From: a virus
Strand: one strand, 5' to 3'
DNA length: 64,000 nucleotides
Virus record (IMG/VR): IMGVR_UViG_3300029206_000002
In this document: in pieces, positions 1 through 64,000 of the stretch
How positions within the stretch are numbered: the stretch's first letter is position 1
How the letters are laid out: each line of letters starts with the position of its first letter
The notes under the pieces: generated by a model
What the model saw: only the letters and a program-made list of their open reading frames with translations
Databases searched by the model: none
Told to the model about the DNA's origin: nothing
Made by a program: the position numbers and the translations under genes

Positions 1-380
1 AATCAGGTAAAGTAGATAAGGTAGAAGGAAAAGAACTATCCAGTAATGACTTTACTGATGCATATAAAACTAAACTGGATGGTATTGCTGCACAAGCAAA
101 TAAATATGTTTTACCAACAGCTACAGCTGAAACTATTGGTGGAGTAAAGGTAGGAACAAATATTTCTTATAGTAATGGTACAATTAGTCTTAGTAAAGCT
201 AATGTGACTGGCGCATTAGGATATACACCTCCTACAGCAGATACTAAAGTGACTATAAATAACACTTTAACAAGTACTAGTACTACAGAAGCTTTAGCTG
301 CTGCTCAAGGTAAAGCTTTAAAAGATTTAATTGACGCATTAACTACAAGAGTTGCTGCATTAGAAACTCCAGCAGCTTAA
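1..380 (+). CDS. Tail fibre protein, C-terminal part of a gene that starts upstream of the window (frame 0). It ends at TAA 378-380.
   Basis: Open frame from the window start to TAA. It carries the repeat motif KANVTGALGYTPPTADTK, which recurs in the next gene, and a coiled-coil/fibre-like composition. Confidence 0.6.
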   Translation, partial: SGKVDKVEGKELSSNDFTDAYKTKLDGIAAQANKYVLPTATAETIGGVKVGTNISYSNGTISLSKANVTGALGYTPPTADTKVTINNTLTSTSTTEALAAAQGKALKDLIDALTTRVAALETPAA

Positions 381-394
381 TATAACAAATACAT

Positions 395-3300
395 ATGGTA
401 ACAAATAGGATAATATTTTTTGCAACATCTGTTCAACCTAATCCAGAAGAAATAGACTATTGGGTTGACTTATCTGATAATCCTTACGGTGGTAGCATTA
501 AATATTTCAATGGAACCGAATGGGTAAGGCTAGCTGCCTCTGGTGGTACACCTGACTTTAGCAACTACTATACTAAAACACAAGTAAACAAATTGCTTAA
601 TGATAAAGCAAACATTAGTGATGTAGATAGTAAAGTAGATGATGAAGAAGTAAAAGATGTAATAAAGGATATACAATTTAATACTTCAAATCCTAATGGC
701 ATTACTATGGTAATGTTTAAGTATGATGGAAGTAATGATTCTATATCTTTACCTATAGCATCTACTGGATCAGCTGGTATTGTCACATCTAAAGACTTCT
801 TAGACTTTGTTAAGCAGCATCAGTTGTAGGAACTTCATACTGAAATGATTGATACCTTTGCTGATATACGTGCAAAGTATTAGAAGAAACTCATTGCAGG
901 TTTAAACATTGAAATTGATCAAGAAACTAATGTAATTAGTGCATCTGGTGATCTAGCTGTACAATGGGATAATATTACTAACAAACCAGACTTTAAACCA
1001 GTAGCTACATCTGGTGATTACAATGATTTGATTAATAAGCTTAAGCCTGGTAAAGATGTTAGTATTAGTGAAGATAATACTATCAGTATTGCTATTGATT
1101 CAGATTCATTAGAACAGTCTTTAGCTACTTTACAAAGTAATATAGATAAGGAAGCTGCTACTGCTCGTGCTGCTGAAACTAAATTAGGCAACGATATAGC
1201 TACTGAGAAGAATAGAGCTGAATCTGCTGAATAGACTATTAGTACTAATTTACAGAATGAAATTAATAGATCTACTCAAGTAGACACGCAACATACTAAT
1301 GCTATAAACAAAGAAGTACAAGATAGAAAAGAAGCTATTGCTACAGAAGTTAGTGATAGAAATGCAGCTATCTTAGTAGAAACTAATAGAGCTAAGGCTA
1401 AAGAAGAAGAACTTGATAATAAGATTACAGATCATACTGCTGCAACTAATGCAGCATTAGCATTAAAAGCAGATAAGTCTGACACTTATACTAAGGCACA
1501 AGTAGATGCTAAATTATCTGGTGCTTATAAAGTAAAAGGATCTAGTACATTTGAAGCTCTACCTAAAGACAACAATGTAGTTGGTGATGTATATAATATT
1601 ACTAATGCGTTTAACTTAGGTGGTAAGCATTATGATGCTGGTACTAACGTAGTATGGACTGAAGATGGTTGGGATGCTTTATCAGGTTCATTTGATACTA
1701 CTGCTATTGAAAGTAGTATTCAAGAAGTAGCTGATGATTTAGCTCAAGAGATATTAGATAGAACTCAAGCTGATACTACTATCAATAACAATGTATCTTC
1801 ATTATCTAACAGAGTAAAAGTGAATGAAGATAAACTTACTATTATTAATGGTAATGAATCTACTACTGGTTCTATAGCTAATGCTATTAAACAGGCTAAA
1901 TCATATACAGATACTACTGTAACAGCTGAATAGACTAGAGCAGAGAAAGCAGAATAGAAACTAACTAGTGATTTAGCTAGTGAAATAACTAGAGCTAAAG
2001 GTGCTGAGTCTGCTAATGCTACAGCTATAGCAAATGAAGTAGAAAGAGCTACTGGTGTAGAAGAAGCTTTAAGAACAGATGTAGAAGATTTAACTGGTTA
2101 GGTATTAGTTCTTGAAAAGACTAAGGTTAATAAAGTTGAAGGTAAAGGTCTTAGTACTAATGATTATACTACTCCTGAAAAGAATAAACTAGCTGCTATA
2201 GAAGCTGAAGCTAATAAGTATGTATTACCTGCTGCTACAGCTAGTGCATTAGGTGGTGTTAAAATAGGTAGTAATATAACATTAGCAGATGGTGGTACTA
2301 TCAGTATAACTAAAGCTAATGTAACTAGTGCGTTAGGTGTAGATCCTACTACTACTTATGTGAAGAAAGCTGGCGATACTATGACTGGTACATTAACATC
2401 TGCATCTACTACTGGATCAATTGTATTTAAAGGCGTTGAAAATAGTGATATAACAAATATATACAAATCTGGTGGTAATTTATCTGAAGGTTTTGGTATG
2501 CATGCCAACGCTGATATCATTAATGGTTTGAGATTCAATTGGTATGATACATTTTGGTATATAGGTAATATTAGAGGTTCTGGTACAGAAAGTTACGGAT
2601 TTGGAATTGTAGATAATAATGATTAGATAGGTTTTAGGGTAACTACTGATGCAGTTTATGCAAATAAATACACATCTAGTGTATCTACCGGTAATGCTCC
2701 TATATCTGTTAAATCTACAACTATGTGTCCAAATCTGAATGCAGATATGGTAGATGGTGTTAATGTTAAAGATATTGAACATACATTATACATATCGTCA
2801 ACTGTTAAAAATTATTTAAAGATTTAGGTTAATCATAAGTATTTCCCCAATAGTTATAAAATTGTTGAATATTATGATGGCTACATTTATGTTTACTAGT
2901 TATTAATAAATGCTTATTCTCCAAAATTTACCGATCTTTAGCTCATTAGTGGAAAAGTACATACTGGAATTAAAACATTTTATGATTTGACTAAATGGTA
3001 TATAGAAACTACAGAATCTGGAATGAACATATACATATATCAACCTGAAAATAGTAATTTCAAAATATATGGAGTTATACATGGAGAACCTCAATCTCCA
3101 AATGTTCAATTTAGTGTTGTTAGTTCATTGCCTAGTAATGTAGTAAGTAGACATATTACATTCAATGTAACATCTTAGAATTTAGAAGAGTTTGATTGGT
3201 ATGGAGTATCTTGGTCAGAAACATCATCTAATCCAGATTGTATCCGTATTGGTAATATGGATATGCATAGATCATTGCCTATATAGAGTATGATGAAACC

Positions 3301-4408
3301 ATTTGCTTTTTAGACACAACCTTTGTATAAAGACTAGTTTGTTCCTTTGAAGGAAAACTTTACTGAAGCAATGTATGGGCATGTAAGTAATGGAGAAGCT
3401 GGATAGGTAGCATCTACAGTAAACGTTATGATTAAGATACCAGAATTTTGGTATGTCGATGATTATACTCCTGGTACAAAAACACACAATTTAAAAATAT
3501 GTCCACACGCTAAACCAGGATGGCATCACCACAAAGAAGCATATGTTAGCGCATATGAAGCATTCAACTTTGGTAATAAAGGTAGATTAATAAGTATGAA
3601 AAGCGTTGTTCCTACTGTTAATTTTACCAGAACTAATGGCAGAACTTGGGCTAGAGCTAATGGATTTGACGGAGAAGCTAAATGGAATCTTTATACATAT
3701 GAAGAACATAGAGCTATATGTCATTTGTTCTTAGTGGAATATGCTACTAGAAATTCACAAAAGGCTGTTAATACTGAACTAACTCCTGAAGGATTTAGAC
3801 AAGGTGGGTTAGGTTCTGGTTGTACTACAGGAACAGCAACTATCAACGGAGCTCAAACTTGGTCGTTTATTCCAACTGGAAGTTCTGATAGTTTAGGTAG
3901 TGGTTCTGGTGAAGTTACAGTAACTATACAATAGACTGATTCATCTGGTTCTAATACTTCTACTATTACACGTAAATGTAATAGATATAGAGGAATTGAA
4001 AATCCATTTGGTCATATATGGAAACACACGGATGATATAATTAGTATATACGAAGGCGACTGGAGAACTTATTATAAGTCTATAAAACCTGATCAATTTG
4101 CCACTAACAAAAATAATAGTTATAAACCTTTAACATCAGCAGCAGTTGTAACTGGTTATAAAACCGAAATTAGAGCTACTCCTACTTGTGATTTCTTCGC
4201 TGAAGCTTGTACTAATGGTTCAGAAACTACATACTGGTGTGATTATAACTGGGATAATACTGATACTTCAGAACACTGTTTGTTAATCGGTGGTGGCTCT
4301 GGCAGTGGCGGCGGGACGGGTCTGTTCGCTCTTCGTTCCGTTGCTGGGGTTGGTTATTCCGATGCTGATATCTGTTCTCGATTAACATATCTCCCGTGGG
4401 CGGAGTAA
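395..4408 (+). CDS. Large tail fibre or tail spike protein of 1,338 codons, read through about 16 in-frame TAG codons.
   Basis: ATG at 395. Track ORFs at 395, 1028, 2360, 2987 and 3428 all share frame 2 and are separated only by TAG. Read by eye, there is no TAA or TGA until 4406-4408. Fibre-type repeats are present (SKANVTSALGVDPTTTYVKKAGDTMTG, coiled-coil EQSLATLQSNIDKEAATARAAE). The C-terminus ends with a Gly-rich linker, GGGSGSGGGTGLFALRSVAGVGYSDADICSRLTYLPWAE. Confidence 0.75.
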
Positions 4409-4550
4409 TGACTTAATTATGCAATACGGTATAGTTAAGTAATACCCACAGGTTGCTTCTCTAGAATTGGGTTGGGTGTGCTTTGTTGGTTTTGGTGGGG
4501 GGGGGTGGGTTGGTGGCGCTGGACTAGCGGTTCGGTGGTGAAGTACTAAC
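4289..4550 (+). repeat. G/T-rich, adenine-depleted island spanning the 3' end of the fibre gene and the downstream spacer. It contains a G9 run at 4497-4505.
   Basis: Read directly from the sequence. The stretch gggttgggtgtgctttgttggttttggtgggggggggtgggttggtggcgctgg contains no A over roughly 55 nt, in a genome that is otherwise about 70% AT. Confidence 0.6.
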
Positions 4551-4571
4551 TACAAATATTATAGAAGAAAA

Positions 4572-4694
4572 ATGGCTAGCTATATAGGGTGGTTTAAACA
4601 CGCTAACTGTTATTCTTTACTTACTAAAACTATTAAACATAAAGAGCTATTAGATTACCTGGATATACGTAAAGGAAATAGAACATACGCATAA
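4572..4694 (+). CDS. Small hypothetical ORF of 40 codons (MASYIGWFKHANCYSLLTKTIKHKELLDYLDIRKGNRTYA).
   Basis: ATG to TAA open frame in a spacer. There is no other support. Confidence 0.2.
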   Translation: MASYIGWFKHANCYSLLTKTIKHKELLDYLDIRKGNRTYA

Positions 4695-4793
4695 TGAGTA
4701 CGTTATAGTTATATAATCGCAGAGACTTTAACATATGCTAGCAGTAATAAATATTGACTAGCATTTTTATTTCAGATAAAATTATTTTAAGTT

Positions 4794-5336
4794 GTGTTGA
4801 GTAGAAGTTTATATATAATGAATCTTGCAAGACGTATATTTGCTAATGGATATCAATCTATAGTAGGTTGGTTAACAGGTATGGCAACTATACTAGCACC
4901 AGCTGCACCATTAATAGGTGTATCGTTTCTATTCATAATATTAGACTTAATCTATGGGTATAAAGTATGTAGACAAGTAACTCACAAGAATTATTTTGAA
5001 TCTGGCAAGTTTTGGTCTACTATTGAGAAACTAGGATTTGCAGCTATAATGATAGCTGGATTTACTTTATTAGATAAGTTTATATTTATGACATATGCCG
5101 ATCTGGTGTTAGCTAAAGTTGCAGCAGGAGCAGTATGTTTTGCAGAAATAATATCATTATTAGAATCTAGGAAAGCATTAAAACCTAATTCATTAGTTAC
5201 AAGACTCTTCACAAAGATTATAAAGTCGAAAGCAGAAAAATATTTAGATGTAGATATAACAGACATCTTAGAAGAACAAAATACTATTACAAATGATACC
5301 AATACTGATAAGTCTAGCAAAAAGATTAACAAGTAA
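4794..5336 (+). CDS. Membrane protein with several transmembrane helices, a holin-like lysis candidate. The start is GTG at 4794 or ATG at 4818.
   Basis: Track ORF with hydrophobic segments (ILAPAAPLIGVSFLFIILDLIYGY, FAAIMIAGFTLL, AAGAVCFAEIISLL) and a charged C-terminal tail. It has no in-frame TAG. Confidence 0.45.
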   Translation: MLSRSLYIMNLARRIFANGYQSIVGWLTGMATILAPAAPLIGVSFLFIILDLIYGYKVCRQVTHKNYFESGKFWSTIEKLGFAAIMIAGFTLLDKFIFMTYADLVLAKVAAGAVCFAEIISLLESRKALKPNSLVTRLFTKIIKSKAEKYLDVDITDILEEQNTITNDTNTDKSSKKINK

Positions 5337-5370
5337 CATTATCGGTTGGTTTAAAAGAAATTACAAAGCA

Positions 5371-5949
5371 ATGGCAGTGATTATCATTATGATTCTCGCT
5401 GCCATTTGTTTTTATTAGAATAACTAGCTAGATAAGAAGAATAGAGAACTAGATAGAGTAACTAATAACTATCTTTACTATGAATAGCTAGCAACATAGT
5501 AGAAGAATGATAATAGAGTTCTATAGCTTACTCTAGATGAATTTAAAGAAACCAAAGATAGCTTAATACAAGAAGTACAAGCTACAGTAAAGAAATTAAA
5601 GATCAAAGAGAAGGAGTTGAAATAGATACAGATATAGGAGTAGAAAGTAGTACACGATACTACAATAGTAGTTAGATCAACTGACTTTAAAGTAGAAATC
5701 AAACCAAACAATTTGACATCAATCATAATAAATAAAAGAGATACGCTCCTAACACATAGTATCGACATTCGCAATACACAATCACTATTTATTCATACTA
5801 AAAAAGAATATAAGCGTAATTATAAGAATTGGTTCTAGCGACTCCTTCACTTTGATTTTAAAAAACGAACTATTTATAAGTACCAAATTGATAACAGTAA
5901 CAAGTTAATCAATGTAGAAAATACTAGAATAATAGATTTATCAAAATGA
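5371..5949 (+). CDS. Protein with an N-terminal transmembrane helix followed by a long coiled coil, possibly spanin-like. It has 12 in-frame TAG codons.
   Basis: Stitched frame 1: MAVIIIMILAAICFY then a Q/K/E-rich heptad region. It stops at TGA 5947-5949, overlapping the next ATG in an ATGA arrangement. Confidence 0.5.
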
Positions 5950-6581
5950 ACTTTATAAGTCGAATAATTAAATCAATTAATGCAATGAGAGAAAGACTGA
6001 AAATAGAGCGTCATGAGGCTATGTATGGTCCACACTTTAATGAAGAATGTGCACTAAAAGCAGTCTCAAAGATGGAAAACGAAGATGGCTCTCGTGGAGA
6101 ACATTGGAGTTTAGAAGAAACTACTTCAATCGCTAACCAGTACGGAATCAATCTGAAAGGTGAGAAATACAACAAGTATGATTGGTACGTTGCTCTCAAT
6201 ATGATACGTTCAGACTATTATCGTGCAGTTGTTACTATGACAAGCAGTGATCACATTAAGTACTTTGTAGAACTAGCAAAAGCTTGGTTGAATGATAAAG
6301 ACATAGAAGAAGGAAAGATGTGGTATTACTATTGCTATATTATGTGTGATAAATTGCGCAAAGAAGCTAAGACGATGTTAATGCTTGAAGACGATGAAGA
6401 TGAAGAGCATGAGTATCGTTACGCTCGTAGTGGTAGAGGACGTGGAAGAGGTAGAGGAGGAAGAATGACTCGCTACGGTTATGACTATGACGAAGACGAT
6501 GAATATTTAGATCGTGAACGTGAAGAGGAAAGAATGCATAGATATGAACCTATGTATGAAAGAAGAATATCAAGATATTAA
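5946..6581 (+). CDS. Hypothetical protein of 211 aa with an RG-repeat and an acidic C-terminus.
   Basis: Intact track ORF ending at TAA. It contains SGRGRGRGRGGR. Confidence 0.5.
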   Translation: MNFISRIIKSINAMRERLKIERHEAMYGPHFNEECALKAVSKMENEDGSRGEHWSLEETTSIANQYGINLKGEKYNKYDWYVALNMIRSDYYRAVVTMTSSDHIKYFVELAKAWLNDKDIEEGKMWYYYCYIMCDKLRKEAKTMLMLEDDEDEEHEYRYARSGRGRGRGRGGRMTRYGYDYDEDDEYLDREREEERMHRYEPMYERRISRY

Positions 6582-6595
6582 TTTAATCAAAATTT

Positions 6596-7522
6596 ATGAG
6601 AACTATGTACGAACCTGAAAAAATTTTAGTACAAAACGCTGGTATAGATCCAGGTGTAGCTGCACTTTTGCAGAATGCAAACAAAGGTAATATGGACCCT
6701 GCTGCTCTTATGGCTATGATGAACAACGGCGGTTTCGGTGGAAACGGCGGTTGGTGGTGGATTTGGATCATCCTAATCTTCTTCTGCTGGGGCGGTTTTG
6801 GAGGCAACGGTTTTGGTAGAGGTAGTGATGATGCTAGTCGTCTTGCTTCTCAGTTAAATACTGATACTAATACAAGTCTGTTAATGCAGGCTATTCAAGG
6901 TAACAAAGATGCAATAAGCACTTTGTCTAATACTTTGAGTTGTGATATTAACGCTGTACAGACAGCTTTAAATACTATTAATACTAGCGTAAGTCAGATT
7001 GCTTGTGATACTAAATTAGCTAGCTGTGAAGTAATTAATGCTATTACTTCTGGTAATGCTAACTTGGCTTCTCAATTAGCTAACTGCTGCTGCCAGACTC
7101 AACGTTCAATTGACTCTGTTAATTTGAACTTGACTCAAATGAATGCAGACAATAGACTGTCTATCTGTCAGCAAACTAATACTTTGCAGAATGCAATCAC
7201 TGGTGGTTTCAATAACTTAATGACAGATAATGCTAGTAAGTTTAATGTAATTGGTGCTAAGATAGATGCGCAGACTCAAATGATTAACGATAAATTCTGT
7301 CAACTTGAAATGCGTGAAATGCAGAATAAGATTGACACATTGCGTGCTGAGAAGTCAGCTCTTGAATTAGGTCTGTCTCAATCTGCTCAAACTGCTAATA
7401 TAGTAAATCAGTTGCGTCCGTGTCCAGTACCTGCTTACTTAACTTGTAACCCATTCGGATGTAACGGTGGATTCACTGGTTACGGATACGGATATAACGA
7501 CGGTTGCGGTTGTAGTTGCTAA
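6596..7522 (+). CDS. Hypothetical membrane or structural protein of 308 aa with a Gly/Trp-rich transmembrane segment and Cys-rich termini.
   Basis: Track ORF containing GGFGGNGGWWWIWIILIFFCWGGFGGNGFG and ending in CNPFGCNGGFTGYGYGYNDGCGCSC. Confidence 0.5.
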   Translation: MRTMYEPEKILVQNAGIDPGVAALLQNANKGNMDPAALMAMMNNGGFGGNGGWWWIWIILIFFCWGGFGGNGFGRGSDDASRLASQLNTDTNTSLLMQAIQGNKDAISTLSNTLSCDINAVQTALNTINTSVSQIACDTKLASCEVINAITSGNANLASQLANCCCQTQRSIDSVNLNLTQMNADNRLSICQQTNTLQNAITGGFNNLMTDNASKFNVIGAKIDAQTQMINDKFCQLEMREMQNKIDTLRAEKSALELGLSQSAQTANIVNQLRPCPVPAYLTCNPFGCNGGFTGYGYGYNDGCGCSC

Positions 7523-7539
7523 TAAGAAAGGAGGTAATT

Positions 7540-7959
7540 ATGTTTAATCCTTTCTTTAACCCTTATCGTGTAAGACGTATTGATCAAGGTGGTATACCAA
7601 CATTAGATACTATATTCTCTAATGTAGATACTACTAACAATACTGTTACTTATGGAATATGTCCATTTCAATGGAGACAATTACCATGCAGAGGTTTAAT
7701 ATTGTTAAATATTAACCATACCGCTACTGGTGCAACAGAAGGATCATTAGTATCTGTAGCTACTTCTGTTAGTTCTAGTTAGGTATCATCTAATCCGACT
7801 AGTGTAAATACTAATAGTGGTAAAGCATTACTAAACGGTTCTGGTGATTAGATGCCAACAGAAGAAATTTCAACGGGTAATAAATATCTAATATACTATG
7901 ATAAACGTACTGGAGTATTTCAGACTGTAAATCATATTGTAGCACCAGCTGCTGCTTAA
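7540..7959 (+). CDS. Hypothetical small virion protein of 140 codons with 2 in-frame TAG.
   Basis: An SD-like aaggagg lies 8 nt upstream of ATG 7540. Frame 1 continues through TAG 7780 and 7849 to TAA 7957-7959. Confidence 0.5.
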
Positions 7960-7968
7960 TAAAAACTT

Positions 7969-7992
7969 AGGGCTACCGTAAAAGGTAGCCCT
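7969..7992 (+). terminator. Perfect 9-bp stem-loop (agggctacc gtaaaa ggtagccct) directly after the stop codon.
   Basis: Inverted repeat read from the sequence. No U-tract follows. Confidence 0.35.
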
Positions 7993-8043
7993 ACTAAAAC
8001 CAATTCAATTATGTTATTTAGTCAATTAAAAATAGGAGATCAC

Positions 8044-8589
8044 GTGCACGTATTGGAAGTTCTAGGAACTTTTAAAAAGACTACTGTTTATAGTCTTGGT
8101 TCTATTACCTAGGTTTCAAATCCTTATGATGAAGCTTTGCCGCAAGGTTAGTTTCCAATACCAGGATAGAACAGACGTAAATTAGTCGATGTATTTATTA
8201 GTTGTAATGGAGAATCTAAGAAACTATCAGTACCAGCTGAACGTTCAATAATCAACGATACTTCTATAGGACTTACTGTTGCTACCAACAAAGAAGAAAT
8301 AGCTAATATGGTTAGATAGAACTACAACGAATTCAAAGCTAAAAAAGAAGCAGCAAGTAAGTACGATGAAGAAATGGAGAAGTGTAAAGATATTCTAGAT
8401 CAACTAGAAGCACAAGTAGAAGTTCCTACAGTAACTAATACTGTTGATAATAGTAAAGAAATAAATGATTTAAAGAATGATGTAGCTGATATTAGGAAGA
8501 TGATAGAAGATGCTAAGAAGATGTTTATGGGAGGATTCCCAAAACCACCAATGCCACCTATGCCTAATGTACCAGCTCCAATGAAATAA
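8044..8589 (+). CDS. Hypothetical protein with a C-terminal Pro/Met-rich tail, 4 in-frame TAG, and a probable GTG start.
   Basis: Frame 1 is open from 8029 to TAA 8587-8589. An aggag motif lies 6 nt upstream of GTG 8044. The track ORF 8374..8589 is the C-terminal piece. Confidence 0.4.
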
Positions 8590-8600
8590 TACTCGGCAAC

Positions 8601-8720
8601 GCTCACAACGTTCGCTCACCTCTACGAGGCTCGCTCACTGTATAGTGGACGAGCTTTTGTTGTTTATGTATGTTAATAATATTTCCTCGCTTCGCTCAGA
8701 GTTCCTTCGCTTCGCTCGGA
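8601..8720 (+). repeat. Cluster of CGCTC-containing short repeats (cgctcac x3, cgcttcgctc x2) in a 260-bp noncoding spacer.
   Basis: Read directly. It is GC-rich relative to the rest of the genome. Confidence 0.5.
8629..8665 (+). terminator. Rho-independent terminator: an imperfect 10-bp GC-rich stem followed by ttttgttgttt.
   Basis: The stem gctcgctcac/gtggacgagc followed by a T-tract, immediately downstream of a gene end. Confidence 0.55.
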
Positions 8721-8852
8721 AAATTATTATAAAGCTTTTTAAGAAAGGCTATTAGTTTCTGTTAAGGAGTGTATCTAAGATACTATAAAAATTTACAGTA
8801 AGTCTTAAAATGCGTTTTATGACTATTATAATTATAATTTAAATATATAGAT

Positions 8853-9518
8853 ATGACATTAAATGAGCTCATTGATGATGTTCTATTAGAAGCTAGAAAC
8901 AACTAGATTGCTGAGAGTGAAAAGCTCAGTAGATACTAGATAATGTTGTGGATTAAAACATATCGAGCTTACCTATTAAAACAGAAGTTAGATAAGGGAG
9001 AGCAATTAGACTAGATCTTCTATTAGACTATACGCATGCATTTGGATAAAATAGAAGAAGATCCAGGTCATGCAGAATACCAAGGAGATAAAGAATTACC
9101 GACTTTACTTGGTACTAAACTTACTACTTCAGTAATAACAGTAAAAGATGCCTATGGTAATATTATTCAATTAGGTTCTGAAACTAAAATGAAATTCTAG
9201 AGATATAGAAAGTATACCTGTAAAGATTATATTGCATATGTTAAAGGTAATAGAATATATGTAGAAGGTGATGCTAACCAACTAGAATATATTGATGTAG
9301 AAATAATTGCTGAAGATCCTACTGAAGATAAACTGTGTTACAATCCTGATAAGGATGAATATCCTTTACCAGCTTATATGTGGGGTACAGTTAAGTAGTT
9401 AATATTTACTAAGGATTTCTTAACTATGAGATAGCAAGTATCTGATACTACTAACGATAGTAAGGATGATACTTAGAATGTAATGAATTAGAATGTTAAC
9501 AGAAGTATAAGACGATGA
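8853..9518 (+). CDS. Hypothetical virion protein of 222 codons with 9 in-frame TAG.
   Basis: ATG 8853. Frame 0 continues through TAGs to TGA 9516-9518, which overlaps the next ATG. Confidence 0.5.
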
Positions 9519-9982
9519 ATGAATTAAATAAATCAGCTAATAAAACGGTATCTTATACTATACCTTCATTCTATAACCATTACTTAAGTAGTATAGAACC
9601 AGATACAGTATACGATATAGATTATATTACTTATAGAAAGATAGTAACAGACTACTTTTATCACTTAAGAGATTAGTTATTAGAAGAAAGTAAAGAAGTT
9701 AAATTACCTTATAGAATGGGTAGTATTCAAATAGTAAAGAAACAACCTAAACATTTAGATGGTAGAAGTCTTAGAATAGATTATAAAGCTACAAAAGAAT
9801 TAGGTAAACTTACTTATTTACTTAACGAACACTCAGGATTCTATAAGTACAGACTTTACTGGAATAAATAGGACATGCTAGTGTCTAACAAAAGTAAGTA
9901 TTAGATTGTACTTACTAGAGCAAATAAAAGACATCTATGTCAATTAATTAAATCTAAATAGAAAGACTATGAAGAAATATAA
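9515..9982 (+). CDS. Hypothetical protein of 156 codons with 4 in-frame TAG.
   Basis: ATG 9515 in frame 2, ending at TAA 9980-9982. Confidence 0.45.
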
Positions 9983-10847
9983 TTTTAAAGAAGTTGATAA
10001 AATTGAAAAAATATCTGGAGTATATCAAATAGTCAACGAACTTAACGGACATAGATATATAGGTAGCTCTAAAAATATCTAGCACAGAATATTAACACAC
10101 AGATCTTCTCTTAGAAGAAATAACCACCATAGTATTTATTTACAGAACGCTTTTAACAAATACGGCGAGGATAAGTTTTATATACAGATTTTAGAAAAGT
10201 GTGAAAATGTTAGAAGCACTATTTTATTTTTAGAGCAAAAGTATTTAGATTTGAATCCTGAATATAATATTAGTGATACAGCTACTTGTCCTATAAATAT
10301 ATTACAAACAGAAGAAGTAAAATAGAAAAGAGCTGAAAAACTCAGAGGACAAAAACGTAATAAATAGCAAAAACAGAGAATTAGCGATGGAGCATTACAA
10401 GCTAAGCGCGGAATTCCAGTAAATTGCTATGATTTAGATGGAAATTATATTCGTACTTTTCATAGTTCTAGAGAAGCAGAACGTAGTTTAAATGGAAAAT
10501 TAAAAGGAGTTACAATAATAGGATGCTGTAAAAATAAAAATAAATCTGCATACGGATTTATGTGGAGATACGACAATGGAGATCATTCCAATATAGATCC
10601 TTATGAAAACAATTCTATTAATGCTATACAACAGTTTAAAAGACCAGTTTTACAATTAGACGATAATTATAATATCATAAATGAATTTGAATCAATATCT
10701 GACGCTTCTAGATATTTAAACAAACCATATGCTATAAGTAATATTGCTAGGTGTGCAAAAGGTTTTGTTAAACATGCTGTTGGATATATATGGAGATATA
10801 AAGATAAATTAAATAATAATATTCACGATTACGAATAGCAGCCATGA
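9969..10847 (+). mobile_element. Freestanding GIY-YIG homing endonuclease gene (I-TevI/Seg-like) with NUMOD-like C-terminal DNA-binding repeats. It has 4 in-frame TAG.
   Basis: The N-terminal motif ISGVYQIVNELNGHRYIGSSKNI-x-HRILTHRSS matches GIY-(10-11)-YIG...R...H. Frame 0 ends at TGA 10845-10847. It overlaps both neighbouring genes. Confidence 0.7.
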
Positions 10848-11773
10848 TATATAAAATGACAAGTAGTAAAGCCGTGATTGCTAAAGTAATTGCGGACTTA
10901 GGTTTAAATGAAACTGAAATACCTATTACAGACATCAAACAATGGATAGGAGAGAGTTTAATGAATATAGGTTCTGTCAATCAATTAGATCACAAAGTAG
11001 AAGTAATACCTATCAATGGTTATTAGGCTAAGTTACCATGTGACCTAGAAAGATTAAATAGTGTAGCTTACTCTACATGTGATTGTGGTGGTTGGATACC
11101 TATGAAAAAGAGTACTGGTACATTCAGTGTATATGATAAGAAAGATAACTGTGATTGTTGTAATATGATTATACACGATGATGTATTAATACCATTAGTA
11201 AAGAACCTTCACAATATTACTAAAGATAAAGACGCATTAGAAATACTTAATAAAGATACTAATACTAGATAGACACTTAGTGCATTAATTAATAATTATA
11301 CAGTTTGTAGCAAAAATGGTAGATTACAGCACACTAGTTTTAATGGTACTAATTTCAGTTATACGCCACAATATGATGTTAAACCAGGATATCTCATCTC
11401 AAACGTTCCAGAAGGATATGCGAAAATCTCATACCATGCTATCTATACTGATGAAGATGGCATGCCGATGATGCCAGATGTATAGTCTTACTTTGAAGCT
11501 TGCTTCTGGTACTGTGCATAGAAAATACTTTATATTAAGTATATAAAAGGAGAAGTACACAGATAGTTGTGGATAGATGCTAAGAACTCTTATAACTTCT
11601 ATAGAAAGCAAGCATATGCTGAATCTTTGATGCCTAATCAAGATGAATTGACTAATATTAAGTATACGTGGAATACATTAGTTCCAGAGATGGATGAAGA
11701 ACGTACTTTCTTTAGTACTACTGGAGATAGACAAGAAATTTATAATTAGAATTATAATAGACTATGGAGATAA
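10844..11773 (+). CDS. Hypothetical Cys-rich structural protein of 310 codons with 5 in-frame TAG.
   Basis: ATG 10844 in frame 2. Track ORFs at 10844 and 11567 are in the same frame. It ends at TAA 11771-11773. Confidence 0.5.
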
Positions 11774-14700
11774 ATAGCCAAGTAAATACATTTCAAGGGG
11801 GTATGAATATCGACAGTGATATTACTATGCTAGCTGATAACTAGTATAGATGGGCTGAGAATATTCGACTACTCACAGATAATGCTGGTACTACAGGTAT
11901 TCTATAGAATATAGAAGATGTAAGATAGTACGAAGGTGGTATTGAAGCATCTGAAAATATACTTGGTACAGCAGTAACTAGGTGGTACAATTCTACTAAG
12001 AAGATAGTAGAAGAATGTGGTATAGTAGTTACTATGGAATTGTATGAAGGAACTTATATTAATAATATATGGGCTATAACTGATTTCAACAGTATTAAAC
12101 CTACTTGGACTTTAGTAGTATCTGCTGTTATGAATCTAGTTAATAAAGTAGCTATCGTTACTAATTATGAGTCAGATAAAGTAAGCAAGATATATATATC
12201 TGATGGCACTTCTTCTATTAAATGCATTAATATATCTGCTCAATATAAGACAGATAAAACTAACCACATAGAAGATGATACTTACTTTGATCTATTACCC
12301 AGTTCTACTATTGCACCGTTTAAGTTTATTGAATTGACATCTGGTAATTTACCAGCTGGTATGATACAATATTGTTATCAGTTATTCAGTGTACATGGTG
12401 GAGAAACATCTACTTCTTCATTAAGTTCTATGATACCTATATCATCTAGCAATTCAAATTCATCTAAAACATTTAAAGGTGATAGACAAGGTGAGAGTAC
12501 AGATAAAGGTTGCATGTTACAAGCTACTTTGTTCAATGATGGTAGATTTGAAAAGATAAGAATTATTAGTATTCAATATACTAGCAATACTCAAACTCCT
12601 AAGATATATGTAATTAATGAATTGGACTTACCTAAATCTGAGGATAATGTAATAACATTTAATTACAATGATGTTGGTAGTAGTTATGTTAACGAATTAA
12701 GTATAGAAGAATTTAACGATCTTGTCCCATTTGAATTTAATGCTAAAAGTATAGCAAAAATGGACAATAGGTTGTTTGCTTCTAATGTGCAGGAATTAAC
12801 TTGGGATGTAGATTATGATGCTAGAGCATATAGATGTAATAGTAATGGTATTATTAAATTAAACTCTAGTATAAGTAATCAAGATATTACTACTACTTTT
12901 CAAGAACTAACTAGTCCAGAAACAGATTTAGTTATACCAGAAGAACACGATTGTATAAACCCAATGAATAGTTCAATGGTGTATCCTAATAATTCAACAG
13001 ATGAATATGCATTTGGATATGATGATAATGGAATTATTAGAGGTGGTAGAGGTTTAAATATTAGTTATAGATTTATTATAACAGATTTAATAGAGTCTGA
13101 CAATACTCCAGTAGTTGACGATGAAGGTGATAAATTTGTACCATATAGTATGAGCTTATCATCATCTAAAAAATCTTATAATACTATTAAGTTAGTATGC
13201 CCTGAAACAAAAGAATTAGTACATACATTTAATAGTGATGGTAAATCTAGAATAAGAAACTATTGTGATCCTTACTATGTATCTAATTTCTTAAGTCATC
13301 AAAGAGATGAAGTATATAGATATGGTATAATATTATATAACAATAAGAATATACCTTCTCCTGTACATTGGATTGGAGATATTAGATTCCCTTCTGCTGA
13401 TGTTGAAGGTTATGAACCTTTTACTTTTGGCGGAACTGTAGACGGATCTGGTAATTACGAATTAGTATCTCATCCACTTGGTATAATGTTCTATGTGAAT
13501 AATCTTCCTACTGATGTAGTAGCCTATGAAATAGTAAGATGTGACAGAACATTAGCAGATAGAACAATAGTTACTTAGGGACTACTAAACAGAACTATTA
13601 GATTCAACGGGTGGTACAATAATACTGAAGATTATAGAGCAGAATACTCTTTAGGTAGCATAGATAGAAGACCTACTATTATGCCTACTTTTAAAGAAGG
13701 CGTAGCTCCAGAATTTGTACAAGGGTTCTATAATTCAAGTAAGAATCTATTTGTACAACAAGATGCTTAGGATTAGAATCCTTTTGATACATATGGTATA
13801 TTTGATTTAGTGACAGCTGATATATGTTTTAATAAAGAGAAATCAGATCAGATTGTTACTAGTGGTATGAGTATTGTGCCATTATATTGTGCACACTCTG
13901 CTACATACTGTAATGACGCTAACAACAAGCATTATAGATTAGGTATACCGTTTACTAAAGTATTAGGAAAAAGTACTAATAATGTACAAAATCCATTTGG
14001 TGGACCTGTAGAATATTCTGAACATACTGGTAATAAACCTAGTGCTTCTTAGGGAGTATTCGATGGTTATGAACAAGATGGTGATATGGTAAGCGGTGGT
14101 ATATGTAAATACTATCAATTCTTTGGTAAGAATTATGCTCACAAAGATAATTCTAATTTGCGTCAATCTTTCCCTATAAAAGATGTAACTAAGCCAACTA
14201 ACATATCTCCATATCAAGAAGCGTTTGATGCCAAACAAATAGTAGATTACATAGACAGATTTGGTTTTGTAAACTATAGTATTGGTTCTAGAGAAGCTCT
14301 TGGTCCTCACGGAGTATGTTTAGCTATTAGTGCTCCAGACGTATACTCTGGTAATTATACTGGAATTCGTACTACCCCTCTATTAAGGAAATATAGACAT
14401 AATGCTGTACTGTTTGTTAATATAAAGAAAAACACTACGTAGTATGGTGGTAATACTTTTATGAGTAGAAGTTATTCTATATATAACAGTACTAATACTT
14501 ATGTTAAAACATCTTGGGAAGGATATGATAAAGCAATGTGCTTTGGTGGTGATACATATTTAGGAGTATTAGACTATACTCATACTATGTTATTTACTAG
14601 AAATGATCCGGATGATAGAAATGGTTTTAAGCGATATGTTGGAGCTTATATTCCACTAGAATCTAGTATAAACCTGTACTATAGAAATGATGAACATTAC

Positions 14701-15942
14701 TCTCAAGATATAGTAGAATCATCTGGAGATGGTCAAACTGGTGAAGCTAATGTTTACTTCCTTACAGATCCAGGATAGATGAACACTCTATATACTTAGA
14801 AAACTCCAATGTATGTATATAATGCTGCTTACTCTAATACTAGTACTAGTAAGAATTATATACAGAAATCTATATATGCTGAAGATGATGTTAAAAGCAT
14901 GAATAGAATTACTTGTTCAGAGTTAAAAACAAACAATGAACAAACAGATAGTTGGACTAAATTTAAATTTGCTAACTATTTAGATACAGATAGTACATAT
15001 GGACCCGTTACTAATCTTAAAGTATTTAAAAACAAATTGTATTTCTTCTAGGATAGTGCTGTAGGTATAGCATCTGTTAACGATAGGTCCTTGATCACTG
15101 ATAATAATGCTGGAGCTTTAACATTAGGTACTGGTGGTATTCTTACCAGATACGATTACTTAGTTACTTTAAATGGTGATAGTATCATTAATGATAAGAG
15201 TATTACTAATTCTGAAACCACTTTGTATTGGTATGATTTAGATAAAAATGTTATATGCTCACTTAGCAATGACTTTAATGAGTTATCTAAAGTAAAACAA
15301 GTATAGACGTATTTAAATAGATTACCAGATAATGCTAGAAAGAATCCAGTATCATTCTATGATAAGAAATATAATGAAGTATGGTTTAGAATATATGACA
15401 GATGTTTAATATTTAATGAACAACTAAATGTATTTACTTCTTTTTATACTCATAATCCAAACTGGTTCTTCCCATTCTCTACTAGATTAGTTACTATTAA
15501 AAACAATAATTGTTATTACTTACATAATATGTATGATGTTAATAGTACTACTAAAGAAGAGAAAATATCTTATGTTAGATTTGTAGTTAATAAAGATATA
15601 GCATATACTAAAGTATTCGATAATCAATGGTTCTCTGCTGAATTTGTAGACATTGGAGATGAAACTAAGCCTACGTTAATATCTGATATACACTTTAATA
15701 CTAAGAATTAGGAAACAGAACCTATTGATTGGAAATAGATAGAATAGAGAGAAGATACATTTAGATTCCCAATAAGTAGAGAGAAACAAAATAATCCAGG
15801 GTAGCAACAATAGACTAATATGTCTTATGCTGGAAGAATGAGAGGAAAATACTTAATCTGTAATTATACATTAGATTGTAATGATAACAGAGAATTTAAG
15901 CTTCCTTATGTTAAAACAACTTATAGATATTCAATGTTATAA
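11764..15942 (+). CDS. Giant structural protein of 1,393 codons with about 12 in-frame TAG.
   Basis: ATG 11764. Track ORFs at 12034, 13810, 14086, 14461, 14809, 15091 and 15529 are all in frame 1 and separated only by TAG. It ends at TAA 15940-15942. Confidence 0.7.
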
Positions 15943-15943
15943 T

Positions 15944-17848
15944 ATGAAAACTAAGAAATTAAAAAGAGTTCCTCAATATGCTTTCGGTGCTGATGCTATT
16001 TCAAACTGGGGTAATATGAGTGGAGTAGATAAAGCGAATGTAGTTACACAAGGAGTTGGTGCTGTAGGTAGTATGATAGGTAATGCTACTAGTGGAAAGA
16101 AACCTACAGCAGCTGGTGTAATAGGTGGAATAGGATCTGGGGCTGCAATGGGCGCTTCTATTGGTGGACCTTGGGGAGCAGTAATAGGTGGAGCTATTGG
16201 TGGTATTACTTCAAGTATAGGTTCTGGCGGTTCTGTTAATGAACAGACTGGTGAGTATGAATTGCCATCAGGAATAGCTAGGCTATTTGGTCATAGTAAA
16301 AGTTATATACGTAATAAAGCTGGTAGAATTAAAAATGGTATTCAAGCTAGACAAATGTCTGAACAAGTAGCAGCTGATTACTATCAAGAAAATGGATATA
16401 ATGAATTAAGTTTATCTAAAGGTGGAGTAGTACCATCTACTATGGCTTACTTAGATGATGGTGAAATGCTGAGAACACCAGATGGAACTATAGGTTCTAT
16501 ACCAGAAGAAGGTAAACCTACGGATTCCAATTTATTAAATGTACCTGTTGGAACTCAAGTATTGAGTGATAAGATTAAAGTTCCAGGAACAAATAAAACA
16601 TTTGCAGAAATGGGAAAGAAGTTAATGAAGAAAAGCAACAAAAAGGCTAATAATATATATGCTGAAAATAGTTAGATGCTAAATGAGAGAAATAATCAGA
16701 TAGCTTATCAAGCATTATTAGATTAGCAAGAAGCTTTGAAAAGTAAAAAAATAAAGAAGAATGCGGCTGCTTATGCAGATGGTACTAGAGGTATTAAACC
16801 ATATGGATATAATCAAAATATGACTGACTTTAAATACTGGGATCCAGATAAAAATAATTATACACAAGATTACTTAAACTGGGTTAATAGTATTACAGAT
16901 CAAGATGTAAAAGATATCTATAGCGGTAAATACGGAGACATGTCTACTTACTTAGGTAAGAATAAAGGAGTTGTACCTACAGTAGAACAAGCTAGATCTT
17001 TAATGACAGATAGAAAGTATGGTGACTGGCATAAGATTGGTCAAGCATATGTAGATAGTAGATCTAATCAGAGTAGTGGACCTATACCTATACCATCATC
17101 TGAAGTAGCAAGTAGATTAGGTATCCCTTATAATATTAATGCTCCTATTGGTAATGTAGATACTGCTAATGCTAGAAGTAGTAAATACTTTAACTATACT
17201 GGTAATCCTGGACAGCTTCCAGTAGGTAATATGTATAGTGCAAATAGTAAAAAGCCAAAAACTCCAAGTGATAATAACTGGTTAGATCTAATAGACAATA
17301 TAGCTGCATTAGCTGGACCCATTGGTAATATATTCTCAGGTAGTCCTGAAAGAGTAGAAACATATACTTATGATCCAGCATATGGTCCTACTGATTATAA
17401 CATAGATCCTATACTTAGAGAAGCTACTCTAAGCGATAGAATTGCTAGATACAATATGGCTAATATTAATCCTAACACAGGAGCTAATATGGCATTTGGT
17501 TTACAATCAGCAGTTAATAGGAATAAAGCTATCGCTAATGCTTATGCTACTAAGAATAATGTTGAAAATCAAATGGCATTTAACAATGCTCAAATAGCTA
17601 ATCAATGGGGACAACAGTATGCTAATGCTAGACATTTAGCTTCTGTAGAACAAGCTCAGAATGATGCAGCTGCTAGAAATATTCGTAGAAAAGGATTTGG
17701 TGATTTATCTACAAGAATATAGTAGATAAGTAGAGATAAACGTTTAACTAAAAGAGACTCTGCTGTACTAGAAGCTATGTTACCTTATTTGGAATATGGT
17801 ATGACATCAGATCAATTAACTAAATTATATAATAATTTGAAAAGATAA
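15944..17848 (+). CDS. Virion protein of 635 codons with a glycine-zipper segment, 2 in-frame TAG.
   Basis: ATG 15944 in frame 2. It contains GVIGGIGSGAAMGASIGGPWGAVIGGAIGGITSSIGSGG. It ends at TAA 17846-17848, overlapping the next ATG as TAATG. Confidence 0.6.
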
Positions 17849-19710
17849 TGGCAACGAATAGATTTGATAAACCAATAGAAAGTGAGTATATTAGTTAGTA
17901 TACACCAATACCCTTTGAATAGTTATATGCCATAGGTAAAGCAAATAACGAAAGAGTAGATAAAGCTTATTAGGATTTAGGTAATCAGTTTACTAAGTGG
18001 TCAGAGTTTAGATCACCATCAGCTGTAGATACCAAGAGATGGTATGATTTAACAGTTGGAGCTGGACAAGATATAGTAAACAAATTAGCAGCTAATCCAG
18101 ATTTGATTAAAACAGCAGAAGGTAGATCCTTAATACAATCGTTTATTAATACTAGACCTTATAATGAATTAAGCTAGTTACAATAGAGCAAAGAAGGATT
18201 ACTTTAGAGATAGAAAGTAAATCAACAACTTATGCTATCTGGTAAGTATAATCCTATGTGGCACGATATTGACTTTACTAATTATAATACTTTAGATAGT
18301 GGAGTATTTAATGATGTTGCTCCATTAGCTTATAAGTCAGAAGTAGATTTAGTAAAGCCTTATGTTGATAATTTGAAACCTGGATTTATTAGACAAGAAG
18401 GTGCTTATGATTGGAGAGGAGTTTCATCTGAAAGAACAGATCAAGAAATAGCTAACAATATTTCTGCTATATATAACACTCCTGAAGCACAGAAACATAT
18501 ACAAGTATTAATACAGCAAGGATATACTCCAGAACAAGCCAATGCTTTATTTGCTAGTCGTATATATAGAGCTGGTAGAGAATTTGCATATGAAGATAGA
18601 GAACTTAATCCTTTATCTAAGATATACGAAGAAGATAGATTAAAGAGGGCTAGAACAGGACAACAAACTGCTCAAAAACCATTTAGATTGACAGAATCTA
18701 TTGCAGCTACTGGTGGAGATGCATTTAAATTAGGAACTCAAGCTTACATAGCTAATAAATATAGAGATCAGATAAATTCTTTAACCGATCAATATAATAA
18801 AGCTGTCGAATCAAATGATACTCTATCTGCAAATATATTTAAGGAACAATTACGAAAAATATATAATGAATCTAATAGTTACACACCAAATAAACTGTTT
18901 AATGAAATATTTAAAGAATATGCTACAGATGGTAAATTAACTAATATAGATTTATCAAACGCTACTAATGATATTTTGAATAGATTTGCAGCTCCATCTC
19001 CCATAGCTTCTGTAAATGATTTATTACAAACTACCATACCAGGTGTTACATCTGAAACAGTTACTACTCCATTAGGTAAATACAGAGTAATAGCTAATCC
19101 TAGACAATTAGATTTAGCTACAGATGTTATATCTGAAATAGCTGGTTATAAACACGTAGAATCTGGAAAGAATAAGTTTAGAGATGCTCTTAAAAATGGT
19201 AAACTAACGAACGTTATTCTTCAATAGGGAGGTAATATTCTTACTTTACCTGTAAATAAAAATGGACAAGTACAGCCTAATTCTAGTTAGGTAATTACAG
19301 TAGCTATACCCCAAAGTCAATTAGATGCGTTAGGTATAACAGACGCAGATATGGTTATATCTGGAGCTAAAAGAATATACGATCGCTCTGGTAAGGTGTC
19401 TATATCTACAGAAATAAAAGAAGGTGATAAACGTAAACTACCATTTCAAAGATATTTAGAAGAAGGAGAGTATAGCAGTAAATATAACTATAAAGGAAAA
19501 GTATCTTACAATGTTCCTACAGAAGATGTATATTGGTAGATAGAATTACTAAATAAACTTCCAGATCCACAAGATAAATTAAATGCTGAATACTTAGATC
19601 AACAAGCATGGAAGCTATCTATGACAGATGCATTTAGATCTGAATTATATCCAAGTACACAACAGGAAGCTTACGGCATTGGTTATTCTGCCGGAGAAGA
19701 AGAAAAATAA
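17848..19710 (+). CDS. Hypothetical structural protein of 621 codons with about 10 in-frame TAG.
   Basis: ATG 17848 in frame 1. Track ORFs at 18232 and 19351 are in the same frame. It ends at TAA 19708-19710. Confidence 0.6.
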
Positions 19711-19756
19711 AATCGCATAAAAAATGGCTAAGAAAAATAAATTTAATTTGAATTCC

Positions 19757-19784
19757 CCCTCACTAGGACAATAGCTAGTGAGGG
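19757..19784 (+). terminator. Perfect 10-bp stem-loop (ccctcactag / ctagtgaggg) between two late genes.
   Basis: Inverted repeat read from the sequence. No clear U-tract follows. Confidence 0.4.
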
Positions 19785-19789
19785 AAGCT

Positions 19790-22700
19790 ATGACTCCGTA
19801 CAGCGAAGGGTTTGATATATCGCAACTACCATAGTCATATGGAATAAATGAATTTACTACAGAACAAGAAGTGCCAGTAGTAGAAGAAGCTAAAGATAAT
19901 AAAAGATCTTTAGCTGAAGATATTGTATGGAATACTGGAAAACTAATAACTAATGTATTAGATAATGCTAATCCATTATATCAGTATATACAAAAAGAAA
20001 GACTTAGTGTTGGATTGTCTAAATTACAAGACAATTTAATGGAAACAGAATCTAAATGGATACCACAGATATAGGAAGCTCAAAACTATTTAGAAGCTAA
20101 GTCTATTGTAGATAATATCTCTAATAATATACTTACAGATGAATAGAAAATGGCAGTACAAACTGTTAATTAGTTAGAACCTAATATAAAAGAGTATGCT
20201 AAATCTAATCCGTACTTAAGAGATTTATTCTACGATACAGATCCTACGAATGTAAATGGTAGTATAGCTATAAACTTTAAAGCTTTGCTAAATGACTTTA
20301 AAGATAATAATATATTCAACGTAAATCCGCTAGATAATATAGCTACAGCGTTAGAAGATAATGCATTAAACTAGGAAGAACAAGATTTCTTATGGAACAA
20401 TAAATAGCAACAAATGTCTGATAAAGAAAGATTAGACGCTATTTAGAAAGTATTATCTGATGCTAATGATGAATACGAAGATAAAACAGCTAAGATAGTA
20501 AAAAGATAGAATACTTTAAAGAAAGGTAATTGGTTGTACGATCCTACTGCTCTTACTAAAGAATTTGAGTAGAGAGTAAATGAATCTGAGTTATCTATTA
20601 CTGATCCTAAATCTTGGTTTTATAATCTAGGTCATATTGGTAGTTCTTTGTCTGAAATAGAAATGATGTTCTTACAAACAGGAACTTCAATATTGGCTAA
20701 TAAAGCAGCTAGAAGTCTAGCTGTTAGAGGTGCTATAACTGCTGTTCCAGGTGTTGGTCAAGCAGCTACAGCAATTGCTTTAGGAGAAGCAGCTTTTAAT
20801 CTTTGGTTAGCTAAATATTACAGGCAATCTGAAACAGCTAGTGAAGTGTTTGACAACTATCAGCAAAGAGTATTGCAAAGTGCTAACGATAATAAGACAG
20901 ATGTAAATAGAGTATTAGAATCTTGGGAACCTAGATTAGGTGAGTTAGGTTATCCTGTAGATTAGATGGACAAAAATGAAAAACTACAAGCTGGTTTAGC
21001 TCAAGGTCTAACTACAGATCAAAAAGATTTTGAAGAAATCAGAAACGATGCTTTTGATGGCTTACAAATGGTTAGAGATGTGAATGACGCTTTAAGTTAT
21101 TCAGATTATTTACAAAGTATGCCGTTTTCCTATGGAGGTAAAATATTATGGAATTAGGCTAGTAAAGCATTAGCAAAAGCTAGAGGTATAGAAAGACCTT
21201 TAGATGAAATACCAAGTGTAGTAGACCAGATTGGTTTGGGTAAAGCTATTGACAGAGGGGTGGAAAATATTCTGAACAAAGCATCTAGACCTGGACAAAA
21301 TATTACTAGGAAACATTTATTAGAAAACATTGGTAAATTCGCTAAAGCTAATGCTATTAATTTTGTATCTGAACGTAGTGAAGAAGGTGTTCAATCTGTA
21401 GTTGGTAGTAGATATCAAAGAGGAGAATACGACTATTTAAAAGACAAAGGAATAAATCCTATATCTGCTGCATACAACGCTGGTCTTCTTGGGTATGAAG
21501 CCAATCTTGCTTACTTTGGTTTATCAAATGATAATTATCTAAATACAGATGATGAATTAAAGAAGGCGATGGATATTGGTGGATTCATAGGTTTAGTAAT
21601 GCCATTTGCTGGTAATGCAGTACAATTGAAAAATGCAGTAAGACAGTATGCTTCAGATAAAGAAGTACAAAAACTTATTGCTAAAGGATATAGTAATGCT
21701 GAACAGGATAACAAAATGGATGTCTTCCTCGATGCTTTACAAGCTGGTAAAGATATTAATTATGTTACAGATTATTTAGAGTCTGCTAAAAAATTGAAAC
21801 AGCCTGGAGTAACAGATGAAATGATAGATGAAGACAAAAATCTAGCTACTAATCTGTGGGCTGAATATCGTAATAAATCTATTGATGAAAATTTAAAAGA
21901 TTTAGGTATTAAGAGAGGCAGCTCTGAGCATAGAAAAATAGTTAAGAACTATCTACATATTAAAGATAGATTGAATGAGGCAGAGCAATCAACTAACGAT
22001 GTAGCCAAAGAGTTAGAAAAGATAATAGAGCAAGGTAAAACTAATAAAGATGATGTGTTCCTACAAAAAGCTAGAGAATCTTATGATGCATTTGTTGAAA
22101 GTAAAAGATAGTCTGATGAAGATTATCAATACAAAATGAACGCTACTCCAGAATATGCAGACGAAATAGAACAAGATTTTTTATCTACTTTACCTACTTT
22201 TGATGAATATTCAAATGCTGTATATGATATTACTTATCTAAAATTATAGAATCAAGCTATAACAGATTTGTATAAAGCTCTTACTAATAGAACTAAAACT
22301 TTACAACAGTTATCAGAGGATACTGGTTTAGATGTAGATCTCAGAAATATAAATAATATGAGAAACTACATTAAAAGAGAAAAAGAAAGAATAGAAAGAA
22401 ACGTTCGACAAATAGTAAGTACATACGGTATACAAAATTTAGATTAGGCTCAAGATCCAGTAAATGCTGAATAGATAAAGAATTATGTAACAGCGTTTGT
22501 AATGAATAAAGCTGTAAGAGATAGATTGAGAGATCAAGCCACAGCTTATATTACTGGTAAACTTAAAGCAGAATCATATTAGGATATCAAAGGATATTTG
22601 TTCAAAGATTTATCTGAAGAGCAATAGGATAATATTATACAAGAATATACAGATAAAGCACTAAGAGAAGGTAAACCTCAACCTAGTAGAAAATCTATTA

Positions 22701-25700
22701 TATCTAAGTATAATCAACAAGCTCAGATGAAGTATAATGATTTACTAGAATTAGCTGATCAGGAACGTGCGTCTAGAATTGTAGCCAATTCGTTATTTGC
22801 TGAACATCTAAGTAAATCAGTTAGATAGGAAAAAGTTGCTAGAAAAGAAAAAGAGGAAGCTGGAGAAGTATTACCACAAGAAGAAATAATAGAAAATCCA
22901 GCAGCTGCTACTGAAGACACTACTAAAAAACAACAAGAAAAAACAGAGGTTAAACCAGAAACTCCAATACAAGAAGGAATACAACAATAGCCTGTAGTAC
23001 AAGAAACTAAAACAGAAACAGTAGAACCTGTAGTACCTGAATCCATGTCTACAGATGTAGATGATATTCTTAGAGAAGAAGAACAAGCTTTACTAAATCA
23101 AAAGGGCAGGCAGTTAGAAATAGAACCTAGTAGCGAAGATGTTCTAGTAGAAAGAGTTATAGAAGAATAGATACAATAGCCTGAAAGAGAAGTACAGGAT
23201 ATTATAGCCAGAGAAGAAAAAGTTGATGTAACTGTAGACGATGTTAGTCACGTAGAAGATAGCACACCTTCTCCACAAGAGCTAGAATAGGAAGATATAC
23301 GTAACAGAACTTTATAGAATCCTGATGAAGTATCTGGTGTTAGTGAACAAACATCTGAAGAAGTACCAGAAATTGCTGTAGCTACAGATGCTCAAGAAGC
23401 AAATGAAGAACAGAACACTAATACAAAAGATAAAAGTAATCCAGTACCACCAACTCCAACTCAAGTAGAAGACAGCAAGCCTGCTCAGGATGCTCCTACT
23501 ATAACTATAGTTGATGGAGGTATATATGTAAATGATGGAACTACTTTTATATCTGATGAAGTATTGGCAGCAGAAGCTAAAATGCTAGAAGATACTTCTA
23601 CTGAAGTATATGGAGAAACTGGCTACGCTAATATGAAACCTGAAACTGTTACTAATAACTCTGATGCATTGAGTAATAGAAAGGTATAGAAAGTAAAACA
23701 TGTTTCTAACACGTTTTTCTTCCAACCAGATGCTGCATCTCCAATGAATATTACTGTGAATGGTAAACCTATTACTTTTACTAATAGTAAAGGAGAAGTA
23801 ATACCTGTATTACCAGGAAAAGAATTATCTAAAAGACTTTTAAAGAACGGTTGGATAAATTCTGTAAATGCTTATTATATAGTAACTAACCATAGATACG
23901 GAGACACTTCTCCATATATGCAAGCTATTCACTTAGTATTAGAAGATACTGATGGAGTAATGATAGCTTCTCTAAGAACTCCAGATTATGTAGATAAAGA
24001 AATAGCATCTGGTAATTATAATTCTGAACAAGTTCAGTAGTTACAAAAGTAGAAAGAAAAGTTAATAGAAATTAGGCAACAGATAGTAAATGCTTACCTT
24101 GGTAGTAATAAAACTATACCTACTACTATTATAAAGTCTGTTAAACCAGCTAAATTAAGAATAAGTAATGGAGAATTTAATAACCAAAAATCTCCAGAAG
24201 GAGCTCCTGTAAGACGTAAACTTACAGAAGTTAATGACTTTGGATTAGAACAAAATAACGTAAGAAAGTTAGATCAACAAGTAAAGGAATTGCAAATTGG
24301 TTATGGTACTGGTTCTGTAGAAGACTTTGTTACTGAACCTTTTGTTATTCGCAAATTAGGGTCTAATGACGAATTAGCGAGTAATGGTGTTGGTAGATCT
24401 GGAGCATTATATATATTCCCAAAAGCAGAACAAACACCTAATGGTTCTATAGCTCCTATTCAATTATCTATACATAAATTAGATTATGATATTTATGGAG
24501 ATGAAGTTGAATTGGGAAAAGACGGTAAAGTAAATTCTTTAGCTGAATTAGCATATAAGTTGTTAATCGGTAAAATAAAACTTGGTGGTGCTGAGCAAGA
24601 TGTACTTAATATAATTGTTAATAATGGACCAAAGACTTTAATAAGTGAAGAAATAGGACAAAAATATCCATTCTTAATGGATAAAATGCTCTATTACTAG
24701 TCTGAAGAAGGTAACACACATGTACAATTTGCTGTAAGAAATTCTAATGGTAAACACATAAAAGTAGAATTTGATCCTAGTAGAGCTTCAGAATCTCAAC
24801 ATAAATTAGCTATAAGAAAAATAGCTAAAGATCTGCATTGGAATACCGATAAGTATGCTTTATTAGAACCTATATCAGATAGTATTATTCGACTAGCTAC
24901 TTCTTACTTTAAACAGTATCCAAACGCTAAACAATTTAAGATAGCAGGTTTAGAGCAATTAGCTTTTACTAGAGAAGACTTAGGAATAGGTACTGATAAA
25001 GGACCAGTGTCTTTACTTACTTGGTTAATTAACACTGGTAAAATTGAAACAGATTTAGGTGATACTATATATAGAGCTCCTTTCATATATACAGATGGAG
25101 TAGCTATACCACAAGTTACTGAAACAGAATTAGCTAGTGCAAGCAAACAATAGCCAGTATAGAAATCAGCATAGAGAAAGGTAGAAGAAACTAACAATAA
25201 ACAAGTAAAATTAGATAATAAACCTATTTCTACTACAGGTATAGAATATGTTTCTACTAATGAGAATTGGTCTGAAGAATAGATTAAAGATTGGATGAAA
25301 ACCAATTCTCCTCAATACAAATATAAAACTGGTAAATGGCAAATAATTCGTAGAAATGGTAAATTGCAAGCTGCTCAGAGATTAGCGAAAAGAGGGTTAA
25401 CTTCACAAGTAAAAGGTGAAGGTAAATTAAATGTAGATGAAGCTAGACAATGGCTACAAGATAAACTAGGCATTGACAAATCAGATGTTGTAACTTCAGA
25501 AGCAGTATTTAGAATGGCTAATGCTCCACAAGTATACGGTGCTTTAAAAGTATGTATGGATAGACTTAGTGGTGATACAGCAGCTAGAATATTCTTATCA
25601 GAACAATCTGGGCAAGGAGTAGAATTCCACGAAGGTTTCCATTATGTAAGTTAGTTATTAATAAACGATAAGCTTAGAGAACAAGTATATCAAGATTATG

Positions 25701-28700
25701 TAAAACAATATCCATATTTAAAAGATGCTTCTAAACAAGAAGTAGAAGAAGCTCTTGCTGAAGAATTCAGACAATATATGCTAAATGAAACCAAACCATC
25801 TATAGCATATAGAATTAAGAAATTATTTAATGCAATACTTAAAGTATTAGGTATTACTAGGAATGGAGATTTAGTAAGAACTTTATTTAATAAAATACGC
25901 AAAGGAGAATTTTCAAAATATAAACCATCTAAGTCCACATTAGAAGATTTTGAAAAAAGATTTGGCGGTACATTGTACTATTACGTTCCAGGAGTAGAGG
26001 ATAAAGAATTAAAGAAAATGGCTTCTATAGCAGATGCTACTACTTTCTATGCAGTAGTAGACTCTTTAAATGCTACAGTAATGGATACATTTAATATTAG
26101 TAGTATAGAAGATTTACAGAGCTTACCTAAAAAGATTAATGATATATTCGATGATATTCTAACTACCAACTTAGAATTAGGAATGTATGATGAATCCCAA
26201 GAACAACTTATCAAAGATGTAATCAACAACAAAGAAGTATTCAAGAAGCAAATAGACGATTACTTAAGAAACTTTAGTATTATTAAAAAGAATACTGAAG
26301 AATCAGAAGAACAAGAAAGAGAAGAAAGAGAACTTGGAGATAATCCTGATAATACTTGGGATAAAGAAAGTTATACAATAAGTAAAAAAGCTAATGTGGC
26401 TTTCAAAGCAAAACTATTCTTTTATTCTATACCTAAAACTAAATATGAATTTGATCCAGAAACAGGTAATAAATACTTAGTAGAAGAGGAGGATGACTTG
26501 TTGATGACTACTAGATCTGAAGATTTTAACGTTGTGTGGAATAAGATATTAGAGAATCTGTGGAATGTTGAAAGTTATTTAGACCTAGTAGATAAGTGCT
26601 ATAATCTTGGTAAGGTAGATCCGTTCTTTATGACTGTATATAATAAGTTAACTTCAAAAGATGATCCTATTGATGAAGTCACTTAGACTCAAATATTAAA
26701 TACAGTTAAAAGTGCAAAAAATAGTTTAACTGCTATAATTGTAGAAAGAAAGTAGATACCTTTTACGTAGAGAGGATCTGATGAACAAATAGAATATGCT
26801 ACACAAGAATATTCTAATAAATTAAAATGGAGAATTCAGAATTCTGATGTATATAGAAAGATAAGTAGATTACCAAAGAAATGGTCGCAATAGTTCTTCT
26901 TGTCAGATTTAATTGATGTTAATGAAGATGGTACTAGAACTATAAATCAAGATAAGTTTCATTCTGCTGTGTGGAAACATAAAATATTAATAGATAATGT
27001 ATTAAAAAAGAAAGATAAAACTTTGGATGATTATATTAAAGTTAGATCTAATTTTATAGATATGTGTAATAATCTATCTATTAATATGGATGATTTAGCA
27101 TTAGACTATTTACTTACTAATGGAACAGGTTAGCCTAACATGCAATCATTTGAGAATTTCTGGAGATCTACAAATGCTAGTACTTCTTTAACTAAAAGTA
27201 TATTAAATAATATTAATATTGCTGCAATCAGAGGTACAAGTAGTATAAAATCTAGAAGTGGAGAAACTGCTAGAACATTTGATAGAATATTTACTAGTAG
27301 AAAACCAGATGCTTAGATAAATCTAATGGCTATAGCTTGGGGTAGAACACACCCATCTCCAGAAGAATTTAGTGTAACTGGAGCGGATGGTAATCTAGTA
27401 TATCCTATTACAGAGAATAATTATATGTCAGACCAAATAAGATGGTTGAAATATAATTTAAATGGTAAGAGAGAATTATTAGGTAAAAATCCTTACTCTG
27501 CAAATTCTTTGTTGTTACAGTCTATAAATAGTAATGCTGATTTAATTAAATTAAATACTTATCTAAACTTAGAAGAGAATCTGCAAAACACTAATCGTGA
27601 TTACTTTGGTATATCTCCTATAGAGGATTACTTATCTAAAATGACATTTGGATTTAATAATCACTTATTTTGTCCTACTATGTCTGATAAAAAGACATGG
27701 CACACTATAAGTGGTATTCAAATGGTCAAGGATTTCTTACCATCTACAGCTATCACTGATTACGAATACAATGAAAACGGAGATATAACTAGAGTTATAT
27801 TTTAGGATCAAAAGAGAAGATTCTCAGATAGAACTTTAAATATATTCAAAGGATATTTAAGAGATGAATATAATGCTATATAGAAGTATTTTGCTACTAA
27901 ACAAAGTGTTATAGATAATCCCAATCTATCTGTTGGTAATTACTATGGTAGTAAAAAAGGTAAATACGCTGATGGTAATGGTGGAAGATTTAGATATTTT
28001 AATAAGATAACCATTAATGGTGATACTTATAATTTAAATGAAATTCTAGCTAAAGCAGAATATTCTAATGACTCACAATCTATACAAGATATTCTTAATG
28101 TAATCAAATAGGCATTAGATAACGATACTGTAATTAAGGAAGCTATCAATGATTTATTAGTAGGTTATGTAAATAATGAAATATCAAAAGCTGTAGAGTT
28201 AGGTGTAATAGGTGAAGACTTAAGTAATAAGTATATACCTATAAACTTTGTAGAAGAATTTGAAAAAATAAGTTCTAAAACTGATAGTAGAGATAAAGGA
28301 ACAGATGTGATATACTCTATCATAGCTTCACATGCCATCAACAGTGCGATTTCTACTATAGAAATAGAGAAATGTTTTACTGGAGATCCAGCATTATATA
28401 AATGGCAAAAAGAACTTATGGTATATAAGCCCAATGATGATTCATTTGTGCCTGTTATATCAGATGAAAGAACATTAGAAGCTTGGATAGATAAACATGA
28501 CCCAGATGGAGATAAATCAAGTTATTCTGCTTATTATATGATAACTGGTAGAGATGTAGATAAAATTAAACGTCTATCTTCAGTATTGTCTACTGGAACA
28601 AACTTGAGAACTAAATGGGGAGATACTAAGGATTAGGAAGATAGAAGTGATTCTAAATTCCAAGTATTATAGTTATCAGATAATGAAATAGGATCTACAG

Positions 28701-31700
28701 TATATGATACATTATATAGTATGTTTAGAAAATCCTTAATAAAGGATATGTTCCAAAAAGAGTTTGGTGTTACTGATTAGCAAGCATTAAATGCCGTTAA
28801 GGACGATCATGCTATAGAAAGTACATTAGGTAGATTACGTAAAAAGAATCCAGATGCTATTAAGTTTATTGAACAACAAGCTAAAAATAGCGCTAAACCA
28901 TATGCTGACGGAGAAATTAATCAAGCAGATGCTGCTGTTTACATCAGACCAGAGTTCTATAAGAGATTGATGAAGTCTTTAGGAGAATGGAGTCCTGAAA
29001 TCGAAGAAGCTTATAATATTATGGAGTCTGATGATAGCTGGTTGAGTGATACTGAGAAGTATCAAAAAGCAATTAAAGCTATCACACAACCTCTTAAAAT
29101 GGTTTACTTTGGTGATCACTTTGATTAGACTCTTGGTATGAATGTAAACACATTTGATAAAATGGCTTTATTCCCACTATTTAAGACTTTTGCTAAAGCT
29201 GATAATAAATATTTATACGATCGTATGAATGATGCTAGTAAAGGTTATATAGACATGGTAGCGTTTGAATCAGCTATTAAAGTTGGTGGTAGAAAGAAGT
29301 TATCATTCTATAAAGATGGTAAAGTAAACTTATCTGAATTAACATCTAATAGTGATATAGACGGCATTTCTGGTAAAGGATTGGCAACATATACTTAGGA
29401 TTTAACTCAAATCAGATTACAGTTAAATACTGATCCACACGAACACCTTGAAAGATCATTTGGTACACAAGCTATTAAAATTGGTTTTGCTAATGTAGTA
29501 GATACTCGTACTTATGGAGAAAATAAAGGATTAGCTGTAAAAGGTTCTGAAATTAAGAAGAACATTATGGATGCTATTAACTCACTATCCAGAATAGGTT
29601 AGAATAAAATAAGAAAAGAGTTCTTTACTAACGGCAAAGTAGATAATCGCAAAATAGTAAATTATCTTTAGAGATAGGCTACAAATTCAGGTATGTCTGC
29701 TGAAATAATTGCCAATTTAACAGTTGATGAAAATGGAAATATTATAGTACCAATTGAAGCTCAAAGTATTAGAGATTGGATTCAAACTAAGATAACTTCT
29801 TTTGTCAATAAAGCAGTAGTAGATGTAAATACTCCCGGTGGTTCTGCTATTCAGATGTCTTCATTTGCATATGAAGCTGTTGGTAGAAGTGTAAAAACTG
29901 ATGCAGAATTAGGTTCAGCTTTTAATCAAGGAAAGAAATTAAAATTCTTAGCTAAAGAAGGTCATATGCAAGTTATACTTAGTGAAAACTTCTTTAGAGA
30001 TATATTACCAGAAGAACTTAAAAGTGCAAGTTTTTATAGTAAACGCAAATGGTTAATTGATAATGGTATAATAGGTAGTAGAATGGTAGACGGTGTAGAA
30101 GTAGAATCTAAACCTTATGGTATAGGATATCGTATTCCTACACAGGGTTTGTCTTCCATGTTCTCATTCCAAGTAGCTGATATTATGCCAACTACTATTG
30201 GTGATACAATCATAGTTCCGGAAGAATTTACAGCTATGACTGGTTCTGACTTCGACGTTGATAAACTTTATCTAGCTACATATACATATAAAGATGGTAA
30301 AAGAGTAAGTTCTGACGAAAAATCGGAACAAGGTTACGTTAATAAGTTGCTAGATAATTACTCATTAGTACTGACTGACTTTACCAATATTGCTGAAACT
30401 AGAGCTTCTATTGATACATTAACAAAGATTCTTCAAAAGCAGATTCTTCCAATAGTTCAGCCAAAAAATACTGTAGAAGTAAATCCTATGTATGAATTAG
30501 CTCCTTCTTTCTAGCTTTCTAGAAAGACAGAGTATACTGGTGGTAAAGCTGGTATTGCTCCATTTGCACTTAACTCTACTAATCATGCGTTAACTCAATT
30601 TACTCACCTATGTATCAATTATTCTAATGCTAATAGATATAACTTAGGTCAGTTAGATTAGGTATATGGAGAAGATGATCAACGTATTATGGACTGGTTG
30701 TCAGCATTGATCAATGCTCACGTGGACGTTGCCAAAGACCCATATATTATGGCTTTGAACGTAAACTCTATTACTTATAATATGACCTCTTTGCTTATCA
30801 GAGGTGGTAAAGGTGAGAATACTTTCTACTTCTTAGCACAACCTGCATTGCGTAGGTTTACTAAAGAAATGTTAGAAAGTAAAGGTATAATAGGTGCAGA
30901 AAAAGGAATAACTGAAAGAGATAAACTTAAATCTATAGCTAAAGAATATATGACTTCTTTGAGAGAAGCGATTGTATCATTAGATGATAGTGATTCTAAT
31001 AAAGCAAAGTATGCACAGTATTATAATAGTTTAGCTAGTGAATATTCACTTCCATCTATAGAAGGATATGATGCTGTTGAGGTCAATTATAATGATGTGT
31101 TTGATAAGAAAGTAGCATCTGAAGCGTTAAAAAAACCAAAAGAAGTCAATGGATTATATCAACAAGTCATATCTATTAGAGCTTATCAAGATTTGTCTTC
31201 AGATACAGAAGTTTTATCAAATTTAGTTCAATTATCATAGATTGATACTAAGAAATTTGGTAATACCTTACCGTTACAGTTAAATTTCAAACGTAGATTA
31301 AATAGATATATAGATAATTATCAAAGTAGGTTCTATATAAATGGAGCTGATAACATAGAAAAACCTATAAACTATTACTTATCTTCTACATTCCTTAAGT
31401 AGAAACTAGATGCTGGTATAAATACTCCTAGAATATTATTAAGCGGTCAAATTATAGAAGCTACAAAAGGATATAAGACAATATTTAATGCTGCATGTGA
31501 CTTCTTTTTAGGTAATTCTTCAGATAAAAATACTGTAGCTGAATTATCAAAAATATTAACTACTTCACTAAGAACTAAAGCTGTAGTAAATGCAGTTGAG
31601 GACTTTAATATTAGTGATAAGAAGTTCCTTAATATGTTAAGAGGACCTAAAAGTATGGCTAAAAGGTTAACTTAGATTAAAAATGATTTAAGAAAACGTA

Positions 31701-33049
31701 ATGATTTACCAGCAATTGCGTTCAATGGTCATATTAAGAATGAGTTACTTAACTATCTACAAGAATATGCATCTGATGGTACTAACTAGAAATATGATAG
31801 AATAGTAACAGCAGATAACGCTTTAACTAATACTGCTACTTATGAAAACAGATTATTGTCAGCATATCAAGATCTACTAGACTGTGAAGATGAAGGTATA
31901 AGAAAGTTTGCTAATAGATTGGGTGTATATGCTTACTTAACTAGTTTCGATAATAGAAGTACTGATTCATTCTTCGATGTAATAACTACTGCTTGGAAGA
32001 AACAAAAAGGTTATTCAGATGCAATTAAAGCTGCTATAGAAATACTTAATAATGATAAATTAGTAGGTATGGATTATTTTGGTTTTAATTCTGAAAACAT
32101 GCAGAATAATAACTTTACAGAGTTATTTACAGAAATAGCTAGAAATGCTTATAGAAATGATAAAATAGTTAAACCATATCAGTTAAGTAATTATGATAAT
32201 AAGTATGGTACTCTAGTTCAAATAAAACCCGAATCTAAGCCAATACCAGCAGTATTTAGTAGTTGGAGAGCTAATCAACCGTTTATTAAGATTCAACTTA
32301 ATCCTAATGACATCAATAGTTATATATTGTATCAGAAAGTAGCAACAGTATATCAAACTGATGAAAATGGTGATCCAGTAAAAAATACAAAACAATCTGT
32401 ATATAAAATTATACCAGCTTTAGGTACTAAAGATGATAGAAAAGTTTACTATGAATATCAAAAACAATCTGGGGAACAATCTGCATTTGAAGAAAATGCT
32501 TTACCTAAAGAAGCTATTTGGAACAATGGACAAATAGAACAATTAGTCTAGAAATTTTTTGAACCTATGACAAATAAAAATCATACCACTTTAGTGTATG
32601 AATCTTCAGATGCTATAGTAATTAATACTGTAGAAAAACAAGAAATAGTTAGCTTTGAAGAGCCAGAAGTTACAACAGTAGGTTCAGATTTAGAAGCATC
32701 TAATGAAATACATAATACAGAAGATACTTAGTCTTCTACTATTTATGGAGAAGTAGACGAACAAATTTCTACAATAACGGTAGGACAAGATGATTCTGTT
32801 ACGTTATCAGATATGCAAGTAGATATGGAAGATGGAACTTAGACTATAATAAGTGACGATGTATTGAATTTTACAGAAATAACTGATGATGTGTTTGGAG
32901 AAAGTCCGTACTTTGATTCTATATTAAATGCTGGTATTACTCAGTATGAATAGGTACAAGATATAATTACAGATATGAATACTGGGACTGATACTGTTCA
33001 AGATATGAAATTTAATGATGAAGCTTATAAAAACTGTAAAGGTAAATAA
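19790..33049 (+). CDS. Giant ORF of 4,420 codons with more than 70 in-frame TAG and no TAA or TGA. It is a candidate multi-domain ejected cargo protein containing a virion RNA-polymerase-like DxDxD motif (DFDVD at 30247-30261) and an HExxH motif (HEGFH at 25627-25641).
   Basis: All 15 track ORFs from 19871 to 31856 are in frame 2. An eye translation across the whole span found only TAG interruptions. It has an acidic disordered linker around 22.8-23.5 kb. The RNAP assignment is an inference from the motif and from how crAss-like phages are organised. Confidence 0.65.
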
Positions 33050-33051
33050 TT

Positions 33052-36000
33052 ATGATTATATGTCCAAATTTTAGTGATAAGAATGTCCTAAAAGAATTTA
33101 ATGAATTAAAAGAATTGGTAGGCGAAATTGGCGCCTACCATATCTGGAACGAAAACAATGGTAATCCTATTGATTAGACAAAAGATGGTAAGCCATCTAA
33201 GCTATTTTCAGACTTACTGTAGTATTATAATGGAGACAGAGCTGCTGCTATAAAAGGAAGAGCTAAAACCTTTACAGAAACGTTTAGTACGTGGTTTGAA
33301 GGATCTACCGCTATAGATGAAAACGGTGAACCTATTATTACAGAATTTGATGGAGATAGAGTGTTTGTTTCTGATCCAGAATATGATTCTACTAAAGAAT
33401 TAACAGAGTTAGATACATCTAAAATTAAATCTGTTGATAATACTGGTTCTTTTTCCGCTTCTGACAGTAGAATAAAAGGATCAGAGCTAGATGAATCATT
33501 GTAGTATTACTTAACTAATAGTCTAGATGAAAGGTATCAACAAGATGTACAAGAATATATAGAAGCATATAGATAGTATTTTGATAAATATGATTATGCT
33601 ACTAAAGAAAATCTTGAGAAAGAATTGGAAAAAGTAATACAGAAAATACACGATGGTCTTAAAGCTAGATTATATACTCTGAATAAAAAAGATACTAATG
33701 TTACAGATGAATTTAAAGCAGCTTTAACATTACAAATATCTGAATTAGAAAATAGAACAGTAGATAGGATTTAGAACATAACTAACTTTATATATAGTAC
33801 TAAATATGATATACTATCTACTATAAGACAAATCAGAGATGTAGTAAATGGAGTGTAGGATAAAATGACACTAAAGTAGTTGTTAGATCTAAAACAAGAT
33901 TTCTTTAATTTCTATTGTCCAATGTTAGATGAATGTGTTAATACTTTATCTGCTACAGAGGAATATAAATATATAGTTGGAGAAAATCTATATAGAAATT
34001 TATTAAAGGAAGCAAAAAGAATGCAGACTATTCTAAATGTAGGAGCTAACAATGTTAATAACATGATTACTAAGTAGTCTGCTGAAGAAATTAGAAGAAT
34101 TGGTATATCTGTTAATAGTCCAACTATAGAAAATTATATATAGGAACATCAAGAAACAGTAGGTAAAGATATATTAGCTATTACCGCTTGGGTAGGAGCT
34201 GGAGATAAAATTAATGACGAAGCTATTAGAGCTTTATTTCATATAACTCAAAATGCAGAATTTGAAGTTAATAGAGCTACTTACGAAAAGTATAATAAAC
34301 TAACAGAACTGTTAAAAAAAGCTGGTACTTTTAATCAAAAAAAATTAGTAGAGCTTGATGAAAATGGTTTACCTACTGGATATCTAGTCAGAAAAAGAAA
34401 CTATGGTAGATTTAATAATGACTATAAACAATTCTTAAAGTAGCTCAGAAGTGATTTAGGCATGTTAGATGTAGATGATTTACGTTCTGTAAATCCCACT
34501 ATACGTACAGAGTATAATAAAAGAAAAAACAAATGGTTATCAGAACATTGTGAAAGAAAATATACTCCTGAATACTATGAACTATTTAACAATCTATCGC
34601 CTTTAGCCGCTGATGCTAGAGAATTAGTACAAATCAAAATACACAAACTACTAGATACTGTAAAAGACGCTAATGGATTCTATGACACAAGTAAGTTATC
34701 AGAAGAAAATCAAAGTAAACTAAAGGATTTATATTTAGAAAAAAAATAGTTAGCTAGTATATATGGTATAGATGGAAAATTAAAACAAGGTGAAGAATAT
34801 GAAATAGCTGTAGAACTAGCTGCATTAAATGATAAGTTGTCTAAAGGTATGGTTTTAAAATCAAATAAAGCATTATTTGATAAAATCAAGGCTGAAAAAA
34901 AAGCAAATTTATCTGAAGCTCAGTATCAAAGATGGTTATAGTATAATTCTAGAGATGAATATACTCAAGAATTCTATGATGATCTTGCTAAAGTAGAAAG
35001 ATCTGAAATAAACAATGAATCAGATAAAAAGCTATATGAATAGTTGCAAGAAAGAAAAAGAGCTATACTTAAACAATTTAGAGATGATAAGACACATGAA
35101 ATTGAAAAGTTAATACCAGGAGTTGCTCAAGCTGAATTAGATAAAATAGATGTAGATTTATATAGGATAAGAAAAAGAAACGGTAAAAAGAAAACTACTG
35201 GATTAAAATTTAACGATATAGCTAAAGTGATACCGTCTAAGCTGTTCTATAAACTTAGAGCTGATGCCATTGCTAATGGAACTTTAGCAGAATTTGAAAT
35301 GACACATTGTAATAGAGATAGTCAAGGTAATATATATCCTAAATCTTATCTTACAACAGTTGTTCCAGTGAAAGAAAAATATATACTTAAAGAACAGCCA
35401 TCTATTTACTTTTCAGAGGTAGATTAGAATTCTCCATTTGTTAATAAGAACTACAAACCAGAAGTTGAAGACTAGGGAGAATACTATTTGCCTAAATTAG
35501 AACTATACGATAATTCAGAAGCATTTAATAAAGTATCTTCAAATGAAGATTTACATGAATTATACAAAGAATGTGTGAATACTCTTAAAGAATCAAATAG
35601 CAAACTTACTAATCTTACTAATTTAAGTTCATATAGATTGCCACAAATATCAGGTTCTATGTGGAGATATGTTAGAGCTAGAGGTTTTGAAGGTTTTAAA
35701 GAATATTGGAAAGATAAAGTATCTACTAGAAATGATGATACTGGTTTAAATGATGAAGTAGTAGATACTGGTACAGATAAATTATATTTTGTTCCACAGA
35801 ATTATGTTAAAAGTCTGGATGATCCTTCTACTATTACAGCTAATACTGTTGGCTCTATAGTAGAGTATTTTAAAATGGCTGAAAACTTTAGAATAAAAAG
35901 TGAACTCAAACCTAAAACAGAAGCTATCCTACAATTTATAGGTAATCGAGACGTCAAAAGTAAGTACAGAGGAAGGAGTAAAAAAGGGCAGGAATCTAAT

Positions 36001-37458
36001 ATATATAAGTTTGCTAAAAGTTTCGTAGAGATGAATATATATGACATTAAGACTAAATCTGCTATATGGGATATCAAAGAAAGAGATTATTCTATACTAG
36101 GATTTAAAGGTCATATAAAACCTAGAAAAGTTAATTTTACTAAATTAATGCTAGGTTTAAAAGCATTAGGAACTACTGTAAATCTAGGTTTAAACATTAT
36201 ATGTGCTACTACGGGTTTTTTTACAGCAGTCTATAATGATATAATTAATTCGCTTTCTGGTAGATATTATAGTTTTAGTGATAGTCTTAATGGTGCTAAA
36301 GCATTAATTGTAGACTTATTTAAAAACAATTTTAGTTTACTTAGTGATTATCATAATAGTACATAGATGAAGCTAATGGAATATTTTCAAGTAGGTGCTG
36401 AAATAAAAACAGATAGACTTAATCTATCTACTTTTCAAAAACAAATAGCTAGAAACTGGGCTTTTGGAGTATACTCTTTAAGTGATTATGTCGTAAAGGG
36501 TCATATACTAAATTCTGTTATGTACAACTATAGATACGTAAATGGAGAGTTTCTTAATAGCGAAGAATTTAAACGTAAATATAGTAACGACGAAGTAATG
36601 TTAAATCAATGGAATACATTTAGATCCTCTAGAGATTTAGTAGAGTATAAAAATGGAAATATCGTAACCAAAGACCCTGCTTATCAAAAAGCCTGGGATG
36701 CTAAAAAAGAAACCATTGGTAACACTGCTAGAAATTTAGCTCAATCTGCTGATGGTTAGCTTACTCCACTATAGAAAACTATGTTAAGTAGTAATATTAT
36801 AGGAAGTTTAGTAATGATGCATAGACAGTTTATGCCTATTATACTTCAAGAAAGATGGGTATAGAATAGACAATGGGATTATAGTTCTCAAAGATATAAA
36901 GAGGCTTTGTTTAGAGTTCCTTTTAGTATTATTTCTGCAATAAGAAGAGATACTAGGAATATTAGTTTATGGTAGAAGTATATGTAGAATTCTACATACG
37001 ATTAGCGTAGAGTAATAAGACAATTATCTTTAGAACTAATAGGTGTACATATATTGCATTTCTTCTTAATGCCAATAGCAAAGGCTTGGGCAGATGATGA
37101 TAAAGATAATATATTAAAACAATTATTAGCTTTTGCTTTAGTAAGAACAGATTTTGAAACTATGATGTCTTCTACCCCTTGGGCAATCCAAGACGCTATC
37201 TCAACTATCAAAACTCCATTCCCTATTTATAGTTATTATGATAACTTTTCTGGATTAATTTCTACTGTACCAGCATGGGTACATAATCTGATTAATAATG
37301 AAGATAAAAAAATAGATAGAGGCGCTTATAAAGGTTTTTCTCCTACTTTTAAATTTGGAATGAAAATAACTCCGTTTAAAAATATATGGGAATTATAGGA
37401 TATACCTTCTAAAAGAAGATATTACGAAACTCAAATTGCAAATAGAGATTCTGATTAA
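33052..37458 (+). CDS. Giant virion protein of 1,469 codons with about 25 in-frame TAG.
   Basis: ATG 33052. Track ORFs at 33880, 34462, 35044, 35488, 36367 and 37054 are all in frame 1. It ends at TAA 37456-37458. Confidence 0.65.
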
Positions 37459-37463
37459 TGTAA

Positions 37464-37496
37464 AAGGCTGGATTATTTCCAGCCTTTTATTTTTAA
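37464..37496. terminator. Bidirectional rho-independent terminator at the convergence of the late and early modules.
   Basis: Perfect 9-bp stem aaggctgga/tccagcctt with loop ttatt, flanked by A/T runs on both sides. It lies between the + gene ending at 37458 and the minus gene ending at 37493. Confidence 0.8.
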
Positions 37497-37930
37497 CAAG
37501 TACAAGTATAATCAGAGCAAAAGTCATTTGACTTAAGCAAATCATCAAATTGATCTAAGTAGTCTTTCCAAATAACAACTAAATCTTTTACATCTAAATA
37601 ACTATCAGTAAATCTACCTTTTTTACAGAATTCTAATTCTTGTATTTTATCTTTACTAACTTTAAATGAAAAGACAATATAAGATTGTTTATTTATAGTA
37701 TAAGGAAACCAGTTATAATATGTTTTATTACAACTGATTTCCTCTATTTTTTTAGATAGTTCATAATGACTACTAAACTTATAAACTAAATATAATTTTC
37801 CTTCAGAATTGTCTCCTTTTAAATTTGTATACATATTTACAAATGCTGGACAATCAAAGTAAGATATCTTCGCTTCTATAAAATCACTTAAAAATATTAA
37901 GCATTTATTATAGTTTTTCAACACCATCAC
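37493..37930 (-). CDS. Hypothetical protein of 145 aa.
   Basis: Intact ORF. Confidence 0.5.
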   Translation of the reverse strand: MMVLKNYNKCLIFLSDFIEAKISYFDCPAFVNMYTNLKGDNSEGKLYLVYKFSSHYELSKKIEEISCNKTYYNWFPYTINKQSYIVFSFKVSKDKIQELEFCKKGRFTDSYLDVKDLVVIWKDYLDQFDDLLKSNDFCSDYTCTC

Positions 37931-38915
37931 CTTCGTAGTATTCTACTGAGTGATCCCATTGATCTGTACTGATATGATATGAAATTTTCTGTAAAGAATT
38001 GTTAATTAAATCAATTTTCTCACTGAGTATTTTATCATTTTTCATGTTAAACACTCTAATTTGATTTTCAGAATCTTTACCTATAGCAATAATATATGCT
38101 TCAAAATCATATTCTTCAGAATTAAGATTTAATATCTCTTGCATATACCATTGAATTGCTAATCCATAATAAGCAATTTGCCTATAATAATCGTATTCTT
38201 CTACTGAATGTGCAAAATCATAGACATTTACAGTAGTCTTTAAGTCAATTAGAATTATCTTCTTATTAACATGATCAAAACATACTCTATCTAGTAAAGA
38301 TTTACATTTAATATTATTGATTCTATTAACTTGCCAGTTAATATGAAATTCATTATGAGTTTCAAAAGTAGATGGTAAATTAAAAAGCAATTCATTTGCT
38401 TTCTTATGATTCTGAATATTTTCCTTAATCTTCTTAAGCATTTGTAAATCAGCAAAGCTAATTATCTTCTTATTATCATCTTTCTTACTCAAGTATTCTA
38501 AGTAATCTTGATAAATCATAATAAGACCTTCAGCTTCTTCAATACATTTCTCATCAGATTTCTTATTACTATAAGCTTTTTTATAAGCAGATAGTTTAAG
38601 CTTATCTTGAGATTCTAATGGATTTACTTGCATAAGTCTATGATACTCATCTAATAAATCCTTTTGCTGTTTTACTTTAGGTGTTGCAAAATCAAGAATA
38701 ATATAATCTTTCCAGAATTCGTCTGGTTGAAGTAAATATTCATGAATCATAGTTCCTTTTTCAAGAAAAGAAAAGTTCATTCCCTCTTCTTTTCCATCAA
38801 GCATATCACGAAAATACCTAGGACCTCTTTTAATAAACCATCCTATTGCAGAATTACTTACTCTGCTATTATCTTCGTAATAAGGAATACTAATATCCAT
38901 CTTATTCTTTAACAT
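37908..38915 (-). CDS. PD-(D/E)xK family nuclease (RecB/YqaJ-like exonuclease candidate).
   Basis: 335-aa ORF. The motif DRVCFDHVNKKIILIDLKTT fits the D...(D/E)xK core. Confidence 0.45.
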   Translation of the reverse strand: MLKNKMDISIPYYEDNSRVSNSAIGWFIKRGPRYFRDMLDGKEEGMNFSFLEKGTMIHEYLLQPDEFWKDYIILDFATPKVKQQKDLLDEYHRLMQVNPLESQDKLKLSAYKKAYSNKKSDEKCIEEAEGLIMIYQDYLEYLSKKDDNKKIISFADLQMLKKIKENIQNHKKANELLFNLPSTFETHNEFHINWQVNRINNIKCKSLLDRVCFDHVNKKIILIDLKTTVNVYDFAHSVEEYDYYRQIAYYGLAIQWYMQEILNLNSEEYDFEAYIIAIGKDSENQIRVFNMKNDKILSEKIDLINNSLQKISYHISTDQWDHSVEYYEGDGVEKL

Positions 38916-39035
38916 ACTCTATAATTACTTTTTCTTCTATAGCTTGTATTTCTATAGTATCATCAATAACATTATTGAACATTGCTTCAATCACAATACG
39001 TTCATTATCTGTAACAATTCCTTCTACTTTCATAT

Positions 39036-39851
39036 TTAATCCTCCATGTCGCTAATTACAGCTGACTCAGGAACTTCTGCCGAAGTATCCCAAACTACTT
39101 CATCTTCTTTATCTTGTTGTAGTTCAACTTCTTTAAATGTCTTAAGCCAATCTGCTACATTATTATTGTATGCTTGACTAATAAGTTTATCTAAGAATGC
39201 TTGTTCTACTTGTTTCTTTTCTTTTTCTGTCATAATATCTAATACTACAAATTCATAATTCTTTTTAAAACTATAACAATTATTCAATCTAGAACAATTG
39301 TATCTTCCAGAATTTACATCACTAGATCCATCATGCCAATGCCCATATAAATGATATTTACTCTTTCCAAAGGAGAAAACATCTAGAGCTTCATTACAAA
39401 ATGGATTATCATGTGTTAGTAGTATATCACACTGTGGTATATCTTCATAAGTATCAAATCTACTAAATGCCCATCTGTCCTCTTGAAATTCAATTGGTTT
39501 AATCCAAGGAGATCCGTAGAATTTAATACCTTCATATATATACATTTCATCTATAAGAAATACTAATTTGCCTTTAGATAAAACTTGCATATAATCTTTA
39601 AAAGAATTCCATTCATTTAATTTATACTTATATTCTAAGTAAAAATCATGATTACCTGGTATGACAACTACCTTCTTACAAGGTAATTTATCTATCCATT
39701 TTATGAATTTTGTTTCCCACCAATGTTTAGATGCTTCAATATTTCTTTGAGCATTTAATGTTACTATATCACCACATATACATAGTACATCACACTCGGG
39801 TATATTCTCAATGAGATTACCATGTATATCACTTATACCGCATATTTTCAT
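39036..39851 (-). CDS. Calcineurin-like metallophosphoesterase.
   Basis: It carries the motifs GISDIHG, CICGDIV and IPGNHD in the canonical order. Confidence 0.7.
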   Translation of the reverse strand: MKICGISDIHGNLIENIPECDVLCICGDIVTLNAQRNIEASKHWWETKFIKWIDKLPCKKVVVIPGNHDFYLEYKYKLNEWNSFKDYMQVLSKGKLVFLIDEMYIYEGIKFYGSPWIKPIEFQEDRWAFSRFDTYEDIPQCDILLTHDNPFCNEALDVFSFGKSKYHLYGHWHDGSSDVNSGRYNCSRLNNCYSFKKNYEFVVLDIMTEKEKKQVEQAFLDKLISQAYNNNVADWLKTFKEVELQQDKEDEVVWDTSAEVPESAVISDMED

Positions 39852-39897
39852 GTTTATATAAGTTAAAAGGCTAGAATATATCTAGCCTTATTTGTTC

Positions 39898-40776
39898 TCA
39901 CGCTGCATTACAACATTCACAATCGTCATATACATCATTACATTCGTCACAGTCATCACATTCATCATCGTATTCTACAGTATCACTAACTTTAGTTGGT
40001 ATGTTTTCAGTAGAGATATTCATAATGTTTATAATTTCCTGAAGGCTAATGTCTTCATCTTCTAGCATTTTGACTTCACTCATGAAAGAAACAATGTTAT
40101 CCATAGAAAGCAGTTTAATATTTTCTTTACAGAATTTTACCACTTCTTCTTTGTTCTTAATACCAAAATCATCAGCTATCATAGGTAAGAATGCAGCATT
40201 TTCATCAGGAGAATATCGACGTAAATAACGAACACGTGAACAACGATCTTGCATATACTGACTAACTTGGCTTAAGTCATTGCAAGTCATAATTACTAGT
40301 TTCTGTGCAGTCTTTTCAACTCCATCTAAGAAATCTAGCATATACTCAGTTTTGAAGTTCTTTTCAACTTCGTCAAACAAAACACATACTGGAGTAGTAA
40401 AGGACTTAAAAAACTTAATAAGTTTACCTTCTGGATAATCAGGATTAACTACAATAATAGGTAAACCTGATTCTTTAGCTAATATTTTTGCCATTACAGT
40501 CTTACCTGTACCTTTAGTACCAGCTAGCATTACACCAGTAGTATTTGTATTTGCTTTATTAAAATAGGTTATAATACGCTTCTTAAATACGTCATCAGTT
40601 TTAGTAGAATAGATTTTCTTTGGTAGATTTAATTCACCATTCTCCTTAAATATAGGTGAATCTTCCCATCTATTCCAACTCAGATCATATACTTTACCAG
40701 GTATCAAATCATAATCAGCACCTTTAGGTTTTGCAATTATCTGTTCTCCTATTTTAATAAATTCATTCTTTGCCAT
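39898..40776 (-). CDS. AAA+ ATPase with a Cys/Asp-rich C-terminal tail.
   Basis: Walker A GTKGTGKT and Walker B VLFDEVE. It ends in DDECDDCDECNDVYDDCECCNAA. Confidence 0.65.
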   Translation of the reverse strand: MAKNEFIKIGEQIIAKPKGADYDLIPGKVYDLSWNRWEDSPIFKENGELNLPKKIYSTKTDDVFKKRIITYFNKANTNTTGVMLAGTKGTGKTVMAKILAKESGLPIIVVNPDYPEGKLIKFFKSFTTPVCVLFDEVEKNFKTEYMLDFLDGVEKTAQKLVIMTCNDLSQVSQYMQDRCSRVRYLRRYSPDENAAFLPMIADDFGIKNKEEVVKFCKENIKLLSMDNIVSFMSEVKMLEDEDISLQEIINIMNISTENIPTKVSDTVEYDDECDDCDECNDVYDDCECCNAA

Positions 40777-40787
40777 AATCTGAAAAT

Positions 40788-41168
40788 TTAAGATTTTAAT
40801 TTGTTGATTAATTCATCAACTTGTTTTTTATTCTTTACTAAGTAAAACTTAGTATCTGGTTCATTCAAGCTTAAATAATACTTGAATAGTTTTTCTCTGT
40901 TTGCCCAAGAATCTGTAGCAAATCCTTTGCATTCTATAACAAAACCATCTCCTACAAAATCTGGTAAATAAGTAATAGCTCTAACTGTAGAGTTATTATA
41001 TATAAACTTAGGAAGTAAAGTATATCTATGCTGTTCATATTCAGCTGATATACCTGCTTCCTTTAGTTTCTAATATGTATAAGCTTCTAATTTAGATCGA
41101 AATACTATTCCATCTATTTCTTGTTTAGTAGCATTACGCACTTTCTTGTTTAAGACTTGTTTTAGCAT
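40788..41168 (-). CDS. Small PD-(D/E)xK nuclease (VRR-NUC/resolvase-like) with one in-frame TAG. Minus-strand coordinates of the TAG are 41072..41070.
   Basis: Eye translation gives MLKQVLNKKVRNATKQEIDGIVFRSKLEAYTY-TAG-KLKEAGISAEYEQHRYTLLPKFIYNNSTVRAITYLPDFVGDGFVIECKGFATDSWANREKLFKYYLSLNEPDTKFYLVKNKKQVDELINKLKS. The PD...ExK core is intact. The ORF track missed it because of the TAG. Confidence 0.5.
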
Positions 41169-41472
41169 AATTAATATAATGTTGCATACTATCACTAGTT
41201 ATTTTAAACGTTTCAATTCTTTCAGAAAAATTACCATTTTCATCTGTAAATCCTACTGAATGTAAGAAAGAATAATCTTTATTATGTTTAAAAGCTTTAA
41301 ACATTTCTTTAATTGAATTTACTATAAACTTACGTTTTTTATTCCATTCAGTAAATTCTCCATGCAACAATACACTCACTAATTTGATTGGAATTAATAA
41401 TAACTTTCCAAGTATTAGAGCTAAATCAAAAGGTAATGCTATTACTTTACCTATAGTTTTTAATAGTTTCAT
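41134..41472 (-). CDS. Small membrane protein of 112 aa.
   Basis: Intact ORF with an N-terminal hydrophobic helix. Confidence 0.45.
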   Translation of the reverse strand: MKLLKTIGKVIALPFDLALILGKLLLIPIKLVSVLLHGEFTEWNKKRKFIVNSIKEMFKAFKHNKDYSFLHSVGFTDENGNFSERIETFKITSDSMQHYINYAKTSLKQESA

Positions 41473-42427
41473 TTAACCAATTTTTTATTTCTTCAAAGCT
41501 ATTTGCTTTAACAGCATCAGATACATCTTTAGCTTTGAATTTTTTGTTAATAAACATTGCTTCTAAGCCTGTTTCTCGGCTTAATTTGCGACTTCTTTTT
41601 ACTCCAGCTACATCTCTATCAAAAAGTATTATAATACGCTTAAAACGCGTCTTAAGTTGCTCTAATACGTCTTTAGGTAGAAATGTACTCTCTGAAGATG
41701 GAGAAACTGCTGGTATACCCATCTCATGCAAACACATAACATCTTTCATGGACTTTGTGATAAATAATATATCACCTTTCTGAGGCAACTGCTCATAGCC
41801 TTGGATATCATAGTCTGTAAGATTGTTTCTCCATTTAGTATATTTATCTGCTAATGGTCTATATATCTTAAAGTTATTATAGACCTTATATGCATACATT
41901 GGATTTTCTCGTTTATAAGTACCCTTTACTATGCCATTACATAAATAATATTTAATACTATTTACATTGAATTTCTTTAGAGTATTTATAGAAATATTGA
42001 ACTGTTTCCAGTAATTGATATCTACATCAGTAAATTCTTGACGTACTACACCAATTACTGTTTCAGTTGGCGGTATATATTGCTTAGAGCTAACGAGTTT
42101 AGTGTTATTAGTAATGTTTAACTTATCTACTATATCAGATAGTATATCATTATATTCTGTCTTACCAGTAAATAATGATACAAATTTAATTACATTACCA
42201 CATTCACCTGTTCCATGATCTTTAAAAAGTAGTTGTTTAGTACGTTTACTATAGTAAATACCAAAGGATGGATTTTTATCCTTCCTAAATGGACTATTGT
42301 ATATCATACCTACTTTAAATTGACCTATATATTTTGCATATATATCATATTCTGTTACTTTAGAAAGTATCCAATCTAGAGTAATGTTATCTGGGAGTTT
42401 TGCTCGCTTTCTACTATACATATGCAA
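41447..42427 (-). CDS. DnaG-like DNA primase with a zinc-ribbon and a TOPRIM domain.
   Basis: NSPFRKDKNPSFGIY...GECGNVIKF resembles the primase zinc-binding region. IIILFDRDVAGVKRSRK resembles a TOPRIM DxD motif. Confidence 0.6.
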   Translation of the reverse strand: MHMYSRKRAKLPDNITLDWILSKVTEYDIYAKYIGQFKVGMIYNSPFRKDKNPSFGIYYSKRTKQLLFKDHGTGECGNVIKFVSLFTGKTEYNDILSDIVDKLNITNNTKLVSSKQYIPPTETVIGVVRQEFTDVDINYWKQFNISINTLKKFNVNSIKYYLCNGIVKGTYKRENPMYAYKVYNNFKIYRPLADKYTKWRNNLTDYDIQGYEQLPQKGDILFITKSMKDVMCLHEMGIPAVSPSSESTFLPKDVLEQLKTRFKRIIILFDRDVAGVKRSRKLSRETGLEAMFINKKFKAKDVSDAVKANSFEEIKNWLNETIKNYR

Positions 42428-42440
42428 TCTGTTTTAGTTT

Positions 42441-42530
42441 GCTACTAGTCGTGGAATCGAACCACGCCTATCCAGAGATAGATTTTTATTTCTGCTGTGC
42501 AGGCTCACGCTTCCATAAATTATCTAATAT
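42441..42530 (-). ncRNA. tRNA-like element with a canonical T-arm (GGCGTGG TTCGATT CCACG) and a 3' acceptor strand. The 5' half cannot be folded by eye.
   Basis: Minus-strand T-loop TTCGATT with a 5-bp stem. A potential aTCTAtc loop (CTA) lies upstream but has no pairing stem. Intergenic between minus-strand genes. Confidence 0.35.
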
Positions 42531-42584
42531 CCTTAAATTGATAGTGCCATATAGGATTGTAACAGATCCTCCTAGTAGTTGAAA

Positions 42585-43382
42585 CTATTCTTCTTTATTA
42601 AATAGTTTCGATATTCTCTTTATAGTTCGTTCTGCATCTTCATCAGTTAAAGCTTCACCTGTCTGAATGTAGATATCAGAAGTTGTTTCTTTCTTCATTG
42701 GTCTAACTGAATGTCCGTATCCCCAATTCATTTTAAATTTAGCATTCCAGAATTTAAACATCCAGTATCTAAAGAACCAAGGAGATATTGCTGTAAGTAT
42801 TTGTCCTTTGATTAAAGGATCTTCAAACTTTTTAATTATAACTTCAACTCCAAGAAATCCTATAGGTTCTCCGTTAAAATAACCAGGATCTTCATTATCT
42901 GCATATGCAGATATTTGAACACGATATCCTTGGGATTCTAGCATATCTATTATTCTCATAGCAGTATATGCACGAATCATAAGATTTTTAGCTGAACACC
43001 AGCAATTCTCACATATAGAAATATGAAGTTTAACGAACTTACCAGTACCTATACCATGTGTAGGTATTCTTTTCTTTAGGCAAGGTAGACCTTCTATGTA
43101 CCGATCAAAGTTCATATCATCTCCATCAGAATCATCGTACTTATATTTATGTTTACGACCTCCTAGATTTATATCCTTTTCTATTTTCTTTAGATTATCT
43201 AAACCTTTGGTATAACTATATTTAGAATCATGTATTTCTGCTGTAGATAATCCTCTAAAACCAGGGTCATCGTGATTTTCAATATTATCTATTTCAGCAG
43301 GATTACCTCCTTCAATATTGTCACATTCTCTGTAAAATTCATCTAATGAATTTATATTAATGTTTAAATTCAGTTTTTTCAT
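42585..43382 (-). CDS. Hypothetical protein of 265 aa.
   Basis: Intact ORF. Confidence 0.5.
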   Translation of the reverse strand: MKKLNLNININSLDEFYRECDNIEGGNPAEIDNIENHDDPGFRGLSTAEIHDSKYSYTKGLDNLKKIEKDINLGGRKHKYKYDDSDGDDMNFDRYIEGLPCLKKRIPTHGIGTGKFVKLHISICENCWCSAKNLMIRAYTAMRIIDMLESQGYRVQISAYADNEDPGYFNGEPIGFLGVEVIIKKFEDPLIKGQILTAISPWFFRYWMFKFWNAKFKMNWGYGHSVRPMKKETTSDIYIQTGEALTDEDAERTIKRISKLFNKEE

Positions 43383-44761
43383 TACGCTGCCGTTTTAAAT
43401 TTTGTTGTTGCAGTAGAATTTAAAAAATCTTTACGTATAGATTCAATTATTGAAGCAGTACTTTGTTTAGTTTTATTTTCTTCTACTTTTTGAATATATT
43501 GTTTTACTATATTCTTTTCAGTATCAGACCAGTTAATAATAAGCATATCTTTCCAGTCTAACATACCTACTTTCTTCATCTTTTCTGCTGCTTGAATCAT
43601 ACGAGTAGATGCAATACGACGTAATGAATTTGTTTTAATGCAATTACGTAGTAAATAAATATAATCTACTACTTCTTGATCAAATTGTGACTCATATTTA
43701 ACAGAGTAATTTACTTCAATTATTGCTCCAGTAAAACGGTCAATTGTTGAAGCATCTAGTTGGTTATTAGCAACATACTGACGGTCTGCTCCATTACCAA
43801 AAGTATTTGATGTAGCAATAATAATACATTCAGGATGTCGTAAGACAGTACCTGTAGTAGTCTCTATTTCACCGTTTGCTAATGCTGCATTAATAACCTG
43901 TGCTACAGATGGATCGAGCGCAGTCATCTCATCTATAAGGATTATTGACTTCTTAGCATAGAATTCAGCAAACTTAGTTGCTTCACGAGTAGGATATTTA
44001 TATCCTGTAAATTCTGTTGCAGAAGTACCAATACCACAAGAAATACATAAGTAAGGAATATCTAGTTCTTTAGCTGTATTACGAGCTATAGTTGATTTGC
44101 CACAACCAGCTGGACCAACCATCCAGATGTTATTCATACCTGCTTTAATTAAACTTTTAAGCTTGTCTTCTGGTTCTAGTGAACTAAATGAGAATTGAAT
44201 TTTCTTTAATTCTTCTTTTTCCTTTTCTTTTTCCTCTTTCTTTTTAAATTCTTCTTTTAATTTGTTAAGCAATTCTTTGATTTCTGTTTTGCTTCCAAAT
44301 TGTTCTAGTGATTTTTTCTCTATTTGTTTCTTTTTTTTGAGATCTGTTATATTAGCTATTTTAATAGCTCCACTACACACTTTGTACTCTTGTCCAGTAC
44401 AATTTGTAATAGTATATTCTCGAGATTGTCCTCTCTTTCCTTTTACTTCTGAAGTTAATACTAAGAAAATACCTTGTTGTGCTTGTTGTTTTCCTTTAGA
44501 ATTATTATATTTTATACTACCATAAAATCTATTTCCAGGCTTTAAATCATGAACATCTGTATTATGATTAACTAAGGTGCTATCTTCATATATATTGTCT
44601 TCTTGATTTTCAATTTGTTCATCATGCTCTGTAGCTTCAGATGCATCAGTATCTTGAGTTTCTGTAGTTAAATCTTTAGGATCTTTTAGCTTCTGTTCTT
44701 TTGCACTAGACTTTGCAGGTTGATCTTTTTCTATATCTTGAATATGTTCTATTTCTACCAT
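43382..44761 (-). CDS. AAA-type ATPase with a long acidic N-terminal region.
   Basis: Walker A GPAGCGKST and Walker B IILIDEM. Confidence 0.6.
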   Translation of the reverse strand: MVEIEHIQDIEKDQPAKSSAKEQKLKDPKDLTTETQDTDASEATEHDEQIENQEDNIYEDSTLVNHNTDVHDLKPGNRFYGSIKYNNSKGKQQAQQGIFLVLTSEVKGKRGQSREYTITNCTGQEYKVCSGAIKIANITDLKKKKQIEKKSLEQFGSKTEIKELLNKLKEEFKKKEEKEKEKEELKKIQFSFSSLEPEDKLKSLIKAGMNNIWMVGPAGCGKSTIARNTAKELDIPYLCISCGIGTSATEFTGYKYPTREATKFAEFYAKKSIILIDEMTALDPSVAQVINAALANGEIETTTGTVLRHPECIIIATSNTFGNGADRQYVANNQLDASTIDRFTGAIIEVNYSVKYESQFDQEVVDYIYLLRNCIKTNSLRRIASTRMIQAAEKMKKVGMLDWKDMLIINWSDTEKNIVKQYIQKVEENKTKQSTASIIESIRKDFLNSTATTKFKTAA

Positions 44762-44841
44762 GATGATTTGTTTTAATGATTAAAAAAGAATAAGGGTAGC
44801 TTTTACACTACCCTTATTTATTAATAATGATCTACTTTATA

Positions 44842-45462
44842 TTAAAATGGTAGATCGTCTGTTTTATCTGTAAAAGCTTGTGTATTAGTAGTAGATGAAG
44901 TTGCACTAAACGGGTTATCGTTTTTTACTTCTTTATCTGCTACAACAGGCTTTGTAAATTGGTCAATATTTAGCATAGTAATAGAAGATGATTGACCTTC
45001 TGGCAATTCCATAGGCTCAATAAAAGTATACTTAGCATAATTAGGCAAAGTAGTATATCCTTTATCATTATATACTATTTTCGCTCTAAGTTTTTTACTC
45101 TTATCTACTTTGTTTAGCATATCAGTAATCCACTGAGCAAACTGTTCAAAGCTTTCTCCATTAAAGTCAAGCTCTTCATCTTTATAGTAACAATTAAGTA
45201 TCTGCAACATACGAGAATACTGCTTATCTATTTTTGTTTGAAGCTGTTCTTCCGTAGTTACAAATCCACCAAGTGTAGGTTTCCATTCTGTATGAGTTAA
45301 TGTTGCTCCATCTTTCTCAAAAACAATTTCTAAGAATTGATTACCATTAGGAGAAACCTCTGTTTTTACACTCTTCAATACTACATTTTCAATAATACCA
45401 GCGGGAATATACTTAATATCACTTTTGCTAATACTTGCTGCACGTTCTTTACTATATGTCAT
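44842..45462 (-). CDS. ssb: Single-stranded DNA-binding protein.
   Basis: 206 aa with the C-terminal acidic tip TDDLPF, matching the SSB DDDIPF tail. Confidence 0.55.
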   Translation of the reverse strand: MTYSKERAASISKSDIKYIPAGIIENVVLKSVKTEVSPNGNQFLEIVFEKDGATLTHTEWKPTLGGFVTTEEQLQTKIDKQYSRMLQILNCYYKDEELDFNGESFEQFAQWITDMLNKVDKSKKLRAKIVYNDKGYTTLPNYAKYTFIEPMELPEGQSSSITMLNIDQFTKPVVADKEVKNDNPFSATSSTTNTQAFTDKTDDLPF

Positions 45463-45488
45463 AATTTCAATATTTTTAAGTTTTTAAA

Positions 45489-46256
45489 TCAGGCTGCACA
45501 CTCGTCTAAATAAATTTTATCCCAGTGAACTTTAATATCATTATTTTCATCGCTTTCTGCGATAACTATCTTCTTACCTCGTAAGTGAGGAGCTCTAGCT
45601 TCTCTTACTGAATTATCTCCACCTTCAAAAGATATAATAGTTTCATTCTTTTTACGATAGACATAACCAACAGCATCTGCTTCACCACATACTATATCAC
45701 CTAGTTTTCCTACTAAATCTAGTGCCATTTCTGATAATTCTTCTCCTTCTTTATTAATCATTTTTTCTTTAGTATGACCAATAAGAATAAAATTATCACA
45801 TAGATTACGAAACATATCTATTACTTTTCTAACTGCCATGCGAAGATACATATATCCACTACCATTTGGTAATGTACGTATATCATCTCCATTATAGGAT
45901 TTACCCATTGGAGTTTGACGATATAATACCTTAGCATAACCTAGACACATTTCTTCTAATCTAGTAGCATTATCTATAGCAATATATTTGTAAGGTTTGT
46001 TACCAGTTTTAGCTGCTTCTTCACCAATTGCTCTAGATATATTACCTAAGTCTTCAATAGTACGAGCTTGAATAGAGAGAGCTTCTAGAAATTCTGAACC
46101 TCCCTCTAAGTCTATAATAAGACAGTTATCAAGCTTTGATAATAAAGTAGTTTTACCTGATTTAGGTCGACCAAACAAGATTAAGAATCTTGGATTGTTA
46201 ACCTTTGGTTTGTTTTTCTCTTTTGGTAGTATTAACATATTAAAATAGGTTAACAC
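45489..46256 (-). CDS. RecA-fold ATPase, Sak4/AAA_24-like recombination or replication protein.
   Basis: Walker A FGRPKSGKTT near the N-terminus, a short IIDLEGG motif, and a size of about 255 aa. Confidence 0.5.
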   Translation of the reverse strand: MLTYFNMLILPKEKNKPKVNNPRFLILFGRPKSGKTTLLSKLDNCLIIDLEGGSEFLEALSIQARTIEDLGNISRAIGEEAAKTGNKPYKYIAIDNATRLEEMCLGYAKVLYRQTPMGKSYNGDDIRTLPNGSGYMYLRMAVRKVIDMFRNLCDNFILIGHTKEKMINKEGEELSEMALDLVGKLGDIVCGEADAVGYVYRKKNETIISFEGGDNSVREARAPHLRGKKIVIAESDENNDIKVHWDKIYLDECAA

Positions 46257-46321
46257 TTTACCTGTGAGATTCTGAAATTATCTGACAAAAACTGAAATTT
46301 TACACAATGTAAAGTTATTCG

Positions 46322-46900
46322 TTATTCATTGTTGAGAATATTGTTAACAGTAGTACTGTTACTAATATTAATAATAACATTTACTATATTATTTTTATCT
46401 GCTTTACGATAGTTATTCAAAAACAGACTAGGATTATCAATAGGAATGATTGTATAACCAATCTGAATAAACTTCTGGTAAATACGTACAGGTTGACCCA
46501 TGTAAGTAAAATCGTAACCACGATCTTCTTCATAGTCTTCCATGATTTTAGCATATTCTGCTAGTCGTTTCAATGCTAAATCAAATTCTGAAATAGCATC
46601 ATATTGACGCAATTTAAATGCTCGATTTGCGAACGGACATGTAAGTGAATTATCATATGAACATGTCGGTCGATAATATTTTTTATTGAATGCAGAGAAA
46701 TGTGCATTTCGATTGCATCCAAAACATAGCAAGTCTTCAGGACCTGCATATGATACACTGTATTCCGGATCTTCCGGAGTGTGAATTCCATACCATTTAG
46801 CAAACGGTAAGCGGTTTTTAACTTCGTTTAATATACGATTTTTCAAAGAACCCTGAGGGTCAATATTTTGTTTCGGAAGTTTAATTGTAAAACCTTTCAT
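46322..46900 (-). CDS. Hypothetical Cys-containing protein of 192 aa.
   Basis: Intact ORF with CFGCN...C...C. Confidence 0.4.
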   Translation of the reverse strand: MKGFTIKLPKQNIDPQGSLKNRILNEVKNRLPFAKWYGIHTPEDPEYSVSYAGPEDLLCFGCNRNAHFSAFNKKYYRPTCSYDNSLTCPFANRAFKLRQYDAISEFDLALKRLAEYAKIMEDYEEDRGYDFTYMGQPVRIYQKFIQIGYTIIPIDNPSLFLNNYRKADKNNIVNVIINISNSTTVNNILNNE

Positions 46901-46902
46901 AA

Positions 46903-47886
46903 TCAGCCTTTTTTAATTTGTTTAAATACTACTTTTTGTTCTTCAGCACTTGCAGTATTTGTTTCAATTAGATTGCCATATTGAAGTTCGTTTTCAAATT
47001 CTAATATACAGGGTTCACCATCTCTTACTTTTAAGAAATGCATATAAACCTTATTTTTTACAGGTAGACGACGTACTCCATATATAGCTAGATTAAGTAT
47101 CTCTGGTCTGTGAACAGCAATAACAAAATCACTAGCTTGAAATATTGCATCAGATGCTGATAAATCACTTCTCATTGGAAAGTGAGTGCTTGGATTATTA
47201 ATTCTATCAGGACTTTCAATATTACGATTCATCTGTGAAAGCTGTATTATACTAGTATTAGAAAGTTTTTTCTTCTGTATAAACATTTTCTGTAAATCGA
47301 CTATTGTACTTCTTTCTCCACCTTCTCCATTTACTAAGAGAACATGGTCTAATACTACTATTAGCCAACGACCGTTAGCTACAGTATTATGAAAGTAATC
47401 TATAGTATTACCTATTTCTTCTACATTACATACTTTATCAACAAAGTATATATTGTATTTCTTAATGGTTTCAGCTGCCGATTCAGCTTTTAATAAGTCT
47501 TCATCACTAAGTGTTTCTACTGAACTATATAATTCAGATACAGTTTTCTTAGTTTTATTACTTATTACACGACCAACATTTCTGTAGTCTACCATTTCTA
47601 AACTAAAGTATAATACTACGATATCCTGATTAGGATTAAGATCAATCAAATCCATTACTAACATATTTGCAACTGAGCTCTTACCACTACCTGATATACC
47701 AGCTATAGTAAATATCATATTTGGTTCAATTCCACCAGTGGCTTTATTGAACTTATCCCATCTGGTTTTTAATGATACTATACTATGATTTTTTCTAGCT
47801 TTAATGTAGTTTATGGATTTATTTGCTACCTGAGATATTGACTCAAAAGGTAGTATTTTAACGGCATTCTGTTCCGTATTCTCCAT
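46903..47886 (-). CDS. DnaB-like replicative helicase (RecA-fold C-terminal domain).
   Basis: Walker A AGISGSGKSS and Walker B LIVVLDH. Confidence 0.6.
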   Translation of the reverse strand: MENTEQNAVKILPFESISQVANKSINYIKARKNHSIVSLKTRWDKFNKATGGIEPNMIFTIAGISGSGKSSVANMLVMDLIDLNPNQDIVVLYFSLEMVDYRNVGRVISNKTKKTVSELYSSVETLSDEDLLKAESAAETIKKYNIYFVDKVCNVEEIGNTIDYFHNTVANGRWLIVVLDHVLLVNGEGGERSTIVDLQKMFIQKKKLSNTSIIQLSQMNRNIESPDRINNPSTHFPMRSDLSASDAIFQASDFVIAVHRPEILNLAIYGVRRLPVKNKVYMHFLKVRDGEPCILEFENELQYGNLIETNTASAEEQKVVFKQIKKG

Positions 47887-48430
47887 AACTTACAGGTGTT
47901 TCAGATTCATAACTCATTTGCTCTTCAATAACCTCCCACTCATGTTGAGTGAGCCATTTCCACATCGTCTTCATATAACCTATTTTACCAGTTATCATTT
48001 TGTTTTCAATTTCATATTGAAGACATTGAAGAAGGTGTTCGTGCATTGCTCTAGATTTACCTACGATACGGTTATATTCTTTACGACATTTATTTATATT
48101 AGATCGTAAAAAACCTTTAGTACCATCTGGTCTTAAAACATACACTGGAAATACTTCATAGAACTCATCAAACCATGTCTTATCTTGTTTTGTACTTGAC
48201 AATAGCTTTTCTGTAGGACTATAAATTTTATTATCTCCTGAAGTAGTAAAGGAGATAAGGTCATTGTCGATTAACTCTTGTATGTCGTTTTCACTTATTC
48301 GGCTGAGAAACTTGTGAACGTCTTGATTATTACTTTGATTATCATTCAACACAAGAGTTAAAAATACTAACTGATTAATTGATATTTCTCCAAAAATATC
48401 TAATAATGTTGTATCTAATTCTAGTATCAT
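47858..48430 (-). CDS. Hypothetical protein of 190 aa.
   Basis: Intact ORF. Confidence 0.45.
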   Translation of the reverse strand: MILELDTTLLDIFGEISINQLVFLTLVLNDNQSNNQDVHKFLSRISENDIQELIDNDLISFTTSGDNKIYSPTEKLLSSTKQDKTWFDEFYEVFPVYVLRPDGTKGFLRSNINKCRKEYNRIVGKSRAMHEHLLQCLQYEIENKMITGKIGYMKTMWKWLTQHEWEVIEEQMSYESETPVSYGEYGTECR

Positions 48431-48478
48431 AATATAGTACTTTATGAACTAACTTTTGATACAATCTGGAAATATTTG

Positions 48479-50632
48479 TTAAAACAACGTTAGTTGTCTT
48501 GGTTTTAATTCTTCAACGATCTTTAACGCTTCCTTTAAATAGTAGCGATAATTGATCTTTCTTTCTTCTATAGGTTTATTATCAAATTTATTTAGTATAG
48601 TAACACCAGATGCAGTAAGTAGATTAGTATAGTCTACTCTAGTACCTTTAGTTATAATCTTTGAACTATAAGGTAATATCTGTTCTACATTAGAATTATA
48701 GTAAAACTGATTTGAATCTGTAGTTATTATACTTTCTCCTGTTTTGAGACATACAAGATATTGCGGTATCTCAACATCTCTATTTACTATTTTACATTTA
48801 TATAAATAAGGACCATTAGTAGATGCATAGAATCTATTGATTCTTTGTATCAGTTCTCCATTATATTCTACAGAGAATTTCTTATCTACTTTCTGGTAAG
48901 TAAGGAACTTCTTAATATCTTTACAATTGTAGATAGTATCTTTTACAGGAATACCATCAACAAAATAATCTCTAATAGCTTCTGGAATAATCTTTGCAGA
49001 CATTCCCTTACCAAGTAAAACCTTAGTAATAAACATACCTTTTTCTTTAATATAATCATCTTTAATCATATCTAAAGAAGTATAAGGCTTCTTTTTTTTA
49101 TTTAGAGCTTTTTCTGGTTCAGTTTCAAACAATTTCTTCATTGCTTGATAACCTTCTTTTACAGCTATATAATCATTAATAGCATACTGATACATAGCTT
49201 CAAAACGATCTTCCTCTAGGGTTAGTCTCGTTTGTTGTTCCCATTCCTTACATATACTTTGTAATTTTTCATACAGATTCTTCTTAAGAAGAACAAATAA
49301 ACCATCTGTATTTGCCTGTACTATTCTACAGCCAATATCAGATAATCTTTCTGCTAACATAAGTAGTAGTAATTGTCCGTTTATTCTAATCTGCATTACT
49401 GCAAATGGACTATAACAGAAATTATGTTCATTCTGTAGATTACCACTAAGACCATTTAATGCTAACTTAAGAGTTTTATCTTTAGTCTTAATACCGTTAT
49501 GTTTTGCTTCTATTCGTTCATCTTTAACTTGATTATAAACTTCTAGAAATTCAGGACCCAAATGTTTTGGGTAGAATTTATACTCTATTATCATACTAGG
49601 ATACAGAGATGCAACATCAATATCTATTAACATTTCATCTTCCCTAGGAACAATTATCTCAGGTTTATTTTCAGAGTGAATACCACCAACTCCTACAGAA
49701 TATTTTAATCCTCTAAATACGAATTTGTTTTCATATCCTTTTCTACCTGGTGATACTATCTGTTTCTTCATATCAGATAGTACATTACGAAGTATAGGAT
49801 CTTTATATTCTATATAAGGCAATATTACTTTGTTTAGGTCTATAACATCTGCTGGGCTTCTTAAATCTTTAATATCCCACCATGATAAACCAGTCTTTTC
49901 AAGATATTTCTGCGTTAGAATTTTCATTCCAATGTTTACTCCATCTTTACTTAGTACTCTTACTTTATATTCATCTTCGATAGCTATTCTTAATTCTATA
50001 TCTTCAGAACACAGATTTAATAATTTTTCAGTAGAATTAACGTCATTCACATTATACTCAATCATCTCTTCTATTCTATCTTCTTCTAGAAACTTATTAA
50101 AGTCTCCATTAAATTCTAGAACATTAGGATATTGCATAGTTACTTGCATTTCCTTCAATCCAACACGCAATTTCTGTGAATATAACATAGTAAGTATATC
50201 AAATGAATCATACCATACTTGATATTTCCATTTTTTCCACGCTTCTATGTTGTCATCTGCTTGAGATGTAGTTATAGTTCTACTTAAGTTAAAAATACTA
50301 TCACATATTCTTAGATATGGTTTATTTTTAAGTATATCATAATAATCTATTATATAGTTAATAATAGGATTATCATAATGTAAATTATTATATCCTGCAA
50401 AGATTTTATTTGAATCAATTTGAGTTTCAGTAGTATAGAGATCTCCAAATTTTAATGGTGCATTAATATTTGGTACACGAAAGAAATCAACTAATTCTGA
50501 TAATTGATCTTTTCTGCTTGATATCTCAAATTTATGAAACTTCCCTGATTCAGTATTCTTTGCTGTGCAATGAAATACATTTGGGAAAACTTCAATATCA
50601 TAGACATATACTGTTTTTCCTCTTATCTTCAT
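48479..50632 (-). CDS. Family B DNA polymerase.
   Basis: Exo I YDIEVFPN, Exo II YNNLHYDNPII, Exo III YNVNDV, motif A DVASLYPS, motif B KLALNGLSG and motif C ANTDG are all present in the canonical order. Confidence 0.8.
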   Translation of the reverse strand: MKIRGKTVYVYDIEVFPNVFHCTAKNTESGKFHKFEISSRKDQLSELVDFFRVPNINAPLKFGDLYTTETQIDSNKIFAGYNNLHYDNPIINYIIDYYDILKNKPYLRICDSIFNLSRTITTSQADDNIEAWKKWKYQVWYDSFDILTMLYSQKLRVGLKEMQVTMQYPNVLEFNGDFNKFLEEDRIEEMIEYNVNDVNSTEKLLNLCSEDIELRIAIEDEYKVRVLSKDGVNIGMKILTQKYLEKTGLSWWDIKDLRSPADVIDLNKVILPYIEYKDPILRNVLSDMKKQIVSPGRKGYENKFVFRGLKYSVGVGGIHSENKPEIIVPREDEMLIDIDVASLYPSMIIEYKFYPKHLGPEFLEVYNQVKDERIEAKHNGIKTKDKTLKLALNGLSGNLQNEHNFCYSPFAVMQIRINGQLLLLMLAERLSDIGCRIVQANTDGLFVLLKKNLYEKLQSICKEWEQQTRLTLEEDRFEAMYQYAINDYIAVKEGYQAMKKLFETEPEKALNKKKKPYTSLDMIKDDYIKEKGMFITKVLLGKGMSAKIIPEAIRDYFVDGIPVKDTIYNCKDIKKFLTYQKVDKKFSVEYNGELIQRINRFYASTNGPYLYKCKIVNRDVEIPQYLVCLKTGESIITTDSNQFYYNSNVEQILPYSSKIITKGTRVDYTNLLTASGVTILNKFDNKPIEERKINYRYYLKEALKIVEELKPRQLTLF

Positions 50633-50647
50633 AGCGTATAAATTTAG

Positions 50648-50760
50648 TGGAGTATATGGGAATCGAACCCATGATGCCGATTGGTTGCAGCACTATAAAT
50701 AGTGTATTAGAGTCTCTCTAATATTCCTCCCTGTACCCTGCGCTTGCCTACTAGCTGAAT
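50648..50760 (-). ncRNA. tRNA-like element with the T-arm ATGGG TTCGATT CCCAT and an acceptor strand ending near CCA. The 5' half is atypical.
   Basis: Canonical T-loop on the minus strand in the polB upstream spacer. The only complementary 5' strand (ggggtat) lies about 115 nt upstream, implying an insertion or an aberrant structure. Confidence 0.3.
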
Positions 50761-50811
50761 ACCCCATGAGGCAGGATTCTTTATAGACTATCCTGCTAAA
50801 AGTCTGTCGCT

Positions 50812-51531
50812 CTACGCTGCTTGCTTTATCTCTGGCAAATGTTTAGCAAAGCATTTCTTTTCTAAAGTTGCTCTATCTACTATTGTAATAGACTCATAAT
50901 TACTATACTTATCAGATAACTTTGTATTTAGTTTAGTAACTACTTCGGTAAGTTGTTCAATGGGTAGATTAGAGTAGCTTGTTTTAAACTCTTTATCGTT
51001 TGTAGTAGCTATAACTACTTTATACGGTCTTTGTTCTAAATACTGTAGCTTCTTAGACATCTTGAACTCTGCAAGTTGTTTAGCTACTTTCTTAATTTTC
51101 TCTTCATGAGCGGCTTTATAAGCTTGTTGTTTAGCAATACGTTCTGCTTTATTGCTACCATATAGATTCTGTACCAGTTCTTTATGGTAACCAGAATAAG
51201 GACGTTCTTCTAATAACTGTTTTTTATCCTTCTTATCAGACACCTGTATAGGTTTCTTAGGAATACTAGCTATACCTTTTTTAGCTTCATGATACTCCTT
51301 TCGTGCATTAGTAGCTTCAGGAGTCCACTTATAAGTATATACTTCTCTACTTACTATCTTATCATGACGACGAGTAGTTACAAATTCCTTTGTCATAGGC
51401 TTAATATTTTCTGACAAAGATATCCCTTTACTACACATAGTTTTATAATCTGAGGACTTAGTTAATCCATAACGTTTCTGTAAGTTTTGCTGGTATTTAG
51501 CATTTTTCTTATTTCTAGTTTCTTGATTCAT
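50812..51531 (-). CDS. Basic hypothetical protein of 239 aa. Its stop codon is TAG.
   Basis: Intact ORF. It terminates at TAG (plus-strand cta at 50812-50814). Confidence 0.5.
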   Translation of the reverse strand: MNQETRNKKNAKYQQNLQKRYGLTKSSDYKTMCSKGISLSENIKPMTKEFVTTRRHDKIVSREVYTYKWTPEATNARKEYHEAKKGIASIPKKPIQVSDKKDKKQLLEERPYSGYHKELVQNLYGSNKAERIAKQQAYKAAHEEKIKKVAKQLAEFKMSKKLQYLEQRPYKVVIATTNDKEFKTSYSNLPIEQLTEVVTKLNTKLSDKYSNYESITIVDRATLEKKCFAKHLPEIKQAA

Positions 51532-51629
51532 AACAATTGATTTTAATAGTTAAAAACTAAAGGAAGCTAAATAGGTTAATATTTTAAGATTTCCCGTACG
51601 TACTCTCCCTATCGCTTCCTTGTTATATT

Positions 51630-52124
51630 TTAAGCAGCTAAGCACATTGGAGCAGCAGAATCATCAAATTCTGTTTCTTCATTGAACTTAGTAAGTTTCT
51701 CTTTTAATTTCAGAATCTCTAAATCGAGTTCTTTTATTCGTGCTTTAACCCAGTTTGAAGTTAAAACTTCAGTCTTATTCAGAGCTTTTTTACCTTTCTT
51801 AGACTTAAGAACAGGGTTCAAAGTTCGTATACGACTTAGATGTACTTTCATTTCTTGCAATTCACATAGCTTAAATACATCCAATTGATTACAATCAGCT
51901 GGCAAATCACTAAATTTCTTTATACCCATATTGATACATAGTATCTTTAATTTAACAATTACTCGATCATCTGTAAGACCTTTAATTGTATTATAAAGTT
52001 CTTTCAAATCGTAAGTACGCTGATAATTACGATTTACTACATTCTCAATAGAAATAATATTCCAATACTTAGTAATATCTGCTGATAGTTTATCACGCTG
52101 TTCAATAAATTTATTTGCTTTCAT
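51630..52124 (-). CDS. Hypothetical protein of 164 aa.
   Basis: Intact ORF. Confidence 0.45.
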   Translation of the reverse strand: MKANKFIEQRDKLSADITKYWNIISIENVVNRNYQRTYDLKELYNTIKGLTDDRVIVKLKILCINMGIKKFSDLPADCNQLDVFKLCELQEMKVHLSRIRTLNPVLKSKKGKKALNKTEVLTSNWVKARIKELDLEILKLKEKLTKFNEETEFDDSAAPMCLAA

Positions 52125-52393
52125 ATATACTTGATTTTAATAATTTGACAATTAGTTAATTACATAGTATATTAGAAAGTCTACCTGTGTAGTTAATAGA
52201 CCGATCAAAGTCTAATAACTTAAAATATCAGCTATCTTCACAGACCGCTGATATGAATAACAATAAAATTAAGAAATAAGACAGACAAGATCAAAGAGTT
52301 AGCGCCTCTGTCACATCTCGATACGGCATCCGATTCTTCTTCTCTCGGCTTTCCAACACTTAGTTACCTTAGTAACATTATCAGAGGCAAGTA

Positions 52394-52437
52394 AGTAAGA
52401 GTATATACGAACCCAACCAAATGTATATACTCTTACT
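52394..52437. promoter_or_regulatory. Perfect 14-bp inverted repeat (agtaagagtatata / tatatactcttact) with a 16-nt loop, overlapping a 26-bp direct repeat (copy 1 at 52405-52430, copy 2 at 52473-52498).
   Basis: Read directly. Located in the spacer between two minus-strand genes. Confidence 0.5.
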
Positions 52438-52501
52438 GATTTTATGTTGATTTTCAATTATTTTCTACTCAATACGAACCCAACCAAATGTATATATTCG
52501 A

Positions 52502-53041
52502 TTATAAATCTCCTTCAACATGTAAACTGACAGGTATTCTTTCATACCCAAAATCTATGCAAGCATTTGCTACCCCAACCATTTTGCGTCGCTTGCTGTT
52601 GTTACCCATATTTTTATCAAAGCCTGGGTCATCTTTTGTAATATCATAGGTCAATTTCAATGGACTGTTTTCATCAAGTAATGTACAGTAATACAATAAT
52701 AACTCGATTACTTTTTCTTTTTCATCTTTCTTAAGTACTTTATCAATTGCTTCTGTCAGAAACCCAACCAAACCTGACTTATCACAATTGTTACTTTCTA
52801 CACCTGTGATGATAAAAGCTATTCTTTGTACTAAACTAAAAAAGTCTATTACATAATAGGAATTAAACCACTTATTTACCCAACCATATTTGTGGCGTCC
52901 TATTAATACTGTTCCATCATATCCAACTTTAATTGTTTTGCTCCCATCCATTAGCAAATTATTTTGAATACGAGGATCAGACATAATTAGCTGTAACATC
53001 TGCAAGTGATATGAATCTATTGGCTTTTTATTTGTTGCCAT
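52502..53041 (-). CDS. Hypothetical protein of 179 aa.
   Basis: Intact ORF. Confidence 0.45.
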   Translation of the reverse strand: MATNKKPIDSYHLQMLQLIMSDPRIQNNLLMDGSKTIKVGYDGTVLIGRHKYGWVNKWFNSYYVIDFFSLVQRIAFIITGVESNNCDKSGLVGFLTEAIDKVLKKDEKEKVIELLLYYCTLLDENSPLKLTYDITKDDPGFDKNMGNNSKRRKMVGVANACIDFGYERIPVSLHVEGDL

Positions 53042-53063
53042 AGCTTTATGTACTTAAGATTAA

Positions 53064-53642
53064 TTACTCGTCAATGCTCTTGTAGTAAGCAGTAGTGTCG
53101 TCCTTAGTAATCTTATTGATTTGTTCCAGAGAAGCTCCCTGATTTGCCAATTCATCAATAAAATTGTTAAGATCAGTCAAATTACTCTGATTCAACTGAG
53201 TGACAACTTCTGTTACCATCTTAACATTCCAGAACGGAGACCGTTCTCCAGTTGCTTCAAACTTCAAGATAGCATCTTGAACATCTTTCGGACCAGCTTT
53301 CAATACGATATCTACATCTGCCCGTAAATCAAACTGCAACTTTTCGTCATTATTAAACATAATAACAATCTTACCATTTGCAGTCCGCACGATATCTACG
53401 TTGAACAAATCAACAGTTTCAATCATATACTTCTTCATCGGATTTGCAAGTACAAGACCCGGCATATCACCAGCTAGTTTCTTCTTGTAATTCAAATCCA
53501 AATAATCACTTACGGGGATTGCCAACCGCCGACCAACTAAAGCACGGCTAAACGCAATTACTTTAGTACGTAACTGAGTAATTTCTTGCTGAGTAAAACC
53601 TTCTGGATTTTTGAACACGCTTTCATATTTTGTTGTTTCCAT
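53064..53642 (-). CDS. Hypothetical protein of 192 aa.
   Basis: Intact ORF. Confidence 0.45.
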   Translation of the reverse strand: METTKYESVFKNPEGFTQQEITQLRTKVIAFSRALVGRRLAIPVSDYLDLNYKKKLAGDMPGLVLANPMKKYMIETVDLFNVDIVRTANGKIVIMFNNDEKLQFDLRADVDIVLKAGPKDVQDAILKFEATGERSPFWNVKMVTEVVTQLNQSNLTDLNNFIDELANQGASLEQINKITKDDTTAYYKSIDE

Positions 53643-55795
53643 AATTTCTCCTTTCTTGATTCCGTGGTTGATTCCACCTATGGAGTAAGTTAATACTAAG
53701 TTAATTTAAAAAGTAAGCTATAGAGTTCTTTTATCTAAGTGGAATAGCATCTAATATCTATTCGTTTATTAAAAACTTAAAAACCACTTCTTGTATTCAA
53801 ACAGTAAAACTCTATAACGAAATTCTGCTAAGATTTGATAAGTAATCTGAAAAACTATAAGATAAGCTTTCGTATTATTAACATTACTACTAGAACGTGA
53901 TGTTATTACTTCACTCGGCATTCCCCGTAGGACTTTACTCATGAGACAGATGAGTCAGCCGTTCTTCATAAAATTATCAATACTAAACTATGAAAAGATA
54001 TGTAATTCGACATCTGAAAATCGAATGCTATGCTAGTTAATACCTAAAAAGGTACAACGGGACTCCAACGGTAGGAGATTTATACCCATCAAATAACATT
54101 ATAACTGAAATTATCTGAAAATCGAATGCTATGCTAGTTTCTGATTGTTTAAAGAGCCTAACAGTAACTATAACGTGCTCTTTTTCCTGTTATAGTAAGG
54201 AGTACTGTATATGGTTCATAACCTACAACTGTTACTTCACTATCGGTAATACTTCTACCGAATTTTATTTTGAGCTGTTTATGTTTCAAAACACCCACTC
54301 TATAGCCTAATAGTTTATTCTAAGGCTGCGTGTACTTACGACTTTGTTCTTATTCTGCACATAACTTTAGGATTTCCACCTATCATCCTTTAATGTAAGG
54401 AATCAGCGTCACTTTACATATATTGTTGCGCAATATACTTTAAATGTTTCAAATGTCAGCAATTATATTGTACAGTCGAGGGTGGCTCGGATTTACTTTC
54501 GTCTTCTTATCACTACTCGTCCTAAAACCTACCATTGAACTTCCTCATTAGTTAAATTAAACATGTTTATTCTCTCGTGAATAGAGACTTCCTAAATAGA
54601 TTTACATTCTGTCACTTCCCGTTAAGACTACTATTTAGTGCAATGCACAGATTTTTCTCCGGTCTGCTTCGTGTCCGTCTCTTAATGTGTCTGCTTCTCT
54701 TCAACCTAGGAGTAGGGCGATGCTCACTTTCACATATACTCTTAAGGATAGAGTATCGCACCTTGTGCAAATTTGATAAAACTCCAGTTATGCTTCTGGA
54801 TAAAATTATTTAGTACTTCTAAGCTTTATGTCTTCCGCTTAGTATTGAAATAGTGTTATTGCGCACTTCATCCGCTAGTTATCTTTATGTTCCTGTTGCA
54901 AAGCACTCTAGGTTTATACTCAGATAAGATAACAACTGAGTTTATTATAATACTACTTGAATTCACATACTCCTTATTTCCTAAAGAGGTCCGTTGCAGG
55001 ATTCCTTATTTATTAATATCGGATCATTGCTACTCAGCCAATAGGCACACAATCTACTACTCACTTTGTCACTCTATCCCTCTATACTGGAGTGTATAGT
55101 AATACAAGCTTAGGATTAGCTATGTACTGATTAACATAACATTGTGCATAGGCTTTACGCCTAATCCAGGTAATCTATCAATATTTTTTCAATAAGTAGT
55201 GCTATAATATTATAATTAAGTACCTTCATATATACTATCTCTAAACTTATTAAGTTACAATATAACTGTTTAGATAAGTATAGAACACTATACTGACATT
55301 TTTATATAGTCTATGCTATAAAGGGGAGTTTGGAGCTACCCTAGAGCGTTATATGCTCGATAATGTTCAGCACGTAGTCTTGGACACTACGATTTGTTGG
55401 GCATCATCGTGTTTATTACTCCTTCTTGATTCAAACTATGATAAGTCTGCGAGTAACTTAAGAGGATTTCGTTCCCCTTGTACTGTTTAATTTTGTAGAC
55501 TGCTCTCTACTAATTGCGTCTTCTGTTTCTGTCTCCAGTCGGTTCTCACCAAAAACAAGAGGGTTGTACACGCTCTCCCTCTATCTTATTGCCTCTTCAG
55601 TTTATAGATAGTATATAAACACAATAAGTTATTATACTTTCAGTAATAGCCTATAGTTGTAGCTATACTCTATTCCTACTAATATTCTGTACTATCTTAA
55701 TTTTAAGAAAGCAATCTAACCATTTACTTTCTAATCCTTTGATTTAGATATCTCTGGATATACACCATTATAGCTCTATAATCGCATTGGCTGTT
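53643..55795 (-). other. 2.15-kb ORF-free region. The plus strand is pyrimidine-rich, so the minus-strand transcript would be purine-rich. Internal 27-bp direct repeats sit at 54012-54038 and 54113-54139. It is a candidate large noncoding RNA or regulatory/origin region.
   Basis: No ORF of 60 aa or more on the minus strand. Eye translation finds all three stop types in every frame. The GC content is higher than in the flanking sequence. Confidence 0.4.
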
Positions 55796-56194
55796 CTAGT
55801 TGCGACTCAGATTTATCTTCTCTGATTGTTGTTGTTTCAGTCTTTGGAGAATATCCGTACAAGTGGTTTTATTCTCTTTAACTGATGGCAGTTCTCTTAC
55901 CTTAATGTATTTAGGTACTTCCTTCTCTACAACAGAAGTTAGATAGATGATACTGTCTTTCTTTTTGATTTCAACATTGATATTTTGTTCTGGGTTGCTT
56001 TGTCCATTTAATTTTATAGCGTTATTGTTCAAATTAATATCAATATTAAAGTCTTTTGTCCGAGGTACATCTGTGAACTTCGGAATCACATACTCGTGTG
56101 CGGTGGCGGTATTTGTATAGTTAGTTACAAATCCTACATATCCACCGAAAGCTAGCATTGCTAGCGTAAACAAAACTGTTGGTTTTTTACTCAT
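55796..56194 (-). CDS. Small secreted or membrane-anchored protein of 132 aa. Its stop codon is TAG.
   Basis: N-terminal hydrophobic segment MSKKPTVLFTLAMLAFGGYVGFV. The stop is TAG. Confidence 0.5.
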   Translation of the reverse strand: MSKKPTVLFTLAMLAFGGYVGFVTNYTNTATAHEYVIPKFTDVPRTKDFNIDINLNNNAIKLNGQSNPEQNINVEIKKKDSIIYLTSVVEKEVPKYIKVRELPSVKENKTTCTDILQRLKQQQSEKINLSRN

Positions 56195-56213
56195 TTTGAT
56201 AATGCGTTAGTTG

Positions 56214-57929
56214 TTACTTTTTAGTAGCATACGCAGATTTCTCAATATAGAAAGTAAGAGGATTCAAAGAGGTTGATGTGTACAAGCTAGATACTTTCTG
56301 CATTACTTGTTTCAACATCTTGTCATTCATTTCTGCTCCATAAGCAATCCGCAGATTGTTTACAGTCTTTATTGCTGAAATGTGTTTACCTTTAAGATTC
56401 AGACCCTTGATTTCTGGATATACAAGTTTGTCTTCATCTTTACCTTCGTTATTAGCAGAAGTAATAATACGATTGATCAGATCGTCATTAGTTCCACTAA
56501 TTAATTGAGAATACCGTTTTGCTTCTTCTTCGTAGTTATTGTTTTTTGCAGTTTCATCAGCAATCTTCTTAGCTAAGAATACTTTCACAACATTAGCAAC
56601 TTGCGCATCGTTGTATGTTGTTAATTGATTCTTAAGCCAAGCATGAGATGCTAAAACTGACAAATTACCAGTTAAATTACCCCAAATAGCATTCGCACAA
56701 CCTTCAAGCAATGTAGCGTTTCGTCCTGCTTCCTTCATCTTAAGTAATACAGTTGCTAATACTTGTGCTGGTTCTGCATCTTTGTCAAGTTTATAGGCTT
56801 CCCGTGCAAATTCAATCATATTTGCTACGTTCTTACCTATACCTCCTGACTTCTGCTTGTGTCGCATGTTCATAATAGTACACATTGCTGCTACTTTCTG
56901 TTCATCTGTGACACATTCTTCAGGTTTTGGCATTTCCTGAGTCTGCGGAACTTTAGCATCTTGTTCTAAAGCTTTTTGCATTTCAGGATTTGTCTTTGCG
57001 ACAGCATCTTTGAAGTTAATCTCGAGCTGTCCATCAGATGTTTTGCTAGGAAGCAAATTAACACCGAGGAACAAAGAAGCTGTTTCATTCAAATATGCAA
57101 ACATTTCTTCGTTCACAGTAAAACCTTGTTCTTTTGCATCATTCTTGAACTGGTCATTCCATTTCTGAATTAATACAAACATCATAAGGTCTGCCTGTTT
57201 TCCTGTTGCTTGATACATTGCCCGATCATCTTTAATCTCTTCACGGCGTTTCAGAATTGCGTTCATCAAATCTACTGAGTGATTTGCATCAATTCTGTCA
57301 CTGTTCTGAGTTACAATGTTGGGCGCAGGAGCTGCGGCTGTTTTAATAGTAGGAGTATTGTTGATGTCAATTTCTTCAGCTTCTACTTCTTCTATCTTCT
57401 CCTTCTTCGACTTCTGCTGTTTAGGTTTCTTTTCAGTAGATGCGGGTTTAGGATCTTCCTTCTTTGGTTCTTCAACTGGTTTAGTTTCAGGAACTTTAGC
57501 AGGAATAGGATTCTTAATTCCTTCCTTAATCCGTTTAACGTCAATTCCGTCTCCCTTCTTTACATTAGATACTGGGAAGAGGACACTAGTAGTTTCACTA
57601 GTTTCGTTGTTCTTCCACTCGGCTTTGATATTTTCAATGCCTTTACTGTCTTTCTCAATCTTAAGAGAAAGTAGACTCATATACGGTGATTTTGTGCACA
57701 ACATATGAGTTTCATATGCTGATTTACCCATTGGAGTCTGATAAACGCCGCCTTTCTTTCGTTCAGCTGGTTTCTCTTCAGGCTTCTTTTCTTCTGGTTT
57801 AGAATCTTCTACTTTTGTTGTTTCTACTTTAGCTGAAGCTTCTACTGCTTCTTTAGCTTTTTTCAAAGCTTCTAAGTTTCTTGCTGCTTTTGCACTTGGA
57901 GTCTTTCCACCTTTATTTCTTTTTGCCAT
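56214..57929 (-). CDS. Hypothetical protein of 571 aa with a Lys/Glu/Pro-rich low-complexity N-terminal half.
   Basis: Intact ORF. Confidence 0.5.
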   Translation of the reverse strand: MAKRNKGGKTPSAKAARNLEALKKAKEAVEASAKVETTKVEDSKPEEKKPEEKPAERKKGGVYQTPMGKSAYETHMLCTKSPYMSLLSLKIEKDSKGIENIKAEWKNNETSETTSVLFPVSNVKKGDGIDVKRIKEGIKNPIPAKVPETKPVEEPKKEDPKPASTEKKPKQQKSKKEKIEEVEAEEIDINNTPTIKTAAAPAPNIVTQNSDRIDANHSVDLMNAILKRREEIKDDRAMYQATGKQADLMMFVLIQKWNDQFKNDAKEQGFTVNEEMFAYLNETASLFLGVNLLPSKTSDGQLEINFKDAVAKTNPEMQKALEQDAKVPQTQEMPKPEECVTDEQKVAAMCTIMNMRHKQKSGGIGKNVANMIEFAREAYKLDKDAEPAQVLATVLLKMKEAGRNATLLEGCANAIWGNLTGNLSVLASHAWLKNQLTTYNDAQVANVVKVFLAKKIADETAKNNNYEEEAKRYSQLISGTNDDLINRIITSANNEGKDEDKLVYPEIKGLNLKGKHISAIKTVNNLRIAYGAEMNDKMLKQVMQKVSSLYTSTSLNPLTFYIEKSAYATKK

Positions 57930-57997
57930 ATTGATTATGTTTTAAATAAATTAATAACTTAACAATTAATACACTCAAATTATGAAATTAAGTGCAG

Positions 57998-58348
57998 TCA
58001 ACTGTCATCTTCTATCTCTGCATTGTTAGGCATGGTAGGTATATCTTCTCTATCGGTTGTTACTAACGTCTCACCTCCGTCTTCCTGACCCATTTCATAA
58101 GATTGGTTATCTACTGTCCCTACAAAAGCAGTAGAACCTTGAGATGTGGGATTAGGAGCCATAGTAACAACTAACTCTTGAGAAGGAGTATCTGAGGTAT
58201 TTGCAACTACCTTTTTTACTCCAGTACCTACAACAAAGCCTAGTAAAAGTACGCATACTAAGAATACGTACAAACTAGCACTTTTACACATTCTAGAAAT
58301 GATAAAAGATGCTAATGCTCCTAAAAGGAGTAAACAAAAACTAGTCAT
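57998..58348 (-). CDS. Small membrane protein of 116 aa.
   Basis: Two hydrophobic helices. Confidence 0.4.
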   Translation of the reverse strand: MTSFCLLLLGALASFIISRMCKSASLYVFLVCVLLLGFVVGTGVKKVVANTSDTPSQELVVTMAPNPTSQGSTAFVGTVDNQSYEMGQEDGGETLVTTDREDIPTMPNNAEIEDDS

Positions 58349-58365
58349 ATTGTTGAAAGTATTTG

Positions 58366-58911
58366 TTAATAATCTGTTTTCTGTTTAAGTTTTTGTCTTG
58401 CTTTGTTTAAATCACCTTTTACAGCTAATTCATTCATTGCAAGCTTACTGGCTATCTCTTTATAAGACATACCATCTATACGAGCATTAATTAAATCTCT
58501 ATATTTCTTCTTAAGAGTAGGTATAGCTTGTAAGACTATATCTAATTTTTCCTTTAGAATTAAATCTTCTTCAGGACTTCTCTCTAAAGCAGATAGTTGA
58601 ATTGGATTTTCATCCTCATCAACATAGTTATTTAATTGCTCTTTTTTGTTTCTACGTATATAGTCTATTGATGCATTAACAGCAATAGTCTTTAACCACA
58701 TATTAAATGAAATATGTTGAGTATACATAGATAATTTCTCATAAGCTTTAGTAAATACTACTGATGTTAAATCATCAGCAACATCTGTATTCTTAACTAC
58801 ACCCATAATAGTGTACCAAATATCAGTTTTATACTTATAGTATAACTTACTAAATGCTTTTTGAGAACCTTGTTTAGCTTGCTCCACTAGATCTATTATT
58901 TCTTGTGTCAT
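58366..58911 (-). CDS. RNA polymerase sigma factor, ECF/sigma-70-like with regions 2 and 4.
   Basis: YYKYKTDIWYTIMGVVKN...DDLTSVVFTKAYEK resembles region 2. YKEIASKLAMNELAVKGDLNKARQKLKQ resembles the region 4 helix-turn-helix. Confidence 0.55.
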   Translation of the reverse strand: MTQEIIDLVEQAKQGSQKAFSKLYYKYKTDIWYTIMGVVKNTDVADDLTSVVFTKAYEKLSMYTQHISFNMWLKTIAVNASIDYIRRNKKEQLNNYVDEDENPIQLSALERSPEEDLILKEKLDIVLQAIPTLKKKYRDLINARIDGMSYKEIASKLAMNELAVKGDLNKARQKLKQKTDY

Positions 58912-58963
58912 ATAGCTAAATTTTAGTGGATTGTAGTTAACCCAATAACTACAATCCTTAAAT

Positions 58964-59410
58964 TCAGAAGGGAAGTTTTATAATTTCTTTGCAATAATAA
59001 TTATTTACTGCTAGACATCTTTTATAGAATACATCTGAGATATGTTCTCTCCATTCTTCTTTCTCTTCTTCATTGAGAGGATATGCCATTTTCAATGACA
59101 TATTAATAGCAATCCTTACTCTTACTAATCTTGTTTGAAGACTTAATATTTTATCTTCTAATAGATTATTAAGAATATCCATCCATAGTCTTCTATTTAT
59201 CCACTTATTGATACTTAGACAAGTGTTACTAGTAACTATCTTAGATTTTAAATCAGGTGGTATATTTGCCCAATCATCTAATACACTATCTGCATATCCT
59301 AATACTTTAGTATCAAAATTAGCAGAAGATACAATCTTGTCTAAAGTAAACCTATAAGGTTCCTCTAATTCAGCATTGAGTGCTTCAATAAGTCTCTTAA
59401 AATCGCTCAT
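58964..59410 (-). CDS. Hypothetical protein of 148 aa.
   Basis: Intact ORF. Confidence 0.4.
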   Translation of the reverse strand: MSDFKRLIEALNAELEEPYRFTLDKIVSSANFDTKVLGYADSVLDDWANIPPDLKSKIVTSNTCLSINKWINRRLWMDILNNLLEDKILSLQTRLVRVRIAINMSLKMAYPLNEEEKEEWREHISDVFYKRCLAVNNYYCKEIIKLPF

Positions 59411-59868
59411 TATGGTTCTCTGTTAAGTGCTTTACAAATTACAGTAAATACATAGTTAGCTTGAGACATTTTCAGGCTGTATTTCTTCTTTAAATGCAGT
59501 CTAGTTCTTACTTTGGCTTGTTCTATACCATATAATGGTAAAGTTGACTTATAATAGGCAATACCTTCTTCGATGATTTTATCTTTTCTAGAATCTTCTC
59601 CTAAGCCCTCTAGAGTTTGTAAATCACCAATACCTACATTATCAACTACTTCAGTAATAGATGGTAATGCGAATGTATACTTTTCAGGATACATCATAAT
59701 ATCTACTACTTCAGGACTGTCTTTAGTAAGATCTTTAGCTTTACCATTCTGTTTAAAGTAATTAAGATCAATTGCACCTACTACTTCTAATAATGGTTCT
59801 ACTCCGCTTAAAAGGAGTAATACATTAGTTTCTGGACCTTGTGCGATCCACATACCTGCTTTTAACAT
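59410..59868 (-). CDS. Hypothetical protein of 152 aa.
   Basis: Intact ORF. Confidence 0.4.
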   Translation of the reverse strand: MLKAGMWIAQGPETNVLLLLSGVEPLLEVVGAIDLNYFKQNGKAKDLTKDSPEVVDIMMYPEKYTFALPSITEVVDNVGIGDLQTLEGLGEDSRKDKIIEEGIAYYKSTLPLYGIEQAKVRTRLHLKKKYSLKMSQANYVFTVICKALNREP

Positions 59869-60065
59869 AATCCTTTTGTTTTAAGTATTTTGATAAATTC
59901 GTTTTTGAATCTTTTTACTACAACTGCTGCATCCATTGGACTAATGTTGAATTCAGAGGCTACTTTTTTTCTAAATTCCATTTCTCCACTGCATTGCTGC
60001 ATTACTTCTTGTAGTCTTTCTCGCTCTCCTGGTTCAGTCCAGCGAACATATTGAACAATTTCCAT
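59862..60065 (-). CDS. Hypothetical small protein of 67 aa.
   Basis: Intact ORF that overlaps its neighbours. Confidence 0.35.
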   Translation of the reverse strand: MEIVQYVRWTEPGERERLQEVMQQCSGEMEFRKKVASEFNISPMDAAVVVKRFKNEFIKILKTKGLC

Positions 60066-60066
60066 G

Positions 60067-60396
60067 TTAATTCATTTGATGTTCAAGATCTTTAATTTTA
60101 TTATAGACGCCTACCCAATATATCAAGCCTTCTTTACTCTTTTCAGCTTGAAACATTTCATAGATTTTGCATCTATTGTATCCGACTGTAATGTTATGTA
60201 CACCACGTCGCCAACCTCTACCTCCCTTCATTACTGATGGAGTTGATTCATATACATACTCAATGAACGCAGTAAGTTTACGTTCTCTTGTAAGAACAAT
60301 TTCCCAAGTCTTGGGCAATTTATTCCTAATAAAACCTCTTAAGCCTTTTTTATTCATGTTTATATTTAAATATTTTTGAATTATTTCCAAATTCAA
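60067..60396 (-). CDS. Hypothetical protein of 109 aa.
   Basis: Intact ORF. Confidence 0.4.
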   Translation of the reverse strand: MNLEIIQKYLNINMNKKGLRGFIRNKLPKTWEIVLTRERKLTAFIEYVYESTPSVMKGGRGWRRGVHNITVGYNRCKIYEMFQAEKSKEGLIYWVGVYNKIKDLEHQMN

Positions 60397-60691
60397 ATCT
60401 AATTGTATAGATCATATTTTTAATAGTTGCTTCATGAAGTGTTATTCTGATTTTACTCATAAAGCGATCAAGATAATACCTAGTATTAATATACCATGCA
60501 ACTATCTCATAATAGTCTCTTTCATCATTAACACTAATACTCGCTTTTGCATAATAATCATGTGTACTACATGCTAATATATCTTCACTTATTGCTAGTA
60601 ATCTATAAAGCTTTTTTTGTATAAAGTCTAAGATTTCTGCTTGAGTATTGAATCCTTTTTCTTTACTCTTTTTATGCCGACCACGATTCAT
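60350..60691 (-). CDS. Hypothetical protein of 113 aa.
   Basis: Intact ORF. Confidence 0.4.
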   Translation of the reverse strand: MNRGRHKKSKEKGFNTQAEILDFIQKKLYRLLAISEDILACSTHDYYAKASISVNDERDYYEIVAWYINTRYYLDRFMSKIRITLHEATIKNMIYTIRFEFGNNSKIFKYKHE

Positions 60692-60875
60692 AAGTAGTTT
60701 CTTTAATTGAAGATCTAAGTCTTTCTATAGCTGCCAACAGTGTATCTATTCTTATTACTACTTCTGTGTCTCTAACAAAATGTTTAATATGTTTCAGATT
60801 AGTAATCATACCAGCTAAAAGCATAAGAGATAGGTTTCTTCTACTTGCCTTTAATTGATTTAAAGTCTTTTTCAT
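60672..60875 (-). CDS. Hypothetical small protein of 67 aa.
   Basis: Intact ORF. Confidence 0.35.
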   Translation of the reverse strand: MKKTLNQLKASRRNLSLMLLAGMITNLKHIKHFVRDTEVVIRIDTLLAAIERLRSSIKETTYESWSA

Positions 60876-61186
60876 CTACAAAATGTTTTTAAGTATTGTT
60901 CATAATATCTTTTTTCATTTATTGAAGCTAAAGCATCTAATTGATTATAATTCTTTTTAGTTAAAGTAAAATCATAATCTAATAATGCTTCTTTTAGACT
61001 GTAAAATACATTATAATCAAACAAATCTCTGTTGCTTATTTTGATTTGTTCAATGAGAGCTGTTTCAAATATAGCTAGTAATCTTAGAATATATTTATTA
61101 TTCTTTTTGACTGCTAGTCATAAACCTTTATCTCCTTTATTATAATCTAAAGGAATAATTGATACCTTGTTATAATCTATTCTCAT
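60872..61186 (-). pseudogene. ORF of about 105 codons interrupted by a single in-frame TGA (plus-strand 61118-61120). Either a gene with readthrough or frameshift, or a pseudogene.
   Basis: ATG at 61186 overlaps the upstream stop as ATGA. There are 22 codons, then TGA, then 81 further open codons with no ATG. The end overlaps the next ATG at 60875 as ATGA. Confidence 0.35.
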
Positions 61187-61734
61187 ACTCTAAAGTTTGT
61201 TTTATAATACTTTTTAATAATTCTTATAGCTTCATCAAATTCTTCTTTATTATCAAAAACATTACAAAAGGTGTAGCCATTCTTGTTTAAGAATATAGGA
61301 TGAAAATAAGCTACAAAGAATGTTTTAAATAATCTACTCTTTTTAATAGGAATTAAATTATCTAAAGTAATATCACTAGTTATACTTACTGTCCAAGCAA
61401 TATTTAGTTCAGGATCTATTTTATAGATTACTCCATAGTGTGCACTTGGACCTATTTTCGCTCTAATGATGTCATATTTTTGTAAAGGTATTTGATCTAT
61501 ACCTTGACCTAATATTTCTGTAGGTAAAACTATATTCTGTTTAGGAACACATGAAGATTGTTCAATTAAACTAGTAGATAAAGATGAACTAAATGCATCT
61601 ACTATACTTATTACATCTAATATTTTATTATCATCTGTATTTTTTAATTTAGAAGATGCTTTAGATCTTACAGAGTTTAAAAAGTTCTCTTTTTCTTCGA
61701 CAGATTTTTCTTTTAATAAATCTAATATGCTCAT
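61183..61734 (-). CDS. Hypothetical protein of 183 aa.
   Basis: Intact ORF. Confidence 0.45.
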   Translation of the reverse strand: MSILDLLKEKSVEEKENFLNSVRSKASSKLKNTDDNKILDVISIVDAFSSSLSTSLIEQSSCVPKQNIVLPTEILGQGIDQIPLQKYDIIRAKIGPSAHYGVIYKIDPELNIAWTVSITSDITLDNLIPIKKSRLFKTFFVAYFHPIFLNKNGYTFCNVFDNKEEFDEAIRIIKKYYKTNFRV

Positions 61735-61762
61735 ACTTTTTGTTTTTAATTTTGATAATTTG

Positions 61763-61836
61763 TAATACTAATAGGACTCGAACCTATAACTCAACCTTAT
61801 CAGTGTTGTGATGTTACCCGTTACATCCATAGTATT
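61763..61836 (-). tRNA. tRNA-Ile (anticodon GAU), 74 nt.
   Basis: A cloverleaf was folded by eye. The acceptor aatacta/tagtatt is a perfect 7 bp. The D-arm is gatg-taacgggtaa-catc with GG. The anticodon loop is ctGATaa. The T-arm is atagg-ttcgagt-cctat. There is one A.G mismatch at the base of the anticodon stem. Confidence 0.7.
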
Positions 61837-62056
61837 TCTTAACCAGCTTTTTACGACATTAGCTTAGCCGTTGACTTATCATATCACGCTGCAATATGAG
61901 TATAGTCTGTTACAAAAGATTTGTCATTTCTGACGTTATTGACCTATTCATTACTGTTTCTGCCAATCAATACATACATACCCCCTTGTTATTATTCTAT
62001 AGTGGAGGTAGAGTCGGCGAAGACTCGTCTTGCTCAGGCATATAATGACCTAACAG

Positions 62057-62443
62057 TCAATATACTTTTATTTCTATAGGATTATCTCCAAAACACATAT
62101 TTCTTTTATCAAATGGTACATAATGAGTATATAAGAATCCTGCATCATTAAATAGTTTAGCCGTACCTATTGGTACACTAATAGAATTATTATGTTTTGG
62201 ATCTATCCACCAACTTCTTTTTGTTGTTTCATGAACATATCTAACAGGTTTATTATAGAATAGATGTTCACCCCACATATCTGCTGCAATATAGCTCATG
62301 ATAAATAATTTTAAGTTGTAAATATAAAGAGTTTTGCACACCTCTGCGCCTTCATATCCTAGCAGACCGGATAACGCCTCAATTAGAGAGATATACATCA
62401 TACACGAGTTTTCATATATCATTGGGTTGATATAATAGTGCAA
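62057..62443 (-). CDS. Hypothetical protein of 128 aa.
   Basis: Intact ORF. Confidence 0.45.
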   Translation of the reverse strand: MHYYINPMIYENSCMMYISLIEALSGLLGYEGAEVCKTLYIYNLKLFIMSYIAADMWGEHLFYNKPVRYVHETTKRSWWIDPKHNNSISVPIGTAKLFNDAGFLYTHYVPFDKRNMCFGDNPIEIKVY

Positions 62444-62529
62444 TATACTCTTTTAGTAGTATAGAGAGTGATCAAACTCTCTATACTTGATATGTAATCC
62501 TAAAGTAATAGTATATACTGTTGATTATG

Positions 62530-62951
62530 AGCATAAAAGCATTAAATCTAGTATATAATAGCATAAAGCTGCTATTACTTTAGAATTTATAGTCTTTGAC
62601 AGAATACATATTATACCAAGTGCTCATCTAGCAAGCTAGAGACTCGATTGAAATATAGACATAAAAGTACTATATGTATATGTATTTTGATATACTTACT
62701 GTTTTTCGTCTATAAGACTATTCTTCAGGATTCTCCCCGAGAATCATTACCCTTGGAGCATAAAGCATACGGGGTGAAGAAACGATCTACTATAGCACAT
62801 GATCAGTAGGCATGTATTCCTATTATTAGCATAAAAGCATTAAATAGAACTGTCAATTCAGTTCGATCTACCCGAACTCCTTAATGCGACAATACGACTT
62901 ATATAGTTTGCGGTTAGACTTTTATTCTATTTTAGCATAAAAGCATTTAGA
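62530..62951. repeat. Array of 5 copies of the motif AGCATAAA(A)GCAT (at about 62530, 62560, 62757, 62828 and 62934) plus a 7-bp perfect palindrome gattctc-ccc-gagaatc at 62729-62745, all in a 520-bp spacer.
   Basis: Read directly from the sequence. Confidence 0.55.
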
Positions 62952-62964
62952 ATACGGATGTTGA

Positions 62965-63414
62965 TTAAAGATAGATATTTTCGTATCTTGAACCAAAGAC
63001 TTCTTCTTTCGCTTTTGCGATAGCGTCATCTTTCTTGTCTGTAAGTTCTGAATACTTTTTGTCCCAAGCTTTGTAATCACCTGTAGATTCAAATTCAGCT
63101 TGAGCTTTCTTCAGTCCTTCAGAAAAGTCTTTCATAATGTTCTTGTGTTTTGATGCAAAACGTCCGTATCTTTCTGCTCTAGAAACAGCTTTTTCACAAT
63201 CCTGAATTCTACGTTTTACTTCACGAGATTCACGTTCAAGTTGTTCTTGTTGGATCTGTTTCTTTGCTTCAGTAACTGCTGATGCTTCAACTTTACCGTC
63301 TTTTTCTTCTTGTTTTTTCATACCAGCTTCAAAGTTGTAATTTTCATCAGTTGCTTTGTCACGTAACATTGCTACACCTAACATAATTGCAGTTAATTTC
63401 ATAAAATTCTTCAT
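62965..63414 (-). CDS. Small secreted or lipoprotein-like coiled-coil protein of 149 aa.
   Basis: N-terminal signal-like sequence MKNFMKLTAIMLGVAML followed by a charged helical region. Confidence 0.45.
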   Translation of the reverse strand: MKNFMKLTAIMLGVAMLRDKATDENYNFEAGMKKQEEKDGKVEASAVTEAKKQIQQEQLERESREVKRRIQDCEKAVSRAERYGRFASKHKNIMKDFSEGLKKAQAEFESTGDYKAWDKKYSELTDKKDDAIAKAKEEVFGSRYENIYL

Positions 63415-64000
63415 AATTTTTTGATTTTTAATTGTTAATAATTGATTTATTTAAGTGAATGAATTAATCTTAAAAAGTATCTAATAAGCTTCTGCGATAG
63501 ATTTCATCTCTTTCTTCTTTGATATCTATTTGCATTTTAATGATAATACTTATTAGTTCTTCTTTTGTTTTCTTTTTTAATTCTTTTTTTGTCCACATAA
63601 TAGTAAAGAAATAGAAAGTTATACTATCTATTCGTACGCCTTATTCGATAGCTAGCCCTTTTCCTTCTCCTGACCTTAAATAAGGTTGACCGTTGTATAG
63701 TCCGTAGGTATTAATCACCTTTAGGGGTCTGGCGTTATAACCTTCTGTGTTGATTGGATTCTATCATAACTACTTAATTAGTAATTCTTAGTTAAACAAT
63801 AGCTCTTTCCCTTTTATACGGTTGCATTTTAGAATGTCTAACTCTCTTTTTAGACTGATATTCAGCTGCTTTTCCTGATTGCTTAGAACCTGGAAAATGA
63901 GATTCTTTATAGGTCTTTCCCATGATTATAACACTCTAATTGCTTGTACTAAAAGGTCAAAGATATAAGCGCATCCCTTTTTGTTGAGATACTCGATTGT

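What the first reader, a model, noticed from the sequence alone, without database searches (positions are those of the whole stretch)
1..37458. Module-specific TAG stop-codon reassignment. Late + strand genes are read through more than 150 in-frame TAGs, while the early minus strand uses the standard code.
Every + strand gene is fragmented only by TAG and ends at TAA or TGA. Consecutive track ORFs share a frame across 13 kb. On the minus strand, long genes such as polB, the helicase and the primase have no internal TAG, and at least two genes (50812 and 55796) terminate at TAG. This is the crAss-like/Lak-style late-gene recoding switch, probably TAG to Gln. In lytic phages it is thought to couple virion-gene expression to a phage suppressor tRNA and to block premature or host-driven translation.
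Basis: partly seen in the sequence, partly recalled or inferred. Interest (0 to 1): 0.85.

Follow-up and report, generated by a model that had tools for sequence, protein, structure and literature searches.

The report
Known crAss-like phage TAG-to-glutamine recoding
This is a gut crAss-like phage whose late (virion and lysis) genes read the stop codon TAG as glutamine while its replication genes stay compatible with the normal code, a published phenomenon; the one addition is that a single DNA-cutting enzyme gene inside the replication block also carries a TAG.

Summary
On the + strand, 1-37458, 17 contiguous genes carry 169 in-frame TAGs, have no internal TAA or TGA, and all end at TAA or TGA. 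Coding density rises from 42% to 97% when TAG is read as sense.

TAG is glutamine by three independent tests:
- Swaps with strain relatives are mostly TAG<->CAG/CAA.
- In two standard-code relatives, TAG sites align with Q 26.8% of the time, against 26.3% for ordinary Q codons.
- The likelihood for Q beats the next residue by about 80 nats.

The window is 95-97% identical to crAss-like phage cr6_1 (Suoliviridae). Its RefSeq record already reads through TAG and lists a CUA-anticodon tRNA just upstream of the terminase gene. That tRNA lies outside this window.

The phenomenon is published (Yutin 2021, Borges 2021/22, Peters 2022), so the finding is already known.

Two corrections:
- Five + strand genes have no TAG at all.
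- The minus strand is not purely standard. A DUF1064/endonuclease-I-like Holliday-junction resolvase (40788-41168) has a TAG inside its conserved domain. In 80 related phage loci this gene carries a TAG in 74, while eight neighbouring replication genes show 0 TAG in 134,645 codons.

This gene-specific TAG requirement did not turn up in the recoding papers found by one keyword search.

The parts
3..380 (+). 3' end of a late gene that starts upstream of the window. 0 TAG, ends TAA.
395..4408 (+). Tail protein, 1337 aa, 16 in-frame TAG, ends TAA. The C-terminal third is only 85-90% identical to relatives.
4818..5336 (+). Holin-family membrane protein, 172 aa, 0 TAG (only 3 Gln codons).
5293..5949 (+). 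Spanin-like or lysis-regulator-like protein, 218 aa. 10 TAG against 5 CAA/CAG; significantly TAG-enriched (p=0.002).
   Evidence: cf.
5946..6581 (+). 211-aa acidic/basic-rich protein, 0 TAG (only 1 Gln codon).
6596..7522 (+). 308-aa membrane, coiled-coil, Cys-rich protein (phrog_16490). 0 TAG among 21 Gln codons (p=0.001). The cr52_1 ortholog has 2 of 22.
7540..8589 (+). Two small late genes: 7540-7959 with 2 TAG and 8011-8589 with 4 TAG.
8853..9518 (+). Virion structural protein (phrog_9863), 221 aa. 9 TAG against 6 CAA/CAG (p=0.016).
9515..9982 (+). 155-aa late protein (phrog_12177), 4 TAG.
9969..10847 (+). GIY-YIG/HNH homing endonuclease, 292 aa, 4 TAG. This segment is absent at this site in cr6_1 and MT835473.
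10844..11773 (+). Tail tubular protein (phrog_33740), 309 aa, 6 TAG.
11764..15942 (+). Stabilization / virion structural protein, 1392 aa, 17 TAG. Full-length homologs at 35% identity exist in standard-code cr50_1 and cr1_1.
15908..19710 (+). Two late genes: 15908-17848 with 4 TAG and 17848-19710 with 10 TAG.
19724..33049 (+). Giant 4441-aa gene with 60 TAG. Residues 3059-3523 are homologous to the phi14:2 gp66 virion RNA polymerase (DFDVD motif). It is a single gene in all Suoliviridae examined.
33052..37458 (+). Last late gene, 1468 aa, 23 TAG, ends TAA. It converges on the minus-strand module.
37493..63414 (-). Replication/early module. 32 standard-code ORFs (PDDEXK nuclease, Mre11-like phosphoesterase, AAA ATPases, primase, Sak4-like AAA_24, DnaB-like helicase, DNA polymerase, sigma-factor-like and others). 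0 internal TAG in 7,010 codons.
40788..41168 (-). DUF1064 / T7-endonuclease-I-like PD-(D/E)XK nuclease, annotated in relatives as Holliday junction resolvase, 126 aa. Internal TAG at codon 33 (41070-41072). No start codon lies downstream of it, and the Pfam match spans residues 12-98.
42585..43382 (-). DUF7192 protein ending at TAG. The Pfam profile (278 of 281 positions) ends at the TAG, so here TAG acts as a true stop.
50812..51531 (-). 239-aa ORF ending at TAG, with a second TAG 7 codons later. The RefSeq record of cr6_1 reads it through.
55796..56194 (-). 132-aa ORF ending at TAG. The RefSeq record of cr6_1 reads it through by 23 codons.

Best explanation
The window is about two thirds of a crAss-like phage genome (Suoliviridae, Afonbuvirus faecalis lineage).

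**What the sequence shows**
- In the late module (tail, lysis, structural proteins, and a giant protein containing the virion RNA polymerase), TAG is a sense codon for glutamine. It supplies 29% of all Gln codons there.
- Termination in that module uses only TAA and TGA.
- In close relatives, decoding is provided by a phage tRNA with anticodon CUA. It sits directly upstream of the terminase gene, at the head of the late operon, about 11 kb beyond the right end of this window.

**What is inferred**
- The tRNA is probably charged by the host glutaminyl-tRNA synthetase. Its acceptor stem (U1-A72, G2-C71, G3-C70) and its U35 resemble tRNA-Gln.
- Replication genes contain no TAG, and some end at TAG, so the host can translate them with its normal code from the start of infection.
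- TAG-containing genes can give full-length protein only once the suppressor tRNA has accumulated. This makes TAG a post-transcriptional timer for virion and lysis functions.
- The same device appears to be applied gene by gene. The branched-DNA nuclease (resolvase) inside the replication block carries a TAG. It would therefore be withheld until late, when DNA must be resolved for packaging.
For: **Coding**
- There are 169 in-frame TAGs and no TAA/TGA in 12,246 late codons. Coding density rises from 42% to 97%.

**TAG = Gln**
- TAG<->CAG/CAA account for 7/9 and 17/22 of the codon swaps against cr6_1, and 9/11 and 16/19 against MT835473 (before start refinement).
- In standard-code cr50_1 and cr1_1, TAG sites align with Q 26.8% of the time. 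Canonical Q codons do so 26.3% of the time, and background Q is about 3%.
- The log-likelihood for Q is -551, against -631 for the next best residue, E.

**tRNA**
- tRNA(CUA) has a canonical cloverleaf. It lies 15 nt upstream of the first late-strand gene in cr6_1 and 14 nt upstream of terL in cr52_1.
- An identical 46-mer core occurs in 14 IMG/VR contigs. Four of them also share an exact 58-mer with the window's right end, and one contig shows both features contiguously.

**Module specificity**
- There are 0 TAG in 7,010 early codons (P about 1e-42).
- In cr6_1, the apparent internal TAGs of early genes sit in the last 15% of the ORF in 7 of 9 genes.
- The DUF7192 Pfam profile ends at the TAG stop of the gene at 42585.

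**Gene-level bias**
- The spanin-like gene has 10 of 15 Gln codons as TAG. The cr6_1 endolysin has 5 of 6, and the cr6_1 major capsid protein has 0 of 14. This matches.

**Resolvase**
- The Pfam domain spans the TAG.
- 74 of 80 related loci have at least one TAG in this gene.
- Eight control early genes have 0 TAG in 134,645 codons. With starts extended in the same way, 7 control genes have TAG in 0 of 422 instances, against 70 of 76 for the resolvase.

**Literature**.
Against: - The suppressor tRNA is not in the window. Its presence in this exact genome is inferred from relatives that are 93-97% identical.
- Nothing in the sequence shows timing, charging identity, or how competition with release factor 1 is handled. 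No release-factor or synthetase gene was found among the 37 minus-strand proteins scanned.
- The tRNA differs from E. coli tRNA-Gln at the discriminator base (A73) and at positions 10 and 38. This comparison rests on my own knowledge of E. coli and was not tested.
- Two of the three TAG-terminated early ORFs have too few homologs (none for 55796; two weak partial matches for 50812), so whether they stop or are read through is unresolved. In one of them a second downstream TAG is CAG in a relative.
- In the resolvase, the residue aligned with the window's TAG is K in most homologs, not Q.
Confidence: 0.88

Rival explanations
1. The whole genome uses code 15 at all times. TAG is never a stop, which is how the RefSeq record of cr6_1 is annotated, and early genes merely happen to avoid it.
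For: The RefSeq CDS features of cr6_1 read through every TAG, including those at the equivalents of 50812 and 55796. A second TAG in the 50812 extension is CAG in MT835473.
Against: - In cr6_1 early genes, the 'internal' TAGs lie at relative positions above 0.85 in 7 of 9 genes. This fits true stops followed by short spurious extensions.
- The cr52_1 early module shows the same pattern.
- The DUF7192 profile is complete at the TAG of the gene at 42585.
- There are 0 TAG in 134,645 codons of eight early genes across 80 loci. That is selection for standard-code compatibility, not chance.
Confidence: 0.12
2. TAG is decoded as an amino acid other than glutamine, for example pyrrolysine (ARAGORN's label for the tRNA), Tyr, Lys, Glu, Leu or Trp.
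For: ARAGORN names the CUA tRNA 'tRNA-Pyl', but only from its anticodon. At the resolvase TAG site most homologs have K.
Against: - The substitution profile at 209 TAG sites matches Q. It beats E by about 80 nats and K by about 95 nats.
- Strain-level swaps are overwhelmingly TAG<->CAG/CAA.
- Proteomics in other crAss-like phages found Q.
- No pyl genes are annotated in cr6_1.
Confidence: 0.02
3. The primary role of the suppressor tRNA is as a weapon against the host, corrupting host and defence proteins by read-through. On this view the TAGs in late genes accumulated neutrally once the tRNA was present and have no timing role.
For: Yutin et al. propose this. TAG supplies only about 29% of late Gln codons, and most genes show no significant bias.
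Against: - TAG use is non-random by gene. It is enriched in the spanin-like and endolysin genes and absent from the major capsid protein and from 6596-7522.
- An N-terminal TAG is kept in the resolvase in 72 of 80 loci, at varying codons, while the neighbouring early genes have none. Neutral drift does not predict this.
- The two ideas are not mutually exclusive.
Confidence: 0.15
4. The in-frame stops are pseudogenisation or assembly and sequencing errors in a degenerate metagenomic contig.
For: None beyond the raw presence of stop codons.
Against: - Only TAG occurs in frame, never TAA or TGA, across 12,246 codons.
- 144-152 of the TAGs are conserved in two independent assemblies from other countries.
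- Gene order and gene lengths match standard-code relatives.
Confidence: 0.01

Closest known systems
Uncultured phage cr6_1, Afonbuvirus faecalis (NC_055894.1; Suoliviridae, Bearivirinae)
   Same: It is 95-97% nt identical over most of the window. It has the same gene order, the same TAG-laden late genes (144 shared TAG positions), the same TAG at codon 33 of the resolvase, and tRNA(CUA) at the head of the late operon.
   Different: - The window lacks the roughly 1.1-kb reverse-transcriptase gene of cr6_1 (between 4493 and 4542).
- The window carries three genes (6383-8507) and a DUF7192 + AAA_5 pair (42465-44804) that are missing in cr6_1.
- It has a homing endonuclease at a different site.
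- It has a DNA-polymerase segment only 65% identical.
- The RefSeq annotation treats TAG as sense genome-wide.
TAG-to-Gln (code 15) recoding of late genes in crAss-like phages (Yutin et al. 2021 PMC7886860; Borges et al. 2021 bioRxiv 10.1101/2021.08.26.457843; Peters et al. 2022 PMC9523058)
   Same: The shared features are: recoding confined mostly to late structural and lysis genes, a standard-code replication module, a phage suppressor tRNA, TAG bias in the spanin/lysis genes, and the Delta group (= Suoliviridae) being named explicitly.
   Different: The retrieved passages of Borges et al. describe the replication machinery of crAss-like phages as standard-coded. None of the four main recoding papers returned by one keyword search contains the word 'resolvase'. 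The TAG-bearing resolvase seen here may therefore be undescribed.
Lak megaphages and Agate/Jade phages (stop-codon recoded gut phages)
   Same: They work alike: a stop codon is reassigned in late and lysis genes, with suppressor tRNAs.
   Different: These are unrelated lineages. Their genomes are about 540 kb or 127 kb, and some use TGA to Trp. Their recoded modules are scattered. Some encode RF1/RF2 or a tRNA synthetase, and none of these was found here.
Classical amber suppression by tRNA-Gln(CUA), E. coli supE (own knowledge)
   Same: A CUA-anticodon tRNA with a Gln-type acceptor stem inserts Gln at UAG, in competition with RF1.
   Different: Here the suppressor is phage-borne, obligatory for about 170 codons in essential genes, and placed at the start of the late operon.

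Membership tests
TAG-to-Gln late-gene recoded crAss-like phage (code 15) | Conserved late genes are interrupted only by in-frame TAG and become full-length when TAG is read as sense. | tested here: met
   169 TAG and 0 TAA/TGA in 17 genes. Coding density rises from 42% to 97%. Gene lengths match standard-code relatives.
TAG-to-Gln late-gene recoded crAss-like phage (code 15) | TAG positions correspond to glutamine in homologs. | tested here: met
   X to Q is 26.8%, against Q to Q 26.3%. The likelihood is best for Q by 80 nats. TAG<->CAG/CAA swaps dominate.
TAG-to-Gln late-gene recoded crAss-like phage (code 15) | The phage encodes a suppressor tRNA with anticodon CUA. | tested here: inconclusive
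   None in the window. It is present in cr6_1, in cr52_1 and in 14 IMG/VR contigs. Four of those contigs share the window's right-end sequence, and the tRNA lies about 11 kb beyond the window.
TAG-to-Gln late-gene recoded crAss-like phage (code 15) | Replication/early genes are compatible with the standard code. | tested here: met
   0 TAG in 7,010 codons of 32 ORFs. The single exception is the resolvase, 40788-41168.
TAG-to-Gln late-gene recoded crAss-like phage (code 15) | Peptides show Gln at TAG sites. | not testable with these tools
   Shown only for other crAss-like phages.
Crassvirales / Suoliviridae | Sequence identity to classified members, plus the hallmark giant protein containing the virion RNA polymerase. 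| tested here: met
   95-97% nt identity to Afonbuvirus faecalis. Match to 6VR4 at E=5.5e-32. Stabilization protein homologs occur across Crassvirales.
Lak megaphage | A genome of about 540 kb, Lak-clade marker genes, and scattered recoded modules. | tested here: not met
   The closest complete genomes are 97-103 kb crAss-like phages with a single contiguous recoded module.
DUF1064 / T7 endonuclease I-like PD-(D/E)XK nuclease (the gene at 40788-41168) | A Pfam match above the gathering score that covers the catalytic D...E-x-K region. | tested here: met
   PF06356 at 48.3 bits (cutoff 24.7) over residues 12-98. PF05367 at 24.3 bits, which is below its cutoff of 29.1. The PDF...ExK residues are invariant in 10 homologs. 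Nuclease activity was not tested.

The most novel reading that the evidence does not exclude
Stop-codon recoding in Suoliviridae may be used gene by gene, not only module by module.

The DUF1064/endonuclease-I-like Holliday-junction resolvase sits in the middle of the otherwise TAG-free replication operon. It almost always carries a TAG: 74 of 80 loci, usually at codons 2-12 and in some cases directly after the ATG. In this window's lineage the TAG is inside the domain.

The nuclease mRNA could therefore be made with the replication genes, while the protein would appear only after the suppressor tRNA is expressed. That would protect replication intermediates until packaging.
Probability: 0.55. 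Interest if true: 0.45.

Novelty: already known. Interest (0 to 1): 0.25.

Why it matters
For annotation, the finding matters in practice. Under code 11 more than half of the late module is lost, and under a blanket code 15 early genes receive false C-terminal extensions, as appears to be the case in the RefSeq record of cr6_1. Biologically it re-confirms a published mechanism in a known species, so it adds little on its own. The resolvase exception may be new. If real, it is the cleanest natural case so far in which a single enzyme is held back by a recoded stop codon independently of its transcription unit. It also gives a simple experimental handle: swap TAG for CAG in one small gene to test the timer hypothesis.

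Tried and rejected
- **Suppressor tRNA in the window.** ARAGORN and Rfam found only tRNA-Ile(GAT). MT835473.1 has no tRNA at all, because it is a partial record.
- **Finding the window's own full contig.** A marker across the RT-deletion junction hit one 61-kb IMG/VR contig without the tRNA region. A right-end marker linked the lineage to tRNA-bearing contigs, but only at 93-98% identity.
- **Homolog test for the TAG-terminated ORFs at 50812 and 55796.** tblastn found only the two strain relatives plus two weak partial hits. The strain alignments have too few differences to decide.
- **DGR-type repeats next to the tail gene.** No template/variable repeat pair was found in 1-5400.
- **The 1.85-kb ORF-free stretch, 53943-55795.** All three stop types are abundant in all six frames. 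There was no Rfam hit at E<=1, only weak repeats, and no similarity to the equivalent gap in cr52_1.
- **HGT from a standard-code phage as the reason 6596-7522 is TAG-free.** Rejected, because the gene and its two neighbours are syntenic across Suoliviridae, and it is cr6_1 that lacks them.
- **Shared ancestry of TAG sites with cr52_1.** There is only a mild excess of shared positions: 12 TAG/TAG against 25 and 14 mixed. I did not pursue this.


Full report
**What the window is.** The window has 31% GC. It is 97% identical over 52 kb to MT835473.1 and 95-97% identical over most of its length to NC_055894.1, 'crAssphage cr6_1'. That phage is Afonbuvirus faecalis, in Crassvirales, Suoliviridae, Bearivirinae, with a 97,422-bp genome. 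Mapping shows that the window holds the distal 37 kb of the late operon on the + strand and about 26 kb of the replication/early module on the minus strand. The head of the late operon (terminase, portal, capsid, endolysin) and a second early block lie outside it.

**Checking the observation.**
- With only TAA and TGA treated as stops, + strand 1-37458 becomes 17 back-to-back ORFs.
- With ATG starts these hold 12,246 codons, 169 in-frame TAGs (1.38%) and no internal TAA or TGA. All end at TAA (13) or TGA (4).
- ORF coverage rises from 41.9% under code 11 to 96.9% with TAG as sense. On the minus-strand part it only moves from 77.1% to 81.4%.
- The '13 kb in one frame' is a single gene, 19724-33049 (4441 aa, 60 TAG).
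- The same giant gene is intact under the standard code in cr50_1 (4775 aa) and cr1_1 (4559 aa). Residues 3059-3523 match the virion RNA polymerase of phage phi14:2 (6VR4, E=5.5e-32).
- On the minus strand, 32 standard ORFs (7,010 codons) have no internal TAG. About 97 would be expected at the late rate.
- The polymerase, DnaB-like helicase and DnaG-like primase are confirmed by PHROG and Pfam hits.
- Three ORFs end at TAG: 55796, 50812 and 42585.

**Which amino acid.** Three tests agree on glutamine.
1. *Strain comparisons.* Where the window has TAG and cr6_1 or MT835473 does not, or the reverse, the partner codon is CAG or CAA in 7/9, 17/22, 9/11 and 16/19 cases. The few other swaps cluster in the fast-evolving C-terminal part of the tail gene.
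2. *Standard-code relatives.* cr50_1 and cr1_1 use the standard code. In tblastn alignments at about 35% identity, 209 TAG sites align with Q in 26.8% of cases. The window's own CAA/CAG codons align with Q in 26.3%, and the background Q frequency is about 3%.
3. *Likelihood.* Using substitution profiles taken from the same alignments, the log-likelihood is -551 for Q, -631 for E and -646 for K.

TAG supplies 28.7% of late Gln codons. CAG is correspondingly depleted, at 14% of late Gln codons against 33% in early genes.

**The decoder.**
- The window has no suppressor tRNA, only tRNA-Ile(GAT) at 61762-61836.
- cr6_1 has a 74-nt tRNA with anticodon CUA and a canonical cloverleaf at 25904-25977. 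It lies 57 nt after a block of small genes that carries one annotated in-frame TAG (gp96) and 15 nt before the first gene of the late strand (homing endonuclease, then terminase).
- cr52_1, from a different subfamily, has the same arrangement, with the tRNA 14 nt upstream of terL.
- The 46-nt core of the cr6_1 tRNA occurs exactly in 14 IMG/VR contigs of 12-102 kb. Four of these also carry an exact 58-mer from the window's right end.
- In one contig the two fetched stretches abut. This places the tRNA about 11 kb beyond position 64000.
- The acceptor stem (U1-A72, G2-C71, G3-C70) and U35 resemble the identity set of E. coli tRNA-Gln as I know it. A73, A10 and C38 do not. Charging is therefore inferred, not shown.

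**Is the early strand really 'standard'?** Mostly, with one clear exception.
- The RefSeq record of cr6_1 reads through all TAGs. In its early genes the 'internal' TAGs lie in the last 15% of the ORF in 7 of 9 genes. cr52_1 shows the same pattern. This is what true TAG stops followed by short spurious extensions look like.
- For the gene at 42585, the DUF7192 Pfam profile ends (position 278 of 281) exactly at the TAG.
- For 50812 and 55796 too few homologs exist to test this, none for 55796 and only two weak partial matches for 50812.
- The exception is 40788-41168. Under code 11 this is a 357-nt 'gap'. With TAG read through it is a 126-aa protein matching DUF1064 (PF06356, 48.3 bits, residues 12-98) and, more weakly, T7 endonuclease I. 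Relatives annotate it as a Holliday junction resolvase.
- Its TAG is codon 33 (41070-41072). It lies inside the domain and upstream of the invariant PDF...ExK residues. No ATG, GTG or TTG follows it. The TAG is present in all three strain-level assemblies.

**The resolvase pattern is general.**
- In RefSeq relatives the ortholog has TAGs at other positions. cr52_1 has them at codons 7, 41 and 114, cr109_1 and cr53_1 at codon 4, cr115_1 at codon 10, and cr125_1 at codon 9. The standard-code relatives cr1_1 and cr50_1 have none. cr4_1 and cr7_1 also have none, although both are recoded.
- I fetched 80 IMG/VR loci around this gene with 10-kb flanks.
- The late genes in those flanks carry 2,454 TAG in 140,794 codons. 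Eight neighbouring early genes carry 0 TAG in 134,645 codons (522 gene instances). The resolvase carries 95 TAG in 10,195 codons, with at least one TAG in 74 of 80 loci.
- In 72 loci the TAG is at codons 2-12, several of them as ATG-TAG. No alternative start lies between it and the conserved (V/I)(R/K)NAT motif. 14 loci have TAGs in the body of the gene.
- When the same start-extension rule is applied to the controls, seven genes have TAG in 0 of 422 instances, against 70 of 76 for the resolvase.
- The four main recoding papers returned by one keyword search do not contain the word 'resolvase'.

**Gene-level TAG bias in the late module.**
- The spanin-like or lysis-regulator-like gene 5293-5949 uses TAG for 10 of 15 Gln codons (p=0.002).
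- The structural gene 8853-9518 uses TAG for 9 of 15 (p=0.016).
- In cr6_1 the endolysin uses TAG for 5 of 6 Gln codons and the major capsid protein for 0 of 14.
- In the window, 6596-7522 has 0 of 21 (p=0.001).
- Borges et al. report the same kind of bias (spanin, amidase, a nearby tail-tube family) and use it to argue for control of lysis timing.

**How it most likely works.**
- *Shown:* TAG is a Gln sense codon in late genes. Early genes avoid it. Close relatives carry a CUA tRNA at the start of the late operon.
- *Inferred:* early genes are translated by the unmodified host machinery. The tRNA then accumulates, and only after that can virion, lysis and resolvase proteins be completed. The virion RNA polymerase is itself a TAG-rich late product. 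By analogy with phi14:2 (my own knowledge) it would be packaged for the next round of infection.
- *Unknown:* how RF1 competition is overcome. No release factor or synthetase was found among the proteins scanned.

**Comparison with what is known, and novelty.**
- Yutin et al. [quoted passage not shown]
- Peters et al. 2022 confirmed Q at TAG by proteomics in two crAss-like phages.
- Borges et al. describe the late-gene/lysis model.
- The nearest RefSeq genome is already annotated with TAG read-through and a 'tRNA-Gln'.
- The finding as written is therefore correct but already known. The resolvase exception is the only part that may be new.

Noticed in passing
window 40788-41168 (-), TAG at 41070-41072; loci L059-L138: The DUF1064/endonuclease-I-like resolvase inside the TAG-free replication module carries an in-frame TAG. 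The same gene has at least one TAG in 74 of 80 related IMG/VR loci, usually at codons 2-12 and sometimes as ATG-TAG. Eight neighbouring early genes have none in 134,645 codons.
   Followed up: yes
window 53943-55795: A 1.85-kb stretch has no ORF longer than 85 aa in any frame and all three stop types throughout. There is no Rfam match, and there is one perfect 27-nt direct repeat 101 nt apart (54012 and 54113). cr6_1 and cr52_1 have an unannotated gap of about 2.1 kb at the equivalent place, but the cr52_1 gap shows no sequence similarity to the window's.
   Followed up: partly
window 62326-62453 (-) and 63612-63757 (-): Rfam gathering-level matches to RAGATH-7-assoc RNA (139.6 bits) and RAGATH-9 RNA (122.6 bits), in intergenic gaps of the early region.
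   Followed up: no
window 4493-4542: cr6_1 and MT835473 carry a gene of about 1.1 kb here, annotated as a reverse transcriptase, next to the tail gene. The window has only a 49-nt G/T-rich stretch in its place. The adjacent tail-gene C-terminus (2665-4493) is the most divergent part of the late module, at 85-90% identity. No DGR-type repeat was found.
   Followed up: partly
L001 16949-18415 (cr6_1 major head protein; outside the window): The major capsid gene of the recoded relative has 0 TAG among 14 Gln codons (p=0.014), whereas the portal has 11 TAG and the terminase 14. This hints that the most highly expressed late gene avoids the recoded codon.
   Followed up: partly
window 42465-44804: A DUF7192 + AAA_5 (MoxR-like ATPase) gene pair is present here and in MT835473 but absent from cr6_1. 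The DUF7192 gene ends at TAG.
   Followed up: partly
window 49365-50402: A segment of the DNA polymerase gene is only 65% identical to cr6_1, while the flanks are 93-97% identical. This suggests a recombinant polymerase segment.
   Followed up: no
window 9953-10807: A GIY-YIG/HNH homing endonuclease gene with 4 in-frame TAGs is inserted between two structural genes. It is absent at this site in both strain relatives. cr6_1 has a homing endonuclease one gene further on.
   Followed up: no
L053 22172-22552 (cr52_1); window 61843-61949: ARAGORN and RefSeq call a permuted tmRNA in the early region of cr52_1. About 110 nt of it is 76% identical to window sequence next to tRNA-Ile. No tmRNA is called in the window itself.
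   Followed up: no
L001 26326-26853 (cr6_1 gp96; outside the window): This is a second early-block gene with a mid-gene TAG (codon 69 of 175) in the relative. Its function is unknown.
   Followed up: no

Follow-up and report, generated by a model that had tools for sequence, protein, structure and literature searches.

Introduction

Apart from diversity-generating retroelements (DGRs), no natural system for the targeted hypermutation of proteins is known in prokaryotes or their viruses. DGRs are also being engineered as mutagenesis tools. The field generally assumes that the template (TR) of such an element is protected from its own cDNA. The cDNA can extend upstream of the TR. In the Bordetella phage BPP-1, a swap of IMH* to IMH by Doulatov et al. 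in 2004 reportedly made the TR itself a homing target.

The DGRs nearest to the locus reported here are those of crAss-like phages. According to the accessible parts of the published reports, they have the order TG-VR(IMH)-TR(IMH*)-RT without avd and include 'incomplete' cassettes (Morozova et al. 2020, PMC7290462; PMC11054128; PMC12386605), and Avd-less cassettes are already accepted for them (PMC7290462). As far as the same accessible text goes, cassettes with a truncated or deleted reverse transcriptase (RT) gene, with the TR present or absent, are frequent among the crAss-like phages of the alpha, epsilon, and delta (Suoliviridae) groups, amber-suppressed RT genes have been published for these DGRs, and the many 'incomplete' cassettes of the surveys are left with their decay unexplained (PMC7290462, PMC11054128, PMC12386605). 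The available portion of a study of BPP-1 describes a cassette of Mtd with its variable repeat (VR), avd, TR, and brt, in which the cDNA is made from the TR RNA, the adenine-specific mutagenesis occurs in minus-strand cDNA synthesis, and the transfer is unidirectional from TR to VR (PMC5703328). In DGRec, an E. coli system that pairs the BPP-1 DGR with an annealing protein used in recombineering, 'the dgrRNA locus overwrites itself', and it is overwritten at rates similar to those of the target (bioRxiv 10.1101/2025.03.24.644984).

Here I describe a locus in which a phage DGR most probably mutated its own template and then lost its RT, leaving the DGR of this genome destroyed in cis.

Results

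The window, that is, the whole 64-kb stretch of viral DNA analysed in this study, has an A content of 35% and a G+C content of 31%. A sliding count over the 64 kb gave a mean of 25.1 A per 72 nt (sd 5.4), and the two 72-nt segments with the fewest were 4469-4540 (2 A) and 4289-4360 (3 A). The original prediction of an A-poor, compositionally alien region at the end of the fibre gene was thus right, since this region is by far the most A-poor in the window and lies far beyond chance. The region had been drawn as one continuous island from 4289 to 4550; it consists of two blocks with about 90 nt of ordinary sequence in between (A is 37.5% at 4409-4448). Block 1 is coding and ends at around 4377, ahead of the fibre stop codon at 4406-4408. 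Block 2 is noncoding and spans 72 nt (4469-4540), not the 150 nt of A-free DNA that had been proposed. It does hold the G9 run (4497-4505), which is the sole G or C run of seven or more residues in the window. The supposed G/T repeats were not recovered, as Tandem Repeats Finder returned zero repeats in 4250-4600, and the proposed G-quadruplex potential turned out to be weak: a regex scan for the canonical motif (four G3+ tracts with N1-7 loops) matched nothing on either strand of the 64-kb window, and only a variant with a long loop of 20 nt is present at 4469-4509. No terminator or distinctive fold was found in the G/T island. The promoter scan was not distinctive either, giving a weak sigma-70-like match at 4408-4435. 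The features of the locus are listed in Table 1.

Table 1. Positions of the features discussed in the text (window coordinates)
Feature	Position	Strand	Remarks
Tail-fibre (DGR target) gene, 1337 codons	395..4408	+	Frame 2 open; homologous to the cr6_1 'tail protein'
VR, first A-poor block	4278..4377	+	Corresponds to TR of L001 (2019-2118); variable sites ~4288-4373
VR-specific 3' flank, putative IMH region, and fibre stop	4378..4408	+	Weak hairpin CTCCCGTGGGCGGAG
Ordinary intergenic spacer between fibre gene and DGR leader	4409..4468	+	Near-identical to DGR-intact relatives; all adenines intact
A-mutagenised TR leader copy	4469..4491	+	Ungapped and in register with L001 1996-2018; 8/8 adenines replaced
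A-mutagenised copy of the first ~44 nt of TR	4492..4540	+	Several small indels; contains the G9 run
Deletion junction	4540..4541	.	~1.07 kb lost: rest of TR, spacer, RT codons 1-292 (L001 ~2063-3133)
DGR RT gene remnant, last 50 codons and stop	4542..4694	+	tblastn
PD-(D/E)XK exonuclease homologue	37908-38900		
Sak4-like ssDNA annealing protein gene	45489..46256	-	63% identical over 247 aa to the cr6_1 protein annotated as 'Sak4-like ssDNA annealing protein'

What does this region look like in related phages? The closest database relatives of the window are cr6_1 (NC_055894; 93%), which is a crAss-like phage of Suoliviridae, Afonbuvirus, and MT835473 (97%). Both have a full VR-TR-RT cassette, and the gene order in cr6_1 is tail protein, reverse transcriptase, and holin. 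In both relatives, an A-rich TR lies about 200 nt past the fibre gene and matches the last ~100 nt of it, with nearly all mismatches falling at adenines of the TR, and the homology between TR and VR stops at GTTC, the 3' flank of the VR being unlike that of the TR. Over 100 nt, the VR and the TR of the related locus L001 have 27 mismatches at A sites and one at a non-A site. When the VRs of 64 related loci were pooled, 70% of the TR A sites were substituted and 3774/3904 non-A positions were identical. In the related loci, an A followed by G was read as G almost always. The cr6_1 RT matches Pfam RVT_1 (E = 2.6e-19) and has the motifs PIGNYLSQ and YADD. The fibre gene and the RT gene have no ORF between them, and no cr6_1 gene is annotated as Avd. 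With TR/VR mismatches essentially confined to A and a DGR-type RT gene next to them, the locus of the relatives is, judging by its sequence, a DGR.

The fibre gene of the window is far larger than a standard-code reading suggests, and the standard-code ORF list splits it into fragments. Frame 2 has 16 in-frame TAG codons, no TGA codon, and a single terminal TAA codon at 4406-4408. TAG is probably read as a sense codon for Gln in this gene, and this assignment is supported by the conserved Q of the IGxxxSQ motif in the RT of the relatives, which is encoded by TAG. No suppressor tRNA was found in the 64-kb window, where the sole tRNA is a tRNA-Ile; cr6_1 has a tRNA-Gln outside the region homologous to the window. 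The peptide ...LIGGGSGSGGGTGLFALRSVAGVGYSDADICSRLTYLPWAE*, which had been assigned to the fibre C-terminal tail, is indeed the C-terminus of the recoded protein. For the fibre tip, a Pfam search gave no match and a PDB sequence search gave no significant match. Its motif G-G-x-x-x-x-G-x-x-G-L-F ... G-S-R-L presumably resembles those of CLec-type VRs.

Block 1 corresponds to the VR of the relatives. Compared with the 39 adenines of the cr6_1 TR, the window VR has kept seven, while 21 became G, seven became T, and four became C. There are two mismatches at non-A sites: a GCG that is now ACG and, at TR position 96, a GGT that is now TGT. The VRs of the first 64 related loci all differ from one another, at TR-adenine positions. 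The VR 3' flank (the putative IMH) is identical in sequence to that of DGR-intact relatives, and an anchor sequence within the flank matched 64 viral contigs. The hairpin in this flank is no better than shuffled sequences (z = -0.4), and the IMH structure is not distinctive. Block 1 is assigned on these grounds as a VR written by a DGR and as the predicted hypervariable tip of a gut crAss-like phage fibre. The idea of a hypervariable receptor-binding tip therefore holds for the coding block, with different VRs in 64/64 related loci. The idea of a remnant of a diversity-generating mechanism was also correct, the coding block being the VR and the noncoding block the mutagenised template locus, although the original prediction ran the two blocks together and did not anticipate a mutagenised template in the noncoding one.

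Then, where does block 2 come from? Right after conserved sequence (CTCTAGAATT; AGAATT directly before the leader), the relatives read AGAACGAGTATGCATTATTAGTTTTAAGTAAAAAAGTAGTAAC, which is a 23-nt leader followed by the TR, and the window reads GGGTTGGGTGTGCTTTGTTGGTTTTGGTGGGGGGGGGTGGG at the same place. In the first 27 nt of block 2, which align without a gap, 12/12 A residues are replaced and 14/15 non-A residues are kept. An A-aware global alignment was made between 4469-4540 and both L001 1996-2062 and L002 4982-5049. In this alignment, only 1-2 of the 28-29 template adenines survive, and of the 26-27 that changed, 19-20 became G, five became T, and two became C; 34 of the 37-38 non-A residues are kept, with 3-4 non-A mismatches and 8-9 gap columns. 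The score was 57-66, as against 20-24 (sd 8) for shuffled sequences (z ~4.5-5), and it became negative when C, G, or T was taken as the mutable base. The G9 run derives from an A6-7 G run of the TR. The TR-derived part of block 2 fits the MT835473-type TR variant best. Given the 8-9 gap columns and the 3-4 non-A mismatches that it requires, this TR-derived half cannot be called a clean copy. Adenines are intact at 4409-4468 and from 4541 on, and the tract is thus confined to the DGR RNA region.

The substitution spectrum of the island (G 73%, T 19%, and C 8%) does not differ significantly from that of the 64 pooled VRs (G 63%, T 17%, and C 20%; chi-square p = 0.26-0.29). Another agent might be considered for the loss of adenines, for instance local error-prone repair or an adenosine deaminase with DNA or RNA as its substrate, as A-to-G accounts for 19-20 of the 26-27 changes. 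However, the A>T (5) and A>C (2) changes are products that deamination does not make, and neither kind of agent fits a tract which is bounded within the DGR RNA region, leaves the adjacent adenines untouched, and has a spectrum matching that of the VRs; I regard this origin as very improbable. On the other hand, fewer adenines were retained in the island (1-2 of ~28) than in the VRs (28%; Fisher p = 0.002-0.01), the loss being ~93% in the island and ~70% in the VRs. A single ordinary cDNA pass therefore fits poorly, and the lower retention suggests either more than one round of mutagenesis or freedom from the kind of selection that retains adenines in VRs.

It was also assessed whether the island could come from the VR, by gene conversion or recombination into the TR, or from a TR/VR assembly chimera, rather than from cDNA. 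The TR and the VR are direct repeats about 210 nt apart in a highly recombinogenic phage, and two other alleles of the population point in this direction: the TR-locus tract of L089 is much like the VR of the same locus, and L075 has a central block in common with its VR (this likeness was judged by eye from the sequences). Nevertheless, the first 23 nt of block 2 correspond to the leader, to which nothing in the VR is homologous, and yet all of the leader's adenines are replaced. Block 2 must then derive from an A-mutagenised copy of the DGR RNA and not from the VR. Moreover, the island keeps TR-type bases where the VRs have fixed others (TAGC in the island, TGGC in 62/64 VRs). As for a chimera, the island lies in the interior, with long flanks, of 15-16 independent contigs from two collections. 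A conversion or chimeric origin is accordingly extremely unlikely. Block 2 is most probably a self-mutagenised fossil of the template, in view of its homology, register, adenine specificity, and VR-like spectrum.

The original prediction had also offered horizontally acquired, host-like sequence as a source, which disagrees with the in-register alignment of both blocks with the VR and the leader/TR of the relatives themselves. A functional G/T island (a G-quadruplex, a recombination hotspot, or a regulatory signal) or acquired GC-rich DNA would account for a composition that is extreme in a 31% GC genome, and perhaps for an allele that persists at ~12% with a polymorphic G-run length. The derivation of the island from the relatives' own leader and TR, demonstrable base by base, speaks against a foreign source, and the lack of a canonical G4, a tandem repeat, a terminator, or a distinctive fold speaks against a function, so that either explanation has very little probability. 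The island itself probably has no present function.

The sequence to the right of block 2 belongs to the RT gene. The window matches its relatives up to 4493 (L001 2020) and again from 4542 (L001 3136); between these points the relatives have about 1.1 kb and the window has 48 nt. The mutagenised tract stops at TR position ~44, where it meets GAAGTACTAAC, the more frequent of the polymorphic forms of RT codons ~292-295, and the junction GAAGTAC matches the commoner RT-gene polymorphism AAAAGAAGTAC, present in 17 loci. From 4542 to 4691, the translated sequence is 100% identical to residues 293-342 of the cr6_1 RT (tblastn). No other RT was matched by tblastn in the 64-kb window. Neither an ungapped adenine-tolerant scan nor gapped short-word blastn found a TR there, the best matches being A-rich stretches at ~44.2 kb. 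An active DGR would have a TR in cis and an intact RT, and the 64-kb window has neither. The original prediction had called for a search for a template copy and an RT, and counted their absence, in a segment conserved base for base among relatives, against its reading. Both are indeed absent from the window, but this absence is misleading because the last 50 codons of the RT survive and the relatives show the deleted parts. The window covers all but about 33 kb of the genome.

I then analysed the island as an allele of a population. In all, 126 related loci from two collections were compared, consisting of viral contigs and of 65 metagenome loci that were retrieved by a pattern with every leader adenine as a wildcard. 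The exact island is present in seven viral contigs, with variants in addition, and the island is present in 8/65 metagenome loci; the island allele thus accounts for 15/126 loci (12%). All the copies have the same substitutions and the same junction and differ only in the G-run length (7-10) and a few SNPs, which indicates a single origin of the island allele. Neither an island without the deletion nor a deletion without the island was found among these loci. The island-bearers are not monophyletic in the upstream 1.2 kb or in three downstream segments, the fibre gene diverges by up to 30% within that upstream 1.2 kb, and the flanks are mosaic on both sides. The island segregates as an allele in a freely recombining population.

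Are the VRs beside the island still rewritten? Frozen VRs would be expected of genomes with a dead cassette, and this expectation was not borne out: the VRs of island-bearing genomes differ from each other, at TR-adenine sites, except for one pair that shares an identical VR. A TR and an RT might thus be located in the ~33 kb outside the window or be supplied in trans by co-infecting relatives, and the island would then be a by-product in a genome free-riding on the retroelements of others. In Bordetella phage BPP-1, a TR and an RT provided in trans are reported to function in experiments. The intact VR 3' flank (putative IMH) agrees with continued rewriting, as do the 4/13 island VRs without any non-canonical change. 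However, the canonical TR core, which 52 other contigs carry, is missing from all viral contigs with the island, among them five of 96-99 kb, and no island-bearing contig is included among the at least 47 contigs that have an RT at least 90% identical in the matches listed. Since the flanks are mosaic and the island-bearers are not monophyletic, recombination alone can explain the varied VRs. Changes at normally invariant VR positions are also more frequent beside the island, with a median of two as against zero beside an intact cassette (Mann-Whitney p = 0.006), and 9/13 island VRs and 39/93 intact-cassette VRs have at least one non-canonical change. This is modest evidence that the VRs beside the island are refreshed less often, and the pair with an identical VR points the same way. 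No pair of island genomes with identical flanks but different VRs was found in the sample. Taken together, it is unlikely that a DGR still rewrites the VR of these genomes, and a DGR destroyed in cis remains the preferred reading.

Is self-mutagenesis recurrent? In the leader and TR of the population, 41/47 A sites and 17/76 non-A sites are variable (p = 8e-13), and no such bias was found in the flanks. Several other alleles with an intact RT have clustered adenine-only patches, situated like the island in the leader or the 5' half of the TR. L100 has four A-site changes in the interior of a 14.9-kb contig. L132 has two and L073 has three, both in the leader only, and the latter is near a contig end. 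L029 has six and L010 (= L120) has five, both near a contig end. L075 has ~23 together with a deletion of 7 nt. Owing to their resemblance to their own VRs, L089 and part of L075 were rejected as clean evidence for re-entry of cDNA, and they may represent VR/TR exchange instead. The recurrence is likely but unproven, because these two alleles are VR-like, the enrichment at A sites falls to p = 0.058 without them, and several of the patch alleles are near contig ends. A second crAss-like lineage, with an RT ~60% identical, provided 31 loci, which were too heterogeneous to align usefully.

Discussion

The following course of events is proposed for the window. The phage is a crAss-like member of Suoliviridae near Afonbuvirus cr6_1, whose DGR was once composed of the target with its VR, the TR, and the RT without Avd. 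The RT of this DGR probably copied its own RNA and continued beyond the TR 5' end into the leader, and the A-mutagenised cDNA would have gone back to the donor (TR) locus rather than to the VR. Nearly all adenines would thereby be lost from the leader and from the first ~44 nt of the TR, with the A-run turned into the G9 run. A deletion of ~1.07 kb also took away what was left of the TR, along with the spacer and RT codons 1-292. There are two conceivable routes for this deletion. It may belong to the same aberrant event, if the cDNA 5' end was illegitimately joined inside a break in the RT gene in a target-primed-like manner, or it may be a later and unrelated deletion, once the template had become useless. 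Every adenine to the right of the junction is unchanged, so a bridging cDNA with a homology arm did not create the right end. The Sak4-like ssDNA annealing protein (Table 1) might have helped the cDNA into the template locus; the phage also encodes the exonuclease homologue and a resolvase. What I infer is that the DGR RT was the agent, how many rounds took place, whether mutagenesis preceded the deletion, and what part the Sak4-like protein played.

A wider hypothesis, which I put forward tentatively and with rather less than even confidence, is that the DGRs of wild phages recurrently burn their own templates, and that RT-less alleles persist by obtaining fresh VRs from DGR-intact kin. If this is true, cDNA that has run on past the 5' end of the TR would be homologous only to the donor locus and would be written back there, perhaps with the help of the phage's Sak4-like protein. 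As there is no master copy from which the adenines could be restored, such events would act as a one-way ratchet toward template exhaustion and RT loss. The island would then be a selection-free fossil of a cDNA that reached at least 23 nt into the leader, and it would record the raw errors of the RT, with ~70-93% substitution, ~75% of it to G, and A before G read as G. Likewise, the RT-less alleles, at ~12%, would draw their VRs from kin by recombination or by trans-homing.

Several consequences follow from the locus. It is a natural and datable case of a template that was overwritten, and it suggests how an active cassette could plausibly turn into a dead one. It is also an unselected readout of the error spectrum and the cDNA extent of a crAss-type RT. 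With ~88% intact and 12% dead cassettes in the population, the cost and benefit of a DGR, as well as free-riding on co-infecting kin, could be measured in existing gut metagenomes. As a practical matter, neither the 1337-codon fibre gene nor the RT would be recognised by annotation pipelines that apply the standard code.

In the searchable literature, no natural template remnant with the mutational signature of the DGR itself was found, and self-mutagenesis of a TR is known from engineered settings only. The accessible text of the crAss-like DGR papers searched contains neither an A-mutagenised template or leader remnant nor an account of cassette decay. How, then, does the locus compare with the known systems? 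DGRec is similar in that A-mutagenised cDNA enters the template DNA via an annealing protein, and the phage described here encodes a Sak4-like protein and an exonuclease. DGRec is engineered, in contrast to the natural allele found here in wild phages, whose tract is biased to the leader and the 5' half of the TR and is coupled to RT loss. A G at the +1 position lowers mutation by bRT (bioRxiv 10.1101/2025.03.24.644984), whereas an A before G is almost always read as G here. The substitution of VR adenines is ~70% here with a strong G bias, in comparison with ~30-40% for bRT, as far as the available text of the two sources goes (bioRxiv 10.1101/2025.03.24.644984, PMC5703328). BPP-1 has avd, and the cassette described here is without an Avd gene; unlike BPP-1, the present phage is virulent-type, TAG-recoded, and AT-rich. 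The crAss-like DGRs have the same architecture as the relatives analysed in this study (fibre/VR, TR, RT, and no Avd), and they share with them an RT with the GxxxSQ motif and amber suppression. In the accessible descriptions of crAss-like cassettes, parts are either present or absent, whereas a remnant of the template with mutagenised adenines is found here. The VR part of the locus is thus ordinary, and the island is a mechanistically informative fossil rather than a new system.

Variable repeat and fibre gene of the phage

The body of the fibre gene was found to be extremely mosaic. Over the 1.2 kb upstream of the variable repeat (VR), in a comparison of the window (about 1-4300) with the related loci L003-L069, pairwise divergence reaches 30%, whereas the downstream genes of the same phages differ by only 1-3%. 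This indicates that fibre modules are often exchanged by recombination. The window's own VR has two unusual changes. At 4371-4376, TGT (Cys, in the peptide context ADI[C]SRLTY) is present where 63 of the 64 VRs have GGT (Gly), and at 4313-4318, ACG replaces the GCG of the other VRs. Both fall on positions that are nearly invariant across the population, and would fit a VR whose overwriting has ceased.

Single-nucleotide differences were also found in and beside the noncoding A-poor island. Two island-bearing contigs (L059 and L060) have CTCTGGAATT in place of CTCTAGAATT at the position equivalent to window 4464, that is, an additional A-to-G change slightly upstream of the boundary of the island. 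The majority of island alleles have ACTGGC, and ACTAGC is retained in the window and in one other island-bearing contig (L025). Thus, the few SNPs of the island allele strike residual adenines once more; they may reflect a fuzzy boundary of the original tract or later events.

Other A-poor patches and neighbouring ORFs

Another G+C-rich, A-poor patch lies in the 308-aa ORF, where the lowest 72-nt count is 8 A. Its product is a segment rich in Gly, Trp and Phe, GGFGGNGGWWWIWIILIFFCWGGFGGNGFGRG, within a protein whose C-terminus is Cys-rich (GCGCSC). As far as examined, it is unrelated to the diversity-generating retroelement (DGR). After the VR and the island, the lowest-adenine 72-nt windows of the plus strand, with 6-7 A each, are T-poor in the coding sense, since both lie within a minus-strand ORF. 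The 211-aa ORF has an RGRGRGRGG repeat set within a highly acidic Asp/Glu/Tyr-rich tail.

Features of the window discussed in this section
Feature	Position	Strand	Remark
Fibre gene	395-4408	+	16 TAG codons
211-aa ORF	5946-6581	+	Counterpart of cr6_1 gene annotated 'RNA polymerase sigma factor/ubiquitin-like protein'
308-aa ORF	6596-7522	+	Homologous to cr6_1 region annotated 'spike/virion structural protein'
A-poor patch	about 6600-6900		Lowest count at 6730-6801
ORF with T-poor windows	56214-57929	-	Windows 57397-57468 and 57753-57824
tRNA-Ile	61762-61836		Sole tRNA in the window

TAG recoding

TAG is a sense codon in the plus-strand late genes. The reverse transcriptase (RT) gene of relatives (2260-3288 in L001, the cr6_1 locus) also has many TAG codons, one of them encoding Q in the conserved SQ motif. 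The early genes, on the minus strand at about 37.9-61.7 kb, have ORFs that are intact under the standard code. The presumed suppressor tRNA, which in cr6_1 is a tRNA-Gln, is located beyond the window.

Sequence context of adenine substitution

Where an adenine of the template repeat (TR) lies directly 5′ of G (TR positions 12, 15, 30, 33, 38, 41, 70, 75, and 96), 56 to 64 of the 64 VRs (the window VR at 4278-4377 and those of L001-L069) have G. Synonymous sites show it too, with GCA changed to GCG in 61/64 and the third base of AAA changed to G in 63/64. In contrast, a four-fold site in an AT context has A34/G16/T1/C13 among the VRs. This strong context dependence seems to stem from the RT itself rather than from selection. 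For the Bordetella RT, a G at +1 was reported to lower mutation (bioRxiv 10.1101/2025.03.24.644984), which runs opposite to the A-before-G to G pattern of this crAss-like DGR.

Follow-up and report, generated by a model that had tools for sequence, protein, structure and literature searches.

I-TevI, the homing endonuclease whose gene lies in the td intron of phage T4 (structures 1LN0 and 1MK0), is a modular enzyme: a flexible linker joins its N-terminal nuclease to DNA-binding modules at the C terminus. Its DNA-binding region comprises a zinc finger, a minor-groove helix and a helix-turn-helix. The Seg-type genes of T4-like phages (SegA-G), known for ‘intronless homing’ and marker exclusion, are freestanding and wedged between essential genes; their presence varies among close relatives, and they have several alternative insertion points close together in a single block of genes. 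Among crAss-like phages, RefSeq genomes of the Suoliviridae list ‘homing endonuclease’ genes in the block of tail genes (cr6_1 gp32, cr114_1 gp025, cr52_1 gp29, and others in cr113_1 and cr56_1), of which the first three carry two, six and nine TAG codons, respectively. That the reading frame of a selfish element may bear the reassigned stop codon of its phage has already been published for other recoded phages: in Agate phages the endonuclease of a group I intron has in-frame TGA, which the authors inferred to delay its production until late infection (Borges et al., 10.1101/2021.08.26.457843), and Delta-group crAss-like phages carry TerL inteins with multiple TAG codons (Yutin et al., PMC7886860). 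The gene described here adds another case.

The gene was found in a stretch of 64,000 nucleotides (IMG/VR record IMGVR_UViG_3300029206_000002; hereafter ‘the window’) from a gut crAss-like phage of the Suoliviridae that is ~96% identical to cr6_1. It is very probably an active, freestanding, Seg-like homing endonuclease of the I-TevI-type GIY-YIG class, and its gene is part of the late tail operon in a phage with genetic code 15, where TAG stands for glutamine (Table 1). Its likeness to I-TevI lies in the modular build and, by sequence and fold, in the catalytic domain; unlike I-TevI, it is encoded outside any intron, has two NUMOD1 modules as its DNA-binding region and contains TAG sense codons. 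With the Seg-type genes it shares its position between essential genes, variable presence among close relatives and clustered alternative insertion points, and its flanks may have been co-converted. It differs from them in its host, a Crassvirales phage of Bacteroidota, in overlapping the coding sequence of both neighbours, whose start and stop context it borrows, and in its dependence on TAG suppression. The RefSeq Suoliviridae genes named above belong to the same protein family (35–40% identity) and occupy the same tail-gene block, and those of cr52_1, cr113_1 and cr56_1 also sit at the same junction, between gene X and Ring protein 1. The Agate endonuclease and the TerL inteins are alike in bearing the reassigned stop codon of their phage; whereas the Agate gene is an intron reading frame in an early gene, ours is a freestanding GIY-YIG gene within the late module, under a TAG-to-Gln code.

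Table 1. Features of the endonuclease locus (positions in the window)
Feature	Position	Strand	Details
crAss tail Ring protein 2	8853..9518	+	Pfam PF25702, 2e-70
Gene X, upstream neighbour	9515..9982	+	155 aa; putative protein phrog_12177; last ~10 codons from the cassette side
Tract near-identical to IMG/VR contig 3300045988_090319 (L004)	9851..10932	+	1082 bp, with its 4 mismatches confined to 10343-10360
Endonuclease cassette	9954..10806	+	853-bp insert relative to the cr6_1 empty site; AATTAAAT microhomology at both ends
GIY-YIG homing endonuclease ORF, ‘type A’	9969..10847	+	292 sense codons, 4 in-frame TAG, TGA stop
Overlap of gene X 3' end and endonuclease start	9969..9982	+	14 nt; X ends …D-Y-E-E-I-TAA; ATG inside GAC-TAT-GAA
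Catalytic GIY-YIG domain, aa 1-100	9969..10268	+	G17-V-Y19, Y30-I-G32, R40, H44, H53, E89, N100
First in-frame TAG, codon 38	10080..10082	+	Upstream of catalytic R40 and E89; a stop here leaves a 37-aa fragment
Lys/Arg/Gln-rich linker, aa 101-150	10269..10418	+	TAG at codons 119 and 133; codon 136 is CAG or TAG by copy
Two tandem NUMOD1-type DNA-binding modules, ~aa 149-205 and 222-283	10413..10817	+	Pfam NUMOD1, two stretches; predicted structure
Captured remnant of the original 3' end of gene X	10807..10847	+	41 nt; N-I-H-D-Y-E-TAG-Q-P-TGA; carries TAG codon 290 and ATGA
crAss tail Ring protein 1, downstream neighbour	10844..11773	+	Full length; Pfam PF24228, 7.7e-110, profile 1-272 of 272
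Ring-1/muzzle junction	11764..11773	+	Empty in the window; different GIY-YIG gene there in cr6_1 and 9 relatives

Comparisons by profile, sequence and fold all group the protein with I-TevI, as the original prediction of a GIY-YIG homing endonuclease had it. The GIY-YIG homology that this identification required is found on profile search (Pfam PF01541, E=9.2e-9, 35.9 bits against a cut-off of 22.6), together with two NUMOD1 matches (4.3e-13), and the identity stands; an I-HmuI NUMOD-like match at aa 237-275 (22 bits, cut-off 27) and a weak SegE_GIY-YIG match (0.0078) fell below their cut-offs. The protein matches ‘homing endonuclease’ in PHROGs (1e-25) and aligns with I-TevI (1MK0/1LN0) at ~35% identity in phmmer (E=1.5e-9). 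Its R40, H44, E89 and N100 align with R27, H31, E75 and N90 of I-TevI, while Y19 and Y30 align with the tyrosines of the GIY and YIG motifs, and these residues of the catalytic domain are invariant or at least 90% conserved across 38 homologues. An AF2 model built on P0001, a database protein 98% identical to that of the window (overall pLDDT 89), has a confidently predicted catalytic domain (92–98 over residues 1-100), a less confident linker (64–76 over aa 101-150), two confidently folded C-terminal NUMOD1-type modules (>90) and a tail predicted to be disordered (mean of 43 over the last 12 residues, and below 50 for residues 289-292). Foldseek matched this model best to the catalytic domain of I-TevI (1LN0/1MK0; TM 0.86–0.88, rmsd 1.3–1.6 Å), next to the GIY-YIG domain of UvrC, and weakly to the DNA-binding part of I-HmuI (1U3E).

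The original prediction also counted four TAG codons in the gene and placed it inside the late module, and both observations hold. A scan of the frame gives exactly four, at codons 38, 119 (10323-10325), 133 (10365-10367) and 290 (10836-10838), and the gene lies among tail genes, following Ring protein 2 and gene X and preceding Ring protein 1, within a plus-strand block (395-37458) whose open reading frames are rich in TAG. Under the standard code the start of the gene yields only an ORF at 9969-10082, and its 5' end is split into pieces of at most 37 aa. Selfish endonuclease genes commonly decay after fixation, and the four TAGs might be taken for genuine nonsense mutations in a dead gene. 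That reading is highly improbable and already contradicted by several observations. The frame contains no TAA or TGA where its composition would predict ~21 (P=2e-10), and none of 20,000 shuffled versions was free of both; the density of TAG equals that of the essential late genes; dN/dS is 0.07 against contig L005 (dS 0.30), similar to the flanking genes; codon 136 swaps between TAG and CAG among copies; every catalytic residue is retained; and orthologues are still intact at 50–64% identity. The reading frame is intact and under purifying selection with TAG read as sense.

The identity of the inserted residue can be read from substitutions between close genomes. Across the late genes shared by the window and cr6_1, 143 TAG codons are conserved, and where the two differ TAG stands opposite CAG 17 times, CAA six times and other codons four times, so that 23 of 27 changes are to CAG or CAA. 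Within the endonuclease itself, the window and L004 have CAG at codon 136, where L005 and L006 have TAG, and in orthologues and paralogues TAG occupies the family-conserved Gln59. TAG makes up 0.24 of glutamine codons in the gene; the late block has a share of 0.30 and the early block one of 0.03 (1.37, 1.48 and 0.10 TAG per 100 codons, respectively). A suppressor tRNA(CUA) is present in cr6_1 at 25904-25977, a region of the genome outside the coverage of the window; no suppressor tRNA was found in the 64 kb of the window, where the sole tRNA is tRNA-Ile(GAU). As for the other late genes of this phage, the full-length endonuclease would require TAG to be read as glutamine. Since the first TAG, at codon 38, comes before the catalytic Arg40 and Glu89, complete protein would have to await decoding of TAG by the phage tRNA(CUA). 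On the strength of that codon we infer late-only expression, and dependence on tRNA(CUA) would restrict nuclease activity to late infection, when TAG is recoded, and to hosts that a same-code phage has infected. TAG is not a general requirement for endonuclease genes of the late module, since three on the late side of cr6_1 (gp03, gp16 and gp23) have none.

At its two ends the gene overlaps the coding sequence of its neighbours. It had been predicted to do so through ATGA junctions on both sides, which is true only downstream, where the ATG of Ring protein 1 (10844-10846) overlaps the TGA of the endonuclease (10845-10847). Upstream, gene X stops at a TAA (9980-9982), the ATGA string at 9969-9972 is out of its frame, and the overlap is one of 14 nt. 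This arrangement is kept in orthologues 50–64% identical; in contigs L102 and L104-L107 gene X ends at 3014 and the endonuclease starts at 3001. The last 34 nt before the ATG of Ring protein 1 are identical to those of alleles with an empty site, and the C-terminal tail of the endonuclease (its last 13 codons and stop) is the former 3' end of gene X. By this comparison the TAG at codon 290 belongs to the remnant of gene X and was evidently not brought in by the endonuclease cassette. The endonuclease borrows the translation signals of its neighbours, with its ATG inside the last codons of gene X, and its stop and ATGA coupling to Ring protein 1 taken from the old end of X. A sigma-70 scan of 8600-12000 returned 24 promoter-like sites against 20±4.8 expected, which is no guide to a promoter of its own under a model that does not extend to Bacteroidota or phage promoters, and a terminator scan of the same region returned one terminator-like site, inside Ring protein 1.

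The same junctions bear on whether the reading frame might belong to a group I intron interrupting a single gene, of which the neighbours would be the exons. RefSeq notes on relatives do label homologues ‘intron endonuclease’, and Delta-group crAss-like phages commonly carry group I introns (PMC7886860). However, gene X and Ring protein 1 are two distinct genes, each complete, with an ATGA overlap in genomes lacking the endonuclease, Ring protein 1 spans its Pfam profile from end to end, and there is no room for intron structure since the endonuclease overlaps coding sequence on both sides. Rfam models of group I and II introns gave no match at gathering threshold in the whole window and none at E≤1 in 9400-11900. 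We reject a group I or II intron on these grounds and regard its chances as very slim; as the gene is freestanding, the label ‘intron endonuclease’ on its homologues misleads. The sole Rfam match at E≤1 in 9400-11900 was a chance one, to DGCR5 (E=0.59).

The original prediction of a freestanding selfish insertion is borne out by relatives that lack the gene, and the comparison of insertion sites that it proposed returned a precise empty site. In blastn, window blocks 8800-9953 and 10807-11776 are contiguous in cr6_1, where gene X and Ring protein 1 overlap directly by ATGA; in cr6_1-type phages the empty junction reads …CACAAATAATTAAATAG/AATATTCACGATTACGAATAGCAGCCATGATA…. Among 68 close relatives in IMG/VR, 53 are empty at both junctions of Ring protein 1. 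The type A gene is present in two (plus one partial contig), a different GIY-YIG gene occupies the X/Ring-1 junction in four, and GIY-YIG genes occupy the next junction, between Ring protein 1 and the muzzle gene, in nine. No genome has both junctions occupied, where about one would be expected by chance. The type A lineage was seen in metagenome data (P0001, from a cluster of 91 sequences, and L004-L006), and no counterpart above 40% identity was found in a collection of 50,697 phage records. A tblastn search with eight mobile-element proteins of cr6_1 found no other endonuclease gene in the window. The same search also picked up a 50-aa remnant of an intron reverse-transcriptase ORF.

The gene appears to have moved recently. 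Around the near-identical tract shared with L004, the flanks of the two sequences differ by 3–11%, which supports a recent exchange between the window copy and this same-code relative. The tract fits homing with co-conversion of flanking sequence, and ordinary homologous recombination without the endonuclease could give the same pattern. We judge the endonuclease functional and recently mobile from its dN/dS of 0.07, the CAG/TAG exchange at codon 136 and this 1.08-kb tract; the gene is real and apparently still mobile. In the proposed mechanism, the enzyme would act in mixed infections by cutting the X/Ring-1 junction region of a relative without the endonuclease, and repair of the double-strand break, with the carrier genome as template, would copy the gene and a few hundred flanking bases.

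Over longer timescales, the gene probably has a deep history at this junction. Orthologues from distant Suoliviridae, at 64%, 51% and 50% identity, share both the junction and the 14-nt overlap, their flanking genes are 51–65% identical to those of the window, and each carries its own TAG codons (4–9), in some cases as codon 2. Across genera, the divergence of each of two endonuclease lineages, A and B, is on a par with that of the flanking tail genes. According to the original prediction, the gene had either resided for long in a recoded lineage or come from a phage sharing the code. Both are supported, the former by these same-junction orthologues and the latter by the recent exchange with L004, and the TAG codons would have arisen in place, from CAG, during the long residence of the lineage at the X/Ring-1 junction. 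GIY-YIG endonuclease genes do move widely, with distant homologues in phages of Bacillus, Escherichia and Flavobacterium, and a recent arrival from a standard-code phage or bacterium, with TAGs as very recent mutations, might be imagined. It is hardly credible here: every homologue above 40% identity comes from a Suoliviridae X/Ring-1 junction or from a crAss-like phage, the orthologues have TAGs of their own, the TAG share of the gene is that of the late module, and its dS against L005 is no smaller than the values for the flanking genes (0.20–0.24).

Strong purifying selection, divergence of lineages A and B in step with the flanking tail genes and the conserved overlap would also suit a domesticated nuclease, kept for helping the phage (for instance by excluding co-infecting relatives or in late DNA processing) and not for homing alone. 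We consider this unlikely. The gene is missing from the X/Ring-1 junction in ~90% of close relatives and is thus dispensable, GIY-YIG lineages replace one another at this and neighbouring junctions, the short near-identical tract is a signature of transfer, and marker exclusion by homing endonucleases already belongs to the selfish model. Homing by a selfish gene remains our preferred reading, and a more tentative extension of it, which we think possible but would not favour, is that the X/Ring-1 junction is a very old, balanced locus with three states (lineage A, lineage B and empty). Lineages A and B have diverged like their flanks across genera yet would be polymorphic within every genus, and both depend on TAG, with the genetic code acting as a timing lock and a containment barrier. 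If this were true, the lock would restrict cutting to late infection, when template copies are many, and the barrier would keep these selfish genes within phages that share the code.

General knowledge of homing endonucleases and of recoding is left unchanged by this gene. It confirms that mobile endonuclease genes in recoded phages adopt the code of their phage, and for annotation it means that gene calling under the standard code would fragment this endonuclease. The locus, for which a filled and an empty site and a donor-like tract are all known, provides a clean natural example, which could be used to test whether reassignment of a stop codon gates a selfish nuclease and keeps it from spreading beyond phages that share the code.

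The nearest public genome to the window (G+C 31%) is CrAssphage cr6_1 (NC_055894; Suoliviridae, Bearivirinae, Afonbuvirus), collinear with it at about 96-97% identity except for a set of insertions and deletions. If TAG is taken as a sense codon, long ORFs cover 41.6 kb of the plus strand instead of 23.9 kb: every large ORF in the plus-strand block at 395-37458 carries many in-frame TAGs (60 in the largest, of 4441 aa), and in the minus-strand ORFs at 37493-63414 they are almost absent. Late-gene TAGs are conserved between window and cr6_1 in 143 cases, facing CAG in 17, CAA in six and any other codon in four; because those not conserved pair mostly with CAG and CAA, TAG encodes glutamine in the window's late genes. 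Codon 6 of the muzzle gene (11779-11781) is a clean single-site case, being CAA in the window and TAG in cr6_1 within an otherwise conserved N-terminus (M-E-I-N-S-Q). Restriction of TAG-to-Gln recoding to late genes has been described in Delta-group crAss-like phages (PMC7886860) and, by the account in PMC9523058, validated by metaproteomics. A tRNA with anticodon CUA lies at 25904-25977 in cr6_1, a part of the genome beyond the window's reach; the 64-kb window contains no suppressor tRNA, its sole tRNA being a tRNA-Ile. Near the latter, in the early, non-recoded block, are RAGATH-7-assoc and RAGATH-9, structured RNAs of unknown function.

Within the late operon, the original prediction had recognised a GIY-YIG homing endonuclease gene with four in-frame TAGs and called for its alignment to I-TevI; on both counts it was borne out, and the identity and integrity of the gene are established. 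Pfam identifies GIY-YIG (9e-9) and two stretches of NUMOD1 (4e-13), PHROGs returns homing endonuclease families (1e-25), and residues 1-100 align to the I-TevI catalytic domain (1MK0/1LN0, E=1.5e-9), with R40, H44, E89 and N100 opposite I-TevI R27, H31, E75 and N90 and invariant or nearly so across 38 homologues. The ORF contains no in-frame TAA or TGA against about 21 expected (P=2e-10; 0 of 20,000 shuffles). An AlphaFold model of P0001 (mean pLDDT 89), which comes from a metagenome protein database and shares 98% identity with the window's protein, predicts with confidence the GIY-YIG domain and two DNA-binding modules, joins them by a flexible basic linker and shows the last dozen residues as disordered; Foldseek matches it first to the I-TevI catalytic domain (TM 0.86-0.88, rmsd 1.3-1.6 Å) and then to the UvrC GIY-YIG domain. 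The gene is under selection, differing from that of relative L005 by 41 synonymous and 15 non-synonymous changes (dS 0.30, dN 0.021, dN/dS 0.07), values comparable to those of flanking genes.

Features of the window discussed in the text
Feature	Position	Strand	Remarks
2.1-kb segment missing from cr6_1	6384-8506		about 22 bp common sequence at both edges
ORF in 2.1-kb segment	6596-7522		308 aa, Gly/Cys-rich, TAG-free; without Pfam match
ORF in 2.1-kb segment	7540-7959		
ORF in 2.1-kb segment	8011-8589		orthologues lie ahead of Ring 2 in L086, L087 and other relatives
crAss tail Ring protein 2	8853-9518		
Gene X	9515-9982	+	155 aa, function unknown; phrog_12177
Endonuclease gene	9969-10847	+	292 sense codons, TGA stop; TAG at codons 38, 119, 133, 290
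Ring protein 1	10844-11773	+	full-length Pfam match
Muzzle protein			1392 aa; orthologues with crAss_MUZ domains
tRNA-Ile(GAU)	61762-61836	-	
RAGATH-7-assoc RNA	62326-62453	-	Rfam gathering-level, 139.6 bits
RAGATH-9 RNA	63612-63757	-	Rfam gathering-level, 122.6 bits

Comparison with relatives that lack the gene upheld its description as a freestanding insertion. Window 8800-9953 and 10807-11776 are contiguous in cr6_1, where the end of gene X overlaps the start of Ring 1 at an ATGA; the window therefore has 853 bp inserted (9954-10806), with AATTAAAT at either end, opposite a precise empty site; no intron RNA was detectable around the gene or in the window. The Ring-1/muzzle junction of cr6_1 holds a different GIY-YIG gene, gp32 (39% identical), and is empty in the window. 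Both junctions were readable in 68 close IMG/VR relatives with a Ring 1 of 89% identity or more, and in 53 of these both are empty. The X/Ring-1 junction carries the window's type (type A) in two, plus one partial contig, and an unrelated GIY-YIG gene (type B, 38% identical) in four; the Ring-1/muzzle junction carries the cr6_1 type in three and a fourth type in six. In more distant Suoliviridae, GIY-YIG genes also occur at the Ring-2/X junction and HNH genes ahead of Ring 2. Insertion architecture and presence/absence polymorphism are thus directly visible and, with endonuclease genes at several of its junctions among relatives, this small tail-gene block is a hotspot of freestanding endonuclease genes.

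Other arrangements accompany these. L090 (1791-2369) and cr52_1 (1114-1692) have an HNH gene with 0 or 1 TAG immediately before Ring 2, and L007/L008 have a TAG-free GIY-YIG gene between Ring 2 and X (3965-4753) plus a second between X and Ring 1. A type-B-like GIY-YIG ORF at X/Ring-1 in L013-L016 and L007 (about 3977-4657 in L013) is open for ~225 codons with no ATG near its 5' end, and may use a non-ATG start or be translated by continuation from gene X. Empty sites in the window at 40493-40503, 47677-47682 and 61952-62372 face cr6_1 endonuclease genes gp43 (interrupting an AAA ATPase gene there), gp52 and gp71; across the region common to both genomes the window has no cr6_1 endonuclease gene, and its sole own copy is at X/Ring 1. 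The group II intron-type reverse transcriptase gp25 of cr6_1 (94135-95428; TAG in 10 of 14 Gln codons) is absent from window ~4468-4691, yet 4542-4691 matches the final 50 codons of its annotated ORF at 100%; this is either a leftover of the intron or a sign that the cr6_1 ORF has been annotated too long. The replication block differs from cr6_1 at 42466-44806 (-) and 48508-50568 (-): an AAA ATPase and a DUF7192 protein are encoded on a window-specific segment of 2.3 kb, and no alignment with cr6_1 is possible across the DNA polymerase region, a sign that modules may have been replaced.

The wiring of the insert into its neighbours was read directly from the sequence. The final 34 nt ahead of the Ring-1 ATG are identical to empty-site alleles and encode N-I-H-D-Y-E-TAG-Q-P-stop, gene X's original C-terminus in cr6_1, now read in frame as the endonuclease's end; the endonuclease thereby takes over from X the stop codon, the ATGA coupling with Ring 1 and one of the four TAGs that it carries, and the tail so derived is predicted to be disordered. 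Gene X has a replacement tail, K-S-K-Q-K-D-Y-E-E-I-stop, supplied by the insert's left end, and the endonuclease ATG sits within its D-Y-E codons (GAC-TAT-GAA). Of the ATGA junctions proposed at both ends, the downstream one (10844-10847) is real, but the upstream letters (9969-9972) are out of frame relative to gene X, whose TAA stop at 9980-9982 makes the overlap 14 nt. This overlap is kept in orthologues only 50-64% identical, some of which already have TAG as codon 2. At the other junction gp32 likewise borrows its start, beginning with a copy of the first four muzzle codons (M-E-I-N).

A collection of 50,697 phage genomes holds no homologue above 40% identity, its best matches all being crAss-like; in the metagenome protein database the endonuclease is represented by P0001 (a 91-sequence cluster), and full-length homologues grade from 70% down to 40% identity. 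Orthologues looked up at 64%, 51% and 50% identity (global alignments) all occupy the X/Ring-1 junction, in phages of the same code that share 51-65% identity with the window in the X and Ring-1 proteins. For type B, L072 compared with cr52_1 or L013 gives 55-57% for X, 54-57% for the endonuclease and 49-55% for Ring 1; window and L072 share 93%, 38% and 96%, respectively. Such divergence in step with the flanks indicates that both lineages, A and B, have long been tied to this junction in same-code phages, where they are still polymorphic within genera. Long residence in a recoded lineage had been one proposed history; the other, acquisition from a same-code phage, also finds support. Window 9851-10932 is nearly identical to contig L004 (four clustered mismatches) within flanks differing by 3-11%, a pattern expected of gene transfer with short co-converted flanks, which plain recombination could possibly also have produced.

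At codon 136 the window and L004 have CAG and L005 and L006 have TAG, so TAG codons arise in place. Of the endonuclease's 17 Gln codons, 4 are TAG (0.24), a share that is 0.30 in the late block and 0.03 in the early block; the TAGs of the window's gene fall at variable polar positions, and relatives have TAG at the family-conserved Gln59. TAG content varies among mobile genes of the module, since in cr6_1 three late-side endonuclease genes have none and the group II intron reverse transcriptase has ten.

RefSeq Suoliviridae already have homologues annotated as 'homing endonuclease' at these junctions, TAG-containing inteins are described in Delta-group crAss-like phages (PMC7886860), and in-frame reassigned stops have been argued to delay a homing endonuclease to late infection in a TGA-recoded Agate phage (10.1101/2021.08.26.457843); given these precedents the endonuclease is an ordinary feature. 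Modestly new are its borrowed start/stop architecture, the four-lineage hotspot around Ring 1 and the two lineages diverging in step with flanking genes. By analogy with the T4 Seg endonucleases, the enzyme would cut alleles without the gene and spread by repair. Full-length protein would be made only once TAG is decoded, because a protein ending at codon 38 would lack Arg40 and Glu89; as the gene already lies in the late operon, recoding would add a second lock rather than be the sole control of its expression.

What the first reader, a model, noticed from the sequence alone, without database searches (positions are those of the whole stretch)
19790..33049. A single 13.26-kb ORF of 4,420 codons with a DFDVD motif and an HEGFH motif. 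It is a candidate giant ejected cargo protein fused to a virion RNA polymerase.
Fifteen same-frame ORF fragments with no TAA or TGA over 13 kb cannot arise by chance in AT-rich DNA. The DxDxD motif at 30247-30261 resembles the catalytic Asp triad of two-barrel RNA polymerases, including the crAss-like virion RNAP. The HExxH at 25627-25641 suggests an embedded zincin-like domain. If this is one polypeptide, it is among the largest phage proteins known.
Basis: partly seen in the sequence, partly recalled or inferred. Interest (0 to 1): 0.8.

Follow-up and report, generated by a model that had tools for sequence, protein, structure and literature searches.

The report
Giant crAss-like phage virion RNA polymerase
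This is the already known giant protein of a human-gut crAss-like phage (a 97% match to RefSeq phage cr6_1): a virion-carried RNA polymerase fused to an upstream cargo region with a protease-like motif. It reads as one gene only because the phage decodes the TAG stop codon as glutamine in its late genes.

Summary
Window 19790-33049 (+) is one frame of 4,419 codons with 59 in-frame TAG and no TAA or TGA (chance about 1e-120). TAG reads as Gln. It swaps with CAG/CAA in a 97%-identical strain. It is confined to the late (+) gene block. The near-identical genome cr6_1 carries a tRNA with anticodon CTA.

The C-terminal part (aa ~2118-3880) is collinear with the solved crAss-like virion RNA polymerase phi14:2 gp66 (PDB 6VR4, E=2e-34). 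DFDVD aligns with the catalytic DFDID.

HEGFH (aa 1947) lies in a conserved module that also ends crAss001 cargo protein gp47. Its model has zincin-like topology, but fold matches to known zincins are weak.

The giant is therefore a gp47-like plus gp50/gp66-like fusion, followed by a gp49/gp65-like ORF.

It is not new. RefSeq annotates it as one CDS (misnamed "nuclear pore complex protein-like"). The fusion occurs in all three Suoliviridae subfamilies checked (4,328-4,946 aa). Relatives of 6,320-6,581 aa exist. The RNAP, the fused polyprotein and the TAG-to-Gln late-gene recoding are all published. The first ~1,800 residues remain without a function.

The parts
19790..33049 (+). Giant ORF: 4,419 codons plus TAA, with 59 in-frame TAG read as Gln. 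A gp47-like cargo region fused to a gp66/gp50-like virion RNA polymerase.
   Evidence: It is 97% identical to the single annotated CDS KNV52_gp36 of RefSeq NC_055894.1.
19724..19789 (+). Possible N-terminal extension of 22 codons (including 1 TAG), starting at an upstream in-frame ATG. This is the start RefSeq uses in cr6_1.
   Evidence: The ATG lies 13 nt after the stop of the preceding ORF (19708-19710). N-termini are not conserved between subfamilies, so the start is unresolved.
19757..19784 (+). Perfect 10-bp stem hairpin CCCTCACTAG-GACAATAG-CTAGTGAGGG between the two candidate start codons. No T-run follows it.
   Evidence: RNAfold gives dG -19.1 kcal/mol. It is unique in the window, with 0 expected by chance, and identical in cr6_1. 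Function unknown.
19790..22849 (+). N-terminal region (aa 1-1020). Predicted helical, with two weakly hydrophobic Gly/Ala-rich segments (aa 314-332 and 593-611). Conserved only within Suoliviridae. Function unknown.
   Evidence: tblastn hits only 17 records, all under the same giant CDS. No Pfam, PHROG or PDB match. Hydropathy. AlphaFold of aa 457-773 failed at pLDDT 39. Synonymous excess 0.67.
22850..23524 (+). Acidic, P/Q/T/S-rich low-complexity linker (aa 1021-1245). It contains a strain-variable 117-nt (39-aa) stretch at 23152-23269 that is absent from cr6_1.
   Evidence: Composition; indel.
23525..25189 (+). Middle conserved region (aa 1246-1800). Function unknown.
   Evidence: Conserved across Suoliviridae giants, with 31 invariant columns in 4 subfamily representatives and tblastn matches. 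No PDB profile hit and no Pfam hit.
25190..25969 (+). HExxH (zincin-like) module, aa 1801-2060. Homologous to the C-terminal module of crAss001 gp47.
25628..25642 (+). HEGFH motif (aa 1947-1951), the putative zinc-binding and catalytic helix.
   Evidence: Invariant in the Suoliviridae giants and gp47 and >=90% conserved in 50 homologues.
25745..25768 (+). EEALAEEF (aa 1986-1993), the candidate third-ligand Glu helix, 36-40 residues after the second His.
   Evidence: E1987, A1990, E1991 and F1993 are invariant in A1 and >=90% conserved in A2. They lie on a helix with pLDDT about 90 in the model.
25970..26359 (+). Fusion junction (aa ~2061-2190) between the gp47-like part and the RNAP part. It includes an acidic stretch at aa 2166-2192 and is the candidate processing region.
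   Evidence: In unfused relatives the protein ends right after the module. gp66 homology begins by aa 2118. Synonymous fraction 0.92. Cleavage itself is only inferred.
26141..31429 (+). Virion RNA polymerase region (aa 2118-3880), collinear with phi14:2 gp66 residues 140-1809. That span includes gp66's cleft-blocking region, DPBB1, Connector, DPBB2, bridge helix and trigger loop.
   Evidence: gp66 landmarks come from bioRxiv 10.1101/2020.03.07.982082. crAss001 gp50 residues 730-1958 map to giant ~2650-3850.
30248..30262 (+). DFDVD catalytic motif (aa 3487-3491).
   Evidence: Aligned to gp66 1361-DFDID-1365 and gp50 DFDVD-1483. TGSDFD[VI]DKLY is invariant in the Suoliviridae giants.
31430..33046 (+). 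C-terminal region (aa 3881-4290) plus an acidic tail (aa 4291-4419). Less conserved.
   Evidence: Identity profile. Synonymous fractions 0.85 and 0.57. No detectable match to gp66 beyond residue 1809.
33052..37458 (+). Downstream 1,468-codon ORF with 23 in-frame TAG, starting 3 nt after the giant's stop. Homologue of crAss001 gp49 and phi14:2 gp65 (RNAP-associated virion proteins). It is the last gene before the strand switch.
   Evidence: BLASTP gives gp49 E=2.7e-10 and gp65 E=7.6e-11. Start codon. Synteny.

Best explanation
The window comes from a strain of the human-gut crAss-like phage Afonbuvirus faecalis (Crassvirales, Suoliviridae; 97% identical to RefSeq cr6_1). The ORF is its late-expressed giant virion protein.

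Shown here:
- It is one continuous, selected reading frame.
- TAG is decoded as Gln.
- Residues ~2118-3880 are homologous to the two-barrel virion RNA polymerase phi14:2 gp66 / crAss001 gp50, including the catalytic DFD[IV]D.
- Residues ~1801-2060 are homologous to the HExxH module that ends crAss001 gp47.
- The gene sits at the end of the late block, followed by a gp49/gp65 homologue.

Inferred from experiments on homologues: late in infection a phage tRNA-Gln(CUA) lets ribosomes read through the 59 TAGs. The protein is packed inside the capsid as cargo and ejected through the tail ahead of, or along with, the DNA. Its polymerase part then transcribes the early genes, which in this genome lie on the opposite strand and use the standard code.

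More speculative: the HExxH module, which sits about 170 residues upstream of the segment matching gp66's auto-inhibitory cleft-blocking domain, cuts the polyprotein or frees the polymerase.
For: - ORF statistics and selection.
- TAG = Gln. Of the 25 codon positions where one strain has TAG and cr6_1 differs, 21 are CAG/CAA. The 99%-identical variant P0001 has Gln where the window has TAG at aa 1955. Gln/TAG make up 15.5% of residues opposite window TAGs in distant relatives, against a 4.4% background. The late ORFs carry 13 TAG per 1,000 codons, while the early ORFs have 0 in 5,296 codons and never use TAG inside a gene. cr6_1 carries a tRNA with anticodon CTA, annotated tRNA-Gln. cr118_1 encodes a collinear 4,946-aa homologue with no TAG at all.
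- RNAP homology. gp66 biochemistry and structure.
- gp47 module homology.
- Virion mass spectrometry of gp47/gp49/gp50: PMC10172136.
- Synteny with phi14:2 g067-g066-g065 and with the Suoliviridae relatives.
- Published descriptions of the fused polyprotein and of late-gene TAG-to-Gln recoding in the delta group.
Against: - No experiment exists for this phage or for any Suoliviridae member. Packaging, ejection, polymerase activity and any cleavage are extrapolated from phi14:2 and crAss001, which are only 23-31% identical in the alignable blocks.
- The suppressor tRNA is not in the window itself.
- The two DPBB folds were not modelled here.
- The first ~1,800 residues have no detectable homologue outside Suoliviridae and no assigned role.
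Confidence: 0.88

Rival explanations
1. The frame is translated as one chain but does not persist as one protein. The HExxH module, or another protease, cuts it near aa ~2060-2190 into a gp47-like cargo protein and a free RNAP, reproducing the separate proteins of crAss001 and phi14:2. This refines the main explanation and does not exclude it.
For: - Unfused relatives end exactly after the module: most of the top 150 hits have it at their extreme C-terminus.
- The junction contains an acidic low-complexity stretch.
- The literature proposes cleavage of the fused polyprotein and possible proteolytic activation of gp66.
- MPTase domains of polyvalent proteins are proposed autoprocessors (PMC5512222).
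Against: - No cleavage site can be recognised.
- The junction is under strong purifying selection, like a folded region (synonymous fraction 0.92).
- The analogous N4 virion RNAP carries an MPTase domain yet is packaged unprocessed (PMC5512222).
- Protease activity is unproven.
Confidence: 0.35
2. The HExxH module is not a working peptidase. It could be a structural or packaging module that kept a zincin-like scaffold, or an effector or cell-wall hydrolase acting on host targets and not on the polyprotein.
For: - No Pfam, PDB-sequence or Foldseek match to any curated peptidase family.
- In N4 the region containing the MPTase is needed for encapsidation.
- In some homologues the module sits next to an ART-PolyVal effector domain.
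Against: - H, E, H and the downstream EExxAExF are >=90% conserved over 50 diverse homologues, and the module family has 3,867 relatives. This argues for a retained metal site.
- The model's order of secondary-structure elements matches the published MPTase core definition.
Confidence: 0.3
3. TAG is a genuine stop here. The region would then be a string of short genes or a decayed pseudogene, with at most occasional readthrough.
For: - Under the standard code the frame breaks into 60 pieces.
- No suppressor tRNA lies in the window.
- In the early block, TAG does end some ORFs.
Against: - TAA and TGA are completely absent over 13 kb, with P about 1e-120.
- Homology and purifying selection run straight across the TAGs.
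- TAG exchanges with CAG/CAA.
- A standard-code relative encodes the same collinear protein without any TAG.
- The sister genome carries a tRNA(CUA).
- The recoding is published for this phage group.
Confidence: 0.02
4. The giant ORF is an assembly chimera or artefact that joins separate genes.
For: None found. This was considered only because crAss001 and phi14:2 encode the parts as separate genes, on opposite strands in crAss001.
Against: - Three independent records share the same continuous 13-kb ORF at 97% identity.
- The same fusion is annotated in three Suoliviridae subfamilies.
- Full-length 6.3-6.6-kaa fusions exist in other datasets.
Confidence: 0.01

Closest known systems
KNV52_gp36 (YP_010112711.1) of CrAssphage cr6_1, NC_055894.1 (Afonbuvirus faecalis, Suoliviridae), and the equivalent giants of cr125_1, cr118_1 and cr113_1
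   Same: It is the same gene, 97% identical in nucleotides over all 13.26 kb and annotated as one CDS of 13,203 nt. The Suoliviridae homologues of 4,328-4,946 aa have the same order of regions, the same invariant HExxH...EExxAExF and TGSDFD[VI]DKLY motifs, and the same downstream ORF and strand switch.
   Different: - The window's copy has a 39-aa longer acidic linker, and its first ATG choice differs.
- RefSeq product names are misleading: 'nuclear pore complex protein-like', 'exonuclease V', 'DprA-like', 'DNA helicase'.
- cr118_1 uses the standard code (0 TAG).
[quoted passage not shown] 2021)
   Same: - Collinear sequence homology over gp66 residues 140-1809.
- The catalytic DFD[IV]D has Val/Ile at the fourth position, as in all crAss-like RNAPs.
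- Same position at the end of the late block, followed by a gp65-like gene.
   Different: - gp66 is a stand-alone 2,180-aa protein. Here about 2,100 extra residues are fused to its N-terminus.
- Identity is only ~26-31% in the alignable blocks.
- In phi14:2 an HExxH motif (HEIMH) lies in gp65, downstream of the RNAP. It is not detected by the profile of this module.
crAss001 gp47, gp50 and gp49 (RNAP-associated capsid cargo proteins; Bayfield et al. 2023, PMC10172136)
   Same: - The C-terminal HExxH module of gp47 is homologous to giant aa ~1801-2055.
- gp50 (DFDVD at 1483) matches giant ~2650-3850.
- gp49 matches the downstream ORF.
- All three were detected in virions by mass spectrometry.
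   Different: - In crAss001 they are three separate genes, and gp50/gp49 lie on the opposite strand from gp47. Here gp47-like and gp50-like are one frame.
- No homology was detected between the giant's first ~1,800 residues and the corresponding part of gp47.
- crAss001 uses the standard code in these genes (no stop codons in the translations).
Zincin-like MPTase domains of 'polyvalent proteins' (Iyer et al. 2017, PMC5512222; archetype ArdC, PDB 6SNA), including the MPTase fused to the N4 virion RNAP
   Same: - Same order of elements: N-terminal helix, three-stranded sheet, HExxH helix, Glu helix.
- Same setting inside a very large virion-delivered multidomain protein next to a virion RNAP.
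- Some homologues also carry ART-PolyVal.
   Different: - No Pfam hit to MPTase-PolyVal or to any other peptidase family.
- Fold similarity is weak.
- The N4 RNAP is a T7-like single-subunit enzyme unrelated to the two-barrel RNAP here. No N4 vRNAP chain appears in the PDB searches, so the shared architecture would be convergent.
Neurospora QDE-1 and cellular multisubunit RNAPs (two double-psi beta-barrel polymerases)
   Same: They share the DxDxD metal-binding motif in the second barrel. gp66, the giant's homologue, superimposes on QDE-1 over 479 residues according to the structure paper.
   Different: No sequence-level match to QDE-1 or to cellular RNAP chains was found here (one search returned only 6VR4). 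The relationship is known only through the gp66 structure and was not tested directly on this protein.

Membership tests
crAss-like virion RNA polymerase (phi14:2 gp66 / crAss001 gp50 family) | Significant, collinear sequence homology to gp66 across DPBB1, Connector, DPBB2, bridge helix and trigger loop | tested here: met
   phmmer against the PDB finds only 6VR4, at E=2.4e-34. BLASTP E=5.6e-27. Profile windows map giant 2118-3880 to gp66 140-1809 in order. Landmarks.
crAss-like virion RNA polymerase (phi14:2 gp66 / crAss001 gp50 family) | Catalytic DFDxD motif with Ile or Val at the fourth position | tested here: met
   DFDVD at aa 3487-3491 aligns with gp66 DFDID 1361-1365 and gp50 DFDVD 1483. 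It is invariant in the Suoliviridae giants. The paper states that I/V at this position is universal in crAss-like RNAPs.
crAss-like virion RNA polymerase (phi14:2 gp66 / crAss001 gp50 family) | Genomic position at the end of the late/structural block, next to a gp65/gp49-like gene, in a Crassvirales genome | tested here: met
   Gene order. The downstream ORF matches gp49 and gp65. Crassvirales taxonomy of the 97% match. Replication module on the other strand.
crAss-like virion RNA polymerase (phi14:2 gp66 / crAss001 gp50 family) | Two double-psi beta-barrel folds in one chain | not tested
The folds are inferred from the alignment to 6VR4 only.
crAss-like virion RNA polymerase (phi14:2 gp66 / crAss001 gp50 family) | Packaged in virions, ejected into the host, transcribes early genes; Mg-dependent RNA synthesis | not testable with these tools
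   Shown for gp66 and, for virion presence, for gp47/49/50. Nothing exists for this phage.
Zincin (gluzincin-type) metallopeptidase / MPTase of polyvalent proteins | HExxH on a helix plus a conserved Glu on a following helix | tested here: met
   HEGFH at 1947-1951 and EEALAEEF at 1986-1993. H, E, H, E, A, E and F are invariant in A1 and >=90% conserved in 50 sequences. Both lie on helices with pLDDT about 90 in the model of homologue P0008.
Zincin (gluzincin-type) metallopeptidase / MPTase of polyvalent proteins | Core of a three-stranded sheet flanked by an N-terminal helix and the two C-terminal helices | tested here: met
   Model elements are H50-61, E68-71, E86-92, E97-105, H112-125 (HExxH), an inserted H128-141, and H150-169 (Glu helix). 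This matches the definition in PMC5512222. The model is of a 48%-identical stand-in, not of the window protein itself.
Zincin (gluzincin-type) metallopeptidase / MPTase of polyvalent proteins | Significant sequence or structure similarity to a characterised zincin family | tested here: inconclusive
Zincin (gluzincin-type) metallopeptidase / MPTase of polyvalent proteins | Zinc binding and peptidase activity | not testable with these tools
   No experiment exists for any member of this module family, as far as the papers read here show.
Late-gene TAG-to-Gln recoding of crAss-like phages (delta group / Suoliviridae) | In-frame TAG confined to the late gene block; TAA/TGA used as the stops there | tested here: met
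   The six large late ORFs hold 131 TAG in 9,910 codons, and all end in TAA. The 18 early ORFs hold 0 TAG in 5,296 codons.
Late-gene TAG-to-Gln recoding of crAss-like phages (delta group / Suoliviridae) | TAG corresponds to glutamine | tested here: met
   21 of 25 TAG differences against cr6_1 are CAG/CAA. P0001 has Gln at the TAG of aa 1955. Gln is enriched opposite TAG in distant relatives. This agrees with PMC7886860.
Late-gene TAG-to-Gln recoding of crAss-like phages (delta group / Suoliviridae) | Phage-encoded amber suppressor tRNA | tested here: inconclusive
   None is in the window, which holds only tRNA-Ile(GAT). The 97%-identical genome cr6_1 has a tRNA with anticodon CTA at 25904-25977, annotated tRNA-Gln, in a part of the genome that the window does not cover.
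N4-like virion RNA polymerase (T7-like single-subunit RNAP) | Sequence homology to the N4 vRNAP / T7-like polymerase domain | tested here: not met
   PDB sequence searches with both halves of the giant return no N4 or T7-like RNAP chain at E<=1. No Pfam RNA_pol hit. The resemblance is in lifestyle and architecture only.

The most novel reading that the evidence does not exclude
The fusion may be a self-activating polymerase zymogen. In Suoliviridae the HExxH module is wired directly, about 170 residues upstream, to the segment homologous to gp66's auto-inhibitory cleft-blocking domain. After ejection it would cut in cis at the junction (aa ~2060-2190). That cut would release the polymerase from a ~2,000-residue N-terminal ejection or anchoring region and unblock its active site. 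The same module sits at the C-terminal end of a separate protein in crAss001-like phages and next to ART effector domains in others, so it would be a mobile 'release switch' for virion-delivered proteins, convergent with the MPTase-RNAP fusion of N4-like phages.
Probability: 0.25. Interest if true: 0.55.

Novelty: already known. Interest (0 to 1): 0.2.

Why it matters
This is confirmation, not discovery. It shows that a reader working from raw sequence alone can recognise stop-codon recoding and a crAss-like virion RNA polymerase.

Practical value:
- RefSeq names for this protein family are wrong ('nuclear pore complex protein-like', 'exonuclease V', 'DprA-like', 'DNA helicase') and could be corrected to 'virion RNA polymerase polyprotein'.
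- The analysis gives a residue-level domain map of a Suoliviridae giant, places the conserved HExxH module immediately upstream of the polymerase's inhibitory N-terminus, and brackets the fusion junction. This makes the published but untested 'proteolytic activation' idea directly testable.
- About 1,800 N-terminal residues of one of the most abundant protein families in the human gut virome still have no assignable fold or function.

Tried and rejected
- PHROGs and Pfam scans of the whole giant gave no hits.
- A PDB sequence search with the N-terminal half gave only a chance hit at E 0.47. PDB profile searches with family alignments of aa 200-760 and 1290-1840 found nothing.
- The word-indexed protein database returned mostly TAG-truncated fragments: 7 hits for the module alone and 2 hits for aa 457-773.
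A 48%-identical homologue was modelled instead.
- AlphaFold of N-terminal aa 457-773 with 3 sequences gave pLDDT 39 and was not used for fold search.
- Foldseek against the PDB was not significant. AFDB50 was unavailable. BFVD returned only crAss giants.
- The module profile does not detect phi14:2 gp65's HEIMH region, nor does BLASTP. The literature's 'gp65 zincin' could therefore not be shown to be the same module.
- No homology was detected between the giant's N-terminus and phi14:2 gp67 or the N-terminal ~2,000 residues of gp47.
- Transmembrane helices are not supported. The two hydrophobic segments reach a Kyte-Doolittle mean of only 1.26-1.36.
- The start codon (19724 or 19790) could not be settled by conservation.
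- Intein or intron interruption was rejected. There are no endonuclease or intein Pfam domains, and the protein is collinear with the standard-code cr118_1 homologue.

Full report
**1. Observation.**

Window 19790-33049 (+) is 13,260 nt. Read in frame it gives 4,419 sense codons and a terminal TAA, with 59 in-frame TAG and no TAA or TGA. With the window's base composition (31% G+C), the chance of 4,419 codons without TAA or TGA is about 1e-120. The two other frames of the same stretch contain 225 and 575 such codons.

Both motifs exist: DFDVD at aa 3487-3491 (nt 30248-30262) and HEGFH at aa 1947-1951 (nt 25628-25642). The TAGs cut the frame into 60 pieces, 14 of them >=100 aa, not fifteen.

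An upstream in-frame ATG at 19724, 13 nt after the preceding gene's stop, is an alternative start and would give 4,441 aa.

**2. Genome context and code.**

When TAG is treated as sense, the + strand from 386 to 37458 becomes a tight row of large ORFs that all end in TAA or TGA. The - strand from 37.5 to 64 kb is a row of standard-code ORFs. The six large late ORFs hold 131 TAG in 9,910 codons. Eighteen early ORFs hold none in 5,296 codons. The early block encodes a DnaG-type primase, a DnaB helicase, a PD-(D/E)XK nuclease, an AAA ATPase and a DNA polymerase.

The whole ORF is 97% identical to two phage records. One is RefSeq NC_055894.1, CrAssphage cr6_1 (Crassvirales; Suoliviridae; Bearivirinae; Afonbuvirus faecalis). 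There it is already one annotated CDS of 13,203 nt, named 'nuclear pore complex protein-like protein'.

**3. TAG is glutamine.**

- Among codons aligned between the window and cr6_1 in the late ORFs, 141 TAG are shared. Window TAGs that differ in cr6_1 are CAG seven times and CAT once. cr6_1 TAGs that differ in the window are CAG nine times, CAA five times and other codons three times. That is 21 of 25 exchanges with Gln codons.
- A 99%-identical database variant (P0001) reads HEGFHYVSQLL where the window has TAG at aa 1955.
- In an alignment with three distant Suoliviridae giants, Gln or TAG make up 15.5% of the residues opposite window TAGs, against a background of 4.4%.
- The window has only tRNA-Ile(GAT). 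cr6_1 encodes a tRNA with anticodon CTA, annotated tRNA-Gln, next to its terminase gene, in a part of the genome the window does not reach.
- The cr118_1 homologue (4,946 aa) has no TAG at all and is collinear with the window protein. The giant ORF is therefore not an artefact of assuming a code.
- All of this matches the published description of TAG-to-Gln reassignment restricted to late genes in the delta group of crAss-like phages (PMC7886860).

**4. The frame is a selected coding sequence throughout.**

Differences from cr6_1 are 53-92% synonymous in each of eight regions, against about 20% expected at random. The highest values are in the junction (0.92) and the polymerase (0.89).

**5. 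The polymerase.**

- A phmmer search of aa 2250-4419 against every PDB sequence returns a single protein, phi14:2 gp66 (6VR4, 'DNA-dependent RNA polymerase'), at E=2.4e-34. TGSDFDVDKLY aligns with TGSDFDIDKMY.
- BLASTP gives E=5.6e-27 to gp66 and 3.6e-15 to crAss001 gp50, whose motif is also DFDVD.
- Profile HMMs built from four Suoliviridae giants in sliding windows map giant 2118-3880 onto gp66 140-1809, in order and without rearrangement.
- According to the structure paper, that span contains the cleft-blocking domain (196-233), the Connector between the two double-psi beta-barrels (1095-1238), DFDID (1361-1365), the bridge helix (1529-1559) and the trigger loop (1598-1636). The same paper shows that each Asp is essential, that gp66 is in the virion and transcribes early genes, and that Ile or Val at the fourth motif position is universal in crAss-like RNAPs (bioRxiv 10.1101/2020.03.07.982082).
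- The polymerase core finds 120 phage records by tblastn, all crAss-like.
- I could not model the barrels directly.

**6. The HExxH module.**

- The stretch around HEGFH is the most widely conserved part of the upstream half. It reaches crAss001 'putative RNA-polymerase subunit' gp47, where HEAFH lies at residue 2157 of 2,341.
- HExxH and a downstream EExxAExF are invariant in six diverse sequences and >=90% conserved in 50.
- A profile of 52 homologues matches giant 1801-~2055 (E=3e-62) and gp47 (E=3e-105).
- That profile finds 3,867 proteins among 1.84 billion representatives. Most are 1,800-3,700 aa with the module at the extreme C-terminus.
- Two hits of 6,320 and 6,581 aa have the module internally and also carry the polymerase block GGFDFDIDKLY. 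These are larger fusions than this one.
- Four homologues carry an ART-PolyVal ADP-ribosyltransferase domain beside the module.
- An AlphaFold model of a 48%-identical homologue has a core pLDDT of 85-95. Its element order is N-terminal helix, three strands, HExxH helix, an inserted helix, then the Glu helix. That is the core defined for zincin-like MPTases of polyvalent proteins (PMC5512222).
- Foldseek against the PDB is negative. BFVD returns only crAss giants. Pfam and PDB profile searches are negative.
- I therefore call the zincin assignment well supported by motif and topology but not proven by fold similarity.
- The literature places a zincin-like domain in phi14:2 gp65. That protein has HEIMH at residue 245, but neither BLASTP nor the module profile links it to this module.

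**7. Architecture and relatives.**

- In phi14:2 the order is g067, g066 (RNAP), g065, then the strand switch.
- In crAss001, gp47 is on one strand and gp50-gp49 on the other.
- Here the order is [gp47-like + RNAP] in one frame, then a 1,468-codon gp49/gp65 homologue starting 3 nt after the giant's stop, then the strand switch.
- The same fusion is annotated in cr125_1 (4,502 aa), cr118_1 (4,946 aa) and cr113_1 (4,328 aa), representing three Suoliviridae subfamilies.
- The structure paper already states that in some phages these virion proteins are fused into a huge polyprotein that is probably cleaved.
- crAss001 gp47, gp49 and gp50 are capsid cargo by mass spectrometry (PMC10172136).

Domain map of the giant:

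| Residues | Region |
|---|---|
| 1-1020 | Suoliviridae-specific helical region |
| 1021-1245 | Acidic low-complexity linker, with a 39-aa strain-specific indel |
| 1246-1800 | Conserved region of unknown function |
| 1801-2060 | HExxH module |
| 2061-2190 | Junction |
| 2118-3880 | Polymerase |
| 3881-4290 | Less conserved C-terminal region |
| 4291-4419 | Acidic tail |

**8. Mechanism.**

Shown here: one selected frame, TAG=Gln, homology to a proven virion RNAP and to a proven virion cargo protein, and conserved catalytic and metal-binding motifs.

Inferred from homologues: late synthesis that depends on the suppressor tRNA, packaging in the capsid, ejection, and transcription of the standard-code early genes.

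Speculative: the HExxH module cleaves at the junction or frees the polymerase's blocked cleft. [quoted passage not shown]

**9. Verdict.**

The zincin part is only partly supported, and the 'largest known' claim is overstated. The feature is already known at every level (gene, family, recoding, fusion), so interest is low. What remains open is the role of the first ~1,800 residues and whether the module processes the protein.

Noticed in passing
window 19757-19784 (+): A perfect 10-bp stem hairpin (CCCTCACTAG / CTAGTGAGGG, 8-nt loop, dG -19.1 kcal/mol) lies between the two candidate start codons of the giant gene. It contains three TAG triplets and has no T-run after it. It is unique in the window and identical in cr6_1. 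It might control translation start or mRNA stability.
   Followed up: partly
window 23152-23269 (+), inside the giant's acidic linker: A 117-nt (39-aa) in-frame stretch is present here but absent from the 97%-identical cr6_1. The low-complexity linker varies in length between strains.
   Followed up: partly
window 6383-8507 (+): A 2.1-kb segment is absent from cr6_1 and richer in G+C (0.37 against about 0.31). It holds a 311-aa ORF (6587-7522) with no TAG, inside the TAG-rich late block. The ORF matches only PHROG 16490 (unknown function, E=1.5e-41) and has no Pfam hit. It may be a strain-specific insertion or a mobile gene.
   Followed up: partly
window ~4468-4542, ~11764-11776 and ~40493-40503, compared with L001 (cr6_1) 1995-3136, 7351-8064 and 36907-37981: The window's strain lacks three mobile-element genes that cr6_1 carries: a group II intron reverse transcriptase, a GIY-YIG homing endonuclease and an intron-encoded endonuclease. 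Conversely, window 42462-44804, with an AAA ATPase ORF, has no counterpart in cr6_1 at megablast level.
   Followed up: partly
window 42585-43394 (-) and 50812-51549 (-): Two early-block ORFs end in TAG, while TAG is a sense codon 131 times in the late block of the same genome. The codon's meaning appears to switch with the infection stage, as described for recoded phages.
   Followed up: no
window 61762-61836 (-): tRNA-Ile (anticodon GAT) is the only tRNA in the window. The amber suppressor tRNA(CTA) of the sister genome cr6_1 lies outside the region covered.
   Followed up: yes
RefSeq records NC_055894.1, NC_055900.1, NC_055872.1, NC_055896.1 (loci L001, L005, L006/L008, L007/L009): The giant RNAP polyproteins of Suoliviridae are annotated with unrelated names: 'nuclear pore complex protein-like protein', 'exonuclease V', 'DprA-like DNA recombination-mediator protein' and 'DNA helicase'. 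None mentions the RNA polymerase.
   Followed up: yes
database proteins P0031, P0035, P0037, P0052 (homologues of the HExxH module): In these relatives the module is adjacent to a Pfam ART-PolyVal (PF18760) ADP-ribosyltransferase domain (E down to 3e-21). Some crAss-like cargo proteins therefore carry a toxin-like effector that this phage's giant lacks.
   Followed up: partly
window 5260-5949 (+): This 230-codon ORF has 11 in-frame TAG, the densest in the window. It partly overlaps the TAG-free holin-like ORF at 4791-5336. It was not examined further.
   Followed up: no
window 53705-56214 and 59880-61183: These stretches of the early block have no ORF of 150 aa or more under any of the three codes tried. 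They probably hold small early genes or regulatory regions, and were not examined.
   Followed up: no
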